NCBI GenBank assembly: GCA_963754655.1
Contig: CAVWGN010000001.1
Coordinates: 448,001-512,000 of the forward strand
Length of the DNA: 64,000 nt
Direction of reading: 5' to 3'
Origin: an uncultured Chlamydiae bacterium
GTDB taxonomy: Bacteria; Chlamydiota; Chlamydiia; Chlamydiales; Parachlamydiaceae
Shown here: positions 1-64,000 of the stretch, in pieces
Numbering within the stretch: the stretch's first letter is position 1
How the letters are laid out: every line of letters begins with the position of its first letter
Notes under the pieces: model-generated
What the model was told of the DNA's origin: nothing
Seen by the model: only the letters and a program-made list of their open reading frames with translations
Database searches by the model: none
Position numbers and translations under genes: made by a program

Positions 1-116
1 ATGCAAGCAAGGAAGACCAAGCGGAAGAAAACGAAGGTGAAGAGGAAGAATCCACTTCTTCTGGATACCGCGAAGAGGATTTTGCAGGAAAAGATTCAGA
101 TCGGGAGGAAAAATAA
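1..116 (+). CDS. rpsB: 3' end of 30S ribosomal protein S2 (partial, acidic C-terminal tail)
   Basis: Open frame ASKEDQAEENEGEEEE...DREEK ends in TAA at 114-116, 2 nt before tsf; the call rests on conserved rpsB-tsf synteny. Confidence 0.7.
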   Translation, partial: ASKEDQAEENEGEEEESTSSGYREEDFAGKDSDREEK

Positions 117-118
117 CT

Positions 119-967
119 ATGGCAGCCATTACTCCTGCAATGATTAAAGAGCTACGCGAGCGCACTGGCGTAGGAATGGGAAAATGCAAAGAGGCACTAG
201 AAGAAGCAAAAGGAGACATGGAATTAGCCATTGCGAATTTGCGTAAATCTGGCATGGCTTCAGCTGTTAAAAAAGAGGGACGCGAAACGAAAGAAGGAAT
301 GATTGGGACGGCTGAAACAGATCAAACTGTTGTCCTAGTAGAGGTCAATGCAGAAACTGATTTTGTGGTTAAAAACGAGCGTTTTAAGCAGTTTTTAGAC
401 AATATTACAGAAGAAGTCGCGCATACAAATCCTCCCTCTTTAGATGCTTTTCTTCAACAGAAATACTCCAAAGAACCCAGTTTAACGATTGATCAATATC
501 GTGCAACTGTCGTGCAAACCATTGGAGAAAATATTCAAATTAGACGTCTCTTGAAATTACCGAAGTCTCCCGATCGTTCATTAGGGATTTACTCTCATCT
601 GGGAGGAAGAATCGTGACGGTTGTGGAATTGACAGGGAGCGGCAATGAAGAGGCGTTAGCTAAAGACATCGCCATGCATATTGCGGCAGCTGCGCCCGAA
701 TATTTATCTCCTGAAAAAGTGCCACCAGAAATTATCAACAACGAAAAAGACATTGCGCGCAGCCAAATCCAAGGCAAGCCGGCCCATATTGTTGATAAGA
801 TCCTAGAAGGCAAAATCAATGATTATTACACGACGACAACGTTAACTCATCAAAAGTACATTAGAGATGATTCGATGACAATCACTGATTTGGTGAATAA
901 ACGCGCCAAAGAAAGTGGCAAGCCATTGACCATCTCTCATTTCACTCGCTGGTCAGTCGGACAGTAA
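119..967 (+). CDS. tsf: Translation elongation factor Ts
   Basis: IKELRERTGVGMGKCKEAL, EVNAETDFV, DIAMHIAA motifs. Confidence 0.98.
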   Translation: MAAITPAMIKELRERTGVGMGKCKEALEEAKGDMELAIANLRKSGMASAVKKEGRETKEGMIGTAETDQTVVLVEVNAETDFVVKNERFKQFLDNITEEVAHTNPPSLDAFLQQKYSKEPSLTIDQYRATVVQTIGENIQIRRLLKLPKSPDRSLGIYSHLGGRIVTVVELTGSGNEEALAKDIAMHIAAAAPEYLSPEKVPPEIINNEKDIARSQIQGKPAHIVDKILEGKINDYYTTTTLTHQKYIRDDSMTITDLVNKRAKESGKPLTISHFTRWSVGQ

Positions 968-1035
968 TTTCTTTTCTTCATAAACGGCAGAAAAGACGAG
1001 CTTAGTTGAGTAGTCAAGCTTGAAATAATCTTATA

Positions 1036-1068
1036 AAAGCCTCTAATTAAACATTAGAGGTTTTTTTT
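1036..1068 (+). terminator. Intrinsic terminator after tsf
   Basis: Stem CCTCTAAT/ATTAGAGG followed by T8. Confidence 0.75.
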
Positions 1069-1445
1069 GATTTCCAATAATTGTTAAAATTTGCAAGAAA
1101 TTGAATATAAATTCTTAAATTTCTTGCACCGCAATATCCGCAAAAATTTCTTAAAAAGAATCCACTAAAAATTAGTATAGCGAGAGTTTCTCGGAAATTT
1201 ACGCTTGTGGAGATCCCTCTAACGGCGACACAGGCAAACTGGTCTACGAGTTAGGGGCCGTTGAAGCAAGAAAGGCCAAAAAAGATTCGAGGCAAAAAAA
1301 GTTATAGAAAAATATTGAGACATTCAATAGTATGCTAGCAAATAGCAGTGAGGCAGAGTTCTTTGAGGAGGTCTCGGTAAAATTTGATCGAGAAAATTTC
1401 TTGTTTTTCTCTTATTTGCTGCCAAACTTTGGGTCATGTCATAGC

Positions 1446-1839
1446 CAGGGTGTTGATTTTTGCAAAAAATGAGCTTTATTTTTCACAATAATTGGCATAG
1501 TTGAATTGAAAGTCGCATGTTTATGCCGTCCTTTCAGGACTCGATGTCTTGTTGATAGAACCCAGGCCTCCGCTTCGCTGCGACCTGGGCTGTAACATGA
1601 CGGCCCTTCAGGCCTTAACAAGAGATGTTTAAGTCCCTCTTCTATAGTCCCTAAATCATCTTTTTGTTAAGGCCTGAAGAGCCGTCATGTTACAGCCCAG
1701 GTCGCAGCGAAGCGGAGGCCTGGGTTCTATCAACAAGACATCGAGTCCTGAAAGGACGGCATAAACATGCGACTTTCAATTCAACTATGCCAATTATTGT
1801 GAAAAATAAAGCTCATTTTTGCACAAAATGAACATCCTA
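1446..1839. mobile_element. Palindromic non-coding element, family A, copy 1 (MITE/REPIN-like)
   Basis: About 180-bp inverted arms around a ~29-nt spacer; near-identical to copies at 5199, 15860 and 36173; direct repeat TGTCATAGC at 1437-1445 and 1846-1854. Confidence 0.85.
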
Positions 1840-1879
1840 ACCCCGTGTCATAGCAAGTAAAAAGAAAAGGAAATATCTT

Positions 1880-2683
1880 ATGAGCAGAAAATTTTTGATA
1901 TGCGCATTATTATTGTGTGTATGTCCATTGAGCAGTTTTGTTTTCGCCAACTATGAGGGTATATTAAATGAGAAGTTAAATTCAGAAGAACTTCTTCGAA
2001 GTAAATCTGAAAAGGATTTTCGTCTTTCTTGTTTCTTAAAGAAATGTAGAGGTCCTAGAGGTCCGACTGGGCCAACAGGAGCAGCCGGAGCAATGGGTGC
2101 CACTGGAGCAACAGGACCTTGTTGTACAGGCGCGACCGGAGCAACTGGAGCAACAGGCCCCACTGGAGCAACTGGAGCAACAGGCCCCACTGGAGCAACT
2201 GGAGCAACAGGCTCCACTGGAGCAACCGGACCAACAGGTCCTGGAGCAACCGGATCAACAGGCCCCACTGGAACATTGGCTGCCAATTACTTTTTTGCAT
2301 CTCAAGGCGAGACAAATAGTATAACTGCTAATAATAACATTCTTTTTAATTTAGGTACGGTGCAGCAAAACTCTGGTGAATATTCATTTGATGGATCCAC
2401 TGTTACTTTTCCAGGACCTGGAAGTTATTATATTACGGTTAATATAATAACAGAAACAGGCATAGGAAGCTCACCAGTAGACCCTATGGCAGAACCATTA
2501 ATTAATTCAACATTCCCTTCTGTACCCTTGTCAACAACGCCCGGTACACCTAATATCATAAGCGGAATTGTGGTTATACCTGTTGGAGGTCCTTATACAT
2601 TCTCATTAACCTATACAGATATTCATTCAGCTCGTTATTATTATGGCTATACAAGCATAAATATTTTTCAAATAGCTCCATAA
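1880..2683 (+). CDS. Secreted collagen-like (Gly-X-Thr repeat) protein with C-terminal beta-rich domain
   Basis: Signal peptide (..VFA|N), ~24 GAT/GPT triplets, BclA-like architecture. Confidence 0.85.
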
Positions 2684-2722
2684 TTTGATCTTTAAATATT
2701 GTTTGTCAATAAGAATTTGGTC

Positions 2723-2760
2723 ATTAGCAAAAGGGCAAATCAGCCCTTTTGCTAATTTAT
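2723..2760. terminator. Hairpin terminator between convergent genes
   Basis: Perfect 14-bp stem ATTAGCAAAAGGGC/GCCCTTTTGCTAAT. Confidence 0.7.
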
Positions 2761-3024
2761 CCTGATCCGCTCGTTGGTGAATCCGCATCACTCATTGGTT
2801 TGTGACTGCCTCATATACGTCCATGAACGCCTAGCTACATCCTGTCATCCTTTGCGAACTTAAATGTCTCAGACAATACTCTATTGGCTAATATTATTTG
2901 GAGTCATCACCAAGTAGCTCGGTTGTTACCAACCCTTGGGCCCTTAAGAACTTTACGTGATAATCCCTCATAAATTAAGGTAACTATCATCACAGCATAG
3001 CATAATCGTTATCAAGTATTTTAA

Positions 3025-3990
3025 TCAAAAAGCCCTGCAGTTATAGTCTTTATCATTTATCGGTTTTACATATTGTCTATCTATGAGAAAAAGAGTGATG
3101 TCTTTAGTCCTCCCTGGTCTTCCTAAAGTTCTTGCAGGCCACACTTCATTGATTAATCCAAATTGATAAATCAAGATAGATAATGCATTCTCATCCGATC
3201 TTACTGAAAAAAAAGCTTCAGGATGCTTGGCTGCCTGATACCATGCCTCAACTAGGCCTGCTGTTTTTGGATTAGTAAAATCGATTCCAAATATTAATGC
3301 AGCGCAAATGCGAATAGAATATGTTTGCTCAAGAGTAAGACCAAAAGCGGCAGCCGCATCTTCATTCATATACGGTCCTACATTATGAATATTCCCTATC
3401 ACAAAAAACCCCTTATCCTGAATCATTTGAAAAATTTTATTCAAGCTAACCCAAGGAAGGATAGAAGAATCAAGCCAAAGAACACGTTTATATCCCTTTT
3501 TCTGCATTTCTCTTAAAAAACATACCTTAAAAGCATAAGGAACATGTGCAAGGATAATATCCCCTTCCGAAGTATTCGGCCATCCTCCAATGCGATAATG
3601 AACATGTCCACGAAAATCTGAATGGCTGATCACGTCGACAAGTCTACGTACACCACAAGGGTATTTTCGATTGAAAGAAGCATATGTGATAATGCAATTT
3701 TCTTTTTCATCTTCTGAAGAATTGACTGCAATCCAATGATATTCTGGTTTTTCATTCGATGATTGACCAATAATTTTAAATTGCTTGGCAATAAAAGCCG
3801 TATCCCCCATTCTCTCCACTATAGGCCGTTTGGTATTCGATAACTTGTCTTGAATCTTAAAAAGATCTTCTTCAGTTGGATCATAAAGATTTGAGATTTC
3901 TGCATAAACATCAGTCACAGGATCCAATTCAGAAGCTTGAGATGAGAAACAAAACATTAATAGGATAATTGAAAAAAGTCTAATTTTCAT
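3025..3990 (-). CDS. Signal-peptide-bearing putative glycosyltransferase-like protein
   Basis: Signal ..SQA|S; YAFKV, RVLWLDSSI (DxD-like) and RSDENALS motifs resemble GT-A fold nucleotide-sugar transferases. Confidence 0.55.
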   Translation of the reverse strand: MKIRLFSIILLMFCFSSQASELDPVTDVYAEISNLYDPTEEDLFKIQDKLSNTKRPIVERMGDTAFIAKQFKIIGQSSNEKPEYHWIAVNSSEDEKENCIITYASFNRKYPCGVRRLVDVISHSDFRGHVHYRIGGWPNTSEGDIILAHVPYAFKVCFLREMQKKGYKRVLWLDSSILPWVSLNKIFQMIQDKGFFVIGNIHNVGPYMNEDAAAAFGLTLEQTYSIRICAALIFGIDFTNPKTAGLVEAWYQAAKHPEAFFSVRSDENALSILIYQFGLINEVWPARTLGRPGRTKDITLFLIDRQYVKPINDKDYNCRAF

Positions 3991-4425
3991 TCTACCTAAC
4001 CTAATTTTTATGTTTTTAGGGCCAAACCCAGAAGAGATGTCTTCTTTTGAAAGAGCATTTTATTGGTATTACACTAATTATCTATTAATTTCCACTTGTG
4101 CTTTTTATTTCATACGAAGCGATATCGTCTTTCAAAATCATGACTTTGATCTACTCTTGCGATTTTCAGGATAGGGATGTCTTTCAACTGATTGCAGGAA
4201 CTTAGCCAGGGTTCCTGAGCTGGACTCACAGGATTATTGCTATAACAGTCCAGACCTGCCTTTAGGAGAAAGTAATAACGAAACCACTTGGTGTAACGAT
4301 TTCAGTGATCCCCCTTATTGACCTACCTTACGCAGATGATTCAAAAAATTGAGCCTTTGATCAAAACATTCCATGATTGAACTCAGGCATGTGCATACAA
4401 TGAGTTGCATTAGCTTTATGCGTCG

Positions 4426-4515
4426 GAGCCTGAAGGGCTCTAAATTGAAATAGCCCAGGCCAGCGGCCTGGGAAAAAAACACCCCCATATCGTAGTCTGA
4501 AAGACTACAAGAGAA
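4426..4515. repeat. REP-like hairpin cluster upstream of the Y1 transposase relic
   Basis: GAGCCTGAAGGGCTC, CCCAGGCCAGCGGCCTGGG and GTAGTCTGAAAGACTACAAGAGAA; an inverted copy of the last motif lies at 5148-5171. Confidence 0.7.
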
Positions 4516-4518
4516 ATT

Positions 4519-5147
4519 GTGGCTCACTCGCTTGCAAGGGTGTGATTAAATCTGGGAGTTTATATTTTTAGCAGATCGATACAAAATGGTAGAGCGGCGG
4601 TAGCCGCTTTCAGTGGAAGCCCCGTATGAAGCGAGCTTGCGAGTGGAATGCGGGGTGGGCATCAATAAAATATAAACCGCGGAAGCGGTGTAAGTGATCT
4701 TACGCTGCTTCCGCAGCTCAATGCTATCTTGCCTACACCCCGCATTCCGCTCGCAAGCTCGCTTCATACGGGGCTTCCACTGAAAGCGGCTACCGCCGCC
4801 CTACAATTTCGTATCGATCTGCTAAAAATATAAACTCCCAGATTTAATCACACCCCACTTGCAAGCATTCTTAATTCATATCCTATCAGGACCAAAACAC
4901 GCCGGCCATTTATACACCAATTATTCAGGATCTTCATTGTGATAGGACAAGTATGGGGCATGCGTATGGTTGCCATGCTTTTGAAATTGGAGGAGTTGAG
5001 AATCTATATATTCATCTTCTTGTCTCTTTATCTCGTACTTTGCCATTGGGTAAGTTTATTAAGGAGGTTAAGAAAGGATCTTTTAAATGGATAAAAAACA
5101 AATGGGGGGGAATTACGTTTGATGAAAACATGTTTGGGATTAGATGA
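4519..5147 (+). pseudogene. tnpA: IS200/IS605-like Y1 HUH transposase (TnpA/RAYT-like), disrupted
   Basis: MAHSLA start at 4519 interrupted by element B; resumes with frameshifted IHIL/TKTRRPFI; EIGGVENLYIHLLVSLSRTLPLGKFIKEVKKGSFKWIK; catalytic Tyr region appears deleted; flanked by inverted REP-like hairpins. Confidence 0.75.
4538..4855. mobile_element. Palindromic non-coding element, family B, copy 1
   Basis: 318 bp, GGGTGTGATTAAATCTGGG...CCCAGATTTAATCACACCC, ~115-bp arms; flanks CGCTTGCAA/CACTTGCAA (9-bp duplication, 1 mismatch). Confidence 0.88.
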
Positions 5148-5198
5148 TTCTCTTGTAGTCCTTCAGACTACATGACAATAGCCAATCTAACCCAGGGC

Positions 5199-5594
5199 TA
5201 GGGTGTTCATTTTGTGCAAAAAATGAGCTTTATTTTTCACAATAATTGGCATAGTTAAATTGAAGGTCGCATGTTTATGCCGTCCTTTCAGGACTCGATG
5301 TCTTTTTGATAGAACCCAGGCCTCCGCTTCGCTGCGACCTGGGCTGTAACATGACGGCCCTTCAGGCCTTAACAAAAAGATGATTTAGGGACTATAGAAG
5401 AGGGACTTAAACATCTCTTGTTAAGGCCTGAAGGGCCGTCATGTTACAGCCCAGGTCGCAGCGAAGCGGAGGCCTGGGTTCTATCAAAAAGACATCGAGT
5501 CCTGAAAGGACGGCATAAACATGCGACCTTCAATTCAACTATGCCAATTATTGTGAAAAATAAAGCTCATTTTTTGCACAAAATGAACACCCTA
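5199..5594. mobile_element. Palindromic element family A, copy 2
   Basis: 396 bp, TAGGGTGTTCATTTTGTGC...GCACAAAATGAACACCCTA; exact 9-bp direct repeat ACCCAGGGC at 5190-5198 and 5595-5603. Confidence 0.9.
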
Positions 5595-5970
5595 ACCCAG
5601 GGCGATGCCTTGGGCTATTTTTATTTGAAGCCTTTCAGGCTATTAAACAAATCAAGCTATTTGATTATTTAAAGGATATCGCTGATTCTTTGACTTCGCT
5701 TACATAAGATAAGTTATTGACTTAAACGTTGATAGATGTAAATACAGAACTCTCAGCTAATTAAAAAAACTTATCTTCTTGGTCTAGAAATGTTGGTTTA
5801 AAAAAACGCCCTGCTCACGAGGAGAGGGCATATGACTGCAGATCCGCAGAGAACGCTGAGCAAACGTAGAGAGAACTTTTAAGGTACTAATAAAACTACT
5901 TTCATTGTTATAGACCTCATGGTCAAATTAACCATGAGAATCTATAGCAATGTGAGCTACTTGAAGTGAG

Positions 5971-8900
5971 TTATTTCATTCTGTAGCTGTATTTCCTTTT
6001 AGAAGGCCTGGGTTTGTGTTTTTTATGAAAACAACTTTCCTTTCTCTTAATCTGAATACTATAATTCTGAGAGCCAACACACCCATTGTGGTCGATGGCA
6101 GTCACTGTAAAACCATAAACGCCCAATTTAGCCGGAATACCGGAGATGATCCCTGTTACAGTATTCACAACGAGCCCAGGTGGAAGCTGTCCACTTGATA
6201 CGCTGTAGGTATAAGGTGCCGTTCCTCCGCTCGCCTGGACCGACGTTTCATAGTAAGTTTTCAATTCACCTACTGGTCTACAAATGGGATCAAGTGTAAT
6301 GGTCGGACAATAGATAGTGAGACTCACATTCTCAGAAAGTGCACAACAAGTCTGGGAGCCTACACATCCAGGACCTGTTTCTGCAATAATGGTAAATGCA
6401 TAAGTTCCGACCCTTGTTGGAATTCCAGAAATTACAGGAGTCGTCGTTCCGGATCCACTCAACACTAATCCAGGTGGAAGAGATCCATTTATCACGCTAA
6501 ACGCATAGGCCGAAGCACCACCAGAAACTGTTAATGATGACCCTGATGAATAAGGTATCCCCACTAAACCAGTTGTAGGAGAAATTAAACCTAACGTTCC
6601 TCCCGGACAATTGATGGTGATGTTATAAGCGACAATGCTTACGCACCCAAATGCATCTGTTAACTGAACGTCAAAAGTATACGTCCCTGCTAGTATCGGA
6701 ATGCCCGAAATCACGCCGGTCGTAGAAGTTAAGACTAAGCCTGGGGGAAGAAATCCACTTATTACGCTAAACGTATAAGGCATCGACCCTCCAGATGCAG
6801 CTATCGTTGTGGAATAGGGTGTGTCTAAAGTGCCGTTCGGTAGCGGTGAAGGTGTAGTCAAAGAAATGATAGGACAGGTAATGAGGAGAGTATAAGTCAT
6901 CGCCGCACTACAGTTATCGCTGTCTAGCACCTCAATAGTAAAACTATACGGGCCCGCTAGCGTTGGAATTCCAGAAATTATACCGGAATTGGGGTTCAAG
7001 TGTAATCCTGGAGGAAGGCTTCCATTTATCACGCTAAAAGTATGAGATAGGGGATCTCCGGAAACGTTAATCGTTGTTGAATAGAACATGCCTACCGGTC
7101 CACTAGGCAGCGGGGAAGGTGTGATAAAAGAAATAATGGGACAATTAATAGGTATAGTATAAGTCCTTGTCCCAATACAGCCATAGCGATCTGTCTCTTC
7201 AATATCAAAAGTATAAATGCCCATTTGGGTTGGGTATCCAGAAATCACGCCGGTCGTAGGATCTAAGACTACTCCTGGAGGAAGGGACCCACTTATGAAG
7301 CTAAACGTATCAGGCGGCGTCCCTCCATGACCGCTTATCAATGCGGAATAGGGTTCGCCCACATAACCAGCGTCCAGAATGGCTGCAACGAGCGCAATAT
7401 TTGGACAATTAACAGTTATAGTATAAGTTATAGAAGCGAAACAGTTATCAAAGGCTTGCACTTCAATGTCAAAACTATAAGTGCCCGCTTTCGTTAACGT
7501 TCCCGAAATTTCACCATTTGCGGGATTGAATTTTAATCCTGGCGGAAGATCTTCATTTGCCACACTAAACGTATAATAAGGTGGCGTAATGCCGCCTATC
7601 GATGGGATTATGCGCACTGGTCCATAGGGAGTTCCCACAACAAAACCACCAGGAGGAGGAGTCAAAGTGGGTGGAGTAATCGTAATGGTTGGGCAAGTAA
7701 TGGGGAGTGTGTAAGTTACAGAAGCTGCACAGTTATAAAAATCTTTCACTAAGATGTCAAAACTATAAGTACCAGCGCTCGTTGGCGTTCCCCAAATCAT
7801 ACCATTTGCGGGATTCAATTCTACTCCTGGGGGGAGAGCTCCGCTTGTCACAGTAAACGTATAAGGTAGTGTACCTTCACCTTCGCTAGGCTCTATTAGA
7901 ACTGGTCCATAGGCCATTCCTACCGTACCAGCTGTCAGAGTAGTAGATGTAGGGGGATTGATCGTAATGGTTGGACATTTAATGTGGATGGTATACTGCT
8001 TTGACCCAACACAGCCATTGGAATCTGTCGCCTGAATATCAAAACTATAATCGCCCATTTGCGTCGGAGTCCCCGAAATCGTGCCCGTGGGATCCAAGAC
8101 TAAGCCTGGAGGAAAAGTTCTGCTCAATACACTATAGGTAAAAGATCCCGTATATCCCTCTTCCGTAGCTACTATCTGAACTGGGGTATAGGGAGTTCCT
8201 ACAGTACCGGATGACAGAGGAGATGGAGGGGACGTGATCGTAATAAGTGGACAAGTGATGGGAATGGTGTAAGTTGCAGAAGCTAAACAGTTATCGAAAA
8301 ATCGCGCTTCAATGTCAAAACTATAATTGCCTGCTTTCGTTGGCGTTCCCGAAATCATACCATTTGCAGGATTGAATTCTACTCCTGGCGGAAGATCTCC
8401 GCTTGCCACCCAAAGCGTATAATAAGGTGTCGGCGTAACTCCGGTTATCGATGCCGATATCTGCAGTGGTGTATCTCCTGGTGGATAGGGAGATCCTACA
8501 GTACCAGCTGGTATAGGGATTGAGGAAGAGATCGTAATGGGTGGACAACTAATGGGGAGCGTGTAAGTTACAGAAGCTGTACAGTTATAAAAATCTTTCA
8601 CCAAAATGTCAAAACTATAAGTGCCTGCTCTCGTTGGCGTTCCTGAAATCATACCATTTGCGGGATTCAATTCTACTCCTGGGGGAAGAGCTCCGCTTGT
8701 CACAGTAAACGTATAAGGTGGGGTACCATCTTCAGGCGTTATCTGAACTGTTTCTCCTGGTAGTGGTGGATAGGGCTTTCCTACAGTACCAGATGTCAGA
8801 GGAGATGTAGGAGAAGGAGTGATCGTAATAACTGGACATTTAATGGGGATGGTATACTGCATTGACCCGACACAGCCATAGCTATCTGTCGCCTGAATAC

Positions 8901-11900
8901 CAAAAGTATAAGTGCCTATTTGCGTCGGAGTTCCCGAAATCGAGCCCGTGGGATCCAAGTTTAAGCCTGGAGGAAAAGTTCCGCTCAATACACTATATGT
9001 AAAAGATCCCATATATCCAGCTTCTTGAGCCGTTAGCTGAATTGTTGGTGTATAGGCAGCTCCTACAGTACCATCGTGCACAGCAGGATTGGAACTAATA
9101 GTAATGGATGGACAAGCAATGTTTATGGTATACGACACTGACCCGACACAGCCATTGAGGTCTGTCGCCTGAATAGCAAAACTATAAAAGCCCATATGCG
9201 TCGGAGTTCCCGAAATCGAGCCCGTGGGCTCCAAGTCTAAGCCTGGAGGAAAAGTTCCGCTCAATACACTATATGTAAAAGATCCCATATATCCAGCTTC
9301 TTGAGCCGTTAGCTGAATTGTTGGTGTATAGGCAGCTCCTACAGTACCATCGTGCACAGCAGGATTGGAACTAATAGTAATGGATGGACAAGCAATGTTT
9401 ATGGTATACGACACTGACCCGACACAGCCATTGAGGTCTGTCGCCTGAATAGCAAAACTATAAAAGCCCATATGCGTCGGAGTTCCCGAAATCGAGCCCG
9501 TGGGCTCCAAGTCTAAGCCTGGAGGAAAAGTTCCGCTCAATACACTATATGTAAAAGATCCCATATATCCAGCTTCTTGAGCCGTTAGCTGAATTGTTGG
9601 TGTATAGGCAGCTCCTACAGTACCATCGTGCACAGCAGGATTGGAACTAATAGTAATGGATGGACAAGCAATGTTTATGGTATACGACACTGACCCGACA
9701 CAGCCATTGAGGTCTGTCGCCTGAATAGCAAAACTATAAAAGCCCATATGCGTCGGAGTTCCCGAAATCGAGCCCGTGGGCTCCAAGTCTAAGCCTGGAG
9801 GAAAAGTTCCGCTCAATACACTATATGTAAAAGATCCCGTATATCCATCTTCTTGAGCCGTTAGCTGAATTGGTGGTGTATAGGCAGCTCCTACAGTACC
9901 ATTGTGCACAGCAGGATTGGAACTAATAGTAATGGTTGAACATTGAACGGGGATGGTATAAGTCATAAAACCTACACAGTTAGCTGTCGTGTCTTTTGCT
10001 TCAACGACAAAAGTATGAGGATAAGGGCTTAGGGGGGCTGTTGGGACTCCTGTAATCTCACCATTGTCGGGATTCAATTGTAATCCTGGAGGAAGGGTTC
10101 CTTGTACCACACTATACATATAAGGTCCCGGTGTACCGCTAGCCGTTATCTTTACTGTTTCTGAACCTGGTGGATAGGCAACTCCCACCAAACCAGGTGG
10201 CAGCATCTCATTTGTTGGAGTAAACGTTATTTCTGGACAAGTAATGGTTATGCTATAAGGCTGGGGGTCGCCTGAACATCCATTTACATCTGTTGCCGTA
10301 ATATCAAAATTATAAACACCAGAAGTAGTCGGATAACCCCCAATCAACAAAGAAGTAGTCTGCGCAGGGAATCCGGGTTGAGGTGATGGGTATAAGCCTG
10401 GGGGAAGAGAACCGGTTACAGTAAATTTATAAGGTGCTGTACCTTCACCTACCACAGGAGTTAACGTTTGGTTATAGAGAGTGCCCACAGGGCCAGAAGG
10501 TAGAGTAGGTGGAGTGAACGTAATGTCTGGTGGACAAGTGTAAGTGGTGATTGTATAAGAGATCGTACCCTCACAGGAATCAGGTCCCGCACTTATCACC
10601 GTGAAGGTAAACGGATATGAGCCAACAGTGGTGGGTGTCCCGCTAATGATTACGTTCGAATTGTTGGAGGGGTCAAAGTATATTTTTAAGTCTGGAGGCA
10701 ATTGGCTCGGACCAGTAGGTGTAAGCAATGCATAAGGTGGCGAACCTCCTGAAAGCATTATTGTTTGAGAATAGTATACTCCTACCTTCGCATTTGCCAG
10801 ATTAGGTGTAGTTGGAGAGGTCGTAACAGTACAACCCACCTGCATCCTTAACGGTTTAATAATTTTTCCCACTGGAATGGAGGCTTTTGTAGTCGCTTTA
10901 ACGAGTTGATCTGAAACGGAAACATCCCAATGATCGCCTAGAGGAAGCATACGGGTTGTTGCGCTAGGCAACCAATCCTTGAATGTAAGGGTTCCACTTG
11001 TTGGTTCTATTCCATGGTTACCCACAGTTAACGTGTAGGTTTCATTTTGTTTATCGTTTAAATGCGCAAATTTAGCATTGGCTAGTGTTGTGTCTTCTGC
11101 CACAGAGTCAAACAAGGACACATAGTCCGCTGTGCCAATATTAACAGCTCCGCCTCCGCTCACAATGGCTTGGTTGGTTAAACTTGATGCATTTGTATGA
11201 GACGTCATGTTTAGGATGATCGGCGCGCTTTCTTGTCCAGGAGCTAAAATTTTCGAGCTTGTGCAGGTGATGACGTCTTCTGAACAATGAATTGTCCAAT
11301 CTGTGCCGCTACCTGAAATAAAAGACAAACCGGTTGGAACTTTATCGGTTACCACAACAGGCGTTCCATTTGTCGGTGCCGACCCGCTGTTTATAACAAT
11401 TAATTGATAAGTCTCCTGTTGATCGTCGGAGTTTTTTGTAAGATGAGTATTAAGGAGAGTTAAACGAGATTGGGGAACTCCATCCACTAACGTCACATCG
11501 GAAAAAGTTGTAGTGGGAATGTCATTGAGAGTCGCAATGATGTTGCTGGTCACACTAGGTATAGCTTCAGGAGCAACAGAAACAATGAGAGTCAAAGGAG
11601 GCGCACTTTCGCCAGCTGCAATAGAATTCAAATGGAGACAAGTGACAGTTTGCCCTTCTACTTCAAAAGTCCAATCTTGACCGGTTGCATTCATAAAAGA
11701 CAACCCTTTGGGCAAAATGTCTACGATCTTAAGACTTCCATTCGTTTCAATCGATCCTTCGTTGCGAATTGTCAAGGTATATTCTTTTAGATCGCCAACC
11801 ACAAAACTGCCCATTTGAGACTTGGTCATGACCAAGGTGGATGGAACATCCATAAGCGTTTGATTTAGCTCATTCAATTTAGCATTCTTCTGTGAAGAAC

Positions 11901-12096
11901 TGGTTAACTCCCCACGCGTAGTTTCAGATGTTATCCCCTGAAAACCTTCATTTAAAGGTTCCGGAATGATTTTTTGGGAATTTTCTAGAACAGAAAACTC
12001 TGGCGAAAGAGAGGAGTGTAGACTATCTAAAACCGAAAGAGACAATACCGAAAACAATAAAAATAAAATGATCTTTTTGAAAACAAGTGGGTTCAT
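5971..12096 (-). CDS. Giant secreted/surface protein with 2-3 DUF11-like domains and 17 putative Ig (He_PIG-like) repeats
   Basis: ATG at 12096 followed by a hydrophobic signal; LPPGL..G.ISGTPT..G.Y.F repeats counted 17 times; N-terminal YTLTIRNEG..IVDILPKGLSF modules. Confidence 0.88.
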   Translation of the reverse strand: MNPLVFKKIILFLLFSVLSLSVLDSLHSSLSPEFSVLENSQKIIPEPLNEGFQGITSETTRGELTSSSQKNAKLNELNQTLMDVPSTLVMTKSQMGSFVVGDLKEYTLTIRNEGSIETNGSLKIVDILPKGLSFMNATGQDWTFEVEGQTVTCLHLNSIAAGESAPPLTLIVSVAPEAIPSVTSNIIATLNDIPTTTFSDVTLVDGVPQSRLTLLNTHLTKNSDDQQETYQLIVINSGSAPTNGTPVVVTDKVPTGLSFISGSGTDWTIHCSEDVITCTSSKILAPGQESAPIILNMTSHTNASSLTNQAIVSGGGAVNIGTADYVSLFDSVAEDTTLANAKFAHLNDKQNETYTLTVGNHGIEPTSGTLTFKDWLPSATTRMLPLGDHWDVSVSDQLVKATTKASIPVGKIIKPLRMQVGCTVTTSPTTPNLANAKVGVYYSQTIMLSGGSPPYALLTPTGPSQLPPDLKIYFDPSNNSNVIISGTPTTVGSYPFTFTVISAGPDSCEGTISYTITTYTCPPDITFTPPTLPSGPVGTLYNQTLTPVVGEGTAPYKFTVTGSLPPGLYPSPQPGFPAQTTSLLIGGYPTTSGVYNFDITATDVNGCSGDPQPYSITITCPEITFTPTNEMLPPGLVGVAYPPGSETVKITASGTPGPYMYSVVQGTLPPGLQLNPDNGEITGVPTAPLSPYPHTFVVEAKDTTANCVGFMTYTIPVQCSTITISSNPAVHNGTVGAAYTPPIQLTAQEDGYTGSFTYSVLSGTFPPGLDLEPTGSISGTPTHMGFYSFAIQATDLNGCVGSVSYTINIACPSITISSNPAVHDGTVGAAYTPTIQLTAQEAGYMGSFTYSVLSGTFPPGLDLEPTGSISGTPTHMGFYSFAIQATDLNGCVGSVSYTINIACPSITISSNPAVHDGTVGAAYTPTIQLTAQEAGYMGSFTYSVLSGTFPPGLDLEPTGSISGTPTHMGFYSFAIQATDLNGCVGSVSYTINIACPSITISSNPAVHDGTVGAAYTPTIQLTAQEAGYMGSFTYSVLSGTFPPGLNLDPTGSISGTPTQIGTYTFGIQATDSYGCVGSMQYTIPIKCPVITITPSPTSPLTSGTVGKPYPPLPGETVQITPEDGTPPYTFTVTSGALPPGVELNPANGMISGTPTRAGTYSFDILVKDFYNCTASVTYTLPISCPPITISSSIPIPAGTVGSPYPPGDTPLQISASITGVTPTPYYTLWVASGDLPPGVEFNPANGMISGTPTKAGNYSFDIEARFFDNCLASATYTIPITCPLITITSPPSPLSSGTVGTPYTPVQIVATEEGYTGSFTYSVLSRTFPPGLVLDPTGTISGTPTQMGDYSFDIQATDSNGCVGSKQYTIHIKCPTITINPPTSTTLTAGTVGMAYGPVLIEPSEGEGTLPYTFTVTSGALPPGVELNPANGMIWGTPTSAGTYSFDILVKDFYNCAASVTYTLPITCPTITITPPTLTPPPGGFVVGTPYGPVRIIPSIGGITPPYYTFSVANEDLPPGLKFNPANGEISGTLTKAGTYSFDIEVQAFDNCFASITYTITVNCPNIALVAAILDAGYVGEPYSALISGHGGTPPDTFSFISGSLPPGVVLDPTTGVISGYPTQMGIYTFDIEETDRYGCIGTRTYTIPINCPIISFITPSPLPSGPVGMFYSTTINVSGDPLSHTFSVINGSLPPGLHLNPNSGIISGIPTLAGPYSFTIEVLDSDNCSAAMTYTLLITCPIISLTTPSPLPNGTLDTPYSTTIAASGGSMPYTFSVISGFLPPGLVLTSTTGVISGIPILAGTYTFDVQLTDAFGCVSIVAYNITINCPGGTLGLISPTTGLVGIPYSSGSSLTVSGGASAYAFSVINGSLPPGLVLSGSGTTTPVISGIPTRVGTYAFTIIAETGPGCVGSQTCCALSENVSLTIYCPTITLDPICRPVGELKTYYETSVQASGGTAPYTYSVSSGQLPPGLVVNTVTGIISGIPAKLGVYGFTVTAIDHNGCVGSQNYSIQIKRKESCFHKKHKPRPSKRKYSYRMK
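8930..9935 (-). repeat. Near-perfect 276-bp (92-aa) tandem repeats within the Ig-repeat gene
   Basis: GCAGGATTGGAACTAATAG recurs at 9083, 9359, 9635 and 9911. Confidence 0.92.
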
Positions 12097-12569
12097 GAGT
12101 TTCACCTTTGTTAATTCTAGAAACAGTAGCCTTCGCAGGCGCTTTTTAATCAATTGATGCTGTCTTGTATAAAATGATCATAAGAATCAACATTCAAATT
12201 CTTCATTTTTTGATAACCCATAAGGCTAAGCAAATCGGTTATTCATAGAGTAGTGCTTTTCCAACTTTATGCCCGGCTTTGAACAGCGATGCCAAAACCG
12301 TTGATTTTCTTAACAGATTCATTATCAAAGCAAATGGATTTGAATAGTCCATTTATAGAATGGGTTCTCATTTAACTGAAAGCGAGTTTATGATCATACA
12401 ATAAGAAAATGCATGTAACATAAATTTTTAATTTTAAGCAACAAATTTTTTTAAATTGAATGTCAAAGCGAGGTTGTAAGAAATATGAAAATGGCTTGAT
12501 TGATAAATATGTATGTTAAATATGACGAATTTTGACTCATGCTACGCCACTAACGTCAAATTTGTTTTG

Positions 12570-12640
12570 TGGGTACCGTGGGTTTCGGCTTGCGCCTACA
12601 CCCACGGCTACTATCCATGCGCGGCTAACGCCGCTCGTCG
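12570..12640. repeat. GC-rich REP-like hairpins
   Basis: CCGTGGGT...ACCCACGG and GCGGC..GCCGC stems in AT-rich intergenic DNA. Confidence 0.45.
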
Positions 12641-12725
12641 CTGAGGGAAAGGATATGGATCACAATATTGTATGCTTTCAACTTTTAGATTTATCTAATG
12701 ATTCTTTTCGACCTTAGTCTTTAAT

Positions 12726-15551
12726 TTAACCTAAACCAAACCATTCCTTCTTAGCTTTAGTGTAAGAATGAGGATCAATTTGCTTTGTTTTGACTTGGGA
12801 CATGCGTTCATCTGTCCAAAGTCGGTAATTTTGAGCAAAGTCAGAAGAGGCATATTTTTCGGCAAGCTGTTCGTGTTGTTCATATTTTGCCATATCAGAG
12901 TAAATAACAGTGTAAAGAGGCGCTAACATCTTGTGATAAAAAGGATTGCGCGGTTGATATTTCACGGCCAATTGAAACTCTTTGATCGCCTCATCATAAT
13001 CGATTATCCAATCCAATAGCAAACCCTTGTCAAAGTGCAAGGCTGCATGTTCAGGCTGATAGTTCAAGGCTGTATCGTAGTAAGTTAAGGCTTGTTGAAT
13101 ATCTGCTTCATGTTGTGTTTGGTGTGTTTTGATTGCCTCCTTTTTCATTTCCTTCTCAGGCTGGGGCAATAAGCAGCGTTGAATTGAGTCATTGGCTAAA
13201 GAGCGATAGATTTTGACGAGCGTTTCTTGGTAAGATTTTTCCATTTTTTCCACGTTGTCGAATCCATCGTCCCAACATGCTTTTAAATTTTCAGCAATCT
13301 CTAATAAGCCTTGAGAAAAGAGATCTTCTTCTTCTTTTGCCTTTGCCTTGCTTTTTTTCAGTTTCTGATACTTGTCTTGAGCTAAAGTCAGAGTAAGTTG
13401 AAAATATTCTTCCTTATAGTTTTGATTTTCAGGCTCTAATTCATAAGCACATCTCAGGCAGGCAAGAGTGGCTTCATATTCTTTGCGTTCAAACAATTGT
13501 TGTGCTAATTCACTGAAAGTTGTAGCGGGTAATTCCAACTCTTCTGCCCAGGCTTGTTTTTGGATATCATAGTAAATAGAAATAGCGTCGTCGTAGCGCT
13601 GGTTGTCAATGCAAAGCTGGAGGAGCTCGATCAGATAATCTCCTTTTTGGTGTAGAGCTTGAAAAGCTTTTTGGTAATAGACAATGATCTTATGTGTATC
13701 GCGTAAAAGGACGCTGCGCTGCTTTTCTGCTTGAGCAGCAGCAAGGCAGGCATCAAACAGTAAAGAAGCATAATGATCAGGATCAATAGAAGCGGCTTGT
13801 TCTAAATTTTTAATGGCTGCGTCATAGGGCACTCCTTTGAAGAATCCCGATTTGACTTGTAGATGCGTTTGTCCAATGCGAGCTTGCATATCGGCCATGC
13901 GTTGCTGGCAATCCTTGCGTTCTGCATCAACTTGACAAAGGGGCAATCTTTGCGCAAATAAATCCAAGCTTTCTTGGTAGAGGTTCTTGGCTTGATTGCG
14001 ATCGGAGCCCCAATAGGCGTCGCCAATTTTTTGTTTGAGATAAGGATTGGTGTAGTGCTCTCTTTCCCAGTCATCCAATTGAGACTTAAGAGGGCTCCAA
14101 TCGCCATGATGGATCGCCTTATCTAAAGCTTGAATTTTGATATCTGCATCATCTTTGAAAAGATTGACAATCTTCTCCAAGCAGGCATGAGCCTTTTGAT
14201 TGAGATGAGCTTTGAAGTATTGTTCAATGCATTCCATTGAAATTTGACTGATTTCAGTTTTCCATTTATAACAGCTCTGTTTGGTCGAGAGTGCTAAAAA
14301 TTTGCTCCACTGTTCTCCATAAGTTGCAGCAAAATTTGTAGGAGATGCTTGCCACTGTTGAGCATAGGCTTCATAAAGATCGTCTTGGTAATCTGTCGCA
14401 CTAGAATCTGCTTTTACAGCTAACGATAAAAACTTAATAGCCTGCGTCACACTACTGTTTGGAGTAAGCTTCTTTAAATGGACCCTTCCTAATCGATGGT
14501 AAGCAGAGCCAATTTGTTTGTGATGAGAACTCAATTTTTCTGCCTGCTTTTGGTAGCAGCTCACAGCTGCTTCATAAGCTTCCATTGCTTCTTTGAATTG
14601 ATTTAATTGCCAATAGGCGTTGCCTATGTCGATTTGTATCTGCAAGTCGTTTGAAAAAGCTTTTTGCAATTCGATTAGCAAGGGCTCGGCAGAGCTGTAT
14701 TCTTTATTAAGTAAATATAATTTACCTATCTGAAGACGCAGTCTAGCATTTTTAGGCTCTATTTCCAGGGCATGCTCCAGATGGGTAATGGCCAGATCAG
14801 GGAGGGCGTTCTCAAAAGCAGTTGTTCCAAGTTCCAGCCAAAATTCTTGAATTTTTCGTTGCTGTCCTGTGATTTCATAAGATTCTATCTCCCGCAATTG
14901 CTCAGCAAGCTTTTCTTGAAATTCAGGCGAGTCATTTTTGAGGTCAAAAGCCTTTTGTAAATAAGTAAACGCTAAAGTCGGATTTGCCTGGTTCACAAGA
15001 GCGTTCTCAGATAACTGCAAAGGAGCATCACCAAAAAGAAAAAGATTTCTTGAATCAATCAGTGAGGAGGAAGGTGTGCATAAACGGGTCCAAAAGCCAG
15101 GCCGCAAAGAAGCTGCATGGCAGCGATGGTAATCAGTCAAAATATCCCTCAAATGACTCAGATGGTCAGAGGTTGATTCAGCGGGATATTGATGGTGATC
15201 ACTGACTGCTTTAAATAATTGATCAATTGCCGCATCAAATTTTTCATAAGGATAGCTTATGCGATAGCGTAAACGTTCAATTTGTTTATCTTCTAGAAAC
15301 CCATGAGCTTCCCCATAATAAATAAATTTTAACCAGGCTGCTTGGATGCGATGATGTTGAGTCTCATTCGTTCCGCAAAGAAAACCTTTGATTATTTCCA
15401 TTATTTTTCCAATGATATTCAATCGGACAAAACCGTCATCTGTCGCGGCGACATATGTTTCCTCTTCTAACAAAATCTCTAATTGATCATTAAATTCCGT
15501 CGCACTCCAAGATTTGGAGTAGCAATCTTCTCTTTGCTCAGGATAAATCAT
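12726..15551 (-). CDS. Large tetratricopeptide-repeat protein
   Basis: Many TPR-like units (ALEIEPKNARLRLQIGKLY, ALNYQPEHAALHFDKGLLL). Confidence 0.8.
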   Translation of the reverse strand: MIYPEQREDCYSKSWSATEFNDQLEILLEEETYVAATDDGFVRLNIIGKIMEIIKGFLCGTNETQHHRIQAAWLKFIYYGEAHGFLEDKQIERLRYRISYPYEKFDAAIDQLFKAVSDHHQYPAESTSDHLSHLRDILTDYHRCHAASLRPGFWTRLCTPSSSLIDSRNLFLFGDAPLQLSENALVNQANPTLAFTYLQKAFDLKNDSPEFQEKLAEQLREIESYEITGQQRKIQEFWLELGTTAFENALPDLAITHLEHALEIEPKNARLRLQIGKLYLLNKEYSSAEPLLIELQKAFSNDLQIQIDIGNAYWQLNQFKEAMEAYEAAVSCYQKQAEKLSSHHKQIGSAYHRLGRVHLKKLTPNSSVTQAIKFLSLAVKADSSATDYQDDLYEAYAQQWQASPTNFAATYGEQWSKFLALSTKQSCYKWKTEISQISMECIEQYFKAHLNQKAHACLEKIVNLFKDDADIKIQALDKAIHHGDWSPLKSQLDDWEREHYTNPYLKQKIGDAYWGSDRNQAKNLYQESLDLFAQRLPLCQVDAERKDCQQRMADMQARIGQTHLQVKSGFFKGVPYDAAIKNLEQAASIDPDHYASLLFDACLAAAQAEKQRSVLLRDTHKIIVYYQKAFQALHQKGDYLIELLQLCIDNQRYDDAISIYYDIQKQAWAEELELPATTFSELAQQLFERKEYEATLACLRCAYELEPENQNYKEEYFQLTLTLAQDKYQKLKKSKAKAKEEEDLFSQGLLEIAENLKACWDDGFDNVEKMEKSYQETLVKIYRSLANDSIQRCLLPQPEKEMKKEAIKTHQTQHEADIQQALTYYDTALNYQPEHAALHFDKGLLLDWIIDYDEAIKEFQLAVKYQPRNPFYHKMLAPLYTVIYSDMAKYEQHEQLAEKYASSDFAQNYRLWTDERMSQVKTKQIDPHSYTKAKKEWFGLG

Positions 15552-15740
15552 AAATTACTCATTTAATAATTATTATTAATTTTGTTAGTTTCTAATTTAT
15601 ATTAAAAATGAAATTTTTTACCAGTAAAAATAGTTTAAAATGAAATAGATCAGATGAAATATAAATGATTTTTTGACAAGAGAAAAACTACCACAAATAG
15701 CATAGGATTTGCTATACCAGTAATCATAAAAGCTGTCGCT

Positions 15741-16373
15741 AGTACTCAACCACATTATTTTTTGCCTAGTGGAACTGCTTGAAAGCTCCGCGGTTGGGAT
15801 GACATGATTCTCTTGTAGTCCTTTCAGACTACATGAAGAGGGCTAATCTAACCCAGGGCTAGGGTGTTCATTTTGTGCAAAAAATGAGCTTTATATTTCA
15901 CAATAATTGGCATAGTTGAATTGAAGGTCGCATGTTTATGCCGTCCTTTCAGGACTCGATGTCTTTTTGATAGAACCCAGGCCTCCGCTTCGCTGCGACC
16001 TGGGCTGTAACATGACGGCCCTTCAGGCCTTAACAAAAAGATGATTTAGGGACTATAGAAGAGGGACTTAAACATCTCTTGTTAAGGCCTGAAGGGTCGT
16101 CATGTTACAGCCCAGGTCGCAGCGAAGCGGAGGCCTGGGTTCTATCAAAAAGACATCGAGTCCTGAAAGGACGGCATAAACATGCGACCTTCTATTCAAC
16201 TATGCCAATTATTGTGAAATATAAAGCTCATTTTTTGCACAAAATGAACACCCTAACCCTGGGTTAGATGAGCCTTCTTCATGTAGTCTGAAGGACTACA
16301 AGAGAATCATCTCATCTCAACCCGGGGTCTCTAAAGCAGTTTCAATAGGCAAAAACTAATGTAAACGAGTACT
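15741..16373. repeat. Outer imperfect palindrome (REP doublet) hosting family A copy 3
   Basis: AGTACTC..TTTTTGCCTA..ATGATTCTCTTGTAGTCCTTTCAGACTACATGAAG is mirrored on the right of the element. Confidence 0.75.
15860..16255. mobile_element. Palindromic element family A, copy 3
   Basis: 396 bp with the same ends; left flank ACCCAGGGC, right flank ACCCTGGGT. Confidence 0.88.
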
Positions 16374-16413
16374 AAGGTAAGACACGTCTAAGCAAATAGG
16401 AGCATACAGATTT

Positions 16414-17142
16414 ATGGAACACAAGCCACCTTTTCGACGGGTCTTGCTCAAGTTATCGGGTGAAACCTTAATGGGCAGCCAACCTTTTGGAATTTATCAA
16501 GAGGCTTGTATGCAAGTTGCCAATGATTTGTCTTTTTTTCATCGTAATGGAATTCAATTGGGAGTGGTGATAGGAGGCGGCAATATTTTTAGAGGAATGG
16601 ATTTAAGGATGACAGGGATGCCCAGAACGCCTGCTGATCATATGGGAATGCTGGCAACGGTACTTAATGGGCTTGCCCTACAACAAGCCTTGATGTTGCG
16701 CGAGATACCTGTTTGTTTAATGAGTGCTTTAGAATGCCCGAAGGTGGCTGAACCTTATAATTGGACGAAGGCTTTGCAATATTTAGAAGAGGGAAGCATT
16801 GTCATTTTTGTGGGGGGAACAGGTAATCCTTACTTTACGACCGATACAGCCGCTGCTCTGCGTGCCAGTGAAATAGAAGCTGATGTTTTGCTTAAAGCGA
16901 CTAAGGTTGACGGCATTTATAATAAAGACCCTCTTACACATCCAGATGCTGTTAAATATGACACCATTTCTTATTCCCAGGTTCTTGCGGAAAAATTACA
17001 AGTTATGGATGCTACTGCTATTGCTTTGTGCCGCAGTAGCCAAATTCCCATTTTTGTTTTCAATATGCGTCGTTTAAATGAAGAGCCTCTAGAAGAGGTG
17101 TTAACGCAAATTCAGAAGGGCACATGGGTCAGTGAGTACTAG
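16414..17142 (+). CDS. pyrH: UMP kinase
   Basis: RVLLKLSGE, VIGGGNIFRG, GTGNPYFTTDTAAALRA. Confidence 0.98.
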   Translation: MEHKPPFRRVLLKLSGETLMGSQPFGIYQEACMQVANDLSFFHRNGIQLGVVIGGGNIFRGMDLRMTGMPRTPADHMGMLATVLNGLALQQALMLREIPVCLMSALECPKVAEPYNWTKALQYLEEGSIVIFVGGTGNPYFTTDTAAALRASEIEADVLLKATKVDGIYNKDPLTHPDAVKYDTISYSQVLAEKLQVMDATAIALCRSSQIPIFVFNMRRLNEEPLEEVLTQIQKGTWVSEY

Positions 17143-17187
17143 CCCATTTTGAAAGAAGTGTAATAAAAACGGAAACGAGGAGATACT

Positions 17188-17739
17188 ATGAGTATTCTTG
17201 ATCAGACTAAAATCAAAATGACAGCTGCAATTGAACATTTCAAAAATGATTTGAAAAATATTCGAACAGGCCGTGCTAATCCAGGAATGGTTGAGCATGT
17301 CATGGTAGAAATCTATGGCAGTTCCATGCGTTTAAAAGATATTGCGTCGATTACAACACCTGAAGCGCGTCAATTGCTTATTACTCCTTTTGATCCACAA
17401 AATTCATCTATTGTGGGCAAAGCAATTGAAAAGGCGAATATTGGATTCATGCCCATTGTGGATGGAAATACTATTCGCATTAACATTCCTCCTATGACAG
17501 AGGAGTTGCGCAAAAAAATGGCAAAAATTTGTCATGAAGAACGAGAGAAAACAAAGGTTAGCATTCGCAATATCCGTCGAGATGCCAATGAGGCTGTACG
17601 CAAGCAAAAAGCAGATGGAGAAATTGCTGAAGATATGATGAAAAAGTTAGAGAAAAATATTCAGGAATTGACAGATAAATTTTGCAAAGAAGTGGATGAG
17701 CTTTCCGAAAAGAAAGAAAAAGAAATTTCCACAATTTAA
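17188..17739 (+). CDS. frr: Ribosome recycling factor
   Basis: [27 protein letters not shown]. Confidence 0.98.
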
Positions 17740-17845
17740 AGCTTGCACAAAAATAAGGGCTGAGCTACGATAAAACCTCTTCGATTTCAAAATCGCGGAA
17801 AAAAGCTTGATCCATAATCGAGAAGATTATATTCAAGATAACGTT

Positions 17846-17920
17846 GGCCCCATCGTCTAGTCAGGTCTAGGACACCGGATTTTCATTCCGATAACAGGGG
17901 TTCGAATCCCCTTGGGGTCA
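17846..17920 (+). tRNA. tRNA-Glu (TTC)
   Basis: GGCCCCA acceptor stem, anticodon loop TT-TTC-AT, GGTTCGAATCC T-arm. Confidence 0.95.
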
Positions 17921-17924
17921 TTGC

Positions 17925-17998
17925 GAGTCTTTAGCTCAGTTGGTTAGAGCACCTCACTTTTAATGAGGGGGTCGATGGTTCGAGTCCATCAAGACTCA
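17925..17998 (+). tRNA. tRNA-Lys (TTT)
   Basis: GAGTCTT acceptor stem, TAGCTCAGTTGG D-arm, CCTCA-CTTTTAA-TGAGG anticodon arm, GGTTCGAGTCC. Confidence 0.95.
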
Positions 17999-18204
17999 AA
18001 ATTCACTTATCAAATTCCCGTCAATCAACATCCGATGAACAGGCGGATAGAAAAAAAATCATCTTAATTGCTTTTTGAAATCTCACTTGCTTTCCACACT
18101 ATAATTTTTTATACTAGAAGTAATACTCGATTTTTTAAATCATTCGATTAATTAAAAGTCATGTAGAAAGAGCACCAGCATGTATCATTTAAAAGGGATA
18201 TTGA

Positions 18205-18780
18205 ATGTTTGAAAAAAACCCCGAGAAACATTTCCCTGAGCGTCCTTTAGAGTGTGGTGAATGCAAAAAACCCATCGCCATTCGCTATACGGAAATTGTA
18301 GGGGATTCTATTACACATACGAGCATGTGCGCAGATTGTCCTGAATTGCAGCGACGCTTACATGGAACAAATCCTCAAGAATTGGTCGCCAATCAAACAG
18401 GGAGTATGGCGGGTTTAGCATGTGGAAATTGCGGAACAACATTAGAAGAAATCAAAAGAGGGCACCGGTTGGGTTGTCCAGAATGCTATACTGTTTTTGA
18501 GGATGTTTTATTAATGGAACTGCAGTCTGCCCATCGTCTGCCTCTCCGGATTTTACCCCCTAAAAAAGGCGTTCCCCTTCACATCGGACGCTCGCCAGGT
18601 GAAAGATTGGCGATTAATCCTTCTTCGCGTTTGTTAGCCTTAAACGAAGCTTTAAAAGACACACTGAGTCGTGAAGATTATGAACAAGCTGCTTGGCTTA
18701 GAGATCAAATTAAAGAATTAACTGAAAATATAAAAGACCAAGCTGAGGATAAAAAAAATGAGCCCCCCGGACAAAAGTAA
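18205..18780 (+). CDS. mcsA: McsA-like protein arginine kinase activator (CxxC motifs, UVR domain)
   Basis: CGEC, CADC, CGNC, LGCPECY, EDYEQAAWLRDQIK; overlaps mcsB. Confidence 0.9.
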   Translation: MFEKNPEKHFPERPLECGECKKPIAIRYTEIVGDSITHTSMCADCPELQRRLHGTNPQELVANQTGSMAGLACGNCGTTLEEIKRGHRLGCPECYTVFEDVLLMELQSAHRLPLRILPPKKGVPLHIGRSPGERLAINPSSRLLALNEALKDTLSREDYEQAAWLRDQIKELTENIKDQAEDKKNEPPGQK

Positions 18781-19837
18781 TCATCCTTTGCTTTGCAATA
18801 GCAGTCCTTGGAAAGATAATGCAAATGTCATCTGGCTAGGATCTACACTTACGCTCCTTCGCAACTTGGAAAAGTTTAATTTTTCTGGCAAGCTTGCGAT
18901 TGATAAGCGTAAACAAATCATCTCTTTGATCTCACGAAATCTATTAGACAGTGATCAGCTTAAAAAACCAAAATTGATCCCAGCTGAAGATATGCCTCCT
19001 ATTGAAAAGGAATTTCTTATGGAACATTTTCTTGCGAGCCAAGGCTTTCATCAAGCTTATAGTGGCGAAGCTTTCGTTTTGGATGAAACAGGGGAATTTC
19101 TAGCGATTTTGAATTTAAGAGATCATGTTCTTTTGGAGTGGGTAGATTTTCGAGAAGATTTAGAAAACTCTTGGGATCGCTTGGTTAAAATTGAATTAGA
19201 ATTGGCAAAATCTATTAATTTTGCTTTTTCTCCTAAATTTGGTTTTTTGACATCTGATCCTAGTCAATGTGGAACGGGACTTGGTGTGACCATTTTTTTG
19301 CATCTTCCGGCTCTTCTTAACACCAATCAATTAGATGAAATTATTAAAAAAAATAAAGATGATGGTGTAGAGCAAACAGGCTTGCAAGGAGATCCCCATG
19401 AAGTGATTGGAGATATTGTGGCTTTTCACAATAGCTATTCTTTAGGCATTACAGAAGAAAATATTCTCACTTCTTTACGCACGCTGGCAACGAAGCTCAT
19501 TGTTGAAGAAAAAAGCTTGCGCCAGCATATCAAACAAAGTACCGAGAGCGAAGTGGCTGATATCAAAGATAAGGTCAGTCGTGCGTATGCCATTTTATTA
19601 CATTCTTATCAAATTGAGGCCATTGAAGCTTTGCAGGCTTTGAGTTTAGTTAAAATGGGACTTGATCTTGAATGGCTAAAAGGAACCTCTCAAGCGGTTC
19701 TTAATGGGATGCTATTTGACTGTCGTCGTGCACATCTTCTTTGTCATTATGGACAAAAAATTTCTCAGGAGGAATTGCCTCATCGACGTGCTGAATTTAT
19801 TCATCGCGTTTTACATGGTTTGGAACTATTGATTTAG
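18758..19837 (+). CDS. mcsB: Protein arginine kinase (ATP:guanido phosphotransferase)
   Basis: FAFSPKFGFLTSDPSQCGTGL..LHLPAL, DKVSRAYAIL. Confidence 0.92.
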   Translation: MSPPDKSNHPLLCNSSPWKDNANVIWLGSTLTLLRNLEKFNFSGKLAIDKRKQIISLISRNLLDSDQLKKPKLIPAEDMPPIEKEFLMEHFLASQGFHQAYSGEAFVLDETGEFLAILNLRDHVLLEWVDFREDLENSWDRLVKIELELAKSINFAFSPKFGFLTSDPSQCGTGLGVTIFLHLPALLNTNQLDEIIKKNKDDGVEQTGLQGDPHEVIGDIVAFHNSYSLGITEENILTSLRTLATKLIVEEKSLRQHIKQSTESEVADIKDKVSRAYAILLHSYQIEAIEALQALSLVKMGLDLEWLKGTSQAVLNGMLFDCRRAHLLCHYGQKISQEELPHRRAEFIHRVLHGLELLI

Positions 19838-19990
19838 AAATGTTTCTATTTAGGACTGTAGACTTAGTGTAGTATTTTAAGACACGGCTATAGTCTGTAA
19901 CATTAGTTTTGCCTATTAGGATGGCTTTAACTTACATTCCTAGTACTCTGCTATATGAGTTTTTGCCTAGTGGGATGGTTTTAAATCCCT

Positions 19991-20381
19991 AGGCGTTAAG
20001 GTAAGAGATGAGCGTAGGCTACGCGACGCATTCAGTTGCCCGCCGCTTCGATCTGGGCTCTAGGTAAGGGGATATGGACCCACCGTTCGGTCGCCCTCCG
20101 GGCTCGGTCACGGTGGGCTAGTATCAGTCGTCCTACGGACTCTAGCAACAGTGTAAAAGCCATTGAATGTTAGGTAAGGCGTTTGATAATGCTGCTAGAA
20201 TGCTAGTCAAGGCGTTTTGATAATGTTGCTAGAGTCTGTGGACGACTGATACTAGCCCACCGTGACCGAGCCGGAGGGCGACCGAACGGTGGGTCCATAT
20301 CCCCTTACCTAGAGCCCAGAGCGAAGCGGCGGGCGACTGAATGCGTCGCGTAGCCTAGCGCCTACTCTTAACTTAATGCCT
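19991..20381. repeat. Palindromic element family C, copy 1
   Basis: GCGACGCATTCAG..CCCACCGTTCGGTCG..GTATCAGTCGTCC arms mirrored; homologous to 43258-43643. Confidence 0.85.
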
Positions 20382-20409
20382 CGAGTCATCGAGCACTAGG
20401 ACATTCAGC

Positions 20410-21528
20410 ATGGAAAAGTACAAGGGCATCGGCCTCAATATTAATAATAAAGTGCATTGGACAGATCATCTTGCTCCCATTTGCGTGGCAATGGATGTTC
20501 CTCTATTAATGGTTGATGAAAAACATGCAGAGGAAACCCAAGCTTTGTATCCTGGCCTGCAAGTGCTCATCTGGGATTGGAAAGAATTAAGTCTTCAATC
20601 TCTTGTGGAAAACTTTGATGTTTTTTTCCAATCGCAGTTTTGGCCTCGCTCAGATTTGCAGAGGCAATGCCAGCCCTGGGAAAAACTCTATCACAAAACA
20701 GTGCGTAATGTGCATTGTCCCCACGGATTTTCGGACAAAATGTTTTGGCATAAAAAAAGTGTATGGGAAGATATTCTGCTTATTTATGGCGACAATATGC
20801 TTGATCTTTTGAAAGCGGCGGGAGTTTCAGAGCACCTCAATGTGATTGTACGTTCGGGAAACTATCGCTATCTGTATTATCGAAAACATCAAGCTTTCTT
20901 TGATCAAATTGTAGAAAAGCAGATTTGGAGTCGATTGGATCGCTCAAAACCGACCATTCTTTATGCTCCTACTATTCATCACCATGGAGAAGAGCTTTCG
21001 CTTTCCTTCTTGCAAGCGCGCGAGTTATTCGAGAAGCTTCCGCTAGATTACAATTTAGTGGTCAAGCTTCATCCTGATTTAGAAGAGACAGATGCATCCG
21101 CTCTTTATGCTATGATGGGAAAATACGAGGGTAAAAGCAATATCCTATTTATAAAAGATTTTTCTCTTGTCTATCCTCTTTTAGCTGGCTCAGACATTTA
21201 TTTAGGGGACCTTTCATCAGTAGGCTATGATTTTCTTGCCTTTAATCGTCCCATGTTTTTTCTCAATCATTTAGGACGGGATGCCAAGCAAGATCGTAAT
21301 TTATTTCTCTATCGCTGTGGATTTGAAGTAACACCCGATCAATTTAGAAATTTTTATCATCTATTAGATTCTCAGCTTCCTTTTGACCAAGAACGTTATG
21401 CTGCTATTCGTCAAGAAGTGTATCGCTACACTTTTGGCGAAGAAGTGTCTTTTGAAAATTTGAAAAACGCCATTGTTCAAGCTTGTACATCTCCTCGAAA
21501 ATTAGAAGAATGGGAACCCGAATTTTGA
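20410..21528 (+). CDS. CDP-glycerol glycerophosphotransferase (TagF-like, GT-B fold) family protein
   Basis: CPHG, TILYAPT, VVKLHP, SDIYLGDLSSVGYDFLAFNRPMFF. Confidence 0.8.
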   Translation: MEKYKGIGLNINNKVHWTDHLAPICVAMDVPLLMVDEKHAEETQALYPGLQVLIWDWKELSLQSLVENFDVFFQSQFWPRSDLQRQCQPWEKLYHKTVRNVHCPHGFSDKMFWHKKSVWEDILLIYGDNMLDLLKAAGVSEHLNVIVRSGNYRYLYYRKHQAFFDQIVEKQIWSRLDRSKPTILYAPTIHHHGEELSLSFLQARELFEKLPLDYNLVVKLHPDLEETDASALYAMMGKYEGKSNILFIKDFSLVYPLLAGSDIYLGDLSSVGYDFLAFNRPMFFLNHLGRDAKQDRNLFLYRCGFEVTPDQFRNFYHLLDSQLPFDQERYAAIRQEVYRYTFGEEVSFENLKNAIVQACTSPRKLEEWEPEF

Positions 21529-23528
21529 TGATAGAAACCTCCTCTTTTAATGACCTCCGGGCAAACTTAAGCGAGATTTATGCGTCACTTTATGCACAGT
21601 CAAATGTAGGCGAACGTTCTCTTTATGCAACTTCTTCTTCTGTTTATTTTCAGGGAACTTTAACAGGGCAAATCATCAAGGTTGTAGACAGGGCTTGGCG
21701 TTGGATTCAGCCTTCTTATTCTTCGCCTTCTGTTGAAAGTTCTTTGCAGTTCATTTTAACAACGCTGTTTGATCATGCTGTTCATTGTGCTTATGATACC
21801 CGTCAACGGCGAATTTGGCACAATATGCGCCAGATTGATCAAATGTGGAAAAATGATCTACAGCCTGAAGATTTTGCAAAACAGCGTGAGCATTATGCGG
21901 ACTTTCTTGCAAAAGAGCTCGCAGAATCAATTGAATTTGATCATCCCATTTATTTAGCCGATTTTGATGCAAGGGCGCAACACCCTTTGATTGAAAAAGA
22001 AATCAAAGCCATGCGTCACACCATTGTTAACTTTCATCAGGCCACCCATTTGTTTTGGTCTTTATTCATTAAAGATGAAAATGAAAATGCTTTGCTGCGT
22101 CAGCCTTTAATGCCTTTGATTAAGCCGATGTCGACTTTGCTGGACCATCCTCTTTTTAAAGCTCTTAAAAAAGAAGGACGATGGATACAGATGGAAGGAA
22201 TCATGCAGCAACCCATTCCCGTTGCTCTTCTTGCAAAGTTGCAGGATCCTCAAAGTCTAAGTGTAAATGAAAATAGACGTCTCACATTGTGGGTGCAAAC
22301 TCTAAATCGATGTCAACACTCCATTTCCCCCAGGCTCTTTTCTTGCATTTTAACTGAAATCATGACTGTCATTCATTTGCAAGGCTCTTCTTCATTGACT
22401 TTGCCAGACCTTTTGTATTGGTTTGATCAACAAAACTGCCCAATCATTCATCGAGAAGATCCTGCACATATGGAGTGGCGTGAAAAATTGGGTCCGGGAG
22501 ATAGCATTGAGTGCAATGGTAAACAGTTGATCTTAGGCCAGCAACTAAGTCCAGATAAACTGATTGACGATACTTATAAAATTTTTGAATTAGAGGGTGG
22601 TTTAGATTATGTCGTGAAAATTGCGCATAATCGCTTTCTTTTGCTACTTGAAGAAAGAAAAGCAAGCAGCGAACAAGGTCACTGGGGAGTGCGCTTAGTC
22701 GAAACGATTGTGAATCTGGAAGAAGATGATCAAGAATTAGTTGTGAGTGGGCTTGACCAACAAGGACGCTGTGTGGTGCTTGAAAAATTAACTTCTTCTT
22801 TTGACAGCCAGATGTGGACAAGTCATGATATGCAGTTAACACCAGAAGATGAAAAATCGGCGCTTGTATTTGCCAATCATCTTTTTTGTATGTCTCAGTG
22901 GAAAGCAACGGCTGAAAACCTCTCCTTGCCTCATTTAATGTGGGACAAAGAAGGAGTATTAAAGTCTACGCGACTTCTGAAAAAAGGGCCGGCCAATTAT
23001 AATGAATGGGAAGCTTATTGTGAAAGAGCGGCTGAAGGCAATCCCTATGTTCTCAGTTTCTTGATGAATGTCTCTAAATTAAGTGAACACGACATGGCTT
23101 TATATTATCGACAAGCTATTGAACATACGTTGGAGACAGGAGATATCGATTTAATTGGACGCCCTTTGCCTTTAGGGCATCGTCAGGATATGTATACTCA
23201 ACATGCAAAAAAATTATGTGCACAGGCTCAAGAACTCAGACACAACTGTCTTAAGATCATCACTGCTCATTTAAGAAGGCAAAATCAATATTCTTATAAA
23301 AAGGAAGAGCAATTAAAACAAGCGATTGCCGACAAACTTCTTCAATTTTACCGTGCCTCATCTACTCCAGGAAGATTTTCGCCCGACTTAGAGCAGCAAG
23401 TGATTGCGGCTTTTACTGCTCCTTCTTCTACAAGCAATTCTTTACCCGATTCTTCAGATGCCCAAGACTATTATCAGGAGAAACATGAACTGATGATGGG
23501 GTATAATCAAATTTACCTTTCAACATAA
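21528..23528 (+). CDS. Hypothetical protein, possibly with a degenerate kinase-like central domain
   Basis: Long ORF coupled to the upstream gene (TGATG); YKIFEL..YVVKIA..VVLEKL pattern; no clear family. Confidence 0.6.
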   Translation: MIETSSFNDLRANLSEIYASLYAQSNVGERSLYATSSSVYFQGTLTGQIIKVVDRAWRWIQPSYSSPSVESSLQFILTTLFDHAVHCAYDTRQRRIWHNMRQIDQMWKNDLQPEDFAKQREHYADFLAKELAESIEFDHPIYLADFDARAQHPLIEKEIKAMRHTIVNFHQATHLFWSLFIKDENENALLRQPLMPLIKPMSTLLDHPLFKALKKEGRWIQMEGIMQQPIPVALLAKLQDPQSLSVNENRRLTLWVQTLNRCQHSISPRLFSCILTEIMTVIHLQGSSSLTLPDLLYWFDQQNCPIIHREDPAHMEWREKLGPGDSIECNGKQLILGQQLSPDKLIDDTYKIFELEGGLDYVVKIAHNRFLLLLEERKASSEQGHWGVRLVETIVNLEEDDQELVVSGLDQQGRCVVLEKLTSSFDSQMWTSHDMQLTPEDEKSALVFANHLFCMSQWKATAENLSLPHLMWDKEGVLKSTRLLKKGPANYNEWEAYCERAAEGNPYVLSFLMNVSKLSEHDMALYYRQAIEHTLETGDIDLIGRPLPLGHRQDMYTQHAKKLCAQAQELRHNCLKIITAHLRRQNQYSYKKEEQLKQAIADKLLQFYRASSTPGRFSPDLEQQVIAAFTAPSSTSNSLPDSSDAQDYYQEKHELMMGYNQIYLST

Positions 23529-24308
23529 CGTGATGCAAGAGGCATGTCGTCCCGTGATTTTATCTCTGCGATGAGAATAGAAGTCATAACGATTAGAATA
23601 AGTGCTTAAACGCGCCACCTCAATGTGATGAGGCAGAATTCCTGCTGCTTGGAGTTGATATTCACTAATTGACCAAAAATCAAAGTAGTTCGGTTTTACT
23701 TGAAATTGCCAAAATTCCTCAGGTAGCTCTGTGCGGTAATGAATAAATTCTGCTTCGTCAGGTCCCAAACTCGGTGAAATGCAAACAAGCAGCTCTGATG
23801 GATGAGAACCAAAGGCTTGTTGCATCTCTCGCACAGCGTCACGATATAGATTTGCTACGCTGCCACGCCATCCAACATGAATATTTGCTGCAGCATGATT
23901 TTTAGGATCGTAAAAAAGAGCAACTTGACAATCGGCATGTTTCATCATGAGAGAGACGCCGGGCGTTCCTGTCATCAATCCATCACAGTCTATGATCTCT
24001 TCAGGAGATTGTGTATTGGCTATTGCCATAGACGTTCCATGATTTGCTCTTCCCCACACTAAATTGCTCCAATTTAGAGTATCTCGTTGTAATTGGGTTT
24101 TGATGCGTTCAATATTGAGTTTGACATGTTCATGGTTATCACCTACATGGAAGCCTGTATTGAGACTTGCATAATTTCCTTCACTGCAGCCGCCATGGCG
24201 CAAAAAGACAGCATGTCTGACAGTTGGAATATCACTTAGAAGATCAAATTCTAGCCATTCAATATTTTGGTATTTTTGACGTTGCATATCAAACCTATTA
24301 AAACTCAT
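23520..24308 (-). CDS. pgeF: YfiH/PgeF (polyphenol oxidase/purine nucleoside phosphorylase) family protein
   Basis: RHGGCS, HADCQ, HVGWRG, FYSHRRD..TGR. Confidence 0.9.
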   Translation of the reverse strand: MSFNRFDMQRQKYQNIEWLEFDLLSDIPTVRHAVFLRHGGCSEGNYASLNTGFHVGDNHEHVKLNIERIKTQLQRDTLNWSNLVWGRANHGTSMAIANTQSPEEIIDCDGLMTGTPGVSLMMKHADCQVALFYDPKNHAAANIHVGWRGSVANLYRDAVREMQQAFGSHPSELLVCISPSLGPDEAEFIHYRTELPEEFWQFQVKPNYFDFWSISEYQLQAAGILPHHIEVARLSTYSNRYDFYSHRRDKITGRHASCITLC

Positions 24309-24435
24309 TGCTGATGATTTTCTTATATCTGTTTAAAAATTTGTGTTTCAATAAGGATAAAGAGTTGACCTCTTTCTCTTTTTCTGACATAAGATCTCCC
24401 TATCATGTCAAATGGACTAACTTTACTGAGAAAAT

Positions 24436-25104
24436 ATGAAAAATCTTTCCTTATTTTTTATCTTTCTTTTTCTACCCCTTGGGCTTTTTGCAACCGATTG
24501 TATTCCAGATTGCGATACTGAAACTGATTGGACATTAGAAGTACGAGGTGCTTATTATTATCTTCCGAATAAATCAGTCAAAAGGATTTACGCAGACCAT
24601 TGGATTGATTATCAAGTTGAAGCAGCTAAGCGTGTGCATCCTTTCGTAGAAGTGTGGGGCGGAATTAGCTGGGCTTCCAAACATGGTTATACGCATAAAA
24701 TATATGACTATTATCGCTTTAAGGATAGTACAAAAATGTTTGTTCTGCCGGTAAGTATGGGATTTAAATTGATTTACCCCATTATGGCATTCGTCGATAT
24801 CTATGCGGGAGCGGGCGTCTGCTATTCGTTTTTAAAGATTAAGAATTTTTGCAAAGAAGATTATTCTTATCATGGTCTTTCTCGTTCTCCTTTTAGGAAA
24901 GGCATTTATAAGAACGAATTCGGGGGACTATTCAAAATTGGTTTTCAATATGCCATGAGTGACTCGACTTTTCTTGATGTTTTTGCCGATTATTACGCAC
25001 AGCGTTTTCATCTGTCTCATAAACGGGAACGCCGCGATGTCTTTAATCGAATGGTTGATTGCAGCGGATTTAAATTTGGAGCAGGTCTAGGCGTTTATTT
25101 CTGA
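24436..25104 (+). CDS. Outer membrane beta-barrel protein
   Basis: Signal peptide, amphipathic strands, C-terminal GLGVYF. Confidence 0.75.
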   Translation: MKNLSLFFIFLFLPLGLFATDCIPDCDTETDWTLEVRGAYYYLPNKSVKRIYADHWIDYQVEAAKRVHPFVEVWGGISWASKHGYTHKIYDYYRFKDSTKMFVLPVSMGFKLIYPIMAFVDIYAGAGVCYSFLKIKNFCKEDYSYHGLSRSPFRKGIYKNEFGGLFKIGFQYAMSDSTFLDVFADYYAQRFHLSHKRERRDVFNRMVDCSGFKFGAGLGVYF

Positions 25105-25160
25105 ATAACTTTACGCAAGCGAAGTCAAAGAAATCAATGTTATCCCTTAAATAACCAAAT

Positions 25161-25311
25161 ACCGAGGTCAAAGAATCTCAAATGGCTTGATTTGTTTAAT
25201 AGCCTGAAAGGCTTCAAAGAAAATAGCCCAGGGCGCTGCCCTGGGCCATTTTCTTTGAAGCCTTTCAGGCTATTAAACAAATCAAGCCATTTGGGATTTT
25301 TTGACCTCGGT
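25161..25311. repeat. 151-bp REP doublet palindrome without an insertion
   Basis: Arms carry GCCTGAAAGGC/GCCTTTCAGGC; centre GCCCAGGGCGCTGCCCTGGGC; right arm matches about 5612-5665. Confidence 0.85.
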
Positions 25312-25365
25312 TACCTGCGTGGAGTGAATAAGAGGTTTGGGATAGTCTTAAACCTCTTATGCTTA

Positions 25366-26280
25366 TTAGACATCCATTTTAGGACTTAACGTCAGCCAGC
25401 CCGCCTGCATCCAACTTTGCAGCCATTTTTGCAAATGATTGGCCACAAATTCATATACAGAAGAGTCTTGTGATTCGATGTATGCACAAGCATCTGTGAG
25501 ATTCGTTCCCATTTTAAAGCATTCTAGCAAAATAAATTCCTCTTTGCTGATTTCACGCCAAGCCAGATGATTGTTCGCATTGCGATAAAGAATAAAGAAA
25601 TAGCTTTTTTCCTTAGGGAGATCTGGAAAGCGATGTTCAAGCCAATAATCCACATCTTGTTTTAAAAAATTTCCACGAAATGTCAAAAGATCGTATTCCC
25701 ATGTAAATAAATTGATATGGGGCTGCAGGTAAAACACTTGTGAGAGCAAACTTTCAGGATTGTCATTGATGAATTGAGCAAGATCTGGCGAAGAATATTG
25801 AGAGGCAATCAGACTTGCCATAAAAGCCCAGTCTAAACTAGCGGCATTTAGAATTAAGGCTTGGTCAGGCTCTCGGTAGCATTCCGCGACCCATTTTGGC
25901 AGGCGCTCTCCCAATAAGTTTAATGACCAATGATTAGGGGGATATTTTAATAAATAGGGAATGCCTATTTTTTCATTAAAGGCATGGGAACCAAATAGGC
26001 GAGTGACCAGAGGAAAATTAGCATGCAAAGTGTTGAGTAAGCGCCACCAATATTGTTGGTTGTAAATTTGCATGCGTTGATGAGGTCGCAATTTGGAGCT
26101 CGGTGTAATATAGCGAGCCGCCTCTTCAGCAATTAAGATGCCATGGGTTGAGTTTGAATAGGGTTGGATTGTGTTATTTTCTCCTAGTCGATTGGTAATG
26201 ACACTGGCAAACCATTCTTGAGTCGCCTTTAATTGACAAGGAGGTTGATCCATATCTTTGTTTAGCGTTTGTTTTTTCAT
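25366..26280 (-). CDS. DUF2063 (HvfC/BufC-like) MNIO partner protein
   Basis: QEWFASVI, RMQIYNQQYWWRL..L...FP, YPPNHWSL..LG; ATGA overlap with the DUF692 gene. Confidence 0.85.
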   Translation of the reverse strand: MKKQTLNKDMDQPPCQLKATQEWFASVITNRLGENNTIQPYSNSTHGILIAEEAARYITPSSKLRPHQRMQIYNQQYWWRLLNTLHANFPLVTRLFGSHAFNEKIGIPYLLKYPPNHWSLNLLGERLPKWVAECYREPDQALILNAASLDWAFMASLIASQYSSPDLAQFINDNPESLLSQVFYLQPHINLFTWEYDLLTFRGNFLKQDVDYWLEHRFPDLPKEKSYFFILYRNANNHLAWREISKEEFILLECFKMGTNLTDACAYIESQDSSVYEFVANHLQKWLQSWMQAGWLTLSPKMDV

Positions 26281-27158
26281 GTCACACCTGCTTTTGAAAC
26301 AAAGGAAGATAAGGGAGGTAATGAATGCTGTTCGTGGATTCCTTGTTGAAATTGTTTTGCTTTTAAGGCTTCTGCCCATGTTTGTTCGAAAGATAGAAGA
26401 TTATCATCCCATTCAAGAAGCGTTGACACACCTCCAGTCAAAGGGTAAATCTCAGCGTAAAGATCCCATACTTCATGACGTACTGGATGATCATGAGTGT
26501 CTAAGACATAGTCTCCAAAGTCAGTATGACCCGCCAAGTGAATTTGAATGACGCGATCTAAGGGAAGATTTTGGTAGTAAGTTTTAGGATCAAAACCATG
26601 GTTACGGCTCGAAACGTAAATATTATTGACATCCAGCATCATATAAGTGTCAGATTGTTCCACAACGGAGCTATAAAATTCCCATTCAGACATTTCATCT
26701 TGTTTAAAAGCCACATACGAAGAGAGATTTTCAAGTGCAAAAGGCAATTCAAGATAGTCTTGAACAATACGAGCTCGTTCGGCAACATACCGAATGACCT
26801 CTTGAGTATAAGGAAGAGGTAATAAATCATGGTAATGAGCCCCGGGAAGATGGCCCCAGCAAAGATGATCTGAAAGCCAAGGAGTTTTAGTCTTGCGAGT
26901 CAAAGCCTTAAGTTTTTTTAAATAGTTAAAATCTAAAGGCGCTGGGCTTCCAATTGCTAAAGATACGCCATGCTGAACGACCGGATAGCGCTCTAGAATA
27001 CGTTCTAAATTTTCAAGGGGCTTTCCTCCTTCTACCATGAAATTTTCACTAATAATTTCAAACCAATCAATTGCAGGTTGAAGGCGAAAAATATCCTCAT
27101 AGTGAGGAACGCGCAATCCAATGCCAATGCCTAAATTGGGAAGCGGTCTTGCTTTCAT
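26277..27158 (-). CDS. DUF692 family multinuclear non-heme iron oxidative enzyme (MNIO; MbnB/TglH/ChrH/BufB-like)
   Basis: GIGLR.PHY, WFEIISENF, HGVSL, SDHLCW, LENLSSY, LDVNNIYV, IHLAGH, DTHD, LLEWD. Confidence 0.95.
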   Translation of the reverse strand: MKARPLPNLGIGIGLRVPHYEDIFRLQPAIDWFEIISENFMVEGGKPLENLERILERYPVVQHGVSLAIGSPAPLDFNYLKKLKALTRKTKTPWLSDHLCWGHLPGAHYHDLLPLPYTQEVIRYVAERARIVQDYLELPFALENLSSYVAFKQDEMSEWEFYSSVVEQSDTYMMLDVNNIYVSSRNHGFDPKTYYQNLPLDRVIQIHLAGHTDFGDYVLDTHDHPVRHEVWDLYAEIYPLTGGVSTLLEWDDNLLSFEQTWAEALKAKQFQQGIHEQHSLPPLSSFVSKAGVT

Positions 27159-27401
27159 CTGAGATTTCCTTGCTCACTTATATCAATAGTGGTTTCATTC
27201 GCGATTTTTCGACTCTAGAGACCTGTTGGCAAATGATTACGCTCTTACGAGGGCGTTCTCTCTTTTGTCAATTTCGAAGGATGGTTCAGCCGCCGAAATT
27301 TCACTTTATATCTGATGGTCAATAATTATGAAAAGATTTAAGAGGTTAAGAAGGAGATTTTTTGTTATTCCTTGTGCTTCAAGCCTCTATTAGAATAAGA
27401 T

Positions 27402-27433
27402 AAAAAATGTGCGCAACGAACTGTTGCGCACAT
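27402..27433 (-). terminator. Intrinsic terminator between the candidate precursor genes and the MNIO gene
   Basis: 11-bp stem ATGTGCGCAAC/GTTGCGCACAT with a T-run on the minus strand. Confidence 0.75.
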
Positions 27434-27452
27434 AACGATTCTGAAATACCTA

Positions 27453-28283
27453 CTAACGATTCAATAAACCACGACGTTCGCTCATGCGACGTTGGGCTTC
27501 TTTGACTGCAAGATTTTTATCTTTGTAGGAGTCTTGACTGGCTAATTGAATAGCCAACGCTTTCCCTTCTGGGTCCAAACTAAGATAAATTGCTCTTCCC
27601 TGAGAACTTAGCATGCCAAGCAGCTGAGGTTCTGTAAAAGTTGCAGTTGAATTCGAAGTTGTCACGGCAGCTCGATTAAAATCATAATCAGTTGTCGTGA
27701 GGTATTCACGATTAAAGTTCGTCAAACCGCCATACTCAGGCGTCGGGCGTGGCGTGGAATCGTAGGTGACTCCACGATAGTCCTCTACATAAGTCGGCGA
27801 CGTTATGCCAGATTGTTGAGTATTATAACTGCTGGGAGGAGAATAAGCATAGCTAATAGAGCTAGAATTATTCCTATCACTTCCTCCCGTTGAGGGAGGA
27901 TTCGCAGAGCGATTATCACTGCCTGATGGATGATTGTAACCCTTGGGAGGTTCACGAAATCCATTTGGCGAGTTGTTTGCACCCTGATCATTTGGTGAAG
28001 CAGTATAACCCCTGTAGCCATTACCTGATGGAGCATTCTGATTTCTTGCGCCACCAGAGTGGCTATTATACCCATTGCCGCTTTGATTAAAGTTGCCTGA
28101 ATTGTTCGCATTAGTGTCGCTGCTTTTGTTACTGTTAACAGCAGGACACCCATGAGCAGCACAACCAGCAGCTAAAAAAATGCCCTGTGCTTCTCCACTA
28201 TCAGCTTGGCCATTGACAGGAGTTGCTGAAGACAGAATCAAAGCTGCTAAGGCAATCTTCACTAGGTCTTTTTTATTTTCCAT
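27453..28283 (-). CDS. Secreted low-complexity protein, candidate MNIO RiPP precursor 2
   Basis: Signal peptide, QGIFLAAGCAAHGC (its only two Cys), Asn/Ser/Gly-rich linker, helical C-terminal domain. Confidence 0.7.
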   Translation of the reverse strand: MENKKDLVKIALAALILSSATPVNGQADSGEAQGIFLAAGCAAHGCPAVNSNKSSDTNANNSGNFNQSGNGYNSHSGGARNQNAPSGNGYRGYTASPNDQGANNSPNGFREPPKGYNHPSGSDNRSANPPSTGGSDRNNSSSISYAYSPPSSYNTQQSGITSPTYVEDYRGVTYDSTPRPTPEYGGLTNFNREYLTTTDYDFNRAAVTTSNSTATFTEPQLLGMLSSQGRAIYLSLDPEGKALAIQLASQDSYKDKNLAVKEAQRRMSERRGLLNR

Positions 28284-28315
28284 ATGATTTTCCTATTACT
28301 GGATTGGCCAATGAA

Positions 28316-28975
28316 TTAGCGATTCCAGCTGTTCGAGCTATTTCCTGAGGATGGATAACTACTCGAATCATCTGTGCTGCTAGAGCTACCTGAACGATTA
28401 GAGTTGTTTCCGCTATTAGTTCCACTTGATGTGTCATAATTGCTCATTCCACTATTGCTCATTCCACTATTGCTCATTCCACTATTGTTCATTCCACTAT
28501 TGTTCATTCCGATCGTGTTATAGCTGCCTTGGCGACTTGTACTAGATCCACCATAACCAGATGTGTTAGATCCACTGCCATAACCAGATGAGTTAGATCC
28601 ACTGCCATAACCAGATGTGTTAGATCCACTGCCATAGCCGGATGTATTAGATCCACCATAGTTCGAGCCTGAGCTTCCATAAGAGCTGCCTGATGTGTCA
28701 TAGCTGTTGTTCATTCCACTCGTATAATTGCTGCCTTGGCGATTATAGGGATTGTTTGCACTAGAATTTGTTCCTGAATTTGATCCAGAGCCAGAATTAG
28801 ATCCTGAACCGCTTCCTGTTGAAGCTCCACAACCGTTTGAACTAGCAGCGCAACCAGCGGCTAATAAAATTCCTTGTGATTCTACTGCATCTGCATGACT
28901 AGCAGCTGGTAGGCTGGATGCTAGCAAAAGAGCGGCTAAGGCCATTTTTGCGAGATCTTTCTTTTTACTTTCCAT
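28316..28975 (-). CDS. Secreted Gly/Ser/Asn-repeat protein, candidate MNIO RiPP precursor 1
   Basis: GGAGG RBS, paralogous N-terminus, QGILLAAGCAASSNGC (its only two Cys), SGYGSGSNT 27-bp and MSNSG 15-bp repeats. Confidence 0.7.
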   Translation of the reverse strand: MESKKKDLAKMALAALLLASSLPAASHADAVESQGILLAAGCAASSNGCGASTGSGSGSNSGSGSNSGTNSSANNPYNRQGSNYTSGMNNSYDTSGSSYGSSGSNYGGSNTSGYGSGSNTSGYGSGSNSSGYGSGSNTSGYGGSSTSRQGSYNTIGMNNSGMNNSGMSNSGMSNSGMSNYDTSSGTNSGNNSNRSGSSSSTDDSSSYPSSGNSSNSWNR

Positions 28976-29360
28976 ATGTCCTCCAAAATTTTGTGGGGTT
29001 ATTCAACCTATCAAAAGATTTGTTGAATTCAATTTGACCATAAAATCATGGAGAATTTTTTGTCTATAGTTGAGAATACCTTTCTTTCCAAAATTTGGTC
29101 CCATTCAATACTTTACTATTAATCATCCTTTTCCTCTTTATTAAAAATTAAAATGAATTTATTAAGGCTAATTTACTAACTAATGTATATAAATAATATT
29201 AATTACTAAATCCAAACAAAATTTTTAATAGAAAAATCCTTTAAATTAAGCACTCATCAATTTGAAAGACGACCCAATGATTTTGATTTTCCTTGCTTGT
29301 CTATTTTTTTATCCTCTTAACAGGATGACATCACACCTTGCACATGGTTTAACATTCAGT

Positions 29361-29837
29361 TTAATAGCTTGGACTGATGCGCATATAGGTATTGGGATAA
29401 ATGGAGGTATTGAAGTAGTTGGTTTGATAGGTTCCATGAGGTGTTCCAGGATAGCCTCCATTAGGTCCAGGTCCGGTACTTGTCCCTTGATAGGACGAAA
29501 TACCCGAACTAAAGTTGTCTGAATTATCAAATTTTCTTCCAAAATGAAGATAGCCATCTGTGCGGCCAAATTGACTCGTTACTCTATATTGATAGTCATG
29601 GTAATAGTCAATAGGACTAGAGTCATATAGGGGGTAATCATTTCCATAAATGTCCCCCTCATAGCTATTCCTGCTATAAGCATAAGGATAGCCCTCATAC
29701 GAATAAGCTGTGTTATTATAGTCATAGGCTGTTGTTGCCCCACTATCTTCCCAAAACCCTTGTGCACGTCCGGCCGTTGGTAAAATTAAGGCCAAAAGAA
29801 AAGCGGTAAAAATGTTTTTGACTCGGTCTTGCTTCAT
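29361..29837 (-). CDS. Secreted Tyr-rich low-complexity hypothetical protein
   Basis: GGAGG RBS, ATG at 29837, signal ..GRA|Q, Tyr/Ser/Gly/Asn-rich mature part. Confidence 0.6.
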   Translation of the reverse strand: MKQDRVKNIFTAFLLALILPTAGRAQGFWEDSGATTAYDYNNTAYSYEGYPYAYSRNSYEGDIYGNDYPLYDSSPIDYYHDYQYRVTSQFGRTDGYLHFGRKFDNSDNFSSGISSYQGTSTGPGPNGGYPGTPHGTYQTNYFNTSIYPNTYMRISPSY

Positions 29838-30032
29838 ATCGTTAACCTCCAAAAATTGTGCAATGTTAAACAGAGTTTTCTGAATTCCTTGCACTTAGAA
29901 ATGTCAGGCATTCTCACTAAAATCCAATTTGAAAATAAAAGTATAGAAATTTTTATTTATATTCAAAATGAATAGTCATTTGAGTGGTGAGTTTTATCAG
30001 AGCGGTCACTTAATGGCAAGAGACCTGAAATA

Positions 30033-30352
30033 GGGTGTGATTAAATCTGGGAGTTTATATTTTTAGCAGATCGATACGAAAGGGTAGAGCGGCGGTAGCC
30101 GCTTTCAGTGGGAAGCCCCGTATGAAGCGAGCTTGCGAGCGGAATGCGGGGTGTAGGCAAGATAGCATTGAGCTGCGGAAGCAGCGTAAGATCACTCACA
30201 CCGCTTCCGCGGTTTATATTTTATTGATGCCCACCCCGCATTCCGCTCGCAAGCTCGCTTCATACGGGGCTTCCCACTGAAAGCGGCTACCGCCGCTCTA
30301 CCCTTTCGTATCGATCTGCTAAAAATATAAACTCCCAGATTTAATCACACCC
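30033..30352. mobile_element. Palindromic element family B, copy 2 (opposite orientation)
   Basis: 320 bp, near-identical to 4538-4855; flanks CCTGAAATA/CTTGGAATA (7/9 match). Confidence 0.88.
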
Positions 30353-30602
30353 CTTGGAATAAGATTTTTGCATTTTCTTGTTTTAATTAATTAATTTCTG
30401 TTTACTTATAATAAGTTAAATAATAATTTTTATTTCAAAAAAATATTTTATTCGTGTATAATAGTAAAAGATCTTATAGATAACATAAAGAAGCATGAGA
30501 AACGAATGATGCTTTCTCGAAAAGCTTGTCCAATTACTGGATCTCCTTTCATCTCTTCTCTTTTTATATCATAATCAAGCTAAGCCAAAATGGAGACCTG
30601 TT

Positions 30603-31814
30603 ATGCATCTTTCACCCCCGTTAAAAGCACTCCAATTGGCTCCCTTATTGATTCTCGTTGGATTGGCTCATTTTTTAGTGGATACAATGTTAGGAATTTG
30701 GCCGATTTATAAATCGATGGCTCAGCTAGACATGGCGAAAGCAGGTTTAATCGTCGCGATGGGGGCTTTTATTGGAGAGGGCTCTCAATTGCTATTTGGT
30801 TCATTGAGTGATAGAGGTTATCGTAAGTTGTTAATTATTATAGGTTTAATGATTGCTATGGCCAGTTCATTTTTGGCCTACTCCTCTAATTACGTGATTT
30901 TATTTGCTCTTTATTTAATGACTTGTATTGGATCAGGCTGTTTTCATCCCTGTGCAGCAAGCTTGGTGGGTAGTTTGGTTCCTTCGCGACGTGGCTTGCT
31001 TATCACGATTTTTGCTACTGGCGGAAGTTTAGGTTTGGCTACCAGTCAATTAACCTTTACGTACATCCATGCGTGGTTTGAGGGGCAAACATATGTCTTA
31101 GCTTTGCCAGCGATAGGTTTGGCTATCTTTATTGCTTTCTATCGCTTTCCTGCAGCTGCCAATCAAACCCAGAATAAATTGGTGGGGCATCGAGCATCCT
31201 TCAAAGACTTTATTGAATTCTTCAAAAATCCTGCTTTACGTGCGCTATATTTTTCTCAAGTGGCCAATCAATCGATTTTATGGGGAACGATTTTTATTTT
31301 ACCTGATGCTCTTAAAACCTTAGGGCATACCGATTGGATTTGTTACGGAGGAGGGCATTTTTGTTTTATCTTGGGAGCGGCTTGCATGATGATTCCAGGA
31401 GGTTATTTGGCCGATCGTTATTCAGCGCGGCAAGTGATGCTTTATGGAGGAATCATTTCCATTCTAGCCTTTTATTTCATTTTATTTTCTGGTGGAATAT
31501 CCATGACCGTTGTGCTTTCCGCTCTATTTGTGCTTGGATCAACGCTGGCTCTCATGAATCCATTGGCTCTTTCCTTGGGAAATCGATTAGAGCCTGCGCG
31601 CTCAGGAGCTGTAAGTGCTTTTTTAATGGGTTTGGTTTGGTGCCTATCAGAGGCTTTAGGGCCTGGTGGAGTAGGTGTAATGAGTTCTTTATTCGATGAC
31701 TATGCTCCTGTCAAAGCGCTAGCGGTTTTAGGCATGCTTTTTTTTATTCAAATTTATGCAACACTCTGCCTGCCCAAAACCGTTCCAGCTGTCGAAGCTC
31801 TAGCCTCTACTTAG
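30603..31814 (+). CDS. MFS transporter (Fsr-like)
   Basis: About 12 TM segments, GSLSDRGYRK, FHP, GGYLADRYSAR. Confidence 0.88.
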   Translation: MHLSPPLKALQLAPLLILVGLAHFLVDTMLGIWPIYKSMAQLDMAKAGLIVAMGAFIGEGSQLLFGSLSDRGYRKLLIIIGLMIAMASSFLAYSSNYVILFALYLMTCIGSGCFHPCAASLVGSLVPSRRGLLITIFATGGSLGLATSQLTFTYIHAWFEGQTYVLALPAIGLAIFIAFYRFPAAANQTQNKLVGHRASFKDFIEFFKNPALRALYFSQVANQSILWGTIFILPDALKTLGHTDWICYGGGHFCFILGAACMMIPGGYLADRYSARQVMLYGGIISILAFYFILFSGGISMTVVLSALFVLGSTLALMNPLALSLGNRLEPARSGAVSAFLMGLVWCLSEALGPGGVGVMSSLFDDYAPVKALAVLGMLFFIQIYATLCLPKTVPAVEALAST

Positions 31815-31822
31815 GACGTGCC

Positions 31823-32848
31823 TTAAAATGCATAAGCAAAGCCAATTTTTGCTGCTACCATTTTCCAGCGAAGCATATCATGTTTAGAATCTGCTTTCCA
31901 CCAGTTAAAATCGACGCTTAAAGTGGTATACCAGCAATTGGCAATGTAATAGGTTGCGCCTATAGTGTTATTAAATCCATAAGCATGTCCTTTTTTATGA
32001 TAGTCATCGACAAAGTAAACACCTGTCCAGGATTTACGTTTGCGATGGCAGTTATCATAAAAGTGAAATTCCGTATCCCAAAAAAGCGTCCAGCAGCTAT
32101 CTAAAGCATACGCAATATCAGCTCCCAAATAGAATCCATACCAGGTAAAGCGATACATGGAGGTATGATGAGGGTTGCTAAGTCCCAACTCACTGGCAAT
32201 AGAAGAATTAGAAGGACTGCCAAATGGATTTGAAGAGGGTGAATCTCTAAAGGGATTAGAAGAAGAAATGTAGAAGGCACTGGAGGAATGAGAATCAAAA
32301 AATTCAGAAGAAGATTCAGATGAGGACTGGGAATCATTAGATTCTTCATTATGCTTAACGCGCAAATGTTGTCGATGATAGGAAAAGCCAATTAAAGGAA
32401 TAACAGAGAGACGGCAGGAAAAAAAGGCAAAAGGATATCCGACGGCACCGTCAAAATCATAAACTTCGCTGCGTCGCTTAATGCGATCACTTGTAAAGAC
32501 CCCAATGGGATAATAGAGATAACGGCTGTGAATATTAAAGTGTTCGTGGGCGCGGCCTTTCTGGGTGGCTCCATAGTCAGCAGAAAATCGGACGTAATAA
32601 TCCGAGGAGACCCATTTCACTTGACCACTAATGGTATAACTCTCAATGTCCTTAAAATGAAGATGATCATTAGCACGTGCATGAACATAACTCGACTCTA
32701 AATGAGTATTTTTCCATTTCAAGTCATCGCGCCTCCAACCAATTTCAATATCTGCGCTTTGGCAGCAAGTGCTTTCAGTACATCCTGCAAAGAGAGAAGG
32801 ACTCATAAGAGTACAAGCCAGCATAAAGGAAATAAGCAATTGAAACAT
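31823..32848 (-). CDS. Outer membrane beta-barrel protein with Ser-rich loop
   Basis: Signal peptide, GWRRDDLKW, alternating aromatic strands, C-terminal GFAYAF. Confidence 0.7.
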   Translation of the reverse strand: MFQLLISFMLACTLMSPSLFAGCTESTCCQSADIEIGWRRDDLKWKNTHLESSYVHARANDHLHFKDIESYTISGQVKWVSSDYYVRFSADYGATQKGRAHEHFNIHSRYLYYPIGVFTSDRIKRRSEVYDFDGAVGYPFAFFSCRLSVIPLIGFSYHRQHLRVKHNEESNDSQSSSESSSEFFDSHSSSAFYISSSNPFRDSPSSNPFGSPSNSSIASELGLSNPHHTSMYRFTWYGFYLGADIAYALDSCWTLFWDTEFHFYDNCHRKRKSWTGVYFVDDYHKKGHAYGFNNTIGATYYIANCWYTTLSVDFNWWKADSKHDMLRWKMVAAKIGFAYAF

Positions 32849-32949
32849 TAGGAAACTCCTTTGAAAGATTGCATTCTCTTGTATGCTGAGAGTTAAAAAA
32901 AATCAATAGAATTCGAAATTTTTCTATCACTTTTTATAAAGAATGAAAA

Positions 32950-33525
32950 TTAGATGTGTTGATATTGCTGAAGTGCCGCATGCCCCATGCGCCGGCTATT
33001 GATCAATTTTAAGGTCTGTAATTGATCTAAATGAGGCTGAGAGTGAAAATCTTCTTCAATAAATAGCACTCCGCCAGGAGCAAGCAAGGCGTGTGCATCT
33101 ATCCATTGAATCAGGTGTGCACTATAAAAAAGCGAAGTGTGCGGAGCTGGGGTGCGATAAGGAGGATCGGCGTAAATAATATCAAAGGATCTTTCTTGCT
33201 TTTCTAGCAATTGTAGCTTGGCAAGGGCTTCACCTTTTAAGACTTGACATTGTTTTTGCACCTTTAAATGCTCAATATTGCTTTGAATGCAATGAATGGC
33301 CTCTTGATGAGCTTCAATAAAGGTTGCCGATTGAGCTCCACGACTTAAGGCTTCAAGACCCATGGCGCCTGAACCTGCAAAAATATCAAGAAAGCGAGCA
33401 CCTTCGATGGTTTGTTGGCAAATATTAAACAACGCTTCTCTTAGACGATTAGCTGTAGGGCGTGTTTGATCGCCTTTTGGAGTGTGTAAATGCTGGCGGC
33501 GATAAAGGCCTGCAATAATGAACAT
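32950..33525 (-). CDS. rsmD: 16S rRNA m2G966 methyltransferase
   Basis: TRPT..RLREALFN, LDIFAGSGAMGLEALSRGA, DPPY. Confidence 0.95.
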   Translation of the reverse strand: MFIIAGLYRRQHLHTPKGDQTRPTANRLREALFNICQQTIEGARFLDIFAGSGAMGLEALSRGAQSATFIEAHQEAIHCIQSNIEHLKVQKQCQVLKGEALAKLQLLEKQERSFDIIYADPPYRTPAPHTSLFYSAHLIQWIDAHALLAPGGVLFIEEDFHSQPHLDQLQTLKLINSRRMGHAALQQYQHI

Positions 33526-33539
33526 GCCTGTGCTTATCC

Positions 33540-34847
33540 TTAATTAATGTCAAAGTCAATGACTTGGCTAAGACCAGAGGAGGTCGTCACAACAAGTTTA
33601 TAATGCCCTTTAGGCCAGCCACTAGTAGGAGGCGAAAAGACAGACATGAGGATACTGTCACCATTTTCTTCAATAGCAGCCTTTGCAGGAATAGAGGAGC
33701 CACTTTCAATGTGTTCTAAGGTTAGATAGATCATACTGCCTTTAACGCCATTTTTCACTTCAATGTCAACATATAAGTCGCTCAAATTGGATTTGAATGT
33801 AGTTGTCGGATGTTTAATTTGACCTTGCTCGTCGATTTTCTCGCCCAAAGTGATAGCGCCCAAACTCATCGTTTCCTGTTTGGGTTCCTGAGCAGTAGGC
33901 TGCGCTTGTTTGTTCTCCTCACTTTCAGATGGAGATAGAATGCGCATGCTCCAGATTTTCCATTTTTGATCTTCATAAATTAAATAGTATTTGACATAAG
34001 CAGCAATTTGATCAGATTGCAAGATGACTGATAAAGTTCCCACTCCATTGCGAATAGTCGGTTTATGGAAGGACACAACATGATAATGTGTCAAAATGGG
34101 ATAGCGCTTAATAAATTCGCGGAAAGCATCTTCAGAAGTTGCATCTTTAAATTCTTTCGAAGAATAATTTTGGTAGGCTTCTGGCAACTTTTGATCTTGG
34201 ATATCCTTTAATTGAGCTTTAGCAACTTCAATGAGATCTTCCGCATGATCACCTTCCTTAGTATTTTGAATATTTCCAGGCTTTAAAAGACGAAGACTAA
34301 GGATTTTCCACTTATCATTTTCTTTGATCAATTTATATTCAATAGGCGTACTGATATGGTCAGTGGAGGTGAGATTACCTTTTAAAATTCCAATATTATG
34401 TTCGATCGAGCGTTGATTAAAATGAGCAATCTGGTTATTGAGAAAAACAGGATAGGAGTCAATAAAATTGCGAAATTGATCAAGTGAAGTCGCTGCCTGA
34501 AAATCTTTTGAAGTATAATCGTAATAAGCTTTAGAAATATCGTGCTGTCGCAAAGCTGCTAATTGATGATCAACAACATCTACCCAACTTTCTGTGAATA
34601 AGATTCCGGCTGTCACTCCAATGAGCGCCAATACTGCTAAAAGACCGATCAACTTAAACCAAAAAGGCATGGGCTTTTTCTTCATGATGGGCGCAGGTGA
34701 AGAGGACTCCTGCTTGTCGGAAAGAGGAGGAGGAGAAACAGAGCTAGCATCCAGCTTGGAGCCACAGTGGGGGCAATATTGATAATCAGATGTGACTTGT
34801 GCGCCACAATGGGAACAAAACATAATGGTACTCCTTCCCTTTAGCAT
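33540..34847 (-). CDS. Membrane protein with zinc ribbon and two DUF4864-like domains
   Basis: CSHCG..YCPHCG, one TM segment, duplicated QL.....AY..Y.SK.F..ATS...FR.FI..YP...WKI; start may be at MFCSHC. Confidence 0.7.
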   Translation of the reverse strand: MLKGRSTIMFCSHCGAQVTSDYQYCPHCGSKLDASSVSPPPLSDKQESSSPAPIMKKKPMPFWFKLIGLLAVLALIGVTAGILFTESWVDVVDHQLAALRQHDISKAYYDYTSKDFQAATSLDQFRNFIDSYPVFLNNQIAHFNQRSIEHNIGILKGNLTSTDHISTPIEYKLIKENDKWKILSLRLLKPGNIQNTKEGDHAEDLIEVAKAQLKDIQDQKLPEAYQNYSSKEFKDATSEDAFREFIKRYPILTHYHVVSFHKPTIRNGVGTLSVILQSDQIAAYVKYYLIYEDQKWKIWSMRILSPSESEENKQAQPTAQEPKQETMSLGAITLGEKIDEQGQIKHPTTTFKSNLSDLYVDIEVKNGVKGSMIYLTLEHIESGSSIPAKAAIEENGDSILMSVFSPPTSGWPKGHYKLVVTTSSGLSQVIDFDIN

Positions 34848-34904
34848 GTTCGCAGCTTAATCATAGGAAGAATTGATCGCAAACTTTTTAGCATTTTGAG
34901 TGAA

Positions 34905-35939
34905 TTAATAGGCACCATAGAAATGAATCAAGCTTTCAGCTTTTTTATAGTGCGAGCGTTTGAGCATTTCATAGACTTGCAATCCTTGTGCATTTTGCCC
35001 TTGTTCAAAGTAAAGCTTACCTAGCTTAAAAAGCGTTTCTTTATCGTCTGGACATAATTGAAGAAGCGTTTCATACTCTTTAATTTCTTCCTTAGGCATT
35101 TGTAAATCGCGATAGCTGTAGGCAAGCTGGGCATGGACCCACGGATCATGCGGAGCATAATCGCTTAGAATTTTAAATTCTTCAATTGCTTTTTCGGCAA
35201 TGGAGCGGAATTTATATTTGAAAGAGTCATTATATTTAGTCTGAGGAATCCAACGATCATCATCTAATCCTTCAACCGTTCTAGGATCCACATAGAGGCC
35301 AGATAACATGACATAAGCATTTGCCAAACCTGCATGGGCTTCCAGATCGGTAGGTTCCACGCGTACTAATTTGATGTGTTCATCGACACATGCTTGTAAA
35401 AGAAGTTCTTTCATAAAATGAATGTCGTGCCAAAACCACCAACAATTTAATTTTTCAAATGACGAACTCAAAAAAATGCACCAGGAGGGACAACTATAAA
35501 TATGATATTCGTGTGCATGCAACTCTGCTGCTAGCTTACAGCAAGCATGGGCAATCATCAAATGATGCTCAGATTCTCCTTCGGGCTCTTGAGTAATCTG
35601 TTGACAAGCTTGAATAAATTCTGATGTCAAGCCCATCAATTTTTCAGCTTTTCGTGTGTGAGCATACATGTGCAAAGTAAAATAACAGAAAATAGTAGCA
35701 AAAATGAGAGCAAGATGAATCGCGACTACAAATGTCTGGACCAATAAGGTTAAATGCACAAAAAAATAAATCGTTTCTCCAGTAATTAACAGAAGAAAAA
35801 TGAGGTTAAAAACGGTATAAGCTTTTAAGATTTTTTGAAATCTAATGACAGCAGAATTAATTAAGACCCCAATGCGGTCCTTATAAAATTCTTTATCAAA
35901 TTCAATAAAGACTTCCTTTTCTACGGCTGGTATTGTCAT
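34905..35939 (-). CDS. Membrane-anchored TPR protein
   Basis: Two N-terminal TM helices, C-terminal TPRs (PHDPWVHAQLAYSY, PDDKETLFKLGKLY). Confidence 0.75.
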   Translation of the reverse strand: MTIPAVEKEVFIEFDKEFYKDRIGVLINSAVIRFQKILKAYTVFNLIFLLLITGETIYFFVHLTLLVQTFVVAIHLALIFATIFCYFTLHMYAHTRKAEKLMGLTSEFIQACQQITQEPEGESEHHLMIAHACCKLAAELHAHEYHIYSCPSWCIFLSSSFEKLNCWWFWHDIHFMKELLLQACVDEHIKLVRVEPTDLEAHAGLANAYVMLSGLYVDPRTVEGLDDDRWIPQTKYNDSFKYKFRSIAEKAIEEFKILSDYAPHDPWVHAQLAYSYRDLQMPKEEIKEYETLLQLCPDDKETLFKLGKLYFEQGQNAQGLQVYEMLKRSHYKKAESLIHFYGAY

Positions 35940-36097
35940 GATGTCCTAATGGGAAATATTAACTATACGTTCCTTATAATCTAATAACAAAATTTTGGAC
36001 AACATTTTTGAATTGAAAAATTTATTTAAGGTTTTTATGAAGTTTTAAGGGTCTACCTTATTAAAACCAATAGTCAATCAAATCAATCTATTCTCGG

Positions 36098-36933
36098 CAG
36101 AGTGTTTTTACTAAAATATTTGACACTTACAGCCCTTCAGGCTACATGACACAACTCATTCATACCCAGGGCTAGGGTGTTAATTTTGTGCAAAAAATAA
36201 GCTTTATTTTTCATAATAATTGGCATAGTTGAATTGAAGGTCGCATGTTTATGCCGTCCTTTCAGGACTCGATGTCTTTTTGATAGAACCCAGGCCTCCG
36301 CTTCGCTGCGACCTGGGCTGTAACATGGCGGCCCTTCAGGCCTTAAAAAGAGATGTTTAAGTCCCTCTTCTATAGTCCCTAAGTCATCTTTTTGTTAAGG
36401 CCTGAAGGGCCGCCATGTTACAGTCCAGGTCGCAGCGAAGGCGGAGGTCTGGGGCTGTAACATGACGCGGCCCTTCAGGCCTTAACAATAGATGTTTAAG
36501 TCCCTCTTCTATAGTCCCTAAATCATCTTTTTGTTAAGGCCTGAAGGGCCGTCATGTTACAGCCCAGGTCGCAGCGAAGGCGGAGGTCTGGGGCTGTAAC
36601 ATGACGCGGCCCTTCAGGCCTTAACAAGAGATGTTTAAGTCTCTCTTCTATAGTCCCTAAATCATCTTTTTGTTAAGGCCTGAAGGGCCGTCATGTTACA
36701 GCCCAGGTCGCAGCGAAGCGGAGGCCTGGGTTCTATCAAAAAGACATCGAGTCCTGAAAGGACGGCATAAACATGCGACCTTCAATTCAACTATGCCAAT
36801 TATTGTGAAAAATAAAGCTTATTTTTTGCACAAAATTAACACCCTAACCAGGGCGTTGCCCTGGGCATGAGTGAGTTGTGTTATGCAGCCTGAAGGGCTG
36901 TAAGTGTCAAATATTTTAGTAAAAAACACTCTG
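36098..36933. repeat. Outer REP doublet palindrome hosting family A copy 4
   Basis: CAGAGTGTTTTTACTAAAATATTTGACACTTACAGCCCTTCAGGCT is mirrored at about 36887-36933. Confidence 0.85.
36173..36846. mobile_element. Palindromic element family A, copy 4, with two extra 139-bp central units
   Basis: 674 bp = 396 + 2x139; spacer recurs at 36352, 36491 and 36630; flanks ACCCAGGGC / ACC-AGGGC. Confidence 0.88.
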
Positions 36934-36973
36934 TATCTCTTGGCTCTTTAAGCATGCACATGTCAAATTTTAT

Positions 36974-37900
36974 TTAAGCTTCTTGTTGTGGAAGAGTAGA
37001 TAATTGATAAGATTCTTTCAACTCTTCCTGGTCAAATAACACTAACCCTAAAAGGACTAAGGCAAATGACAAATAAAAAGGCCATGTGACAATTTCATCT
37101 AGGACTAGCCAGCCAAATAAGGCTGTAAAAAGAGGAGTGGTAAATCCTGCAAAAGACATAAAAGTGGCTGAATAGTTCTTAAGAAGCGATCCATATAAAT
37201 TATAACAAATTAAATTGGAAATTAAGATGAGTAAGAGAGTGCATTCTAAATAAATAGGATAATTTGTCACCGGAAAAGGCTGCCAATCTTCTAGAGCAAA
37301 AGAATGTCCCAAGGCTAAAGCACCCCCCACTAACATGCTTATTCCATTGGCAGTTAACGGAGAAAGCTCATTCTCGCTTACCAATTGCTTTAATAGAATC
37401 CATCCATAAACACTGCAAATTGCTGCCATCATAACCGCTAATTCAGCCCAAGAAAAGAAAAAAAGATGACCTGTTTGCTCTTCAGTTGATGTTTGACTAA
37501 GCAAAATAGGTGTAAATCCTAAGAAGCCCATCATTAATCCCATCCATTTCTTACTTGTTAATTTCTCTGAAAAAAGAAAATAAGAGAAAACAGCAGAAAG
37601 GAAAGGCGATAGGCTATAAATAAAGCAAGTTTTGAATGAGGTCAAATACCTCAATCCCCAAAATTCGAACACATTAGTTAAGTAAATATTAAAAATAGCC
37701 AGAAGAATTAAGCGCCCCCATGTCTTGCGATCCAAAAATAATGTCTGCTTTTTTATGAAAATTTGATAGCTTACAAGCAGGATTCCAGCCAGTAACATGC
37801 GGGTTCCTACGAAAAAAAAAGGCTGCACATACAACAAACCTGTTTTGGCAATGGTAAATACACTGGCAAATAAGGCATATAGCAAAAGGACATAAAACAT
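36974..37900 (-). CDS. DMT/EamA family transporter
   Basis: About 10 TM segments, two EamA repeats (YSLSPF..EKL, TPLFTALFGWLVLDE). Confidence 0.9.
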   Translation of the reverse strand: MFYVLLLYALFASVFTIAKTGLLYVQPFFFVGTRMLLAGILLVSYQIFIKKQTLFLDRKTWGRLILLAIFNIYLTNVFEFWGLRYLTSFKTCFIYSLSPFLSAVFSYFLFSEKLTSKKWMGLMMGFLGFTPILLSQTSTEEQTGHLFFFSWAELAVMMAAICSVYGWILLKQLVSENELSPLTANGISMLVGGALALGHSFALEDWQPFPVTNYPIYLECTLLLILISNLICYNLYGSLLKNYSATFMSFAGFTTPLFTALFGWLVLDEIVTWPFYLSFALVLLGLVLFDQEELKESYQLSTLPQQEA

Positions 37901-38234
37901 AGCATACCTCTAAACTAAAAAAGAAATTTTAACCTTTAATTTCATAAAAATAAAGATAAAAGTTATCTGTTTGCTTGTAGATAATGAAAAATTTTATTGA
38001 CAGTAATTCTTAAAGCTTTAATTAAAATTAATGTTTTGTTTATTAATTTCAAATAATTTTTTAGTTAAATCTTTCTTTTGTGTATAATGAATAGAGAGGT
38101 AGTAGGATTTACTAACTTAACAAACCCTTAAGAAGGTTTTCGCAAACTAAAAGAATGATTTTAATTAATTTCTATGCTCTAATCCGATGACAAAAACATC
38201 TTTAGAGCAAGAGAATCACTAATGTGGAGTTGCA

Positions 38235-38924
38235 ATGCAAAAAACAAAAATTTTATTAATTGAGGATGAAGAGGATATTGCTTCATTAATCAAGTTACAG
38301 GCGGAACTTGCCGGTTATAAAGCGCATGTGGAGGCTGATGGTTTAAATGGCTTGGTGGCTGTTGAACGTGAGAGACCGGATGTGATTGTATTAGATATCA
38401 TGCTTCCAGGACTCAATGGATTAGATGTGTGTCGTAAGATTCGCAGCAATCCTGATTTTAATGCGATTCCGATTATAATTATTTCAGCTAAGAGTGAAGA
38501 GTTGGATGTCGTGTTAGGATTGGAATTAGGAGCCGATGATTATGTTGCCAAGCCTTTTTCTTTAAAAGTTCTCTTTTCCCGCATTAAAGCCGTATTGCGT
38601 AGAGGAAAGGAAACGGAAAAGGAAAGCAAGGTATTGACATTTGGAGATTTTATCATGGAAGTGGATCGCTATCTTTTGCGTAAAAAAGATAAAGCGATTC
38701 CTTTGACACTGTCAGAATTTGGCATTTTACGTCGCTTATTACTTAATCGTGGTAAAGTTTTAACACGCAATCAGCTGTTAGATGATGTTCAAAACGATGA
38801 TGCTTTCATTATTGATCGCAATATTGATGTCCATATTGCTTCTTTGCGCAAGAAATTAGGGCCTAATTTTGAGGGCATTGAAACGGTACGTGGAGTAGGT
38901 TATCGTTTTAAAGATGAAGATTAA
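38235..38924 (+). CDS. OmpR/PhoB-family response regulator (no adjacent kinase)
   Basis: IEDE, LDIMLPG, GADDYVAKPF, IDVHIASLRKKL, TVRGVGYRF. Confidence 0.95.
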   Translation: MQKTKILLIEDEEDIASLIKLQAELAGYKAHVEADGLNGLVAVERERPDVIVLDIMLPGLNGLDVCRKIRSNPDFNAIPIIIISAKSEELDVVLGLELGADDYVAKPFSLKVLFSRIKAVLRRGKETEKESKVLTFGDFIMEVDRYLLRKKDKAIPLTLSEFGILRRLLLNRGKVLTRNQLLDDVQNDDAFIIDRNIDVHIASLRKKLGPNFEGIETVRGVGYRFKDED

Positions 38925-38939
38925 ATAAAAATAAAGCGT

Positions 38940-40343
38940 TTAAGACTTTTCTTCTTTTCTTATTCGCTCTTTTAATACTTGCCAACGGGCCGGATCAAAA
39001 CGAATCCAAGCTGTCTGATGTTTGGAAATTTGCACAAGTCCGGCTTTTCCTTTTCCCAAACGGGACACATATTTGCGTTGTGTAAAGCAAATTTCTCCCT
39101 CTCCTTGCAGGCGCGCTTTGCTATAATAAAGGGCAAGCTGCATGGCATCTTTTAAAGTTTCAGAATCGGGTTCTTGATCTTTGCCCAGGCGAATGATGAC
39201 ATGCGAACCTGAATAGCCTCTGACATGCAGCCACCAATCACGGCCATTAGCTAACTGAAAAGTGAGACGCTCATTGGCTTTGGCGTTTTTTCCAACCCAA
39301 ATTCGCACTCCATTAGTTGAAAGATACTCTTTATAGATAGGGGAAGGGGAAATGGCAGAAGGGATTGTTTGGCTAGTTGGAAGAAAGGAAAGAGTGGATT
39401 TAAAGGCAGCAAGTTCATCGGCTGTCTGGACCAAACTCAACTTTTGCTTTTGCTGCTCCAAAGAATGCAGTTCGGTTTGAATGCGCTTTAAGTATTGAGT
39501 TAAGGGTTCTTGTCCCAGGTGAAGTTTTTTTGCCCGCTTGAAACGCGCTGCCATTTCTTCTTGAGGCGTTTTAGCTGGATTTAATTTTAAATGATAGGGC
39601 TGATCTGTCATCCAATCGTGTACGATAAGAGAGGAGACTCCCTTTTGAATTGAGGCGAAATGCGCTTTGATTAAATCTCCCTCATGTTGAATGTGCGACC
39701 ATTGGGCACACTCTTTTAAATTTTCTGCAATGTCGTGCTCTTTTCTTTTTAGCTTCTTCATCTGTTTAGAAAATTGATGAGTTAAAGCTTGTTTTTCTCT
39801 GTTTAATTCCCATTGTTTTTCTATTTCCTTATACGCCCGATCAACTTCTCGATGGCTAAACCAAGGAGAAGTTTCGGAGGTAAAGGCACGTAGAGGAGGG
39901 AGTAAATAATGCGTTTGAACGAGAGGGTGCAGGGCAAACACAATTTTTCCATCAGGCTGCACCAGATAATAATTGGGATGTTTAGAGAAAAACTCAGCAA
40001 TGAGGCGCCGTTCACCCTGAGGAATAATAAAGGTTAATTGAAGAATGCGGTCGTGTTGAAGGAGACAGGCATTTTTTAAAGTTGCCCCTTTCAAAAAAGC
40101 GGATAAGGGATGTGAAGAGGAAGAATGGGGTGGAAGAGAAGAAGTGAGATGAAAGCGCAGAAAAGGAGGAGTAAAGCAAAAAAAAAGAGTTTCCTGATGA
40201 TTTTTTCCCTGCAAGGTAAGAAAAAAACGACGCAAGTCGTTGGGGAAGCAATTGACAACGGTAAAGTTAGCAACCCGTGCCTGAAGCTCTTTAGAGAGAA
40301 CTTCCATTAAGGCATAATTGAAAACAGGAAGGGGTATTTTCAC
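38940..40343 (-). CDS. NFACT/RqcH (FbpA-like) family protein
   Basis: [39 protein letters not shown]. Confidence 0.88.
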
Positions 40344-41542
40344 TCTTCTGTCTTTGGAAAGCTGGAAATCAAAAAAGATTCTTGTTTGATGGCATTAAGT
40401 AAAGCTTGCACTCGATCTGTTTTTTCCCAAGTAAAGTTGGCTTCATTCCGTCCAAAATGCCCTTCAAAAGCGGTTTGACGGTAAATAGGACGTTTGAGAT
40501 CAAGCATGTGAATAATGCCTTTAGGAGTCAGCTGAAAAACTAAGGGAATAATATGACTCAATAAATCTTCGCTAATGACACCTGTTCCAAAAGTGTCGAC
40601 CTTAATTGAAATGGGATGGGGCACTCCAATGGCATAAGATAATTGCACTTCACAACGCCTAGCTAAGTTTGCTGCGACAATATTTTTGGCAATATAGCGA
40701 GCGGCGTAGCAAGCTGATCGATCCACTTTTGATGGATCTTTTCCTGAAAAAGCTCCTCCTCCATGCCGTCCCATGCCTCCATAACTATCGACGATGATTT
40801 TGCGTCCCGTTAAACCACAGTCTCCTGAAGGGCCGCCAATCACAAAGCGTCCGGTAGGGTTGATGTAAAATAAGGTGTTGTTATCAATGAGAGAAGCGGG
40901 AACAATTTGATGCACTAATTCTTTCATGTCTTTGATGATAGTGGCCTGATCTGTTTCTTTAGAATGTTGAGTGGAAATGACTACTGTATGAAGCCGAAGA
41001 GGATGATACTGTTCATCATATTCGATGGTCACTTGTGATTTTGCATCAGGGCGCAGATATTTGAGTATTCCCCTTTGTCGTTTTAAGCGCAAACTGCGCA
41101 CGATTTGATGCGCTAACATAATGGGCAAAGGCATGAATTCAGCTGTTTCATCACAGGCAAAGCCAAACATGAGACCTTGATCCCCCGCTCCTTGTTCTTT
41201 ATAAGAATTTTGCGATTCATTGACACCTTGTGCAATGTCGGGCGACTGTTTATTAATGGAGCACATCACGCCGCAAGATTGAAAGTCGAATCCCAATTGA
41301 GGGTTATCATATCCAATATCTTGAATTGTCTTGCGTACGACATCTTGATAATCAATATGCGCATAAGTTGTAATTTCCCCAGCTAGGACCACAAGTCCGC
41401 GAGTGACAAGAGTTTCGCAGGCTACTCTTGCGTTCGGATCAATGGCTAAGCAGGCATCTAGAATGGCATCAGAAATTTGATCGGCAATTTTATCGGGATG
41501 TCCGATTGAAACCGATTCAGAAGTAAAAAGAAAGTGAGTCAT
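40340..41542 (-). CDS. metK: S-adenosylmethionine synthetase
   Basis: [28 protein letters not shown]. Confidence 0.98.
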
Positions 41543-41632
41543 GAATTTTTTCTCTAATGATTTTTGTTTAGAGTTATCATAAGAGAATTAAATAGCATTT
41601 TGCAATTCATTTATCTCAAAGTGTAACAAACC

Positions 41633-42664
41633 TCAAGGAAAGAATCCCTCTTCAAAAAAGAAAGAAGTTGTCCATAAAAGTTCTCCTAATCTCTCATAAA
41701 ATTCCTCTTTTTTTTGTAAATAAAAAGAACGATTCTTCAATCCTATTGAATGAAGTTGTTGAGGGGACAATTTTAGAAGAGATTGAATTTGATTCTCCAA
41801 TAAGACAGGATCAACGTAATAATTGATAGCTAAAAACCAAGGTTCTGAATGAGCATAAGGAACTAAACAGCGCGCATCGTGGATAAATTCGTTCATAGGT
41901 GGAGCATCTGTTGTTAAGACTACGGCACCTGTTGATAAGGCTTCCATAATAGAGTGTCCAAAGCCTTCAGTTTCACTTGGACATAAATGAATGCCGCATT
42001 GATTTTGAAGGGTGCGCAATTCTTTTTCAGGAATTCGATAGGGAATCCATTCGAGGTTGGATTGCGTAGAAGCAAAATCAGTTGGATATTTAATAACAGT
42101 TAAAAGGGGAAAATGAGGAGATGAAAGCCAGATATTTAAAATGGGAATCGTTCCTTTTTGAAGGCTTCCTCCTGCCAAATGGAAAAAATGGGAATAATCT
42201 TTTTTGACTTCTTTTCGATAACAATCAGGGCTTGTAAAGCCTATATAATAGGTTTGCTTATTCAATGCTTTGAAAATTCTTTCGATTTCTTTTGTACGAC
42301 ATAAGACTAAATCAATCTTATTGATTAAATCAATTGTCTGTTTATACCATTCAGGATTGGGAATAAACCAATTCAAATGGGCCCAATGATATTTCTCAGG
42401 GCACAAAATTTGAAAAAAAATATTGATGTGCGCACGGCGCTTTTTTGTTTCTTCGAAACTGACAAATTTGACAGAACAACCATATTGCTCTAATGCTTCT
42501 TTAAGAACTTTGAGATCGGTTTCCAATCCTCTACCATTATTTTCGCCGATAAGATTGATTTTTAGTGGCGTGGGAAGAATTTGATTTTCGGAAATAGCAA
42601 AGAGTGCGCAGAAAGAGAAAAGAAAGACAAATAATAAGGCTACAAAAGAAATTTTCTTATTCAT
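41633..42664 (-). CDS. GT-B (family 4-like) glycosyltransferase with signal peptide
   Basis: CPSETEGFGHSIMEALSTGAVVLTTD; N-terminus MNKKISF..LFA|I. Confidence 0.82.
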   Translation of the reverse strand: MNKKISFVALLFVFLFSFCALFAISENQILPTPLKINLIGENNGRGLETDLKVLKEALEQYGCSVKFVSFEETKKRRAHINIFFQILCPEKYHWAHLNWFIPNPEWYKQTIDLINKIDLVLCRTKEIERIFKALNKQTYYIGFTSPDCYRKEVKKDYSHFFHLAGGSLQKGTIPILNIWLSSPHFPLLTVIKYPTDFASTQSNLEWIPYRIPEKELRTLQNQCGIHLCPSETEGFGHSIMEALSTGAVVLTTDAPPMNEFIHDARCLVPYAHSEPWFLAINYYVDPVLLENQIQSLLKLSPQQLHSIGLKNRSFYLQKKEEFYERLGELLWTTSFFFEEGFFP

Positions 42665-43204
42665 TTTTAGTTTATAGCTTAAATTGTTAAGAAAGCATCC
42701 CAGAACTGAGAAATATTCAGTTCTCTCTATCCAAGTTAAAAATAGCAGGATTCCTTTAATAAAATAAAGAAGAATTCTGCAACTAATTTCCAAAAAAATA
42801 TTTAAGGATTGGACTAATTATTTTGTCTTTGGCCCACGCAGTTTTATAATCAACTTATAAAACATTGCTAAATATGGGAGTGCGTTGGGGGTTGATGAAA
42901 ATGCCGTAAAACGAACTTCATCAAGTTCCAACGCACTGCTAAATCGAAAAATATCTATATTTGACAATTTTTTTAAAGCAACTTTTTCAATTTAAAATAC
43001 TTAAAGATTTAGGATTGAAAAATGGGAATAATAAATCTTGAAATATATATGAAAAAATCATAACTTTCTAAAAAATTAATTTTCATTTGTTTTGGGCAGA
43101 ACATCTTACGATATACCAAATTGAAGTCAAAAATGGAAATTTCGGCTTGGCTAAAGCCAATATCATTAATTTAAAGGTAATGAATTGATACGAAGCGGTA
43201 TTGG

Positions 43205-43699
43205 GCGTGTCTTAAAACCTTAGGGCAGAGGAACTGGACTAGTAATCTATTACATTTTTAAACTTTTCCTATACGTTAAGTTAAAAGATGAGCTTAGGTT
43301 AAGCGACGCATTCAGTCGCCGCGCCGCTTCGCTCCGGGCTTTAGGTGAGGGGTGTGGGACCCACCGTTCGGTCGTCCTCCGGGCTCGGCATGGTGGACTA
43401 GTATTAGTCGTCTTACGGACTCTACGGCAATGTAGAAGTCATTGAATGCTAGGCAAGGCGTTTTGATCATGCCCCTAGAGTCCGTAGGACGACTGATACT
43501 AGCCCACCGTGACCGAGCCCGGAGGGCGACCGAACGGTGGGTCCCACACCCCTCACCTAGAGCCCAGAGCGAAGCGGCGCGGCGACTGAATGCGTCGCTA
43601 GCCTAAGCTCATCTCTTAGCTTAATGCATAGGAGAGGTTTAAAGCCGTCTCCATTATGAAAAAACCGCTGTAAATGGGTAATAGTTTTTTAAGACACGC
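43205..43699. repeat. Palindromic element family C, copy 2, with outer inverted ends
   Basis: Core arms at about 43258-43643 are homologous to 19991-20381; outer IR GCGTGTCTTAAAA/TTTTAAGACACGC. Confidence 0.82.
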
Positions 43700-43819
43700 T
43701 AAGCGAGTGAGTGAGTCTAGGATATGCTGCACCGCCTTCGGTTATGTCAATATAAGTAGATGCATTAAAGATAATAGAGAGATCTTCAGTGAAATTAAAG
43801 CATGAAAATCCAAATTTAC

Positions 43820-44294
43820 CATATGCGCCGTAAAGCCCCGTCCTTCGAGGCTGACAGGAAATTGATAATTTCGGACTTATAACTTATCTTAATTGGTCTT
43901 GAGTATATTGTGAGTGGTTTCAAAAATTATTTAAAGCCTGAAATTATCAATTTCCTGTCAGTCTCTTCAGGATGGGAATATAAGGCGCAAAATTTCCAAA
44001 ATGCGCTTTAGCATTTTGGAAATTTTAATCTAGTGGCATTTTTTGATTTTCGATATATTGTTTAATGATTGAAATTGGCGCTCCGCCACAAGAGGCTGCA
44101 AAGTCACTTGAAGACCATAGCATGCCCTTCCAGTACGGGCCAAATAACGTGTTGGCGGCCGGGCAGGCCGCGTCGGCCTGTGGATCGAATCTCAATAGAG
44201 ATCGCAAGCAGGAACTAGTAGAAATCCGCGAGGAAGGTCTACTTCTTAAGTTAGCTTAAGGAATCCTCCACATTTATGCGGAGGAGGATGTCAA
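43820..44294. mobile_element. Internally deleted IS605-group element (tnpA and tnpB 3' remnants, both ends retained)
   Basis: Left-end hairpin GTAAAGCCCCGTCCTTC/AGGATGGG; TnpA tail LWSSSDFAASCGGAPISIIKQYIENQ (minus, 44025-44135); TnpB-like tail NVLAAGQAASACG..KQE (plus); right-end hairpin ATCCTCC..GGAGGAT ending TCAA. Confidence 0.8.
43847..43965. mobile_element. 119-bp MITE inserted in the IS605 left end
   Basis: 28-bp TIR GAGGCTGACAGGAAATTGATAATTTCGG (26/28 match); TTC duplicated on both sides. Confidence 0.8.
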
Positions 44295-44335
44295 CTTAAG
44301 ATTGCATATGAGCAATCGCTAAAGAAACGGCAAAA

Positions 44336-45451
44336 ATGAATAGAATTCTTTATTATTTTATAAGCATCCTCTTCACATTAAATGCTATACAAGCAAGCTT
44401 ACCGTCAGATGAAAATACACAAAAAAAAGCGTTGATTTTTGGAGTGACGGGTCAAGATGGACATTACCTTACTGAATTGCTATTAAATAAAAACTATGAA
44501 GTTCATGGTGTTGCAAGGCATGCCCCTTTGCTAGCTAAAACTTCTAGTCAACAATCCAATCAAGATCATTTTTACTTTCACATAGGGGATATTACCAATT
44601 ACTCTCATTTGATTCATTTGATTGGAACAATTCGCCCTGATGAAATCTATAATTTAGCAGCTCAAACTCATGTACAAGCTTCATTTGAATACCCCGAGGA
44701 TACTGCTCAGATTAATGCTTTAGGGACTCTTCGAATTTTGGAGGCAGTGAGGATCTTAGATCTCGAGAAAAAAGTGAAATTTTTCCAAGCCTCTTCCAGT
44801 GAATTGTATGGTCTTGCACAAGAGACGCCGCAAACAGAAAAGACTCCTTTTTATCCTCGCTCACCTTATGGAGTTGCTAAGTTGTATGGCTATTGGATTA
44901 CCGTGAATTATAGAGAATCTTATGACATATTTGCTTGCAATGGAATTTTATTTAACCATGAATCTCCTTTAAGGAATGAAACATTTGTTACGCGCAAGAT
45001 TACCTTGGCAGCTTGCCGACATAAATTAGGGCTGCAAGATGTTCTTTATTTAGGAAATCTAGATGCTAAACGTGATTGGGGATATGCGAAGGACTATGTG
45101 GAGGCCATGTGGTTAATGCTACAACATGAAAAATCTGATGATTATATTATTTCGACAGGTGAAGGATATTCCGTGCGTGAATTTGTTGAACTTGCCTTTA
45201 AAGAACTTGATATTGAAATAGAATGGCGAGGAGAAGGTGTAGAAGAACAGGGAATTGATAAAAAGACAGGAGAAGTCCTCGTAAAAATTGATTCCAAATA
45301 CTATCGCCCAACTGAAGTGACTTATCTTTTAGGCAAAGCTGAAAAAGCTGAAAAAATCCTTAAATGGAAACCCAAAACAAGTTTTAAGGAACTTGTCAAA
45401 ATCATGATTGATGCAGACTATCAAAAAGCATTGAACGAAAAAGCGATGTGA
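44336..45451 (+). CDS. gmd: GDP-mannose 4,6-dehydratase, copy 1, with signal-peptide-like extension
   Basis: [43 protein letters not shown]. Confidence 0.92.
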
Positions 45452-45501
45452 TTTTGTTAAATTTTGAAATATTTATTCTTAACCCTCTCTGAGTAACAAA
45501 T

Positions 45502-46677
45502 ATGTTATTTTATCCTTTTTTCTTTACGCTAGCATGTCTCATTTTTAACTTAACAAATGTATTTGCAAATCATCAAACAATAGACGATGAAAGCAATCAA
45601 CCTAAAAAAGCGATCATTTTTGGCATCACAGGCCAAGATGGTGCTTATCTTACAGAATTCCTTCTAAACAAAAACTATGAAGTTCATGGTGTAATTAGGC
45701 GCTCTTCTTTAGCAAATACCACTCGTCTTGAGTCCTTTATTCAAGATTCAGCAACCTTTAATAAAAGCCTTTTTTTACATTATGGTGACCTAACAGACTC
45801 TATGAGTATTTTTGATCTTATTCAAAGAGTTCAACCGGATGAGATCTACAATTTAGCAGCCCAAAGTCATGTCAGAGTTTCTTTTGATCTTCCTGAATAT
45901 ACAGCAGAAGTAGATGCTCTTGGGACATTGCGTATTTTGGAAACAATTAAGCTATTAAATCTTTCAACAAAAGTAAAATTTTATCAAGCTTCAACAAGTG
46001 AACTCTATGGGCTTGTGCAAGAGACGCCTCAAACAGAAACGACTCCTTTTTATCCTCGCTCACCTTATGGAGTAGCCAAGCTCTATGGCTATTGGATCAC
46101 TGTGAATTATAGAGAATCTTATGGCATATTTGCTTGTAATGGAATTTTATTTAACCATGAATCTCCTCTTAGGGGAGAAACATTTGTTACGCGCAAAATT
46201 ACCTTGGCAGCTTGCCGTCATAAATTAGGGATGCAAGATGTTCTTTATTTAGGAAATCTGGATGCTAAGCGCGATTGGGGATATGCTAAAGACTATGTAG
46301 AGGCTATGTGGCTCATGCTGCAGCAAGATGTACCCAATGACTATGTCATCGCGACAGGCGAAGCACATTCAGTGCGTGAATTTGTTGAGCTTGCTTTTAA
46401 AGAACTTGACATTGGAATAGAGTGGCAAGGAGAAGGCGTAGAAGAGCAGGGTATTGATAAAAAAACAGGAAAAGCCATCGTAAAAATTGATCCTAGGTAT
46501 TACCGCCCAAGTGAAGTTGATTTTCTTTTAGGAAAGGCTGATAAAGCAGAAAAGATGCTTAAGTGGAAGCCTAAAACAAGTTTTAAGGAACTTGTCAAAA
46601 TTATGGTAGAAGCCGATTATAAAATAGGATTAAAGGAAAGAATGTTTATATTGAATGAGCATCCAATAGTATATTAA
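45502..46677 (+). CDS. gmd: GDP-mannose 4,6-dehydratase, copy 2, with signal-peptide-like extension
   Basis: [46 protein letters not shown]. Confidence 0.96.
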
Positions 46678-47702
46678 CAATAAATATGTCAATAGCATTC
46701 CCTGTTAAGTGAATTAAAATTTATAAATGAAAGTAGACCAATAATTGGAGGAGCAGCAATAATGGATAGTTAATGATTATGGTCTACAAAACAAGAACTA
46801 TTTTGAGCGGAGAATACGTAGAAGCTTAAGCGGTTTTTTTCAGAAGGTGCAGTAGTTTTTATTCCTCATTTATATTTTTATTGAGTATTTTGGCTCTTTT
46901 TATCTTTCTGCTTTATTAGTCTTACTTTGGCTTTTGGAAGAAAAAAGATAAATTCCAAACTATAAAACTTATTGTCTTTCTGGCATTCTTTTCAAATTTG
47001 ATTTTTTTCTCAAGTTGTTTGTTGTATTTTTCGCGTGCCTAAATGTAGTACGTATCTTTAACTTATATAGTTCAACAGATTAAGAAATTTAAATTCTCAA
47101 GCAATAACGCTTCTTAGCGCTAAGGATGATCTTCTATATTGTTGAAAATGCCGAGAAAATCAGTCTTTGTTTACACTCATAAAATAGTTGATTAACGATT
47201 TTGCGAACTTATTGCAAAAGTATAAATTTTTATTCATTTACAAAGATTCAAGAGATCGAATTATTTCATATATTTATTTGCTAAGCGATTGAAGGAGGAG
47301 CATCCTTTTTATTCTCTTGATTTTCTAGAATAAAGACACAAATTGAAAAACTTAATTATAGGCCATATATGGTAATTCCCTGTATAGATTTCACCATAAT
47401 ATTCTTTTAAAACTGCGCATCGATTAAGTCATAATGTTTGAAGTACAAGATTTGAACATTGCTAAGTCCTCTAAGGGGAAGCCTTGATAAGCAAGGCAAA
47501 ACAATATTTAAAATTGCAAACTTTTCCGATTTATATTTAACATCTGATCAAGCCAAGAAATAGGAGAAAAATCTTAGGGTTTTCTTTAACATTTAGAAAA
47601 GCAATTATTGGACAAGGGAGAGAATACTTTACTTCTAGACACATTTAACTTTATAAAGAAAATATGTAATCTTTAATTTAATGGGAATATGAAAATCTTT
47701 TA

Positions 47703-49201
47703 GTAATTACTCAGGTCTGCTTAGAGATTAAGTTAAGACTGTGGAAGAAAAATGACTAAAGGATTATCGATAAAAGCTTGTTCTATAGCTTTTAAAATTT
47801 TGAATCCTCTCTTAAGAGCGGTAGAAATAAAGCTTCGCAAGAGGCAAAATATTTTTGCGAAATAGGGTGAACGAAAGCAACCAGAGACCTTCATTTTGAG
47901 TTTCATCATTCGAAGATCGCGTTCGGCTAAGTTATTATCAAATGGAATATTCTTATTTCCTAAAAAGCGCAGCGTTTCTATTTTAACATTTTTCAATCGA
48001 TTAAGTAAATTTTTAGCTTTAGATTGTGCCTATTGTGCAGGACCGGTTTCTTCATATTCTTTAAAACCCCTTTCCAAGATGGCTTCGTACTTTGCTTCAA
48101 ATTCTTTTTGCTTAAGTTGTCTCTCTTCACTTTTATTAATTTCTTGCAATAGCTCCTTCATGTCTTTTGCCCACTTTAGTTTTGTCGTTTCAAAGGCTGC
48201 CTCAAGCTCTCTTAAATGATGAGCGTGGCAAAGAGAATGCTGGCAATCAAACTTAAAGTAAGGAGCATAGTGATCGTGTACAAGAACGCCTCTAAAACTC
48301 GGTAATACATCCATTTCAACCATTGCCAGGTAGCTTCTTCTCGGATGGGCAAAAAATAGCGTTGAGTCTTTAGTTGAGGCAACATGCAACCAAAAAAGTT
48401 GCTTATTTACTTTTAAAGCGGTTTCATCTGCATGCAAAATAGAAGATGTTTTAAGCTTTTTCCTTGAGAATTGCTTCAAAGCTTTGTTAATTTTTAGCTG
48501 TTAATTTTTCCACTCTGAATAAGGAAGCTTGGCTGAGGGTATGGCCAAAAACATCTTGGCAAAACTCTTGTACCCTTTGTGCTGAAACAAAATGATAATT
48601 ATGTAGATAGATAAGTAAGGATTTAAAATGTGGACCGTACTGCACGGGGGCACTTATTTCTTTGGATATACAAGGACGACAAATGGTCTGACAATAGGGA
48701 CATTGAATTTCATGAATATGGTGATCTGTTATCTTAATGCAAAGCTCTGGTATTTCAAACACTTGAGTCTTTGTAATTTGTCTATTAACTTGTTCTACAT
48801 TTTGCCCACATTGAGGGCAGTCTTTTACTTTGTACTCTTTAATTTCATCGGGTGTTTGTGAAGTCTTAAGAGTTCAGCCTTTATGTCCGATTTGTCCCCG
48901 CTTTTCTTGTCACTTTTAGGCTTTTTAGCTACAAATTTTTTAAAAACATCACTAGAAGGCGGCTTCTGACTATTGCTACTATTTCGATTAATTCTTTCCT
49001 CTAAAGCTTTCACTTTCATCTCTAGTTGATGCACTAATTCTTTTAACTTTTGATTCTCTTTCCAAAGAATCAGAATCAATGTATCTTTTTGTTCAGAGGT
49101 TAATTTAGTTAAATCCGGAAGCTTATCCATGCTTAACTCTCTTAATAGAATCTAATTAATTCTATTATAACAGTTTAAGCTTTTTGTGCCTAAGTAGTTA
49201 C
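47703..49201 (-). mobile_element. IS66-family element with frameshifted transposase
   Basis: TIRs GTAATTACTCAGG/CCTAAGTAGTTAC; 8-bp flanks ATCTTTTA/ATTTTTTA; NSSNSQKPPSSD, HADET, CHAHHLREL, PFDNNLAERDLR..K.K.SGCFRS. Confidence 0.9.
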
Positions 49202-49245
49202 ATTTTTTATAGGTAAATTTTCAACGATAAAATATAGAAATAAGC

Positions 49246-50740
49246 GTAACTACTCGGGCTATCAAAATAATTCTATAATTTGTGTATAATAGAGGAGGAT
49301 AACTTGATGGTTTTTTTATGGAAGAGCTCCCCCCTTAATCAATTATCTTTAGAGCAGAAAGATCTGTTGATTATTGAATTATTTGCGTTAGTAAAAGAAT
49401 TAAGAGAAAAAATAGCTTTCTTAGAGAGGAAAAACGCAGAGTTAAAAGCCAAGCTATCTTCTAATAGCCGAAATAGTCACAAGCCACCACCTTCAAGTGA
49501 TGGATTTAAAAAGCCAAAAAGTCTTAGATCCAAGAGTGAAAGACTCAGCGGAGCGCAAAAAGGGCACCTTGGCCATACATTAAAAGAAAGCGATCATCCC
49601 GATCGGGGGAATAGGCATCCCATAAAAAAAATGCCCTCATTGCGCCAGAAGTCTTGGAGAGGAAAATCATTTATATTGGAAAAAAGGCTCAAGTCTTTGA
49701 TATTCTATAACTAAAGATAGAAATAGAAGAATGTTTTTGCCTCAATTGTCAAAAGAGTTGCTCAGCGAACTTCCCTTCAGGAATGCGATTTATGGCCTAA
49801 GAATACAAGCTTTTCTCATCTATTTGAGAGACTATCACTACTTACCAAGTGAACGCACAGTCGAATTTTTTCAAGATGTTTTTCAGCACACTTTAAGCGA
49901 AGGTGTTATCTATCAAGCAGAAATGAATTGTAATGACCATTTAGAAGAGTTCGAAAAGCTGCTAAAGAATGCTTTAAAAGAGGCTCCGTTAAATCATGCA
50001 GATAAGACAACTTTAAGATTAAAAAAAATCATTGGCTACATGTTTTATCTAATCCTTGGTCAACCTATCTTTATATTCACAAAAAACGAGGTGGGAGGCG
50101 ATGGATGAAATAGATATTCTTTCTCACTTTCTTGGAATTCTGGTTCACAATCATTTTAAGCCTTACTTTAAATATGGCTATGAGCATTCATTATGCAATG
50201 CCCATCACTTAAGAGAACTGCAAGCAGTTTTTGATGATACCGGCCATTCATGGGCAGATTTAATGCAAATGTTACTTAAAGAAATTAAAGATACAAAAGA
50301 AACAAAAAGGCTTCTTGCGACTAACAAGAGAGTTTTTCAGACGAATATGATAGACTAATCAATCTTGGATACAAAGAACAAAAGAGCGCTCGCCGCCTTG
50401 TCGCCCAAAAGAGATCTGCTTGCTCGATCGCCTTAAATCTTATAAAACCCCAACTCTTCTTTTTATGTACAAAGAAGAAGTGTCATTTGATAATAACCAA
50501 GCGGAAAGAGACATTCGTATGATGAAACTCAAGATGAAAATAGCTGGGTGTTTCCGCAGTCAACAAGCAGCAAAAGCTTTCTGTCTAATTCGAAGTTATA
50601 TTTTCACCATGAAAAAAAATGGTATGGCTGTATTTCAATTTTTGGCGGATGTCTTTCATCCACCCTCTTCAGATTTCTTCTCAAGTATTCGCTTTTATTA
50701 AATTTGTCAAATCACAAATTATTACAACCTAATTATTTAC
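49246..50740 (+). mobile_element. Second IS66-family element with frameshifted transposase
   Basis: Starts GTAACTACTCGGG, ends CCTAATTATTTAC; flanks [49 protein letters not shown]. Confidence 0.88.
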
Positions 50741-50856
50741 TAATAAGCGCTAATATTGCTTGACTTAATATGGAACCATTTACCATATATCTCTCTACAG
50801 GCGTTAATTTTTTCACACTTGCCCAAGTTTTCAGAATTCAAACAAGAAGGGGGTAT

Positions 50857-51639
50857 ATGATGCGTTTATTCAAAATTCTCGTTTTCTTTTTTAGCTTATT
50901 GACTCATTTTTATAGTCAGGCCGCAGAGATAGAAGTGCCTTCACCATTTTTAATGTATAAAGTCGCTGGTACAGTAGATGAAGCTTGGTTTATAAACTCA
51001 GGAAAAGCATCTCTAGTAGATTTAGAAATTGCTTTGTCAACAGTTGGATATAATTTGACGGATTTTAAGAAAATTTTAGATTGGGGATGTGGTTGTGGAA
51101 GAATTACTCGCCACATGTCCGAAATAAAAAATTATGCTGAAATTCATGGATGTGATATTGATGCAGAGGCAATTAATTGGTCTAAAACTCATATTCCATT
51201 CGTAAATTTTTCTATTTGTGACGGACTTCCTCCAACTCTATATCCAAATAATTATTTCGATTTTATTTTTAGCCATAGCGTTATGACTCATTTGGATGAA
51301 AATTACCAAGATGCATGGTTGGCTGAATTAAAAAGAATTCTTAAGCCAGGAGGAGTGATAATCTTAAGCACCCATGGAGATACTGCAATATCAACATGGA
51401 TTGACTATCTCAGAGCCAATAATATTAATGCAGAACCTTATTTGAATGCTCTCGACCAAAGAGGTATGTGCTTTTGGAAGGATGATCAATGGGGAGGAAT
51501 ATTTCCTGATTTTTATCATTCCGCTTTTCATCGTGCGTGGTATATATATCAGCATTGGGGAAAATTTTTTCAAGTTAAATCCTATTTAGTACAAAGAGGT
51601 TTAGGTTGGCAAGATTATGTTGTAATGATGAAGGAATAG
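50857..51639 (+). CDS. Class I SAM-dependent methyltransferase with signal peptide
   Basis: ILDWGCGCGR, FDFIFSHSVMTHL, RILKPGG; ATG at 50857 after AGAAGGGG; signal ..SQA|A. Confidence 0.88.
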   Translation: MMRLFKILVFFFSLLTHFYSQAAEIEVPSPFLMYKVAGTVDEAWFINSGKASLVDLEIALSTVGYNLTDFKKILDWGCGCGRITRHMSEIKNYAEIHGCDIDAEAINWSKTHIPFVNFSICDGLPPTLYPNNYFDFIFSHSVMTHLDENYQDAWLAELKRILKPGGVIILSTHGDTAISTWIDYLRANNINAEPYLNALDQRGMCFWKDDQWGGIFPDFYHSAFHRAWYIYQHWGKFFQVKSYLVQRGLGWQDYVVMMKE

Positions 51640-51664
51640 TTTAAATTTAGTATACAGGAGGAAA

Positions 51665-52498
51665 ATGTTTATCGTACGCTTGTCTTACTTTTTAATTATT
51701 TTGTTATTAGCCTTTACATTTGATAGTGCATGGGCTCAACAATCACTTTTTCAAAGAATTAGGGGAACAAACCGAAAGGAAATAACTGAATTTGTTAAGC
51801 AATTTCCAGAAGAACAATATAAAGTTTATACAATTCCAGAATATGGAAGTTTTTATCTTGATGATATAGGTGATTATGTCAAAAGCATGTTAATCTCTGG
51901 TCATCCTTGGGAACCGCACATTAGAGAACTAATTTTTAAATATGTTAAACCTAAATCTATTGTATTGGATATTGGGGCTCATATTGGAACACATACATTA
52001 GATATGTCTAAACAAGTGGGACCTAAAGGACGGGTCTTAGCATTTGAACCCCAACCAAAAATTTTTCGAGAATTGTTTTGGAATGCAAGGTTAAATAAAG
52101 CAAAGAATATTTATTTTTATCCGGTTGCTGTAGGGGATCATAATGGCACAATTGAGTTAAGCCCGCTTCTACCTTATAATGAAGCTGGAACGAGTCTTAT
52201 TTGGGGAGGCGCTGGAAAGTTTATGCCTCTAATTACTATCGATTCATTAATGTTGAATAATGTATCTCTTATAAAAATTGATGTTGAACTTCAAGAAAAT
52301 TTAGTCCTAGATGGTGCAAAAGAAACTATTGCAAGGTGCCGTCCTGTAATTCTTATTGAAATTAGAGGAGATTACGGATTTGAAAATGCCCCACCTGCAA
52401 TCAAAGATGAGATTGTATTTACAATATCCAAATTAGAAAGGATGGGATATACAGTTACATGTATAGGTCATGCTGATTTTTTAGCTATTCCCATTTAA
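51665..52498 (+). CDS. FkbM family methyltransferase with signal peptide
   Basis: LDIGAHIGTH, AFEP, IKIDVE..E..VLDGA..TI...RPVILIE; signal ..AWA|Q. Confidence 0.92.
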   Translation: MFIVRLSYFLIILLLAFTFDSAWAQQSLFQRIRGTNRKEITEFVKQFPEEQYKVYTIPEYGSFYLDDIGDYVKSMLISGHPWEPHIRELIFKYVKPKSIVLDIGAHIGTHTLDMSKQVGPKGRVLAFEPQPKIFRELFWNARLNKAKNIYFYPVAVGDHNGTIELSPLLPYNEAGTSLIWGGAGKFMPLITIDSLMLNNVSLIKIDVELQENLVLDGAKETIARCRPVILIEIRGDYGFENAPPAIKDEIVFTISKLERMGYTVTCIGHADFLAIPI

Positions 52499-53375
52499 TG
52501 GAAAAATTAAGATTAGTCATCTACCTTTTCATCGAGCTTATTTTAACTGTGTTTTGAGTTTTTCTCTATTTGATTGCGACTTTGATGTAACCAAATGGCG
52601 AAAAAACTCAAAACACCTTCGATGATTGAACTCCTCGTTGATTTTCTAATTTAGACTCCTTGTATACTTAAATTTCAATATTGTTTACTGGTCAAGGGAT
52701 CAGGAAAGCAAAGAATCAATATTTAACTTCATATTTGAAGTTTTGCAAAATTAATTAATTCACGTTGGCACAGCCCTAAAGTGGCCAGTATATCTTCTCT
52801 TTTCTTATGCCTTTCTGTAATTTCTTCGATAACCCAGCTTATAGTCTTACCAAGAGTCTCTTCTAGTACAAATCGACAAGCTTCACCAATTGTATTTAGA
52901 GTGATTTTTGCCCGTTCACACGGATGATTCTTTTTCAATATTGAAACTAAGAGACTATGCGCTAAGATGACAAGATACATGTGCCTTGTTTGGCTTTGTC
53001 CGCTTCTTAGCTGACATTCTCCCATTCCTAAATATTGTTTGCCATCCCGGTGAAATGTTTCTGTACCACTCCAGCGTTTTTTATAAGCGTTCTATATACG
53101 TCTGACTTCCCACTTGATGCGATTAGTCACTAAAATTTTAACTGGATCTTTATCATTCTTTATGTCCCAAAGAATAAGAATTCGCACTTTATGATCAATG
53201 TTGGGAATGTGGCAGCTCTTCGTAAAATACCATTGTTTTTTTTCCATTCCATTCAATCGTTTTCGGTTTTTCGGCTAAATTGATCCAGCCTCTTCAATTG
53301 CATGCATTTGCTTGCCTTGAAAATCTACCCAACGATCGAACTTCAAATCTCCTACATAAGCTCTATCTAAGCTGT

Positions 53376-53890
53376 TATAGTAATTTCAATTTAAAATTTC
53401 TTAATTGCAAACTTTCAAAAAAGATTGATCAATTGCTTCAGCAAGACTTGAAAATAAGTTTAAAACCTCTTTTACACTCCTCTTAAAATTGGCCCAAAAT
53501 TTTTCAATCGGATTCAAATCAGGAGAATATGGTGGTAAAATAAATTTCACATCCTGCCTTTTGAATGATTTCTACGCTTGTTTTGGACTTATGAAAACTC
53601 GCATTATCCATAATGACCGCTTGTCCTGATTTCAGCTCCGGAACTAAGTTGCTCGAGCCATGCGTTAAATAAATTTGTATTGCATGTTCCGGTATAGCAA
53701 AATGGCGCTAAAATGCTTGATTGATTCTGAGCTGCTATAAAGCTTTCCCTAGAATATCGACTTCCGGAAACTGCTCCATATACTTTTTGTCCTCTGATTG
53801 CCCTTGCATTTTCTCTTTGCAAATATTCATGGATCCCACTTTCATCAATATAGACTCTTTTTTCTTCGGGAATGTCTTCCTAAGTTTAAG
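53376..53890 (-). pseudogene. IS630-family transposase 3' fragment
   Basis: YIDESGI, GTCNTNLFNAWLEQ, VIMDNASFHKS, LPPYSPDLNPIE. Confidence 0.85.
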
Positions 53891-53894
53891 AGCA

Positions 53895-54582
53895 TCGCCG
53901 TTACGATACTTCCTTTAAGAAATAATTGATCCAGAAGGTCACAAATTGCAGTAATTTCATTGCTTTTATCATCTACTTTTAGCTGCCCTAAACAAACTTT
54001 ATTTTCACAGCTCCAAGCATGTAAAAGATGAACCACTTGTTTATCATTAGCTTTATCTTTGGATCCACGTAAGCTCTTGCCATCTATTGCAATGACATCA
54101 TCTGCCAACTTTTGTCGAAATAACTGAGCGACTTCTTGAAGCATAGCTTCTAAAGAGAGAGGGTTAATTAGAGAGATCACTCGTTCCAAAGTAAAAGCAG
54201 AGGGAGTACCTGAAGAAATATCCAAGTATTGCCCTAGCCAATCTTGCATAGCCTCTGCCATATTGGACATCTCTTCCCAATCTTCAGCTCCGCATAACAT
54301 AGTAACCGTAATGATGAAAAGAATAGTTGTTAAAGAATAGCTAAAATTTGGAGATAGACCACGAGGATCTTCTATTCTTTCTAAAATTGCTATAAATTGT
54401 GTTTGTGCTGCTGGATGATCGAATATTGGCTTTTTCAAATGAATGAGCGCCCTCTTTTTTTCATGAATAACTCCTAATTTTCATGAATAAGTCCTAATAA
54501 GTAGGTTATAACTCTAAAAAGTATAACTACTTTACAACTAGAAGTCGATTATTCAAAAAAGTGTTTTAATGCTAGAGCCCTG
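53895..54582 (-). pseudogene. ISAs1-family transposase 5' fragment with left TIR
   Basis: DPR, LCGAEDW, AIDGKSLRGS, KSNEITAI; end CAGGGCTCTAGCATTAAAACAC at 54582. Confidence 0.88.
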
Positions 54583-55279
54583 ACTATAATATGATTTAAA
54601 GGCCTTGCATTCGTATAATAGCTATCAAATACGAAGTCTCCCGGAATCTTGTTAGCGACTATCCAATCCACCAATTCAATGAAGAGATCAGTATGATCTT
54701 TGAAAGGAATTTGCTTCTCTTTGCAATTCTCCTCCTTTATAAAGCATCGGAATTCAAGAGGATAATGCTTGCTTGATGAACATATGTAATTGGCTATTAA
54801 ATAATCGTGTGCTATTATGCTTCTTTTTTCTGCATGATCCCCCATCCAGCCTACATCCTCAATAAATTGGCCGTCATGATCAATCAGTACATAATTGTTC
54901 CATACTTTGAATATCTGGTTGTTGGATCTTCTTGGTGAAATTTCAACCTTTCTTCATTTAATTGCTCAGCATTCCAATCAACACTTGTTATCCATCGGTT
55001 TAAGCAGGATTGGTCTGTTGTTTGTGCAAACTCAGCATTCATGCCGTTGGCTGTTTTCCTCTGCGCCAACAATAAACCCGTTAAATACTCTCCAACATGT
55101 TGCCTCTCAGGTTCATTAGCAAAAAGATGTCCAAACTTTTTAATGGCTTCTTGAACAATTTGCGGAAACTCTACTATTGCAGGCATAATAATATCTCCTA
55201 ATAGAAGAGCTATAGTTTTAATTTTACCACATTTTCAAATTTGCAAAACTTCAGTTCATATCTCAATATAGACACCCAT

Positions 55280-55370
55280 ATTTTTAGATTGGAGCTTATA
55301 TTGGAAACACATTCATTAGCTATGTCTAAACGATTAGGGCTATGGAAGGTGAAAGAGTTTTCACAAAGGC
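55280..55370 (+). pseudogene. Degenerate FkbM methyltransferase fragment
   Basis: ATTGGAGCTTATATTGGAAACACATTCATTAGCTATGTCTAAA resembles 51971-52011 (IGAHIGTHTLDMSK). Confidence 0.5.
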
Positions 55371-55430
55371 AGTTGATTGCATCTGTCAATCAAGTTTGAT
55401 CAGAATGGTTTCTATGCAAATTCAATTGCT

Positions 55431-56369
55431 TCAATATTCTTGCAAGATTTTTTCGATAAATTCTTGTACATGTGCTTCTTTTTGCTCATATCCAGCAAAG
55501 TTAAAACTACTTGTATTGAAATGAAATAGTCGCTTATTTAAATGAAATTCTGTAGGTGGATAGTCATCTTTTTTGATAAGTTCAATTTCTATAGGCGTAA
55601 ACCCCTTATCTAATAAGGCCTGTTCTGAGTGTAATGCTAGAGTACTGCCTACTTGCCCCTCATATTTTTTACAATTAACATCTGGATGGTTATTTAAAAA
55701 ATGGTATGTATACGATCCTGTATCATGAAGAATATTATTTACTACTGCTATGTCGAATTTTAACTCTTTCACGTAAGGCATGGTACGTGGATTAAAAGCA
55801 ACAAAAACAACCCATAAATAGTCTATATCAGCATACTCTTTTCGAATACCTATGATATCGTGTTTTTTTAATAGAGTGCGGATATTTAAGGGTCGAATAG
55901 GAAATGCATCTCCATCTACCAATGCAACAATATCATTGTGTTTATATCCATAATTTTCTAAAGCATATTGGATGACATGACAATGTCTGACACTTGGCTG
56001 TTGACCAATATCACTTGGTTGAGGTGAGATGAAAGCATGTATATTAGTAAGACTAGGATTTTTTATCCATTCTGCTATTTCATAATTTAAAGATTCATCC
56101 GGGTGCCATTTCTGCTTATAACGGACACATTTAATTCCATATTTTGCGCAGTTTTCTTTTATCGCTGTTGAAAGAATTGGATCTTTAGCATCATTAAACA
56201 CGATTAATTCATAATCATTACGCATAAATTTCTTAAACATTTTATACTGAATTTCAATATATTGAGGTTTGTTATAATGAAATGTTAAGAAGCGAACTTT
56301 GGCTGAAAGAGGGCTATTGATTACAACTAACATTACAATAAACATAAAAAATTTGTGTTTCATACTCAT
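55431..56369 (-). CDS. Signal-peptide-bearing putative GT-A-like glycosyltransferase
   Basis: YELIVFND, ALVDGDAFPIRP (DxD), DTG; signal ..LSA|K. Confidence 0.6.
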   Translation of the reverse strand: MSMKHKFFMFIVMLVVINSPLSAKVRFLTFHYNKPQYIEIQYKMFKKFMRNDYELIVFNDAKDPILSTAIKENCAKYGIKCVRYKQKWHPDESLNYEIAEWIKNPSLTNIHAFISPQPSDIGQQPSVRHCHVIQYALENYGYKHNDIVALVDGDAFPIRPLNIRTLLKKHDIIGIRKEYADIDYLWVVFVAFNPRTMPYVKELKFDIAVVNNILHDTGSYTYHFLNNHPDVNCKKYEGQVGSTLALHSEQALLDKGFTPIEIELIKKDDYPPTEFHLNKRLFHFNTSSFNFAGYEQKEAHVQEFIEKILQEY

Positions 56370-56469
56370 TTTTCTATTTCCTTTTTTTTTTGTAATTTAT
56401 GCTTATAGCATTTAAAAAATCATAAAGATAAACGTAGGCAATTCAGTTAAAATTTGATTATGAAGAAAA

Positions 56470-57672
56470 TTAACAGGCCTGGATAGTTTGTAGGTCATAA
56501 GATTTAATCACTTTTTTGAGTAAAAATTTCCACTTTTTTAAAACCAGTGCTTTCCTTTTTTGGTTATATTTTTTCATTTTTCTGCTGATCATTTCAACGT
56601 CGACTGTTTTGAGTAATTGTTCTAAATGCTCAAAAGAATGAAAATATTGTATATATGGCATATTCTCTTTATCATAAAAGTCGGCATGATCAATCCAAAA
56701 CTTAATTACATTCGGATCTGATAAGTTATTAGGATCTCCTAGAGTAGTCGGAGGGGGAATAAAATGAAAGAGATGAAAGTAAGACACCTCGTTTAAAATT
56801 TCCTGACTCTTTTTACGTAGCTGAGCCAAGAAAGTTTTAGAGGGGAAAAATAATGGAACATTTGCGCTATATTCTTCAAAAATAGACATTGTACTAATTT
56901 GATAAGGGAAATGAATAATGCCCTTATAATCGTAAAGATCTTGCCAGTTATAAGGACGTGTAAGATCATTACTAATCATTTTGATATACTTTTTTTGCAC
57001 ATAATCAGCAAATTGAGAATTTCTGACCGAAGGTTGACAAATAAAACTTTTTTTCTTCCCAGAATAATGAGCATTAGTATATTGACATAAAGATGGAATG
57101 ACTTCGCCTTTAATTCCAGTATAATATTCTAAATATTTCTGATCCCCTTTATTATTTGCGACTATAAATAATTTATTACGATTGACGCCCTCAATTAAAA
57201 AGTTATCTAGCCAAGACTTTAATTCTGGTTTATCTGTAAAGGGGATTTCATATCTCACTGCGTTAATGATAATTATTGGCTTGTTTGTCTTTTCATAGAA
57301 AAGAGCAAAAGAAGCATTATAAGCTGCAATATAACCATCAAATTGATCTAAGAAGTCTTTATATTTCTCATAAAATTGTTGGTATATTTTTTGATCGGAG
57401 GAATATAGCCATGAAAAATAATCAACAATTTCTACAGGATCATGTTCATATCCTAAAGTCCAACGAGAATTGCTAACGCCTGATGTAGGAACTATCCATA
57501 TCACAACTTCATGGCCTAATTCTTCAAAAATGCTTTTTACATCAGCAGATACTGAACCATGAAAATCAAGACAGAAAAAGCGTAATTTTTTTTTAGGTAT
57601 TTTTTGTAAATCACTAGCAAATAAAAATGAAAAAATAAAAAAAAGACTCATAAAACCAAATACTTTTTTCAT
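56470..57672 (-). CDS. Signal-peptide-bearing putative glycosyltransferase (GT-B-like)
   Basis: LDFH.SV..D, YKGIIHFPYQISTMSIFEEYSANVPLFFPS; signal ..LFA|S. Confidence 0.55.
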   Translation of the reverse strand: MKKVFGFMSLFFIFSFLFASDLQKIPKKKLRFFCLDFHGSVSADVKSIFEELGHEVVIWIVPTSGVSNSRWTLGYEHDPVEIVDYFSWLYSSDQKIYQQFYEKYKDFLDQFDGYIAAYNASFALFYEKTNKPIIIINAVRYEIPFTDKPELKSWLDNFLIEGVNRNKLFIVANNKGDQKYLEYYTGIKGEVIPSLCQYTNAHYSGKKKSFICQPSVRNSQFADYVQKKYIKMISNDLTRPYNWQDLYDYKGIIHFPYQISTMSIFEEYSANVPLFFPSKTFLAQLRKKSQEILNEVSYFHLFHFIPPPTTLGDPNNLSDPNVIKFWIDHADFYDKENMPYIQYFHSFEHLEQLLKTVDVEMISRKMKKYNQKRKALVLKKWKFLLKKVIKSYDLQTIQAC

Positions 57673-57873
57673 AAAAAATCTATATTTTCTAGTTTATATT
57701 GCTTCATGTCTTAAATTTAAATTTATTAAAATTTCTAGGTTGAGATTCGCATTTGTTTTTGCCATTGTAAAGCAATTAATGAAGAATTCGTGTAGGTTGT
57801 GCATTTAGATTTTCGTTTGGAGCGTAAAGGTTTCCTTTTTCAAACCTGTATGCGTACTTTTATAAATGAGTAT

Positions 57874-58815
57874 TTAGAGTTCTTTAGCTGCCATTTTTCG
57901 AAAAACTGAATGAATAGATTGTTTGATATGTGGAAGTTCTGGAAATTCTTTTTGCAACTTTGTTGTATCTAATTCATTATTTGATCTTCGTGCTTTTAAG
58001 ATTTCATTTTGTTCTTCTATCGTAAAGTTCGTATAAGTAAAGTTAGGATCAATATACGTCTTATAAAGATCAAGAAGCTCATTGTGAGAAATGGTGCCAG
58101 GATTCACGAAATTAAAATTTCCTTTTAAATTGCACAAAGTCATCTTAATTGCAATTGGCAAAAGATCATCTAAAATAGACATGGAATTGGGAATATTAAT
58201 GACTTTTTGATACTTTGTAATTTTAGTGATAAAGTTTTTAGGATGTAGTTCAGAAGAAATAGGCATTCTCAGCCGCAAGTTCAAAACATTGGGATAAGAA
58301 TCAAGCAACTTTTCAAGCATGATTTTAGTTTTTGAGTAGAAGGATCCTGCAAAATTAGGTTCATCTTCTTCGGTAAAGCCTTTGCCGCTGCCCATGGGGT
58401 GCTCAGCATCATATTCATAGATACAGCCAGTCCCAAAATTGGTGACGTGAATGTCATGAAGATAAGCGATATCTGCTAAATTTAATATTCCAATAATGTT
58501 GGTGCGAATTGTTTGTTGTTGATGGTCCTCGCACCAATCAACATTGGGAGTTCCAGTCAATCCTGCACAATTGAAGATGTAATCTGGACGTCTGAGTTGA
58601 ATTTCGCTTTCGACTTCTTCTCTATTTTCCAGTCTTGATTCTGCGACATAGACAATCTGGCCCTCTTCACGCAAAAGGACAACCATTTTTTGTCCAATCC
58701 AACCAGTTTTTCCTCCCCAAACTAAAAAGACTTTATTTGAATTTTCATCTGCATAACCATACAATCGGCTGATAAGAAGACATAAAAAAAATATAAAATT
58801 TAGTGAATTTTTCAT
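57874..58815 (-). CDS. NDP-4-keto-6-deoxyglucose 3,5-epimerase/4-reductase (NRS/ER, eukaryote-type rhamnose synthesis) with signal peptide
   Basis: GGKTGWIG, AGLTGTPNVDWCEDH, GTGCIYEYD..HPMGSG.GF.EED.PNF.GSFYSKTK, LRLRMPIS, RRSNNELDTTKL. Confidence 0.9.
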   Translation of the reverse strand: MKNSLNFIFFLCLLISRLYGYADENSNKVFLVWGGKTGWIGQKMVVLLREEGQIVYVAESRLENREEVESEIQLRRPDYIFNCAGLTGTPNVDWCEDHQQQTIRTNIIGILNLADIAYLHDIHVTNFGTGCIYEYDAEHPMGSGKGFTEEDEPNFAGSFYSKTKIMLEKLLDSYPNVLNLRLRMPISSELHPKNFITKITKYQKVINIPNSMSILDDLLPIAIKMTLCNLKGNFNFVNPGTISHNELLDLYKTYIDPNFTYTNFTIEEQNEILKARRSNNELDTTKLQKEFPELPHIKQSIHSVFRKMAAKEL

Positions 58816-58854
58816 GAATATTCCTTTGTCAATTGTGTTTTTATATTCAAGCTA

Positions 58855-59976
58855 TCATTGTAAAATGAGTTCACCATTTGGTGTGCGAATTTCAATAAGA
58901 GAATCATTTTCCATCTTCTGCCAAATTTCAGGATGATTTTTGTACCATTCAATTGTTTGATGAATTCCTTCTTCTAAAGAAATTGTTGCACTCCAGTTGA
59001 GCAGAGCCTTAGCTTTGTTAGTAGAAGAAATATGGGTATCAACTTGGCCAGGTCGATCGGTGATAAACTTCAATTGAGAATAAGGCAAGTTAAACTCTTT
59101 AAGAATGAGATGGGCAATTTCAAGGACGCTTGTTGCAATACCTGAACCAATATTGATGACTTGTTGCTTAATTGAATCAAAATTTTCAAGATGTAAGGCT
59201 GCATCGATGGCTTTAGCCATATCTGATGTGTGTATCCAATCTCTTTTTTGTTGCCCTGAGCCATGAATGGTTAAAGACTCGCCTTTAATAGCCGATGTGA
59301 TAAGGCGTGGAATCAACTTTTCCAGGTGTTGGTTAGGTCCATAATTATTAAAAGGACGTAAAATTACAGCGGGTACGTTAAAAGTACAACAATAAGAATA
59401 GACTAATCGATCAGCACCCACTTTTGCTGCAGCATAGGGCGAACGTGCATTGAGCAGATGCTCTTCATTCATAGGTTCGCTTTCAGCTGTTCCATACACT
59501 TCCGAGGTCGATATATGAATAAAGCGTTCAATATTTTTAGAATATTTGACAACAGCGCTCATGAGCACACGAGTTCCAAGGACATCTGTGGAAAAAAACA
59601 CAGCATCATCTTTAATACTGCGTGTCACATGTGTTTCGGCTGCAAAATGCACTACAAAATGAGATTTAGCCATGGCAGCATTCACAACGCTTTCATTTGT
59701 AATGTTATCATGAATAAATTCAAAGCGCGGCGATTTTTGAATATATTCTGGAATCTTATCTAAAGAACCGGCATAGGTAAGAGCATCTAAAACGATAAGC
59801 TTATAACTGGGATATTTATCAAACATATATTTGATGAAATTGCTCCCAATAAAACCAGCTCCTCCTGTTACTAAAACGGTTTTCTCATTTTCATTTGGTA
59901 AAGTTTCTCGGGCATATAGAGCCGACTGCTGTGAAAGAAAAAATAAAAGGTATAGAGTTAGACGAAAGTAGGCCAT
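58855..59976 (-). CDS. rfbB: dTDP/UDP-glucose 4,6-dehydratase with signal peptide
   Basis: VTGGAGFIGSNF, DALTYAG, HFAAETHV, HISTSEVYG, SPYAAAK, NNYGPNQ..EKLIP. Confidence 0.9.
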   Translation of the reverse strand: MAYFRLTLYLLFFLSQQSALYARETLPNENEKTVLVTGGAGFIGSNFIKYMFDKYPSYKLIVLDALTYAGSLDKIPEYIQKSPRFEFIHDNITNESVVNAAMAKSHFVVHFAAETHVTRSIKDDAVFFSTDVLGTRVLMSAVVKYSKNIERFIHISTSEVYGTAESEPMNEEHLLNARSPYAAAKVGADRLVYSYCCTFNVPAVILRPFNNYGPNQHLEKLIPRLITSAIKGESLTIHGSGQQKRDWIHTSDMAKAIDAALHLENFDSIKQQVINIGSGIATSVLEIAHLILKEFNLPYSQLKFITDRPGQVDTHISSTNKAKALLNWSATISLEEGIHQTIEWYKNHPEIWQKMENDSLIEIRTPNGELILQ

Positions 59977-60242
59977 ATAGTTCCTTGGTTTTCAAATAAA
60001 AACAGGTTAAATTGAGCTAAAATTTTAAAAGAAAAGGTATAAAAAACAAAAATTAATTTGCAAGTTAAAATGGCATCTTCCTATATAATATTTATGATAA
60101 CTTTCATTTCTCCAGCCATATTGGGATTAATCCGGTTAAATTAACAGGAGTAGAAAACCCTGGTTAAAATGAAAATTACATTATATAGTCATCGTTTTTT
60201 TATTGATAGTACCTTCCTATTAAATGCTCTTAGGATTCATCT

Positions 60243-62255
60243 ATGAATATTTTACCTTTCTTACTTCCTTTAGCAGGATTGCTTTTTCTATCGTTTCTTC
60301 AAACGCTGGAAGCTCAACATTCAGACTCTCCCAATTATCTTTTTGAAGAGGGTGAACTCATTTTTCCTTCCGATCAATTTAAAAAAGAGGCCAATTTACA
60401 GTCATGGGCGCTTTTCAATGAAGCGCGAGACAATAGAGAGGCATTTTGGGCCAAGCAAGCGCAATGTCTGCATTGGTTTCGTACTTGGGAGCGCGTCTTG
60501 GAATGGAATCCTCCCTATGCCAAGTGGTTTGTGGGCGGGAAGCTAAATGCGTGCTACAATTGTTTAGATAGGCATATGCAATCGGCGATTCGTGATAAAG
60601 CTGCCCTCATTTGGGAGGGAGAAAGAGGCGAAGAAAGGACATTGACCTATGCACAGCTCTATCAAGAGGTTAATCAATTTAGCAATGTTTTGAAATCGTT
60701 GGGCATTCAAAAGGGAGATAAGGTAGTCATTTATCTTCCTCTGATTCCTGAGGCAGCTGTTGCAATGCTGAGCTGCGCACGCATTGGTGCCGTGCATACA
60801 GTTGTGTTTGGAGGTTTTTCTGCAGAGGCTTTAAAAGATCGTATCTTAGATGCAGAAGCCAAGCTTGTCATTACAGCGGATGGGGGATTTCGCAAAGGGA
60901 AGATTGTTCCTCTTAAAGAAGCCGCTGATTTAGCAGCTAAAGAATGCCCTTGCGTGCAGAATGTCATTGTTATTAAACATACTCAGCAACCTATTCCTAT
61001 GCAGAAAGGACGAGATCATTGGTATGATGCCTTAATGAATCATGCTCAACCTTTCTGCCCTGCCGAAGAAATGGATGCCGAAGATGTGCTCTACATTCTT
61101 TATACTTCGGGCACAACAGGTAAGCCTAAGGGCATTGTACACACAACAGGTGGCTACATGGTGGGAGTGACAATGACCACCCGTTGGGTTTTCGATATCA
61201 AGCCTTCTGACATTTACTGGTGTACAGCTGATATTGGTTGGGTGACCGGCCATAGCTATGTGGTTTATGGTCCTCTTTCCAATGGAATGACACAGCTGAT
61301 GTATGAAGGAGCTCCTGATTGGCCGCAAAGAGATCGCTTTTGGAAGCTAATTGAAAAATACAAAGTCAGCATTCTTTACACCGCTCCTACTGCGATTCGT
61401 ACCTTCATGAAATGGGGAGAAGAGTGGTTAAAAGGCAGCAACCTCTCTTCATTGCGGCTGCTGGGATCCGTGGGAGAGCCTATCAATCCACAAGCATGGA
61501 TGTGGTATTATACGCATGTGGGACAAGAAAAATGTCCTGTGATTGACACTTGGTGGCAAACGGAAACAGGCAGTATTATGATTGCTCCTATTCCGGGGTT
61601 GACAGCTCTTAAACCGGGTAGCGCAACGCTTCCTTTACCAGGAGTAGATGTGGCAATTCTAAATGAACAGGGCGAACATTCCTCTTCAGGCTTGCTTGCC
61701 ATCACTTCTCCTTGGCCTTCGATGCTAAGAGATGTTCATAAAGATCCTAAGCGATATGAAGACACTTATTGGAAAAAGTGGGAGGGTCGTTATTATTTTA
61801 CTGGCGATGGGGCTAAGCAAGATGTAGATGGCTATTTTTGGCTCATGGGACGTGTCGATGATGTGATGAATATCTCTGGTCATCGCATTGGTACAATGGA
61901 AGTGGAAAGCGCTTTTGTCGATCATCGCAGCGTGGCAGAAGCGGCAGTGATTGGAATTTCTCATCCAATTAAAGGACAAGCAATTGCGGCTTTTGTGACT
62001 CTTAAAGAGGAGTTTTATTCTAGCAAAGAATTGGAAGAGGAGCTCAAGCAACATATTGTTAATAAAATTGGCGCTATTGCACGGCCAGAAAAAATAATTT
62101 TCATCTACGATCTTCCGAAAACACGAAGTGGGAAAATCATGCGTCGCCTTCTTCGTGATATTGCTGAAGGAAGGATTTTAGGAGATGTCACGACTTTATC
62201 CGATCCAGCAGTCATTAATGAAATTAAAAGCAAATACGACGATGAAGCAATTTGA
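60243..62255 (+). CDS. acs: Acetyl-CoA synthetase (AMP-forming) with signal-peptide-like extension
   Basis: YTSGTTGKPKG, WCTADIGWVTGHSY, DTWWQTETG, LPKTRSGKIMRR. Confidence 0.96.
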   Translation: MNILPFLLPLAGLLFLSFLQTLEAQHSDSPNYLFEEGELIFPSDQFKKEANLQSWALFNEARDNREAFWAKQAQCLHWFRTWERVLEWNPPYAKWFVGGKLNACYNCLDRHMQSAIRDKAALIWEGERGEERTLTYAQLYQEVNQFSNVLKSLGIQKGDKVVIYLPLIPEAAVAMLSCARIGAVHTVVFGGFSAEALKDRILDAEAKLVITADGGFRKGKIVPLKEAADLAAKECPCVQNVIVIKHTQQPIPMQKGRDHWYDALMNHAQPFCPAEEMDAEDVLYILYTSGTTGKPKGIVHTTGGYMVGVTMTTRWVFDIKPSDIYWCTADIGWVTGHSYVVYGPLSNGMTQLMYEGAPDWPQRDRFWKLIEKYKVSILYTAPTAIRTFMKWGEEWLKGSNLSSLRLLGSVGEPINPQAWMWYYTHVGQEKCPVIDTWWQTETGSIMIAPIPGLTALKPGSATLPLPGVDVAILNEQGEHSSSGLLAITSPWPSMLRDVHKDPKRYEDTYWKKWEGRYYFTGDGAKQDVDGYFWLMGRVDDVMNISGHRIGTMEVESAFVDHRSVAEAAVIGISHPIKGQAIAAFVTLKEEFYSSKELEEELKQHIVNKIGAIARPEKIIFIYDLPKTRSGKIMRRLLRDIAEGRILGDVTTLSDPAVINEIKSKYDDEAI

Positions 62256-62355
62256 AATCATGGCTTAAAAATTAAATATTTGTAGGATTGATTTTTTTTA
62301 TAGACATTCAATTACGATTACCTGATTAACCAATGATTATTTTTTCCTGAAGAAG

Positions 62356-62862
62356 ATGCTACACATTCTTGTTTTCTTAGCTTCTGTGGTTTGTCAACAC
62401 TTATTTGCCGAACCTCAAATTTTAAACTTAGCTCATTTTTCTTTAGAAAATTCAACAGAAGCTTCTCTTCTTTCTTTACAAGGCCAAATCATCCAAGTAA
62501 GAGGATTTTGGTATCCCTTGTCTCCTCAAGAAGGCATTTTGGCTCCTCAGCCGCATTTAAAAAGCTGTTGCGTGCGTGCACCAACTACTATTCAACAACA
62601 GCTCCTTGTTAGAGGTGCCGTAGACTCACTTTCCGCTCAAAGAGCTGTAACAGTAGAAGGGATGTTTAAAATCGATCCTCGTTATAATTCAAAGGGCGAG
62701 CTGATTCAATTATTCATATTGGAGCAAGCTAGAGAAAGGTCACAAACATCTTTGTACTTTAGCCCGATGATTCTTGGTATTGTTATGGTTCTTTTATCTG
62801 TTGGATTCATTTTTTTTAAACGCAAGTTCGGTCCATCTACAAAAGCTGGTGCTCGTTTATAG
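62356..62862 (+). CDS. Exported, membrane-anchored hypothetical protein with CC motif
   Basis: Signal peptide, IQVRGF..P, KSCCV, C-terminal TM followed by KRK. Confidence 0.6.
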   Translation: MLHILVFLASVVCQHLFAEPQILNLAHFSLENSTEASLLSLQGQIIQVRGFWYPLSPQEGILAPQPHLKSCCVRAPTTIQQQLLVRGAVDSLSAQRAVTVEGMFKIDPRYNSKGELIQLFILEQARERSQTSLYFSPMILGIVMVLLSVGFIFFKRKFGPSTKAGARL

Positions 62863-62923
62863 ATGTCCCCCCGGGGAACATCTTTTGCATAAAGTTTTAA
62901 ATCTATCTGTTTGTCTATAGGGT

Positions 62924-64000
62924 TTAATGTATGTGATTAATTTTCGTAATCTTTTGTTTTAAATGTGCAATTTCTTGGGAAAAATCAATTTGCTTGCCAT
63001 AACGTTCAAAAAAGTTCTCAAAGAAGCTTAATTGATTTTCATATCCTTTTTTTAAATTCCAATGGTTTAAGTGACAAATTTTTGCCATATCTTGACTACA
63101 AAAAGTCAGGGGAGCTTGATCAGCTTCTTGTAAACTGTTAGCCCCTTGCATATTACAAACATATTGCGTACAATGAGAAATACCCCGCATATGAGAAAAT
63201 TCATGCGTGGCGAGTCTCATCAAGCGTTTGAGAGTCTGTTCAAAATTTTTTGTCCTCATTCGATGAATAGAAAAAAGCCCGCACGCCTGTTCAAGAATTC
63301 CCACTCCAAAAATAAAATTAATGTCATCCGCGTAAGCATAGGGATAAAGATCTTGGTCAGTAAAACCAAGGAAAAAGCTATTTGCAGGTAAGAGGCTTTG
63401 AAGCTTTGCTAAATGGGGTTCGATAGGATATTGTGGATGAGGACGATGACGGACGTGGGCATCATCTAAGGTTAAAGGAGTAAGATCTAACATTGTATCA
63501 AGACCGTGGAATGCTTGTAAATAATCACACACAATTTCTAATATTTGACGGTCTCTAGGAGAAATTTCTCCAAACACAACAACTTTGAGGTGTGTGCGAG
63601 GGGCATTGAGTTGGGTTTCAGGGGCTATTTTAAAAGCTTCTAGCGTTTGCTCTCTTTCATTATACCCTAATCCCTTCTTCCAACTATTAAGTGTTGCAAG
63701 CCTATCAGCTTGTGTTGCTTGTACCATTTGTTGCTGCAAAGAATCTTCAGTCCATATTCCATCGGAGTCGAGAGTGTTTTTTGTTTGATCTGGCAAGCTA
63801 TCATCCCCTCTCTCTTCTTCTTCTACATTAAAAGTATCATTTCCTTGTTCCTTCAAAGGGGTAGCCATTAAGTAATAGCGATAGGTGATATAGCAAGCAG
63901 CCAGAAAGCTAAAAGCAGCTGCTGCAACAATAAGAATTGTCCTTTGTCGAATCGTTAAAGAAGAAAGAATAGTTTCTTTAAATAAAAAAGGATTTATTAA
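62924..64000 (-). CDS. Archaemetzincin (M54) zinc metalloprotease with N-terminal TM segment (5' partial)
   Basis: TDQDLYP, FIFG, HEFSHMRGISHC..YVCNMQGANS..E.D..P..FC; frame stays open from 63868 to the window end. Confidence 0.88.
   Translation of the reverse strand, partial: LINPFLFKETILSSLTIRQRTILIVAAAAFSFLAACYITYRYYLMATPLKEQGNDTFNVEEEERGDDSLPDQTKNTLDSDGIWTEDSLQQQMVQATQADRLATLNSWKKGLGYNEREQTLEAFKIAPETQLNAPRTHLKVVVFGEISPRDRQILEIVCDYLQAFHGLDTMLDLTPLTLDDAHVRHRPHPQYPIEPHLAKLQSLLPANSFFLGFTDQDLYPYAYADDINFIFGVGILEQACGLFSIHRMRTKNFEQTLKRLMRLATHEFSHMRGISHCTQYVCNMQGANSLQEADQAPLTFCSQDMAKICHLNHWNLKKGYENQLSFFENFFERYGKQIDFSQEIAHLKQKITKINHIH

Follow-up and report, generated by a model that had tools for sequence, protein, structure and literature searches.

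A two-Cys precursor variant of the bufferin/captophorin-type operon in an environmental chlamydia

The window analyzed here, a 64,000-nucleotide stretch of DNA from an uncultured bacterium of the Parachlamydiaceae (contig CAVWGN010000001.1), carries what is, judged by gene content and order, an operon of the bufferin/captophorin type. The organism is an environmental chlamydia, and the operon's two-Cys precursors, PreA and PreB, make it a variant of a published type of system. Its iron-enzyme pair, of a known kind and made up of a BufB-type MNIO (DUF692) and a DUF2063 partner, would most likely turn the head Cys of both precursors into 5-thiooxazole rings that would serve Cu(I) buffering (probability about 0.6). 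Operons of the bufferin/captophorin type are widespread in environmental Chlamydiota: the system is common among amoeba-associated members, with 44 of the 45 genomes from the window's own family carrying it, and none turned up in a set of 29 small genomes from another family of the phylum, a distribution that fits a presumed role in life inside protists. Bufferin/captophorin enzymes are among the largest RiPP enzyme groups, and their choice of Cys is an open question in the field.

Locus layout and enzyme pair

PreA, PreB, a hairpin, the MNIO gene and the overlapping DUF2063 gene follow one another in that order on the minus strand (Table 1), so that precursors with Sec signal peptides lie upstream of the MNIO on the same strand, the arrangement by which bufferin/captophorin-type clusters are recognized. 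The 294-nt gap between PreB and the MNIO contains the hairpin and T-run (-18.8 kcal/mol, z -5.9), likely an intrinsic terminator or attenuator between precursor and enzyme genes, and holds no remnant of a six-Cys gene, since only the PreB end, the hairpin and the MNIO start match relatives. A promoter scan yielded 7 sites against a mean of 13.9 in shuffled sequence, and no promoter is claimed; Rfam returned nothing but sub-threshold look-alikes of miRNA hairpins, which fall on a downstream palindrome.

Table 1. Features of the locus, with coordinates in the window
Feature	Coordinates	Strand	Basis
PreA, 219-aa precursor (Sec-type signal peptide, two-Cys head, repeat tail)	28316..28975	-	ORF; head model A2, E 2e-13
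PreA head core, residues 37-52 (LLAAGCAASSNGCGAS)	28820..28867	-	sequence reading; Cys columns invariant in A2
PreB, 276-aa precursor (signal peptide, head, linker, Cys-less BufA2-like helical domain)	27453..28283	-	ORF; homologues; A2, E 1e-13; alignment A1
PreB head core, residues 36-49 (FLAAGCAAHGCPAV)	28137..28178	-	sequence reading; invariant Cys columns
PreB C-terminal domain, six-Cys core absent	27456..27644	-	alignment A1; AlphaFold2 model
Hairpin and T-run 3' of PreB	27407..27433	-	pattern scan; fold energy; hairpin sequence common to L034 and L036
BufB-type MNIO (DUF692), 293 aa	26277..27158	-	PF05114; NF050167
DUF2063 partner (BufC / PME1 type), 304 aa	25366..26280	-	PF09836; start overlaps MNIO stop

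The MNIO matches PF05114 (E 1e-104) and passes the MNIO_BufB model NF050167 (325.1 bits, cut-off 310). It is the sole MNIO in its own genome, is 70-91% identical to those of 80 relatives and retains all invariant columns (alignment A3). Its DUF2063 partner scores above the PF09836 cut-off (48.3 versus 27.2 bits), with a weak C-terminal RRE-like part (NGO1945_C, 18.9 bits, cut-off 27), and its profile found nothing at 0.01 among PDB sequences. The DUF2063 ATG at 26280 shares the sequence ATGA with the stop codon of the MNIO, an overlap by which the two genes are judged to be translationally coupled; the coupled bufferin-type pair described in the initial annotation of this DNA is thereby borne out. 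In 79/81 loci a DUF2063 gene immediately follows the MNIO.

A three-chain fold of MNIO, DUF2063 and the PreB head, predicted with alignments, scored 0.60, compared with 0.01 for the best of 3 controls and 0.00 with DUF2063 replaced; runs agreed on at least 47% of contacts, with partner pLDDT of at least 50. The complex-score mark is reached by 116/157 solved complexes and 2/215 mismatched pairs, and scores of 0.60 or less occur in only 18 of those 157 solved complexes and in both passing mismatches. The prediction gives weak support to an MNIO-DUF2063-head complex, and its pass may mirror likeness to family complexes that have already been modelled and partly solved.

Two-Cys head and its linkage to MNIO genes

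PreA and PreB were initially annotated as tandem paralogues with a conserved leader and two Cys each, and their ORFs are as described: PreA has Cys at 42 and 49 only (C-x6-C) and PreB at 41 and 46 only (C-x4-C). Their likeness is confined to the first 51 residues (31/51 identical, E 1e-16), and the heads read LLAAGCAASSNGC in PreA and FLAAGCAAHGC in PreB. Both leaders, as read from sequence, have an N-region rich in K, followed by a hydrophobic core, and carry AxA-like sites (SHA/D and GQA/D, the slash marking the likely cut) ~13 residues N-terminal to the first Cys, which places the head 12-15 residues past likely cleavage; the leader is conserved across relatives (alignment A2).

The long low-complexity, disordered tails claimed for both proteins hold for PreA, with a 167-aa tail rich in S (35%), G (21%), N (17%), T (7%) and Y (7%) that is encoded by tandem repeats of 27 nt (x3.9) and 15 nt (x4.8). 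For PreB the description holds only as far as a 156-aa N/S/G/P/T/Y linker, which is followed by a conserved, folded BufA2-like domain of ~65 aa, which AlphaFold2 models as four helices packed into a compact unit (mean pLDDT 81) and which has no Foldseek match in the PDB at E <= 0.001. Six Met occur in the PreA tail, within SGM[NS]N repeats. Neither precursor matches a Pfam family at E <= 0.01 (DUF2282/Buf1 included; PreB none at E <= 1), an NCBIfam model or the BufA2 precursor model NF050166, and the Protein Atlas gave no usable match for PreB. A search with the PreB-type alignment returned 5 loci, all in MAGs titled Parachlamydiaceae, Parachlamydiales or Chlamydiae, and one close PreB homologue, P0013, has no head at all. 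A conserved C-terminal 'NR' was considered as a sorting signal and rejected, with only 12/150 representatives ending so.

In the head, a signal peptide is followed by a hydrophobic LxA patch and this by G-C-x4-6-G-C. Among 50 aligned heads (32% mean identity; alignment A2) the two Cys, C41 and C46 in PreB, are the only invariant columns, and the pair is kept in 149 of the best 150 among 449 library representatives. In relatives the residue before the first Cys is G in 39/61 heads and G, S or A in 51/61, the residue after it is G in 33/61, the second Cys is preceded by G or K in 43/61 and followed by G in 37/61, and the Cys spacing is mostly x3-x5. The head recurs far above chance, in 69/400 genomes of the phylum and as 449 cluster representatives in a library of 1.84 billion proteins.

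Heads of this kind belong specifically to MNIO operons and occur almost exclusively a short way upstream of the MNIO gene: of 77 matches covering both Cys (in 56 genomes), 64 are placed 135-2848 nt upstream of an MNIO on the same strand. In 81 loci the head and A-domain models match only on the strand of the MNIO, and a single match is not upstream of it. In the window's own genome PreA and PreB alone match the head model (~E 1e-13; next best E 0.36). Head genes stand apart from an MNIO in three well-assembled genomes (G376, G318 and G039). The linkage to DUF692 on which the initial annotation had staked its reading thus withstood this check. By locus classes drawn from HMMs and regular expressions built on the same 81 loci, 18/81 are head-only, with no six-Cys precursor, and 10/81 have the head fused to the six-Cys domain, as do 34 of the best 150 library representatives; head calls in L042, L077, L080, L086 and L112 are doubtful.

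Absence of the six-Cys core and competing explanations

Most relatives carry a six-Cys BufA2-like domain, as a separate gene or fused to the head, and their precursors match the BufA2 model at E 1e-9, below its cut-off. The PreB C-terminus aligns with eight six-Cys relatives on both flanks of the core (alignment A1), with a 32-residue gap that spans all six Cys, and the A-domain HMM built here matches PreB at E 1e-7. When a relative's six-Cys protein was compared with the window's own genome, the two flanks alone matched, abutting in the DNA. By these alignments the PreB C-terminus is the chlamydial BufA2-like scaffold minus its six-Cys core. The initial view of PreA and PreB as a distinct family had to be given up, and they do not stand alone: the heads are part of bufferin 2's chlamydial branch ('Cys-Lys' captophorin), often fused to or beside the six-Cys domain. 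No six-Cys precursor was found in the window's own genome, either with the BufA2 model or with the relative's protein as query, which leaves the head as the sole apparent substrate of an enzyme pair that is intact. In the three nearest relatives, L034, L035 and L036, a six-Cys gene sits between the PreB-like gene and the MNIO, which makes its loss in the window's lineage recent.

In the mechanism that we favor, the enzyme pair would work on the head while the precursors are still cytoplasmic; the head resembles one di-Cys cassette (small residue or Lys, Cys, small residue, x2-4, Gly/Lys, Cys, Gly). PreA and PreB would then be exported via the Sec pathway and lose their signal peptides, and in the periplasm each would present a single Cu(I)-binding site, formed by its two rings and carried by a long disordered tail, and would buffer copper. 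The hairpin after PreB would hold precursor transcripts above enzyme transcripts, and the Cys-less PreB domain may be retained for another role, possibly docking to the DUF2063 partner. Thiooxazole formation and copper binding at these heads are what we infer from the sequences, and the initial annotation's proposals of Cys modification, metal binding and copper defence inside a protist are likewise ones we infer. More tentatively, and with some doubt, we suggest that the head suffices by itself as a minimal thiooxazole cassette, which has replaced the six-Cys core in many environmental chlamydiae, that the pair decorates whole, largely disordered secreted proteins of 20-30 kDa, that the PreB scaffold is kept for a second role such as partner docking, and that the head alone keeps the pair under selection.

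It is unlikely, in our judgment, that the pair is a leftover or acts on a substrate elsewhere after loss of the six-Cys gene, PreA and PreB being mostly disordered envelope or periplasmic proteins whose Cys form a disulfide loop or an unmodified metal ligand. Two Cys at x4-x6 spacing could indeed merely form a disulfide, and this explanation gains from the recent loss indicated by L034, L035 and L036, from the heads that are unlinked to an MNIO and from the homologue without a head. It gains also from the active site: the conserved active-site Asp is followed by a second Asp (EWDDN) in 8/8 head-only loci, the same motif as in six-Cys loci with Cys-Lys substrates. This second Asp has been tied to substrates with Lys after Cys (PMC13097082), whereas these heads have Ala or Pro there. 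Against it, the MNIO and DUF2063 genes are intact and coupled, with every invariant MNIO column kept, no other candidate substrate was found in the genome by the BufA2 model or the relative's protein, and the two Cys are the sole invariant head positions. The head-only loci are moreover scattered over several branches of the MNIO tree, a quick tree in which 12/78 inner branches are well supported and from which gains and losses can be counted only roughly (at least 15 for the six-Cys gene, at least 11 for heads and at least 7 for the PreB type).

That L-A-A-G-C is a lipobox, with PreA and PreB as lipoproteins anchored to a membrane by an acylated first Cys, is very improbable. Some MNIO products do use the lipoprotein pathway (PMC13056109), the small residue usual before the first Cys follows a hydrophobic L-x-A patch, and BufA2-like proteins of some other chlamydial families have true lipoboxes at ~residue 22. 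However, a PROSITE-like context is present in 9/59 relatives' heads and the classical L-[ASTVI]-[GAS]-C in 4/59, and the first Cys stands at a median position of 43, at 35 or earlier in only 3 of the relatives' heads. In PreA and PreB it stands at 42 and 41, beyond an acidic spacer and past the first ~35 residues in which a lipoprotein Cys is sought, with the AxA-like sites well ahead of it; the stretch from the hydrophobic core to the Cys contains acidic residues, and several heads have K or H at -1. Improbable, too, is a reading in which the pair modifies the head by another MNIO reaction, for another metal, or for a redox or adhesive role of the Tyr/Asn/Ser-rich tails. The many different reactions catalyzed by MNIOs (PMC12452194), the position of the precursor outside all published groups and the Met of the PreA tail speak for it, but the MNIO passes the curated BufB equivalog cut-off, and six-Cys bufferin-2-like precursors lie beside the MNIO in most relatives.

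Several chlamydial MNIO pairs have had no assigned substrate because published surveys seek short or Cys-rich ORFs. If thiooxazole formation at the head is correct, a two-Cys head conserved on long proteins would close this gap and would be the smallest natural substrate unit, and bufferin/captophorin enzymes would reach beyond peptides to whole disordered proteins. On the more tentative suggestion above, the window's genome would be a natural experiment in which selection on the enzyme pair is sustained by the head and nothing else. The system also permits a clean comparison inside one genus, between an enzyme that has a six-Cys substrate and the same enzyme lacking one.

Comparison with known systems

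Among the closest systems described is bufferin 2, BufA2-BufB2-BufC2 of Caulobacter vibrioides (Buf_6/12Cys, 'Cys-Lys' captophorins; PMC11626156, PMC12452194, PMC13097082), with which the window shares a BufB-type MNIO above the cut-off, a DUF2063 gene directly downstream, the order precursor-MNIO-partner, Sec signal peptides and, in PreB, the flanks of the BufA2-like domain. Unlike bufferin 2, PreA and PreB have no six-Cys core, the candidate core being a two-Cys head by the signal peptide of proteins of 219 and 276 aa whose tails are long and of low complexity; an additional helical part distinguishes the chlamydial domain, and DoxX is absent from the locus, its sole genomic copy lying ~544 kb off.

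The precursor fits no published group. In the 'CxxxxC' family (Antoine et al. 2025, PMC12452194) the signal peptide, C-x4-C, MNIO, DUF2063 and sometimes DoxX are similar, and a Lactamase_B_2 gene occurs in half of the clusters; none was found among the window's neighboring ORFs. The MNIOs of two chlamydial species in the Fig. 7B list of that paper stand in no precursor column, CxxxxC included, and membership of PreA and PreB in this family, judged by its published description, looks unlikely. Two published surveys list chlamydial MNIO pairs and six-Cys ORFs, and those of their tables that were examined yielded no two-Cys heads.

The EGKCG ('Lys-Cys') captophorins, namely oxazolin HvfA, fontiphorin FonA and bulbicupramide MmrA (PMC11252979, PMC13097082, PMC12538549), differ in that the window has one cassette (G-C-A...G-C-P/G) and neither a repeat array nor Glu-Gly-Lys; the Buf_EGKCG or oxazolin repeats are absent, leaving a single C-x4-6-C pair with no EGK context. 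The window's MNIO also scores below the HvfB cut-off (250 versus 360) and has Asp where 3BWW has Phe. Yet they share with the window a di-Cys C-x4-C cassette with small residues or Lys around each Cys and an MNIO/DUF2063 pair, which is the proven modifier there, and their product can remain within a larger protein. In the cassettes of FonA and MmrA (K-C-G-x-G-K-C-G, C-x4-C), each Cys is converted to a thiooxazole (PMC13097082, PMC12538549).

Operon layout and its secreted proteins

The operon, with all its genes on the minus strand, encodes two secreted candidate precursors, PreA and PreB, followed by an MNIO (a DUF692 enzyme of the BufB type) and its DUF2063 partner (BufC or PME1 type). Open reading frames, Cys counts and alignment agree with the initial annotation, which had placed two tandem precursors with a common leader and two Cys each before a DUF692-DUF2063 pair. 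Likeness between PreA and PreB is confined to their first 51 residues (31/51 identical, E 1e-16), in which a K-rich N-terminus, a hydrophobic core, an AxA-like site (SHA or GQA, each followed by D), a short acidic spacer, an I/F-L-A-A-G patch and two Cys follow one another. This shared part is termed the head; its Cys pair (GCAASSNGC in PreA, GCAAHGC in PreB) comprises the sole Cys of either protein. The low-complexity tails described initially hold for PreA, which continues in S/G/N/T/Y repeats (27-nt and 15-nt tandem arrays), and for a 156-aa N/S/G/P/T/Y linker in PreB, but PreB then ends in a conserved domain.

Features of the locus and its surroundings, in window coordinates
Feature	Position	Strand	Evidence or remark
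ORF upstream of PreA	29361-29894	-	low complexity
PreA, 219 aa	28975..28316	-	ORF
Met-containing repeats of PreA	28439-28519		residues ~153-179
PreB, 276 aa	28283..27453	-	ORF
Hairpin + T-run	27433..27407	-	fold -18.8 kcal/mol, z -5.9; inside 294-nt gap
MNIO, 293 aa	27158..26277	-	ORF, PF05114
DUF2063 protein	26280 (ATG)..25366	-	start overlaps MNIO stop (ATGA)
Palindrome, 121 nt	25175-25295		RNA fold -99.8 kcal/mol, z -18.8
Cu-oxidase_4 (YfiH-type) gene	23520-24308	-	
ORF, 681 aa	21483-23528	+	no Pfam match

Five S-G-M-[NS]-N repeats in PreA place six Met in a short stretch; some periplasmic copper proteins contain Met-rich repeats. The ORF just upstream of PreA is Cys-free and rich in Tyr/Asn/Gly/Ser, with a signal-peptide-like start (MKQDRVKNIFTAFLLALILPTAGRAQG), and matches neither any family nor our head model. 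The perfect palindrome lies 70 nt past the DUF2063 stop. Its arm (55-70 nt) is found again at 40 or more genomic sites, frequently paired in inverted orientation with 450-2600 bp between copies. The palindrome resembles a small mobile element's terminal inverted repeat, here with the two arms abutting, and Rfam returned only sub-threshold miRNA-hairpin look-alikes. No link to the operon was seen for the 681-aa ORF or the adjoining Cu-oxidase_4 gene. A Pom-family outer-membrane protein encoded in the window places its source among environmental Chlamydiota. Across 44000-60000 of the window, G+C drops to 29-37% from about 40%.

Enzyme pair and precursor types in relatives

The MNIO matches PF05114 (E 1e-104), exceeds the curated threshold of the NCBIfam bufferin-maturase model (NF050167, 325.1 bits vs 310) and falls under those of the HvfB, ApyH, ChrH and MbnB models; among its solved relatives, 3BWW is closest (E 4e-48) and TglH next. 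Its downstream neighbor matches DUF2063 above cut-off, with a weak NGO1945_C-like C-terminal part. This MNIO is the only one in the genome (3.16 Mb, 2 contigs, 96.7% complete), which also has one DoxX gene, about 544 kb from the locus. Of 400 genomes sampled across the phylum, 139 encode a close MNIO homologue, with 44/45 in the window's own family and 0/29 in one family with 1.0-1.3 Mb genomes. Among 81 loci (80 fetched and the window), DUF2063 directly follows the MNIO in 79, both misses lying at contig ends. Identity to the window's proteins across the 80 fetched loci is 70-91% for the MNIO and only 30-74% for the partner (median 41% with the window's own row counted).

Precursor types were classified using regular expressions and two models built from the fetched loci, one for the head (53 positions: signal peptide, L-x-A patch, two Cys) and one for a chlamydial A-domain (97 positions: helical part, six Cys, DKNLAVK tail). 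Within 8.3-kb loci, every match shares the strand of the MNIO, and only one of them is not upstream. Allowing for doubtful head calls in L042, L077, L080, L086 and L112, at least one head gene is present in 48/81 loci and a gene with a 5-7-Cys A-domain in 52, both together in 30, heads only in 18 (window included), A-domain only in 22, and neither in 11, some of which are cut off upstream. Heads are fused to a domain with at least five Cys in ten loci and to a Cys-less A-domain, as in PreB, in ten. Because six-Cys A-domain proteins match the NCBIfam BufA2 model (E 1e-9, 1e-5 and 1e-9, all below the 60-bit cut-off) and no Pfam family, they are divergent bufferin-2 precursors of a chlamydial type. 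In ten loci of other chlamydial families (L065, L070, L075, L082, L092, L094, L106, L108, L109, L111), the MNIO is preceded by a BufA2-like protein with a true lipobox (e.g. L-x-G-G-C, at about residue 22) and five more Cys; by sequence these look like lipid-anchored bufferin-2-like precursors. Other relatives carry a head-like motif in tandem, such as S-C-G-G-S-A-S-C-G-G-Q-P-P-V three or four times or A-G-C-G-N/S-R repeats (L044, L049, L052 [also L013, L018, L021], L054), one head unit being multiplied as in EGKCG arrays.

Loss of the six-Cys core and linkage of the head

When the C-terminal 76 residues of PreB, along with five proteins of similar kind, were aligned with eight six-Cys relatives, the flanks before (LTExQLLxxLxxQGxxxYxSLxxEGKALAxxLAS) and after (DKNLAVKEAQRR) the core aligned, and a 32-column gap removed all six Cys from the PreB type. 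A relative's six-Cys protein searched against the window's own genome matched only PreB's two flanks, which abut in the DNA, and the BufA2 model found no match there. PreB is a bufferin-2-like protein minus its core. In the three nearest relatives, a distinct six-Cys gene still separates the PreB-like gene from the MNIO; the 294-nt gap at that place in the window holds no remnant of one. Four helices are predicted for the Cys-less domain (mean pLDDT 81; >90 in the core), and a PDB search gave no clear structural counterpart. The head model matches 449 proteins at E <= 0.001 among 1.84 billion library representatives; in the best 150 the match is always N-terminal, with 65 having the head alone, 47 the head plus Cys-less domain, 34 the head plus a domain with at least five Cys, 3 the head plus a domain with 1-4 Cys, and 1 no head pair, and 50 contain exactly two Cys. 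The head-plus-Cys-less-domain architecture is, on these sequences, common.

Across 50 aligned heads (mean identity 32%), no column is invariant except the two Cys. In the window's own genome the head model finds PreA and PreB only (E 1e-13; next match E 0.36). Head matches at E <= 1e-6 occur in 69/400 genomes of the phylum, and both Cys are included in 77 matches from 56 genomes. The proposed linkage of the head to DUF692 is borne out by 64 of these 77, which sit 135-2848 nt upstream of an MNIO on its strand; of the other 13, eight are in fragmented assemblies or beside contig ends and five come from well-assembled genomes and are genuinely located elsewhere (two in G376, two in G318, one in G039).

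Possible role of the head and comparison with known systems

We propose that the head constitutes one di-Cys cassette, that the MNIO/DUF2063 pair would oxidize it to two thiooxazoles prior to Sec export, and that the mature proteins would carry one Cu(I) site near the N-terminus. This is suggested by the invariant, MNIO-linked Cys pair, by the absence of another candidate substrate in a genome with an intact enzyme pair, and by likeness to the proven K-C-G-x-G-K-C-G cassettes of FonA and MmrA, with C-x4-C spacing (PMC13097082, PMC12538549). In relatives' heads, G precedes the first Cys in 39/61 and follows it in 33/61, G or K precedes the second in 43/61, and G follows it in 37/61. A three-chain fold of MNIO, DUF2063 protein and PreB head (alignment for each) was graded 'weak support', scoring 0.60 vs 0.01 for the best control and 0.00 with DUF2063 replaced; the mark is reached by 116/157 solved complexes and 2/215 mismatches, and scores of 0.60 or less belong to only 18 of the 157 and to both passing mismatches. 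At least 47% of contacts are shared between runs, partner pLDDT is at least 50, and the pass may come from likeness to known related complexes. Headless six-Cys proteins often retain, at the corresponding position, a hydrophobic patch without Cys (YLTLLAAAS, FLELVAST), which hints at a possible recognition element.

Counting against a cassette, the MNIO keeps its Asp-Asp motif in 8/8 head-only loci examined, a motif tied to substrates with Lys after Cys (PMC13097082); some head genes are unlinked to an MNIO, and one close PreB homologue has no head. The head Cys pair may instead form a plain disulfide. PreA and PreB could also be lipoproteins with the first head Cys in a lipobox, a reading that fails on most counts: the median position of the first Cys is 43, lipobox context fits only 9/59 heads, and acidic residues separate the hydrophobic core from the Cys.

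BufB and BufC are necessary and sufficient for forming 5-thiooxazoles from BufA1 Cys (Leprevost et al., 2024, PMC11626156), and bufferins confer copper protection; that article cites work on copper in protozoan grazing and, in the text available, names Chlamydia once, within a list of taxa. A screen of ORFs <200 aa with signal peptides (Antoine et al., 2025, PMC12452194) gives, in its genome table, one DUF692, one DUF2063 and one DoxX each for Protochlamydia, Waddlia and Neochlamydia, without Buf1, Buf2 or EGKCG precursors; in the tables available, one Criblamydia MNIO is Buf2-associated and those of Protochlamydia and Waddlia stand in no precursor column, including 'CxxxxC', a family that may overlap with the two-Cys heads. 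The captophorin paper (PMC13097082) has 15 chlamydial MNIO-PME1 rows, and its 'Cys-rich ORF' table includes chlamydial six-Cys and fused head-plus-six-Cys ORFs; in the table as available, three chlamydial partner proteins looked for have no row, and neither the window's two head strings (GCAAHGC, LAAGCAA) nor one from a relative occurs. No description of two-Cys heads was found in the accessible literature on chlamydial DUF692 proteins and bufferins. The interpretation first offered stands for the MNIO/DUF2063 bufferin-maturase pair and its linked head, but the free-standing family gives way to a chlamydial bufferin-2-derived operon, in which a two-Cys head on long secreted proteins is the only visible candidate substrate. 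Class, enzymes and likely chemistry are already known; the novelty lies in the directly testable case on substrate choice that the head-only state and the Cys-less BufA2 scaffold together provide.

Follow-up and report, generated by a model that had tools for sequence, protein, structure and literature searches.

The window analysed here, a stretch of 64,000 nucleotides from an uncultured bacterium of the Parachlamydiaceae, carries at positions 41633-62255 ten intact enzyme genes, each of which opens with a leader of 19-24 aa upstream of the catalytic fold. In all ten the leader consists of a hydrophobic core followed by small residues at -3/-1, and eight have K or R at the very start, Gmd2 and Acs lacking a positive charge ahead of the hydrophobic stretch. 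The initial annotation had listed these ten leader-bearing genes, and coordinates, leaders and -3/-1 triplets were all reproduced from the ORFs. The features are as follows, with a slash at the predicted cleavage site; the triplets of the two GT-like proteins are LSA/K and LFA/S.

41633..42664, minus strand: GT4-type glycosyltransferase, 343 aa from an inner ATG; leader residues 1-23, nt 42596-42664; LFA/I
44336..45451, plus strand: GDP-mannose 4,6-dehydratase 1 (Gmd1), 371 aa; leader nt 44336-44395; IQA/S
45502..46677, plus strand: GDP-mannose 4,6-dehydratase 2 (Gmd2), 391 aa; leader nt 45502-45567; VFA/N
46678..50769: interruption with two decayed, oppositely oriented copies of IS66-family transposases (47733-49130, minus; 49280-50701, plus)
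50857..51639, plus strand: class I SAM-dependent methyltransferase, 260 aa from ATG 50857; leader nt 50857-50922; SQA/A
51665..52498, plus strand: FkbM-family methyltransferase, 277 aa; leader nt 51665-51736; AWA/Q
52499..55430: interruption with remnants of DDE_3 and DDE_Tnp_1-associated transposases
55431..56369, minus strand: predicted GT-A-fold glycosyltransferase, 312 aa; leader nt 56301-56369
56470..57672, minus strand: predicted GT-B-fold glycosyltransferase, 400 aa; leader nt 57616-57672
57874..58815, minus strand: NRS/ER-type UDP-4-keto-6-deoxyglucose 3,5-epimerase/4-reductase, 313 aa; leader nt 58750-58815; GYA/D
58855..59976, minus strand: NDP-glucose 4,6-dehydratase, 373 aa; leader nt 59911-59976; LYA/R
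60243..62255, plus strand: acetate--CoA ligase (Acs), 670 aa; leader nt 60243-60314; LEA/Q
62356..62862, plus strand: 168-aa protein without Pfam or NCBIfam family, bearing a leader and, at its C-terminus, a hydrophobic segment

The enzyme assignments rest mainly on profile matches. Both GDP-mannose dehydratases score above the cut-off of 415 for the NCBIfam gmd equivalog (Gmd1 509.5 bits, with the domain from residue 30; Gmd2 580.7 bits), as do Acs for Ac_CoA_lig_AcsA (971.9 bits vs 724.95), FkbM for fkbM_fam (93.8 vs 37.7) and GT4 for Pfam Glycos_transf_1 (38.6 vs 26.4) above theirs. The other methyltransferase matches Methyltransf_11/25. NRS/ER aligns to 4qqr (E 1e-105, residues 25-302) and to the UDP-L-rhamnose synthase 7jid (5e-66, residues 30-309). 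Its neighbour, the NDP-glucose 4,6-dehydratase, matches Pfam GDP_Man_Dehyd and Epimerase and has 6bi4 as best PDB match (8e-69); its 307.5 bits for NCBIfam dTDP-glucose 4,6-dehydratase lie below the cut-off of 365.1. The two GT-like proteins match no family in Pfam or NCBIfam, and folding showed them to be glycosyltransferases of predicted GT-A and GT-B fold. The AF2 model of the former (pLDDT 95.4) finds GT-A glycosyltransferases as top Foldseek matches, the best including the lumenal enzymes COLGALT1, LARGE1 and XXYLT1, and D152 and D154 are invariant as a DxD motif. In the latter model (pLDDT 91.9), which matches GT-B enzymes throughout, a helix of residues 2-22 stands apart from the domain beginning at residue 31. 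The 168-aa neighbour may or may not be part of the system.

Within the first interruption, whose GC content is 33-35% vs 38.8% for the genome, Pfam DDE_Tnp_IS66 and DUF6444 match fragments; in the second, transposase matches lie at 53401-53550, 53604-53822 and 53845-54438. No flippase or polymerase gene was found among the ORFs and Pfam matches of the island.

Translation starts and conservation of the leaders

A GC content of 29-37% biases the island towards codons for F, I, L, K and N, and acquired low-GC DNA of this kind could in principle yield AT-rich ORF extensions upstream of the true starts of soluble, cytoplasmic enzymes. Start ambiguity in two genes fits this: the longest ORFs of GT4 (TTG 42793) and of the SAM-dependent methyltransferase (ATG 50770) extend upstream of the leader, which is N-terminal only with the inner ATG (42664 and 50857, respectively). 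Moreover, some in-frame start codon follows the leader start in the methyltransferase, NRS/ER and Gmd1, and a leaderless product is possible, as judged from the reading frames, via ATG at residue 33 of the methyltransferase and via TTG at residue 18 of NRS/ER. However, true starts downstream of the hydrophobic segments, named at the outset as one observation that would overturn the proposal, are not on offer in seven of the ten genes: the stretch from leader to domain has no ATG, GTG or TTG in GT4 (none up to residue 47), Gmd2, FkbM, GT-A, GT-B, the NDP-glucose 4,6-dehydratase and Acs. Pfam domains begin at residue 33 in Gmd1, 39 in Gmd2, 35 in both NRS/ER and the NDP-glucose 4,6-dehydratase, and 56 in Acs. 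AGGA-type Shine-Dalgarno motifs stand 6-11 nt 5' of the leader ATG in six genes, e.g., AGGAGG in FkbM, and the methyltransferase has GAAGGGGG as Shine-Dalgarno-like motif upstream.

The heuristic used to flag leaders is lenient, marking 611 of 2458 ORFs genome-wide and 532 of the 1980 with at least 150 aa. That all ten genes are flagged nevertheless has a chance of about 1e-6, assuming independent genes, and the pattern thus exceeds chance. In the rest of the window, 14 ORFs of at least 150 aa are unflagged and cover every cytoplasm-type family (EF-Ts, UMP-kinase type, RRF, MetK, response regulator and NFACT). About a dozen IS66/DDE transposase remnants share the island's low-GC stretch; a single ORF of 83 aa among them (52729-53025) is flagged, and that at an inner start, which speaks against a compositional artefact.

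The extensions are also open, ATG-started and signal-peptide-like in hundreds of diverged homologues. A hydrophobic extension is present in 104 of the 120 closest Gmd homologues, 83 of them with K/R in the N-terminal part and none with a net-negative start, and in 108 of 120 homologues of GT-A, a family with members in chlamydial and unnamed records. For NRS/ER, found among 41 relatives in G000 only, all 13 bacterial relatives readable on their genome contigs carry the leader. In Acs it is labile, changing state 23 times on the tree (leader in 50 of the 120 closest homologues, absent from 69, one not anchorable). As the sequence varies yet the leader recurs across relatives of Gmd, GT-A, Acs and NRS/ER, the leaders are real, translated and selected as a property rather than as a sequence. 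Of the 120 Gmd homologues listed, six (72-77% identity) begin at the first strand, as do 96 of the best 150 GT-B representatives, so the leader is an addition to families that normally lack one; 15 GT-B representatives, among them several but not all of the top-ranked family matches, have the extension and 39 were not anchorable. With no later start in seven of ten genes and extensions kept across homologues, the artefact reading is largely refuted, and we regard it as highly improbable.

The 13 NRS/ER loci, from Chlamydiae, Dependentiae, Verrucomicrobiae and unnamed MAGs, adjoin a leader-bearing dehydratase-like SDR in ten cases, often with leader-bearing GT-A and FkbM homologues close by. 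This arrangement suggests co-transfer of leader-bearing NRS/ER and dehydratase, which we count in favour of the reading preferred below.

Parallel enzyme sets in the genome

The system had been placed within 41633-62255, a boundary that the wider survey did not bear out: it extends across the genome, and it is also seen in several families of chlamydiae and in records assigned to Dependentiae and Verrucomicrobiae. The island is one variable, transposon-riddled part of a much larger toolkit. Elsewhere in the genome, leaders are found on GDP-fucose synthase, GalE, PGM/PMM, PAPS synthase, a sulfotransferase, NDK_b, two Ppx/GppA-family proteins, GT10, GT17, GT34+MTase, five GT92 and several GT2 proteins, and the GT4 paralogue at C1:1538310-1539404 (43% identity) has a likewise hydrophobic N-terminus. 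The signal-less paralogues that the initial annotation had suggested looking for do exist: rmlABCD (C1:432435-435809, including the leaderless RmlB), a second GalE-like SDR, GlmM-like and PGM-like mutases and NDK_a are leaderless, as are GlgC, a GlgA-like protein and nine GT2 proteins. Acs is single-copy, with remaining AMP-binding matches at no more than 32% identity over partial regions. The ORFs as read thus describe two parallel enzyme sets, with and without leader, and the predicted leaders were shown to mark complete pathway sets beside leaderless paralogues.

Neither a GDP-mannose pyrophosphorylase (ManC) nor GalU was found, a PF00483 search giving only RmlA, GlgC and two weak matches. 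A small leaderless nucleotidyltransferase (C1:442798-443494) could be a cytoplasmic source of some NDP-sugar. The core chlamydial UDP-sugar pyrophosphorylase (C1:267781-269223) also has a leader-like extension, which is ambiguous, with an in-frame Met aligning with orthologue starts and the extension in 3 of 16 orthologues only; this case warns that a leader-like ORF extension does not necessarily equal export.

Topology of the leaders and destination of the enzymes

Instead of being exported, the enzymes could be held by uncleaved leaders at the inner membrane, facing the cytoplasm, as a metabolon feeding lipid-linked or ABC/Wzx-type glycan export. NADPH, ATP, CoA and SAM would then be supplied trivially, and the leader on the core UDP-sugar pyrophosphorylase, in a genome where no GlmU was found, would be simpler to explain if that enzyme stays cytoplasmic. 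The missing positive charge in Gmd2 and Acs, the GT4 core of 21 residues, enough to span a membrane, and K/R clusters shortly after the stretch in Gmd, GT-A and GT-B also fit an anchor; in the latter two the clusters directly follow the predicted cleavage site, a position at which they hinder Sec export in E. coli. Against this stand the positive starts of 8/10 window leaders and 16/17 leaders of sugar enzymes elsewhere in the genome, since K/R at the start place the N-terminus inward and hence the domain outward. The first charge past the stretch is acidic in 90 of the 104 Gmd extensions and basic in 14, and small -3/-1 residues occur in all ten leaders. Hydrophobic cores have medians of 10.5-13 residues, matching periplasmic controls in their shortness and falling below the 15.5 of bitopic anchors, and the median uncharged stretch is 17 in the window genes and 18 in the other sugar enzymes vs 20.5 in 18 periplasmic/outer-membrane controls and 23 in four bitopic anchors. 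The predicted leader architecture consequently matches what this genome's periplasmic and outer-membrane proteins show. An anchored cytoplasmic pathway would, moreover, have neither ManC nor GalU found to supply it and would make the leaderless paralogues redundant. The tethered metabolon that had been offered as an alternative is therefore disfavoured, and we consider it unlikely.

The proteins might also be Sec-exported effectors that use type II secretion or outer-membrane vesicles to reach the host cytosol or host membranes, where they would rewire host nucleotide-sugar pools or glycosylate host targets rather than the bacterium. Every cofactor is plentiful in the host cytosol, GT10, GT17, GT34 and GT92 are families of eukaryotic secretory-pathway enzymes, NRS/ER is closest to the plant enzyme, and the cassette is common to unrelated protist-associated bacteria, as is often the case with effectors. 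For a Dependentiae pathogen, signal peptides are reported in 44% of CDS and secreted effectors are proposed (PMC6561590). However, the host cytosol already produces GDP-fucose and UDP-sugars, and complete multi-step pathways with their recycling enzymes (NDK_b, Ppx/GppA-type) would become diluted there; moreover, no sequence feature indicates a destination past the periplasm. This possibility seems quite unlikely.

With modest confidence, we favour a Sec-exported, Golgi-like glycosylation toolkit that would process host metabolites in the periplasm or in the inclusion lumen, as suggested by the selected leaders, their signal-peptide architecture, the coverage of every step of coherent pathways and the leaderless paralogues alongside. 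The originally proposed exported glycan-building system working on host nucleotides thus stands as the best fit to the comparative evidence; export, cleavage, compartment, host origin of the substrates, products and acceptors are what we infer from it. The premise that NAD(P), NTPs and SAM should be lacking from the periplasm does not apply here: the genome encodes four TLC/NTT-type nucleotide importers of the inner membrane, so host nucleotides must cross this bacterium's periplasm.

In the favoured scheme, the proteins would cross the inner membrane to the periplasm, be freed by signal peptidase I or kept on the outer face, and possibly be passed onward to the inclusion lumen. The obligate intracellular energy parasite would feed them with host metabolites drawn through its outer membrane (GDP-mannose, hexose phosphates or UDP-glucose, NTPs, NAD(P)(H), SAM, CoA and sulfate). 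GDP-fucose could arise from Gmd1 and Gmd2 acting with the leader-bearing GDP-fucose synthase, and UDP-L-rhamnose from the 4,6-dehydratase and NRS/ER. GT4, GT-A and GT-B, together with the leader-bearing GT10, GT17, GT34 and GT92 proteins, would transfer sugars to envelope or secreted acceptors, the two methyltransferases could O-methylate the glycans, and Acs may provide acetyl-CoA for acetylation, all operating as in a Golgi lumen without a lipid-linked flipping step.

Chlamydia trachomatis offers a partial parallel, as its glycogen enzymes are described as secreted into the inclusion lumen and running on imported host UDP-glucose (PMC4829429), with PGM reported as a secretion substrate (PMC9251005). 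In these accounts, as is proposed here, an obligate intracellular chlamydia moves cytoplasmic-type sugar enzymes, including phosphoglucomutase, outside and uses a host nucleotide sugar in a compartment under bacterial control. The enzymes described there (PMC4829429), however, have no signal peptide and depend on type 3 secretion, in contrast to the Sec-type leaders found here. They are also glycogen enzymes, whereas the present set comprises Gmd, GDP-fucose synthase, 4,6-dehydratase, NRS/ER and GalE as well as Golgi-type transferases, methyltransferases, PAPS synthase, NDK and Acs.

The eukaryotic ER/Golgi lumen houses type II membrane glycosyltransferases and lumenal SDRs, e.g., UDP-xylose synthase and plant UDP-glucuronate 4-epimerase. 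It shares with the present set an N-terminal hydrophobic targeting segment ahead of a Leloir-type catalytic domain, the GT10, GT17, GT34 and GT92 families and, under the favoured scheme, nucleotide-handling enzymes in the same compartment. Here, however, the compartment would be a bacterial periplasm or vacuole, and Gmd, GDP-fucose synthase, NRS/ER, PAPS synthase and Acs, all cytosolic in eukaryotes, bear leaders. Plant NRS/ER (4qqr) and 7jid resemble the present enzyme as bifunctional 3,5-epimerase/4-reductases paired with a separate 4,6-dehydratase, but align from their own residues 10 and 6, without a counterpart of the leader.

Conventional bacterial surface glycans are built by cytoplasmic, leaderless NDP-sugar steps, lipid-linked intermediates and periplasmic transfer. 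The gmd equivalog, RmlB-like dehydratase, GT4, GT2 and FkbM and the retained leaderless rmlABCD agree with that scheme, whereas the second, parallel set with leaders, in an island where no flippase or polymerase gene was found, does not. Intracellular pathogens are known to secrete NDKs, and Legionella an ecto-NTPDase; the leader-bearing NDK and two Ppx/GppA-family proteins would similarly handle NDPs and NTPs outside the cytoplasm, differing in that they are predicted to accompany a full glycosylation toolkit.

We know of no bacterial precedent for Sec export of enzymes with tightly bound NAD(P)+ combined with stoichiometric use of NADPH, ATP, CoA and SAM outside the cytoplasm, and a literature search found no paper on such an export-tagged sugar-enzyme system. 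If the favoured interpretation holds true, a chlamydia-like symbiont would make glycans outside its own cytoplasm from metabolites supplied by its host.

The island and its enzymes

The genome under study (G000; 3.16 Mb on two contigs, 38.8% GC, with the window at G000:C1:448001-512000 on contig 1) encodes proteins whose named relatives are Chlamydiae, e.g., records of Protochlamydia, Parachlamydia, Simkania and Rhabdochlamydiaceae, and a Protochlamydia-type outer-membrane protein family is present inside the window. At window 41633-62255, where the GC content drops to 29-37%, lie ten intact enzyme genes. This glycosylation island is a low-GC transposon graveyard, and contains the following remnants:

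window 47733-50701: two decayed IS66-family transposase copies facing each other (DDE_Tnp_IS66 and DUF6444 fragments)
window 53401-54438: DDE_3- and DDE_Tnp_1-associated gene remnants

Both GDP-mannose 4,6-dehydratase genes matched the NCBIfam equivalog TIGR01472 (Gmd1, 509.5 bits; Gmd2, 580.7 bits; cut-off 415) over profile positions 1-340 of 342, and Acs matched the acetate--CoA ligase equivalog TIGR02188 (971.9 bits; cut-off 724.95). The RmlB-like 4,6-dehydratase scored 307.5 bits, below the cut-off of 365.1 of the dTDP-glucose 4,6-dehydratase (RmlB) equivalog TIGR01181; its Pfam and PDB similarity points to an NDP-hexose 4,6-dehydratase, and UDP-glucose is its putative substrate, judging from its partner NRS/ER. 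The latter showed full-length matches to PDB entries 4qqr (E 1e-105) and 7jid (E 5e-66), in line with its predicted NRS/ER-type identity, i.e., a UDP-4-keto-6-deoxyglucose 3,5-epimerase/4-reductase; its resemblance to RmlD is weak (50 bits vs. a cut-off of 224). Further assignments in the island are a GT4-type transferase, a class I methyltransferase and an FkbM methyltransferase.

Two proteins of the island matched no family in Pfam or NCBIfam. The AlphaFold model of the first (pLDDT 95.4) had glycosyltransferases as its top Foldseek matches, the leading ones of which we take to be GT-A folds, next to one nucleotidyltransferase (4ecm), and the residues D152 and D154 of its DxD motif are invariant across 45 sequences. 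For the second (pLDDT 91.9), GT-B-type glycosyltransferases and two UDP-GlcNAc 2-epimerases led the Foldseek list at modest TM-scores of 0.35-0.58. Judged by their modeled folds, both are probably Leloir-type glycosyltransferases (GT-A with DxD, and GT-B, respectively). Protein-atlas matches provided leads only, namely ‘glycosyltransferase’ clusters of chlamydial and phage origin. No Rfam family reached its gathering score in window 41000-64000, and neither public sequencing runs nor RNA data are listed for window 55300-62300.

GT4 and Gmd1 are separated by 1.5 kb devoid of genes, in which a large nested inverted repeat is found (window 43257-43643) with arms of 87 nt (97% complementary), 45 nt and 44 nt. 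This hairpin-like structure of ~390 nt matched no Rfam family and might be a palindromic element with a mobile or regulatory role.

Architecture and conservation of the leaders

All ten enzymes start with a leader of 19-24 residues, in which a short and in most cases basic start leads into a hydrophobic core that is followed by a polar end, and Pfam, NCBIfam and PDB alignments place the catalytic domains behind it; the residue triplets at the signal-peptidase-like sites are exactly those given in the initial annotation. In the GT-A and GT-B models, the leader appears as a detached N-terminal helix of lower confidence. K or R precedes the hydrophobic stretch in eight of the ten leaders (none in Gmd2 and Acs), alanine occupies position -1 throughout, with A, S, V, L, I, Q, W, F or Y at -3, and neither a lipobox cysteine at +1 nor a twin-arginine motif is visible in the ten.

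Such extensions could in principle be artefacts of start prediction or base composition. A deliberately lenient leader heuristic flagged 611 of 2458 ORFs genome-wide, so that ten consecutive leaders are very unlikely to arise by chance; in the rest of the window, it picked out surface or membrane proteins and left every cytoplasm-type protein unflagged. Near the leader genes, a single short ORF among the IS remnants was flagged, at an inner start. Outside the window, 79 flagged ORFs and one hand-entered sulfotransferase were scanned against Pfam; most of those that matched a family fell into well-known exported ones (NamZ, ZnuA, PBPs, amidase, OEP, HlyD, porins, peptidases, cyclophilin), and the false positives were Rossmann first strands. 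In all, Pfam scans covered 115 ORFs from 31 stretches, against a total of 334 heuristic-positive ORFs.

Downstream true starts were rejected for seven of the ten genes, which contain no ATG, GTG or TTG between leader and fold. The remaining three do have later start codons: those of Gmd1 all fall within the first strand, while an ATG stands at residue 33 of the methyltransferase and a TTG at residue 18 of NRS/ER. AGGA-type motifs are located upstream of six leader ATGs. An artefact of the low GC content was likewise rejected, as the leaders are conserved in homologues and the IS remnants yielded no more than the one short flagged ORF.

In fact, relatives of Gmd, the GT-A protein and NRS/ER bear out the extensions noted in the initial annotation. 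A hydrophobic extension of non-conserved sequence is present in 104 of the 120 closest Gmd homologues (67-87% identical). Its start contains K/R in 83 cases and is net-negative in none, and the first charge past the hydrophobic stretch is acidic in 90 cases, basic in 14. Six homologues of this set (72-77% identical) begin at the first strand without extension. In the genomes of 13 relatives with Gmd, the extension is found in 9 of 15 copies (four families of the order). The GT-A family, seen in chlamydial-named records among others, has a leader in 108 of 120 members, the remainder being mostly incomplete gene calls. For the GT-B family (1256 matches), the best 150 representatives comprise 96 beginning at the first strand, 15 extended ones, including several top-ranked matches, and 39 that could not be anchored, and Acs homologues carry the leader in 50 of 120 cases (absent in 69, one not anchorable). 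On trees in which some ‘absent’ states represent incomplete gene calls, leader presence clusters weakly, with at least 23 state changes for Acs vs. 35-42 in the ten shuffles listed, and 10 for Gmd vs. 11-16 in 200 shuffles. Together, the start codons and the homologue surveys indicate that the leaders are translated and under selection, and we regard an artefact as extremely improbable.

A different question is whether the leaders direct export or hold the enzymes on the cytoplasmic face as membrane anchors. We compared them with three further sets from the same genome:

Leader dimensions in four protein sets of the genome (median uncharged stretch; median hydrophobic core, in residues)
Ten enzymes of the window: 17; 10.5
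17 other sugar/nucleotide enzymes: 18; 13
18 periplasmic/outer-membrane controls: 20.5; 13.5
4 bitopic anchors: 23; 15.5

By these measures, the leaders look more like those of periplasmic and outer-membrane proteins than like bitopic anchors. Moreover, a basic start combined with an acidic flank predicts that the N-terminus stays inside and the domain lies outside, which disfavors a cytoplasmic-face metabolon. In favor of anchoring, or against export, are the basic clusters directly after the site in the GT-A and GT-B proteins, the uncharged starts of Gmd2 and Acs and the long core of the GT4 leader (21 residues in GT4 alone, within a range of 10-21), as well as an ambiguous leader-like extension on a core enzyme of the genome, the eukaryote-type UDP-sugar pyrophosphorylase (G000:C1:267781-269223), which belongs to the chlamydial core and is present in 40 of 41 relatives. 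On balance, we consider anchoring on the cytoplasmic face unlikely.

The extension of this pyrophosphorylase does not count as further support for export, since an in-frame Met is located where the orthologues begin, and only 3 of 16 orthologues are extended. Alternative starts might yield leader-bearing and leaderless forms of this enzyme.

Export-tagged genes elsewhere in the genome and in other phyla

Apart from the island, leaders were observed on a GalE equivalog, PGM/PMM, two Ppx/GppA-family proteins and a GDP-L-fucose synthase just short of its equivalog threshold (488 bits, cut-off 500), and on transferases of the families GT10, GT17, GT34 (fused to a methyltransferase), GT92 (five copies) and GT2 (several), and a GT4 paralogue. 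Two loci with such enzymes are:

G000:C1:247432-253995: second export-tagged island; sulfotransferase, GT2, 206-aa protein, GDP-fucose synthase and bifunctional ATP-sulfurylase/APS kinase (PAPS synthase), all with leaders
G000:C1:2886485-2888275: tandem nucleoside diphosphate kinase (NDK) genes, an ordinary copy of 151 aa (NDK_a) and a leader-bearing one (NDK_b)

The leaders across the second island suggest extracytoplasmic sulfation as well. In NDK_b, the leader is followed by a low-complexity Q/N/P-rich linker of ~70 residues ahead of the NDK domain. Leaderless proteins comprise the rmlABCD cluster, a second GalE-like SDR, GlmM-like and PGM-like mutases, NDK_a, GlgC, a GlgA-like protein and nine GT2 enzymes; GlmU was not found in the genome. 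Signal-less paralogues, whose existence the initial annotation had left to be checked, are thus present for several steps and absent for Gmd, NRS/ER and Acs.

A Peptidase_M54 protein (archaemetzincin-like; window 62924-64000, running past the window end) has an N-terminal membrane segment with a recurring ‘AACY’-type motif; N-termini of this kind are also seen on several otherwise unrelated ORFs of the genome (C1:600919, 609315, 2545004). At window 25366-29894, an MbnB/TglH/ChrH-type RiPP-modifying enzyme and its DUF2063 partner adjoin three small paralogous leader-bearing proteins and may form a peptide-modification cluster.

Only a single one of the 41 sampled relatives yielded NRS/ER, a distribution that fits acquisition by transfer. 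Its relatives occupy 17 loci in genome_contigs, and in all 13 readable bacterial ones, counted without a 26%-identical Flavobacteriales match, a leader directly precedes the first strand. By record title these include Parachlamydiaceae, Chlamydiae, Chlamydiales, three Dependentiae, one Verrucomicrobiae and one labeled Pseudomonadota; a fourth Dependentiae copy is interrupted by a contig end, and of two archaeal relatives one is without leader and one ambiguous. The neighboring dehydratase-like SDR bears a leader at 10 of the 13 loci (one edge-cut, two without adjacent SDR), and leader-bearing GT-A and FkbM homologues recur nearby. Leader-bearing family-less proteins of ~225 aa, conserved among three Dependentiae loci (L081, L084, L086), adjoin NRS/ER and the SDR.

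A putative exported glycan-building system

The initial annotation had proposed an exported glycan-building system. The underlying observation holds and extends beyond the original span, and sequence comparison, as far as it goes, favors the proposal, in which the extracytoplasmic location is what we infer. Its reservation that the cofactors are not expected in the periplasm carries little weight here: four NTT/TLC nucleotide transporters are encoded, and inner-membrane importers of host nucleotides imply that such nucleotides are present in the periplasm. Import of NAD+ and glucose-6-phosphate has been reported for relatives. An NTP_transferase family query of the genome returned RmlA, GlgC, two weak matches and nothing more, and hence neither a GDP-mannose pyrophosphorylase nor an enzyme of the GalU type. 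An EamA/DMT-family transporter is encoded upstream of MetK and of the island, at a distance of a few kb (window 36974-37900); this superfamily includes nucleotide-sugar and SAM carriers.

We lean, with moderate confidence, towards a model in which Sec would move the enzymes into the periplasm or beyond, where Leloir-type chemistry would operate outside the cytoplasm on host-derived metabolites. Judging from the enzyme families alone, the products could be glycans that contain fucose and rhamnose and bear O-methyl and perhaps acetyl and sulfate groups.

A leader-bearing collagen-repeat protein (window 1880-2683) and a protein of 2060 aa in which He_PIG Ig-like domains occur 13 times (window 5971-12153) are possible surface proteins, which could serve as glycosylation acceptors.

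The nearest described system appears to be the inclusion-lumen glycogen metabolism of C. trachomatis, where type 3 secreted enzymes devoid of signal peptides are reported to use imported host UDP-glucose (PMC4829429; PMC9251005). In contrast to the type 3 signal of this exported sugar metabolism (Gehre et al. 2016), the leaders described here are Sec-like. An alternative option, that the enzymes are effectors directed at the host, seems improbable to us, even more so than anchoring. Plant nucleotide-sugar enzymes have chlamydial and verrucomicrobial relatives, in an account whose available part does not mention leaders (PMC3220709), and a Dependentiae genome was described with signal peptides on 44% of CDS, glycosyl enzymes not being mentioned in the part available (PMC6561590). 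In the literature on chlamydiae and Dependentiae outside subscription journals, no description of export-tagged nucleotide-sugar enzymes was found. Exported chlamydial sugar metabolism is of a known kind, and there is a substantial chance that the present case represents something categorically new for bacteria.

The closest functional analogue would be the eukaryotic Golgi lumen. More tentatively, and with rather more doubt than assurance, intracellular protist symbionts, at least Chlamydiae and Dependentiae, might turn their periplasm or vacuole into the counterpart of a Golgi, with a complete Sec-exported Leloir pathway working on host metabolites. Such a pathway would span sugar activation, nucleotide-sugar interconversion, transfer, methylation, sulfation, acetyl-CoA supply and nucleotide recycling, would decorate envelope or secreted proteins without a lipid-linked flipping step, and its genes would pass from one phylum to another in cassettes that carry the export tags. 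If enzymes of this kind are exported, the bacteria should display fucose, rhamnose and O-methyl sugars, the mature proteins should begin past the leaders, and the enzymes should be active in the periplasm.

A premise of bacterial glycobiology is that synthesis and use of nucleotide sugars are confined to the cytoplasm and that building outside proceeds via lipid-linked donors; a Sec-exported toolkit of nucleotide-sugar enzymes and glycosyltransferases, if true, would break this rule. It could help to explain complex glycans in organisms without sugar-activation genes, and export-tagged SDR enzymes would offer a ready metagenome marker for an intracellular lifestyle. The concept that the chlamydial vacuole is a metabolic compartment under control of the pathogen would then extend from glycogen to surface-glycan chemistry.
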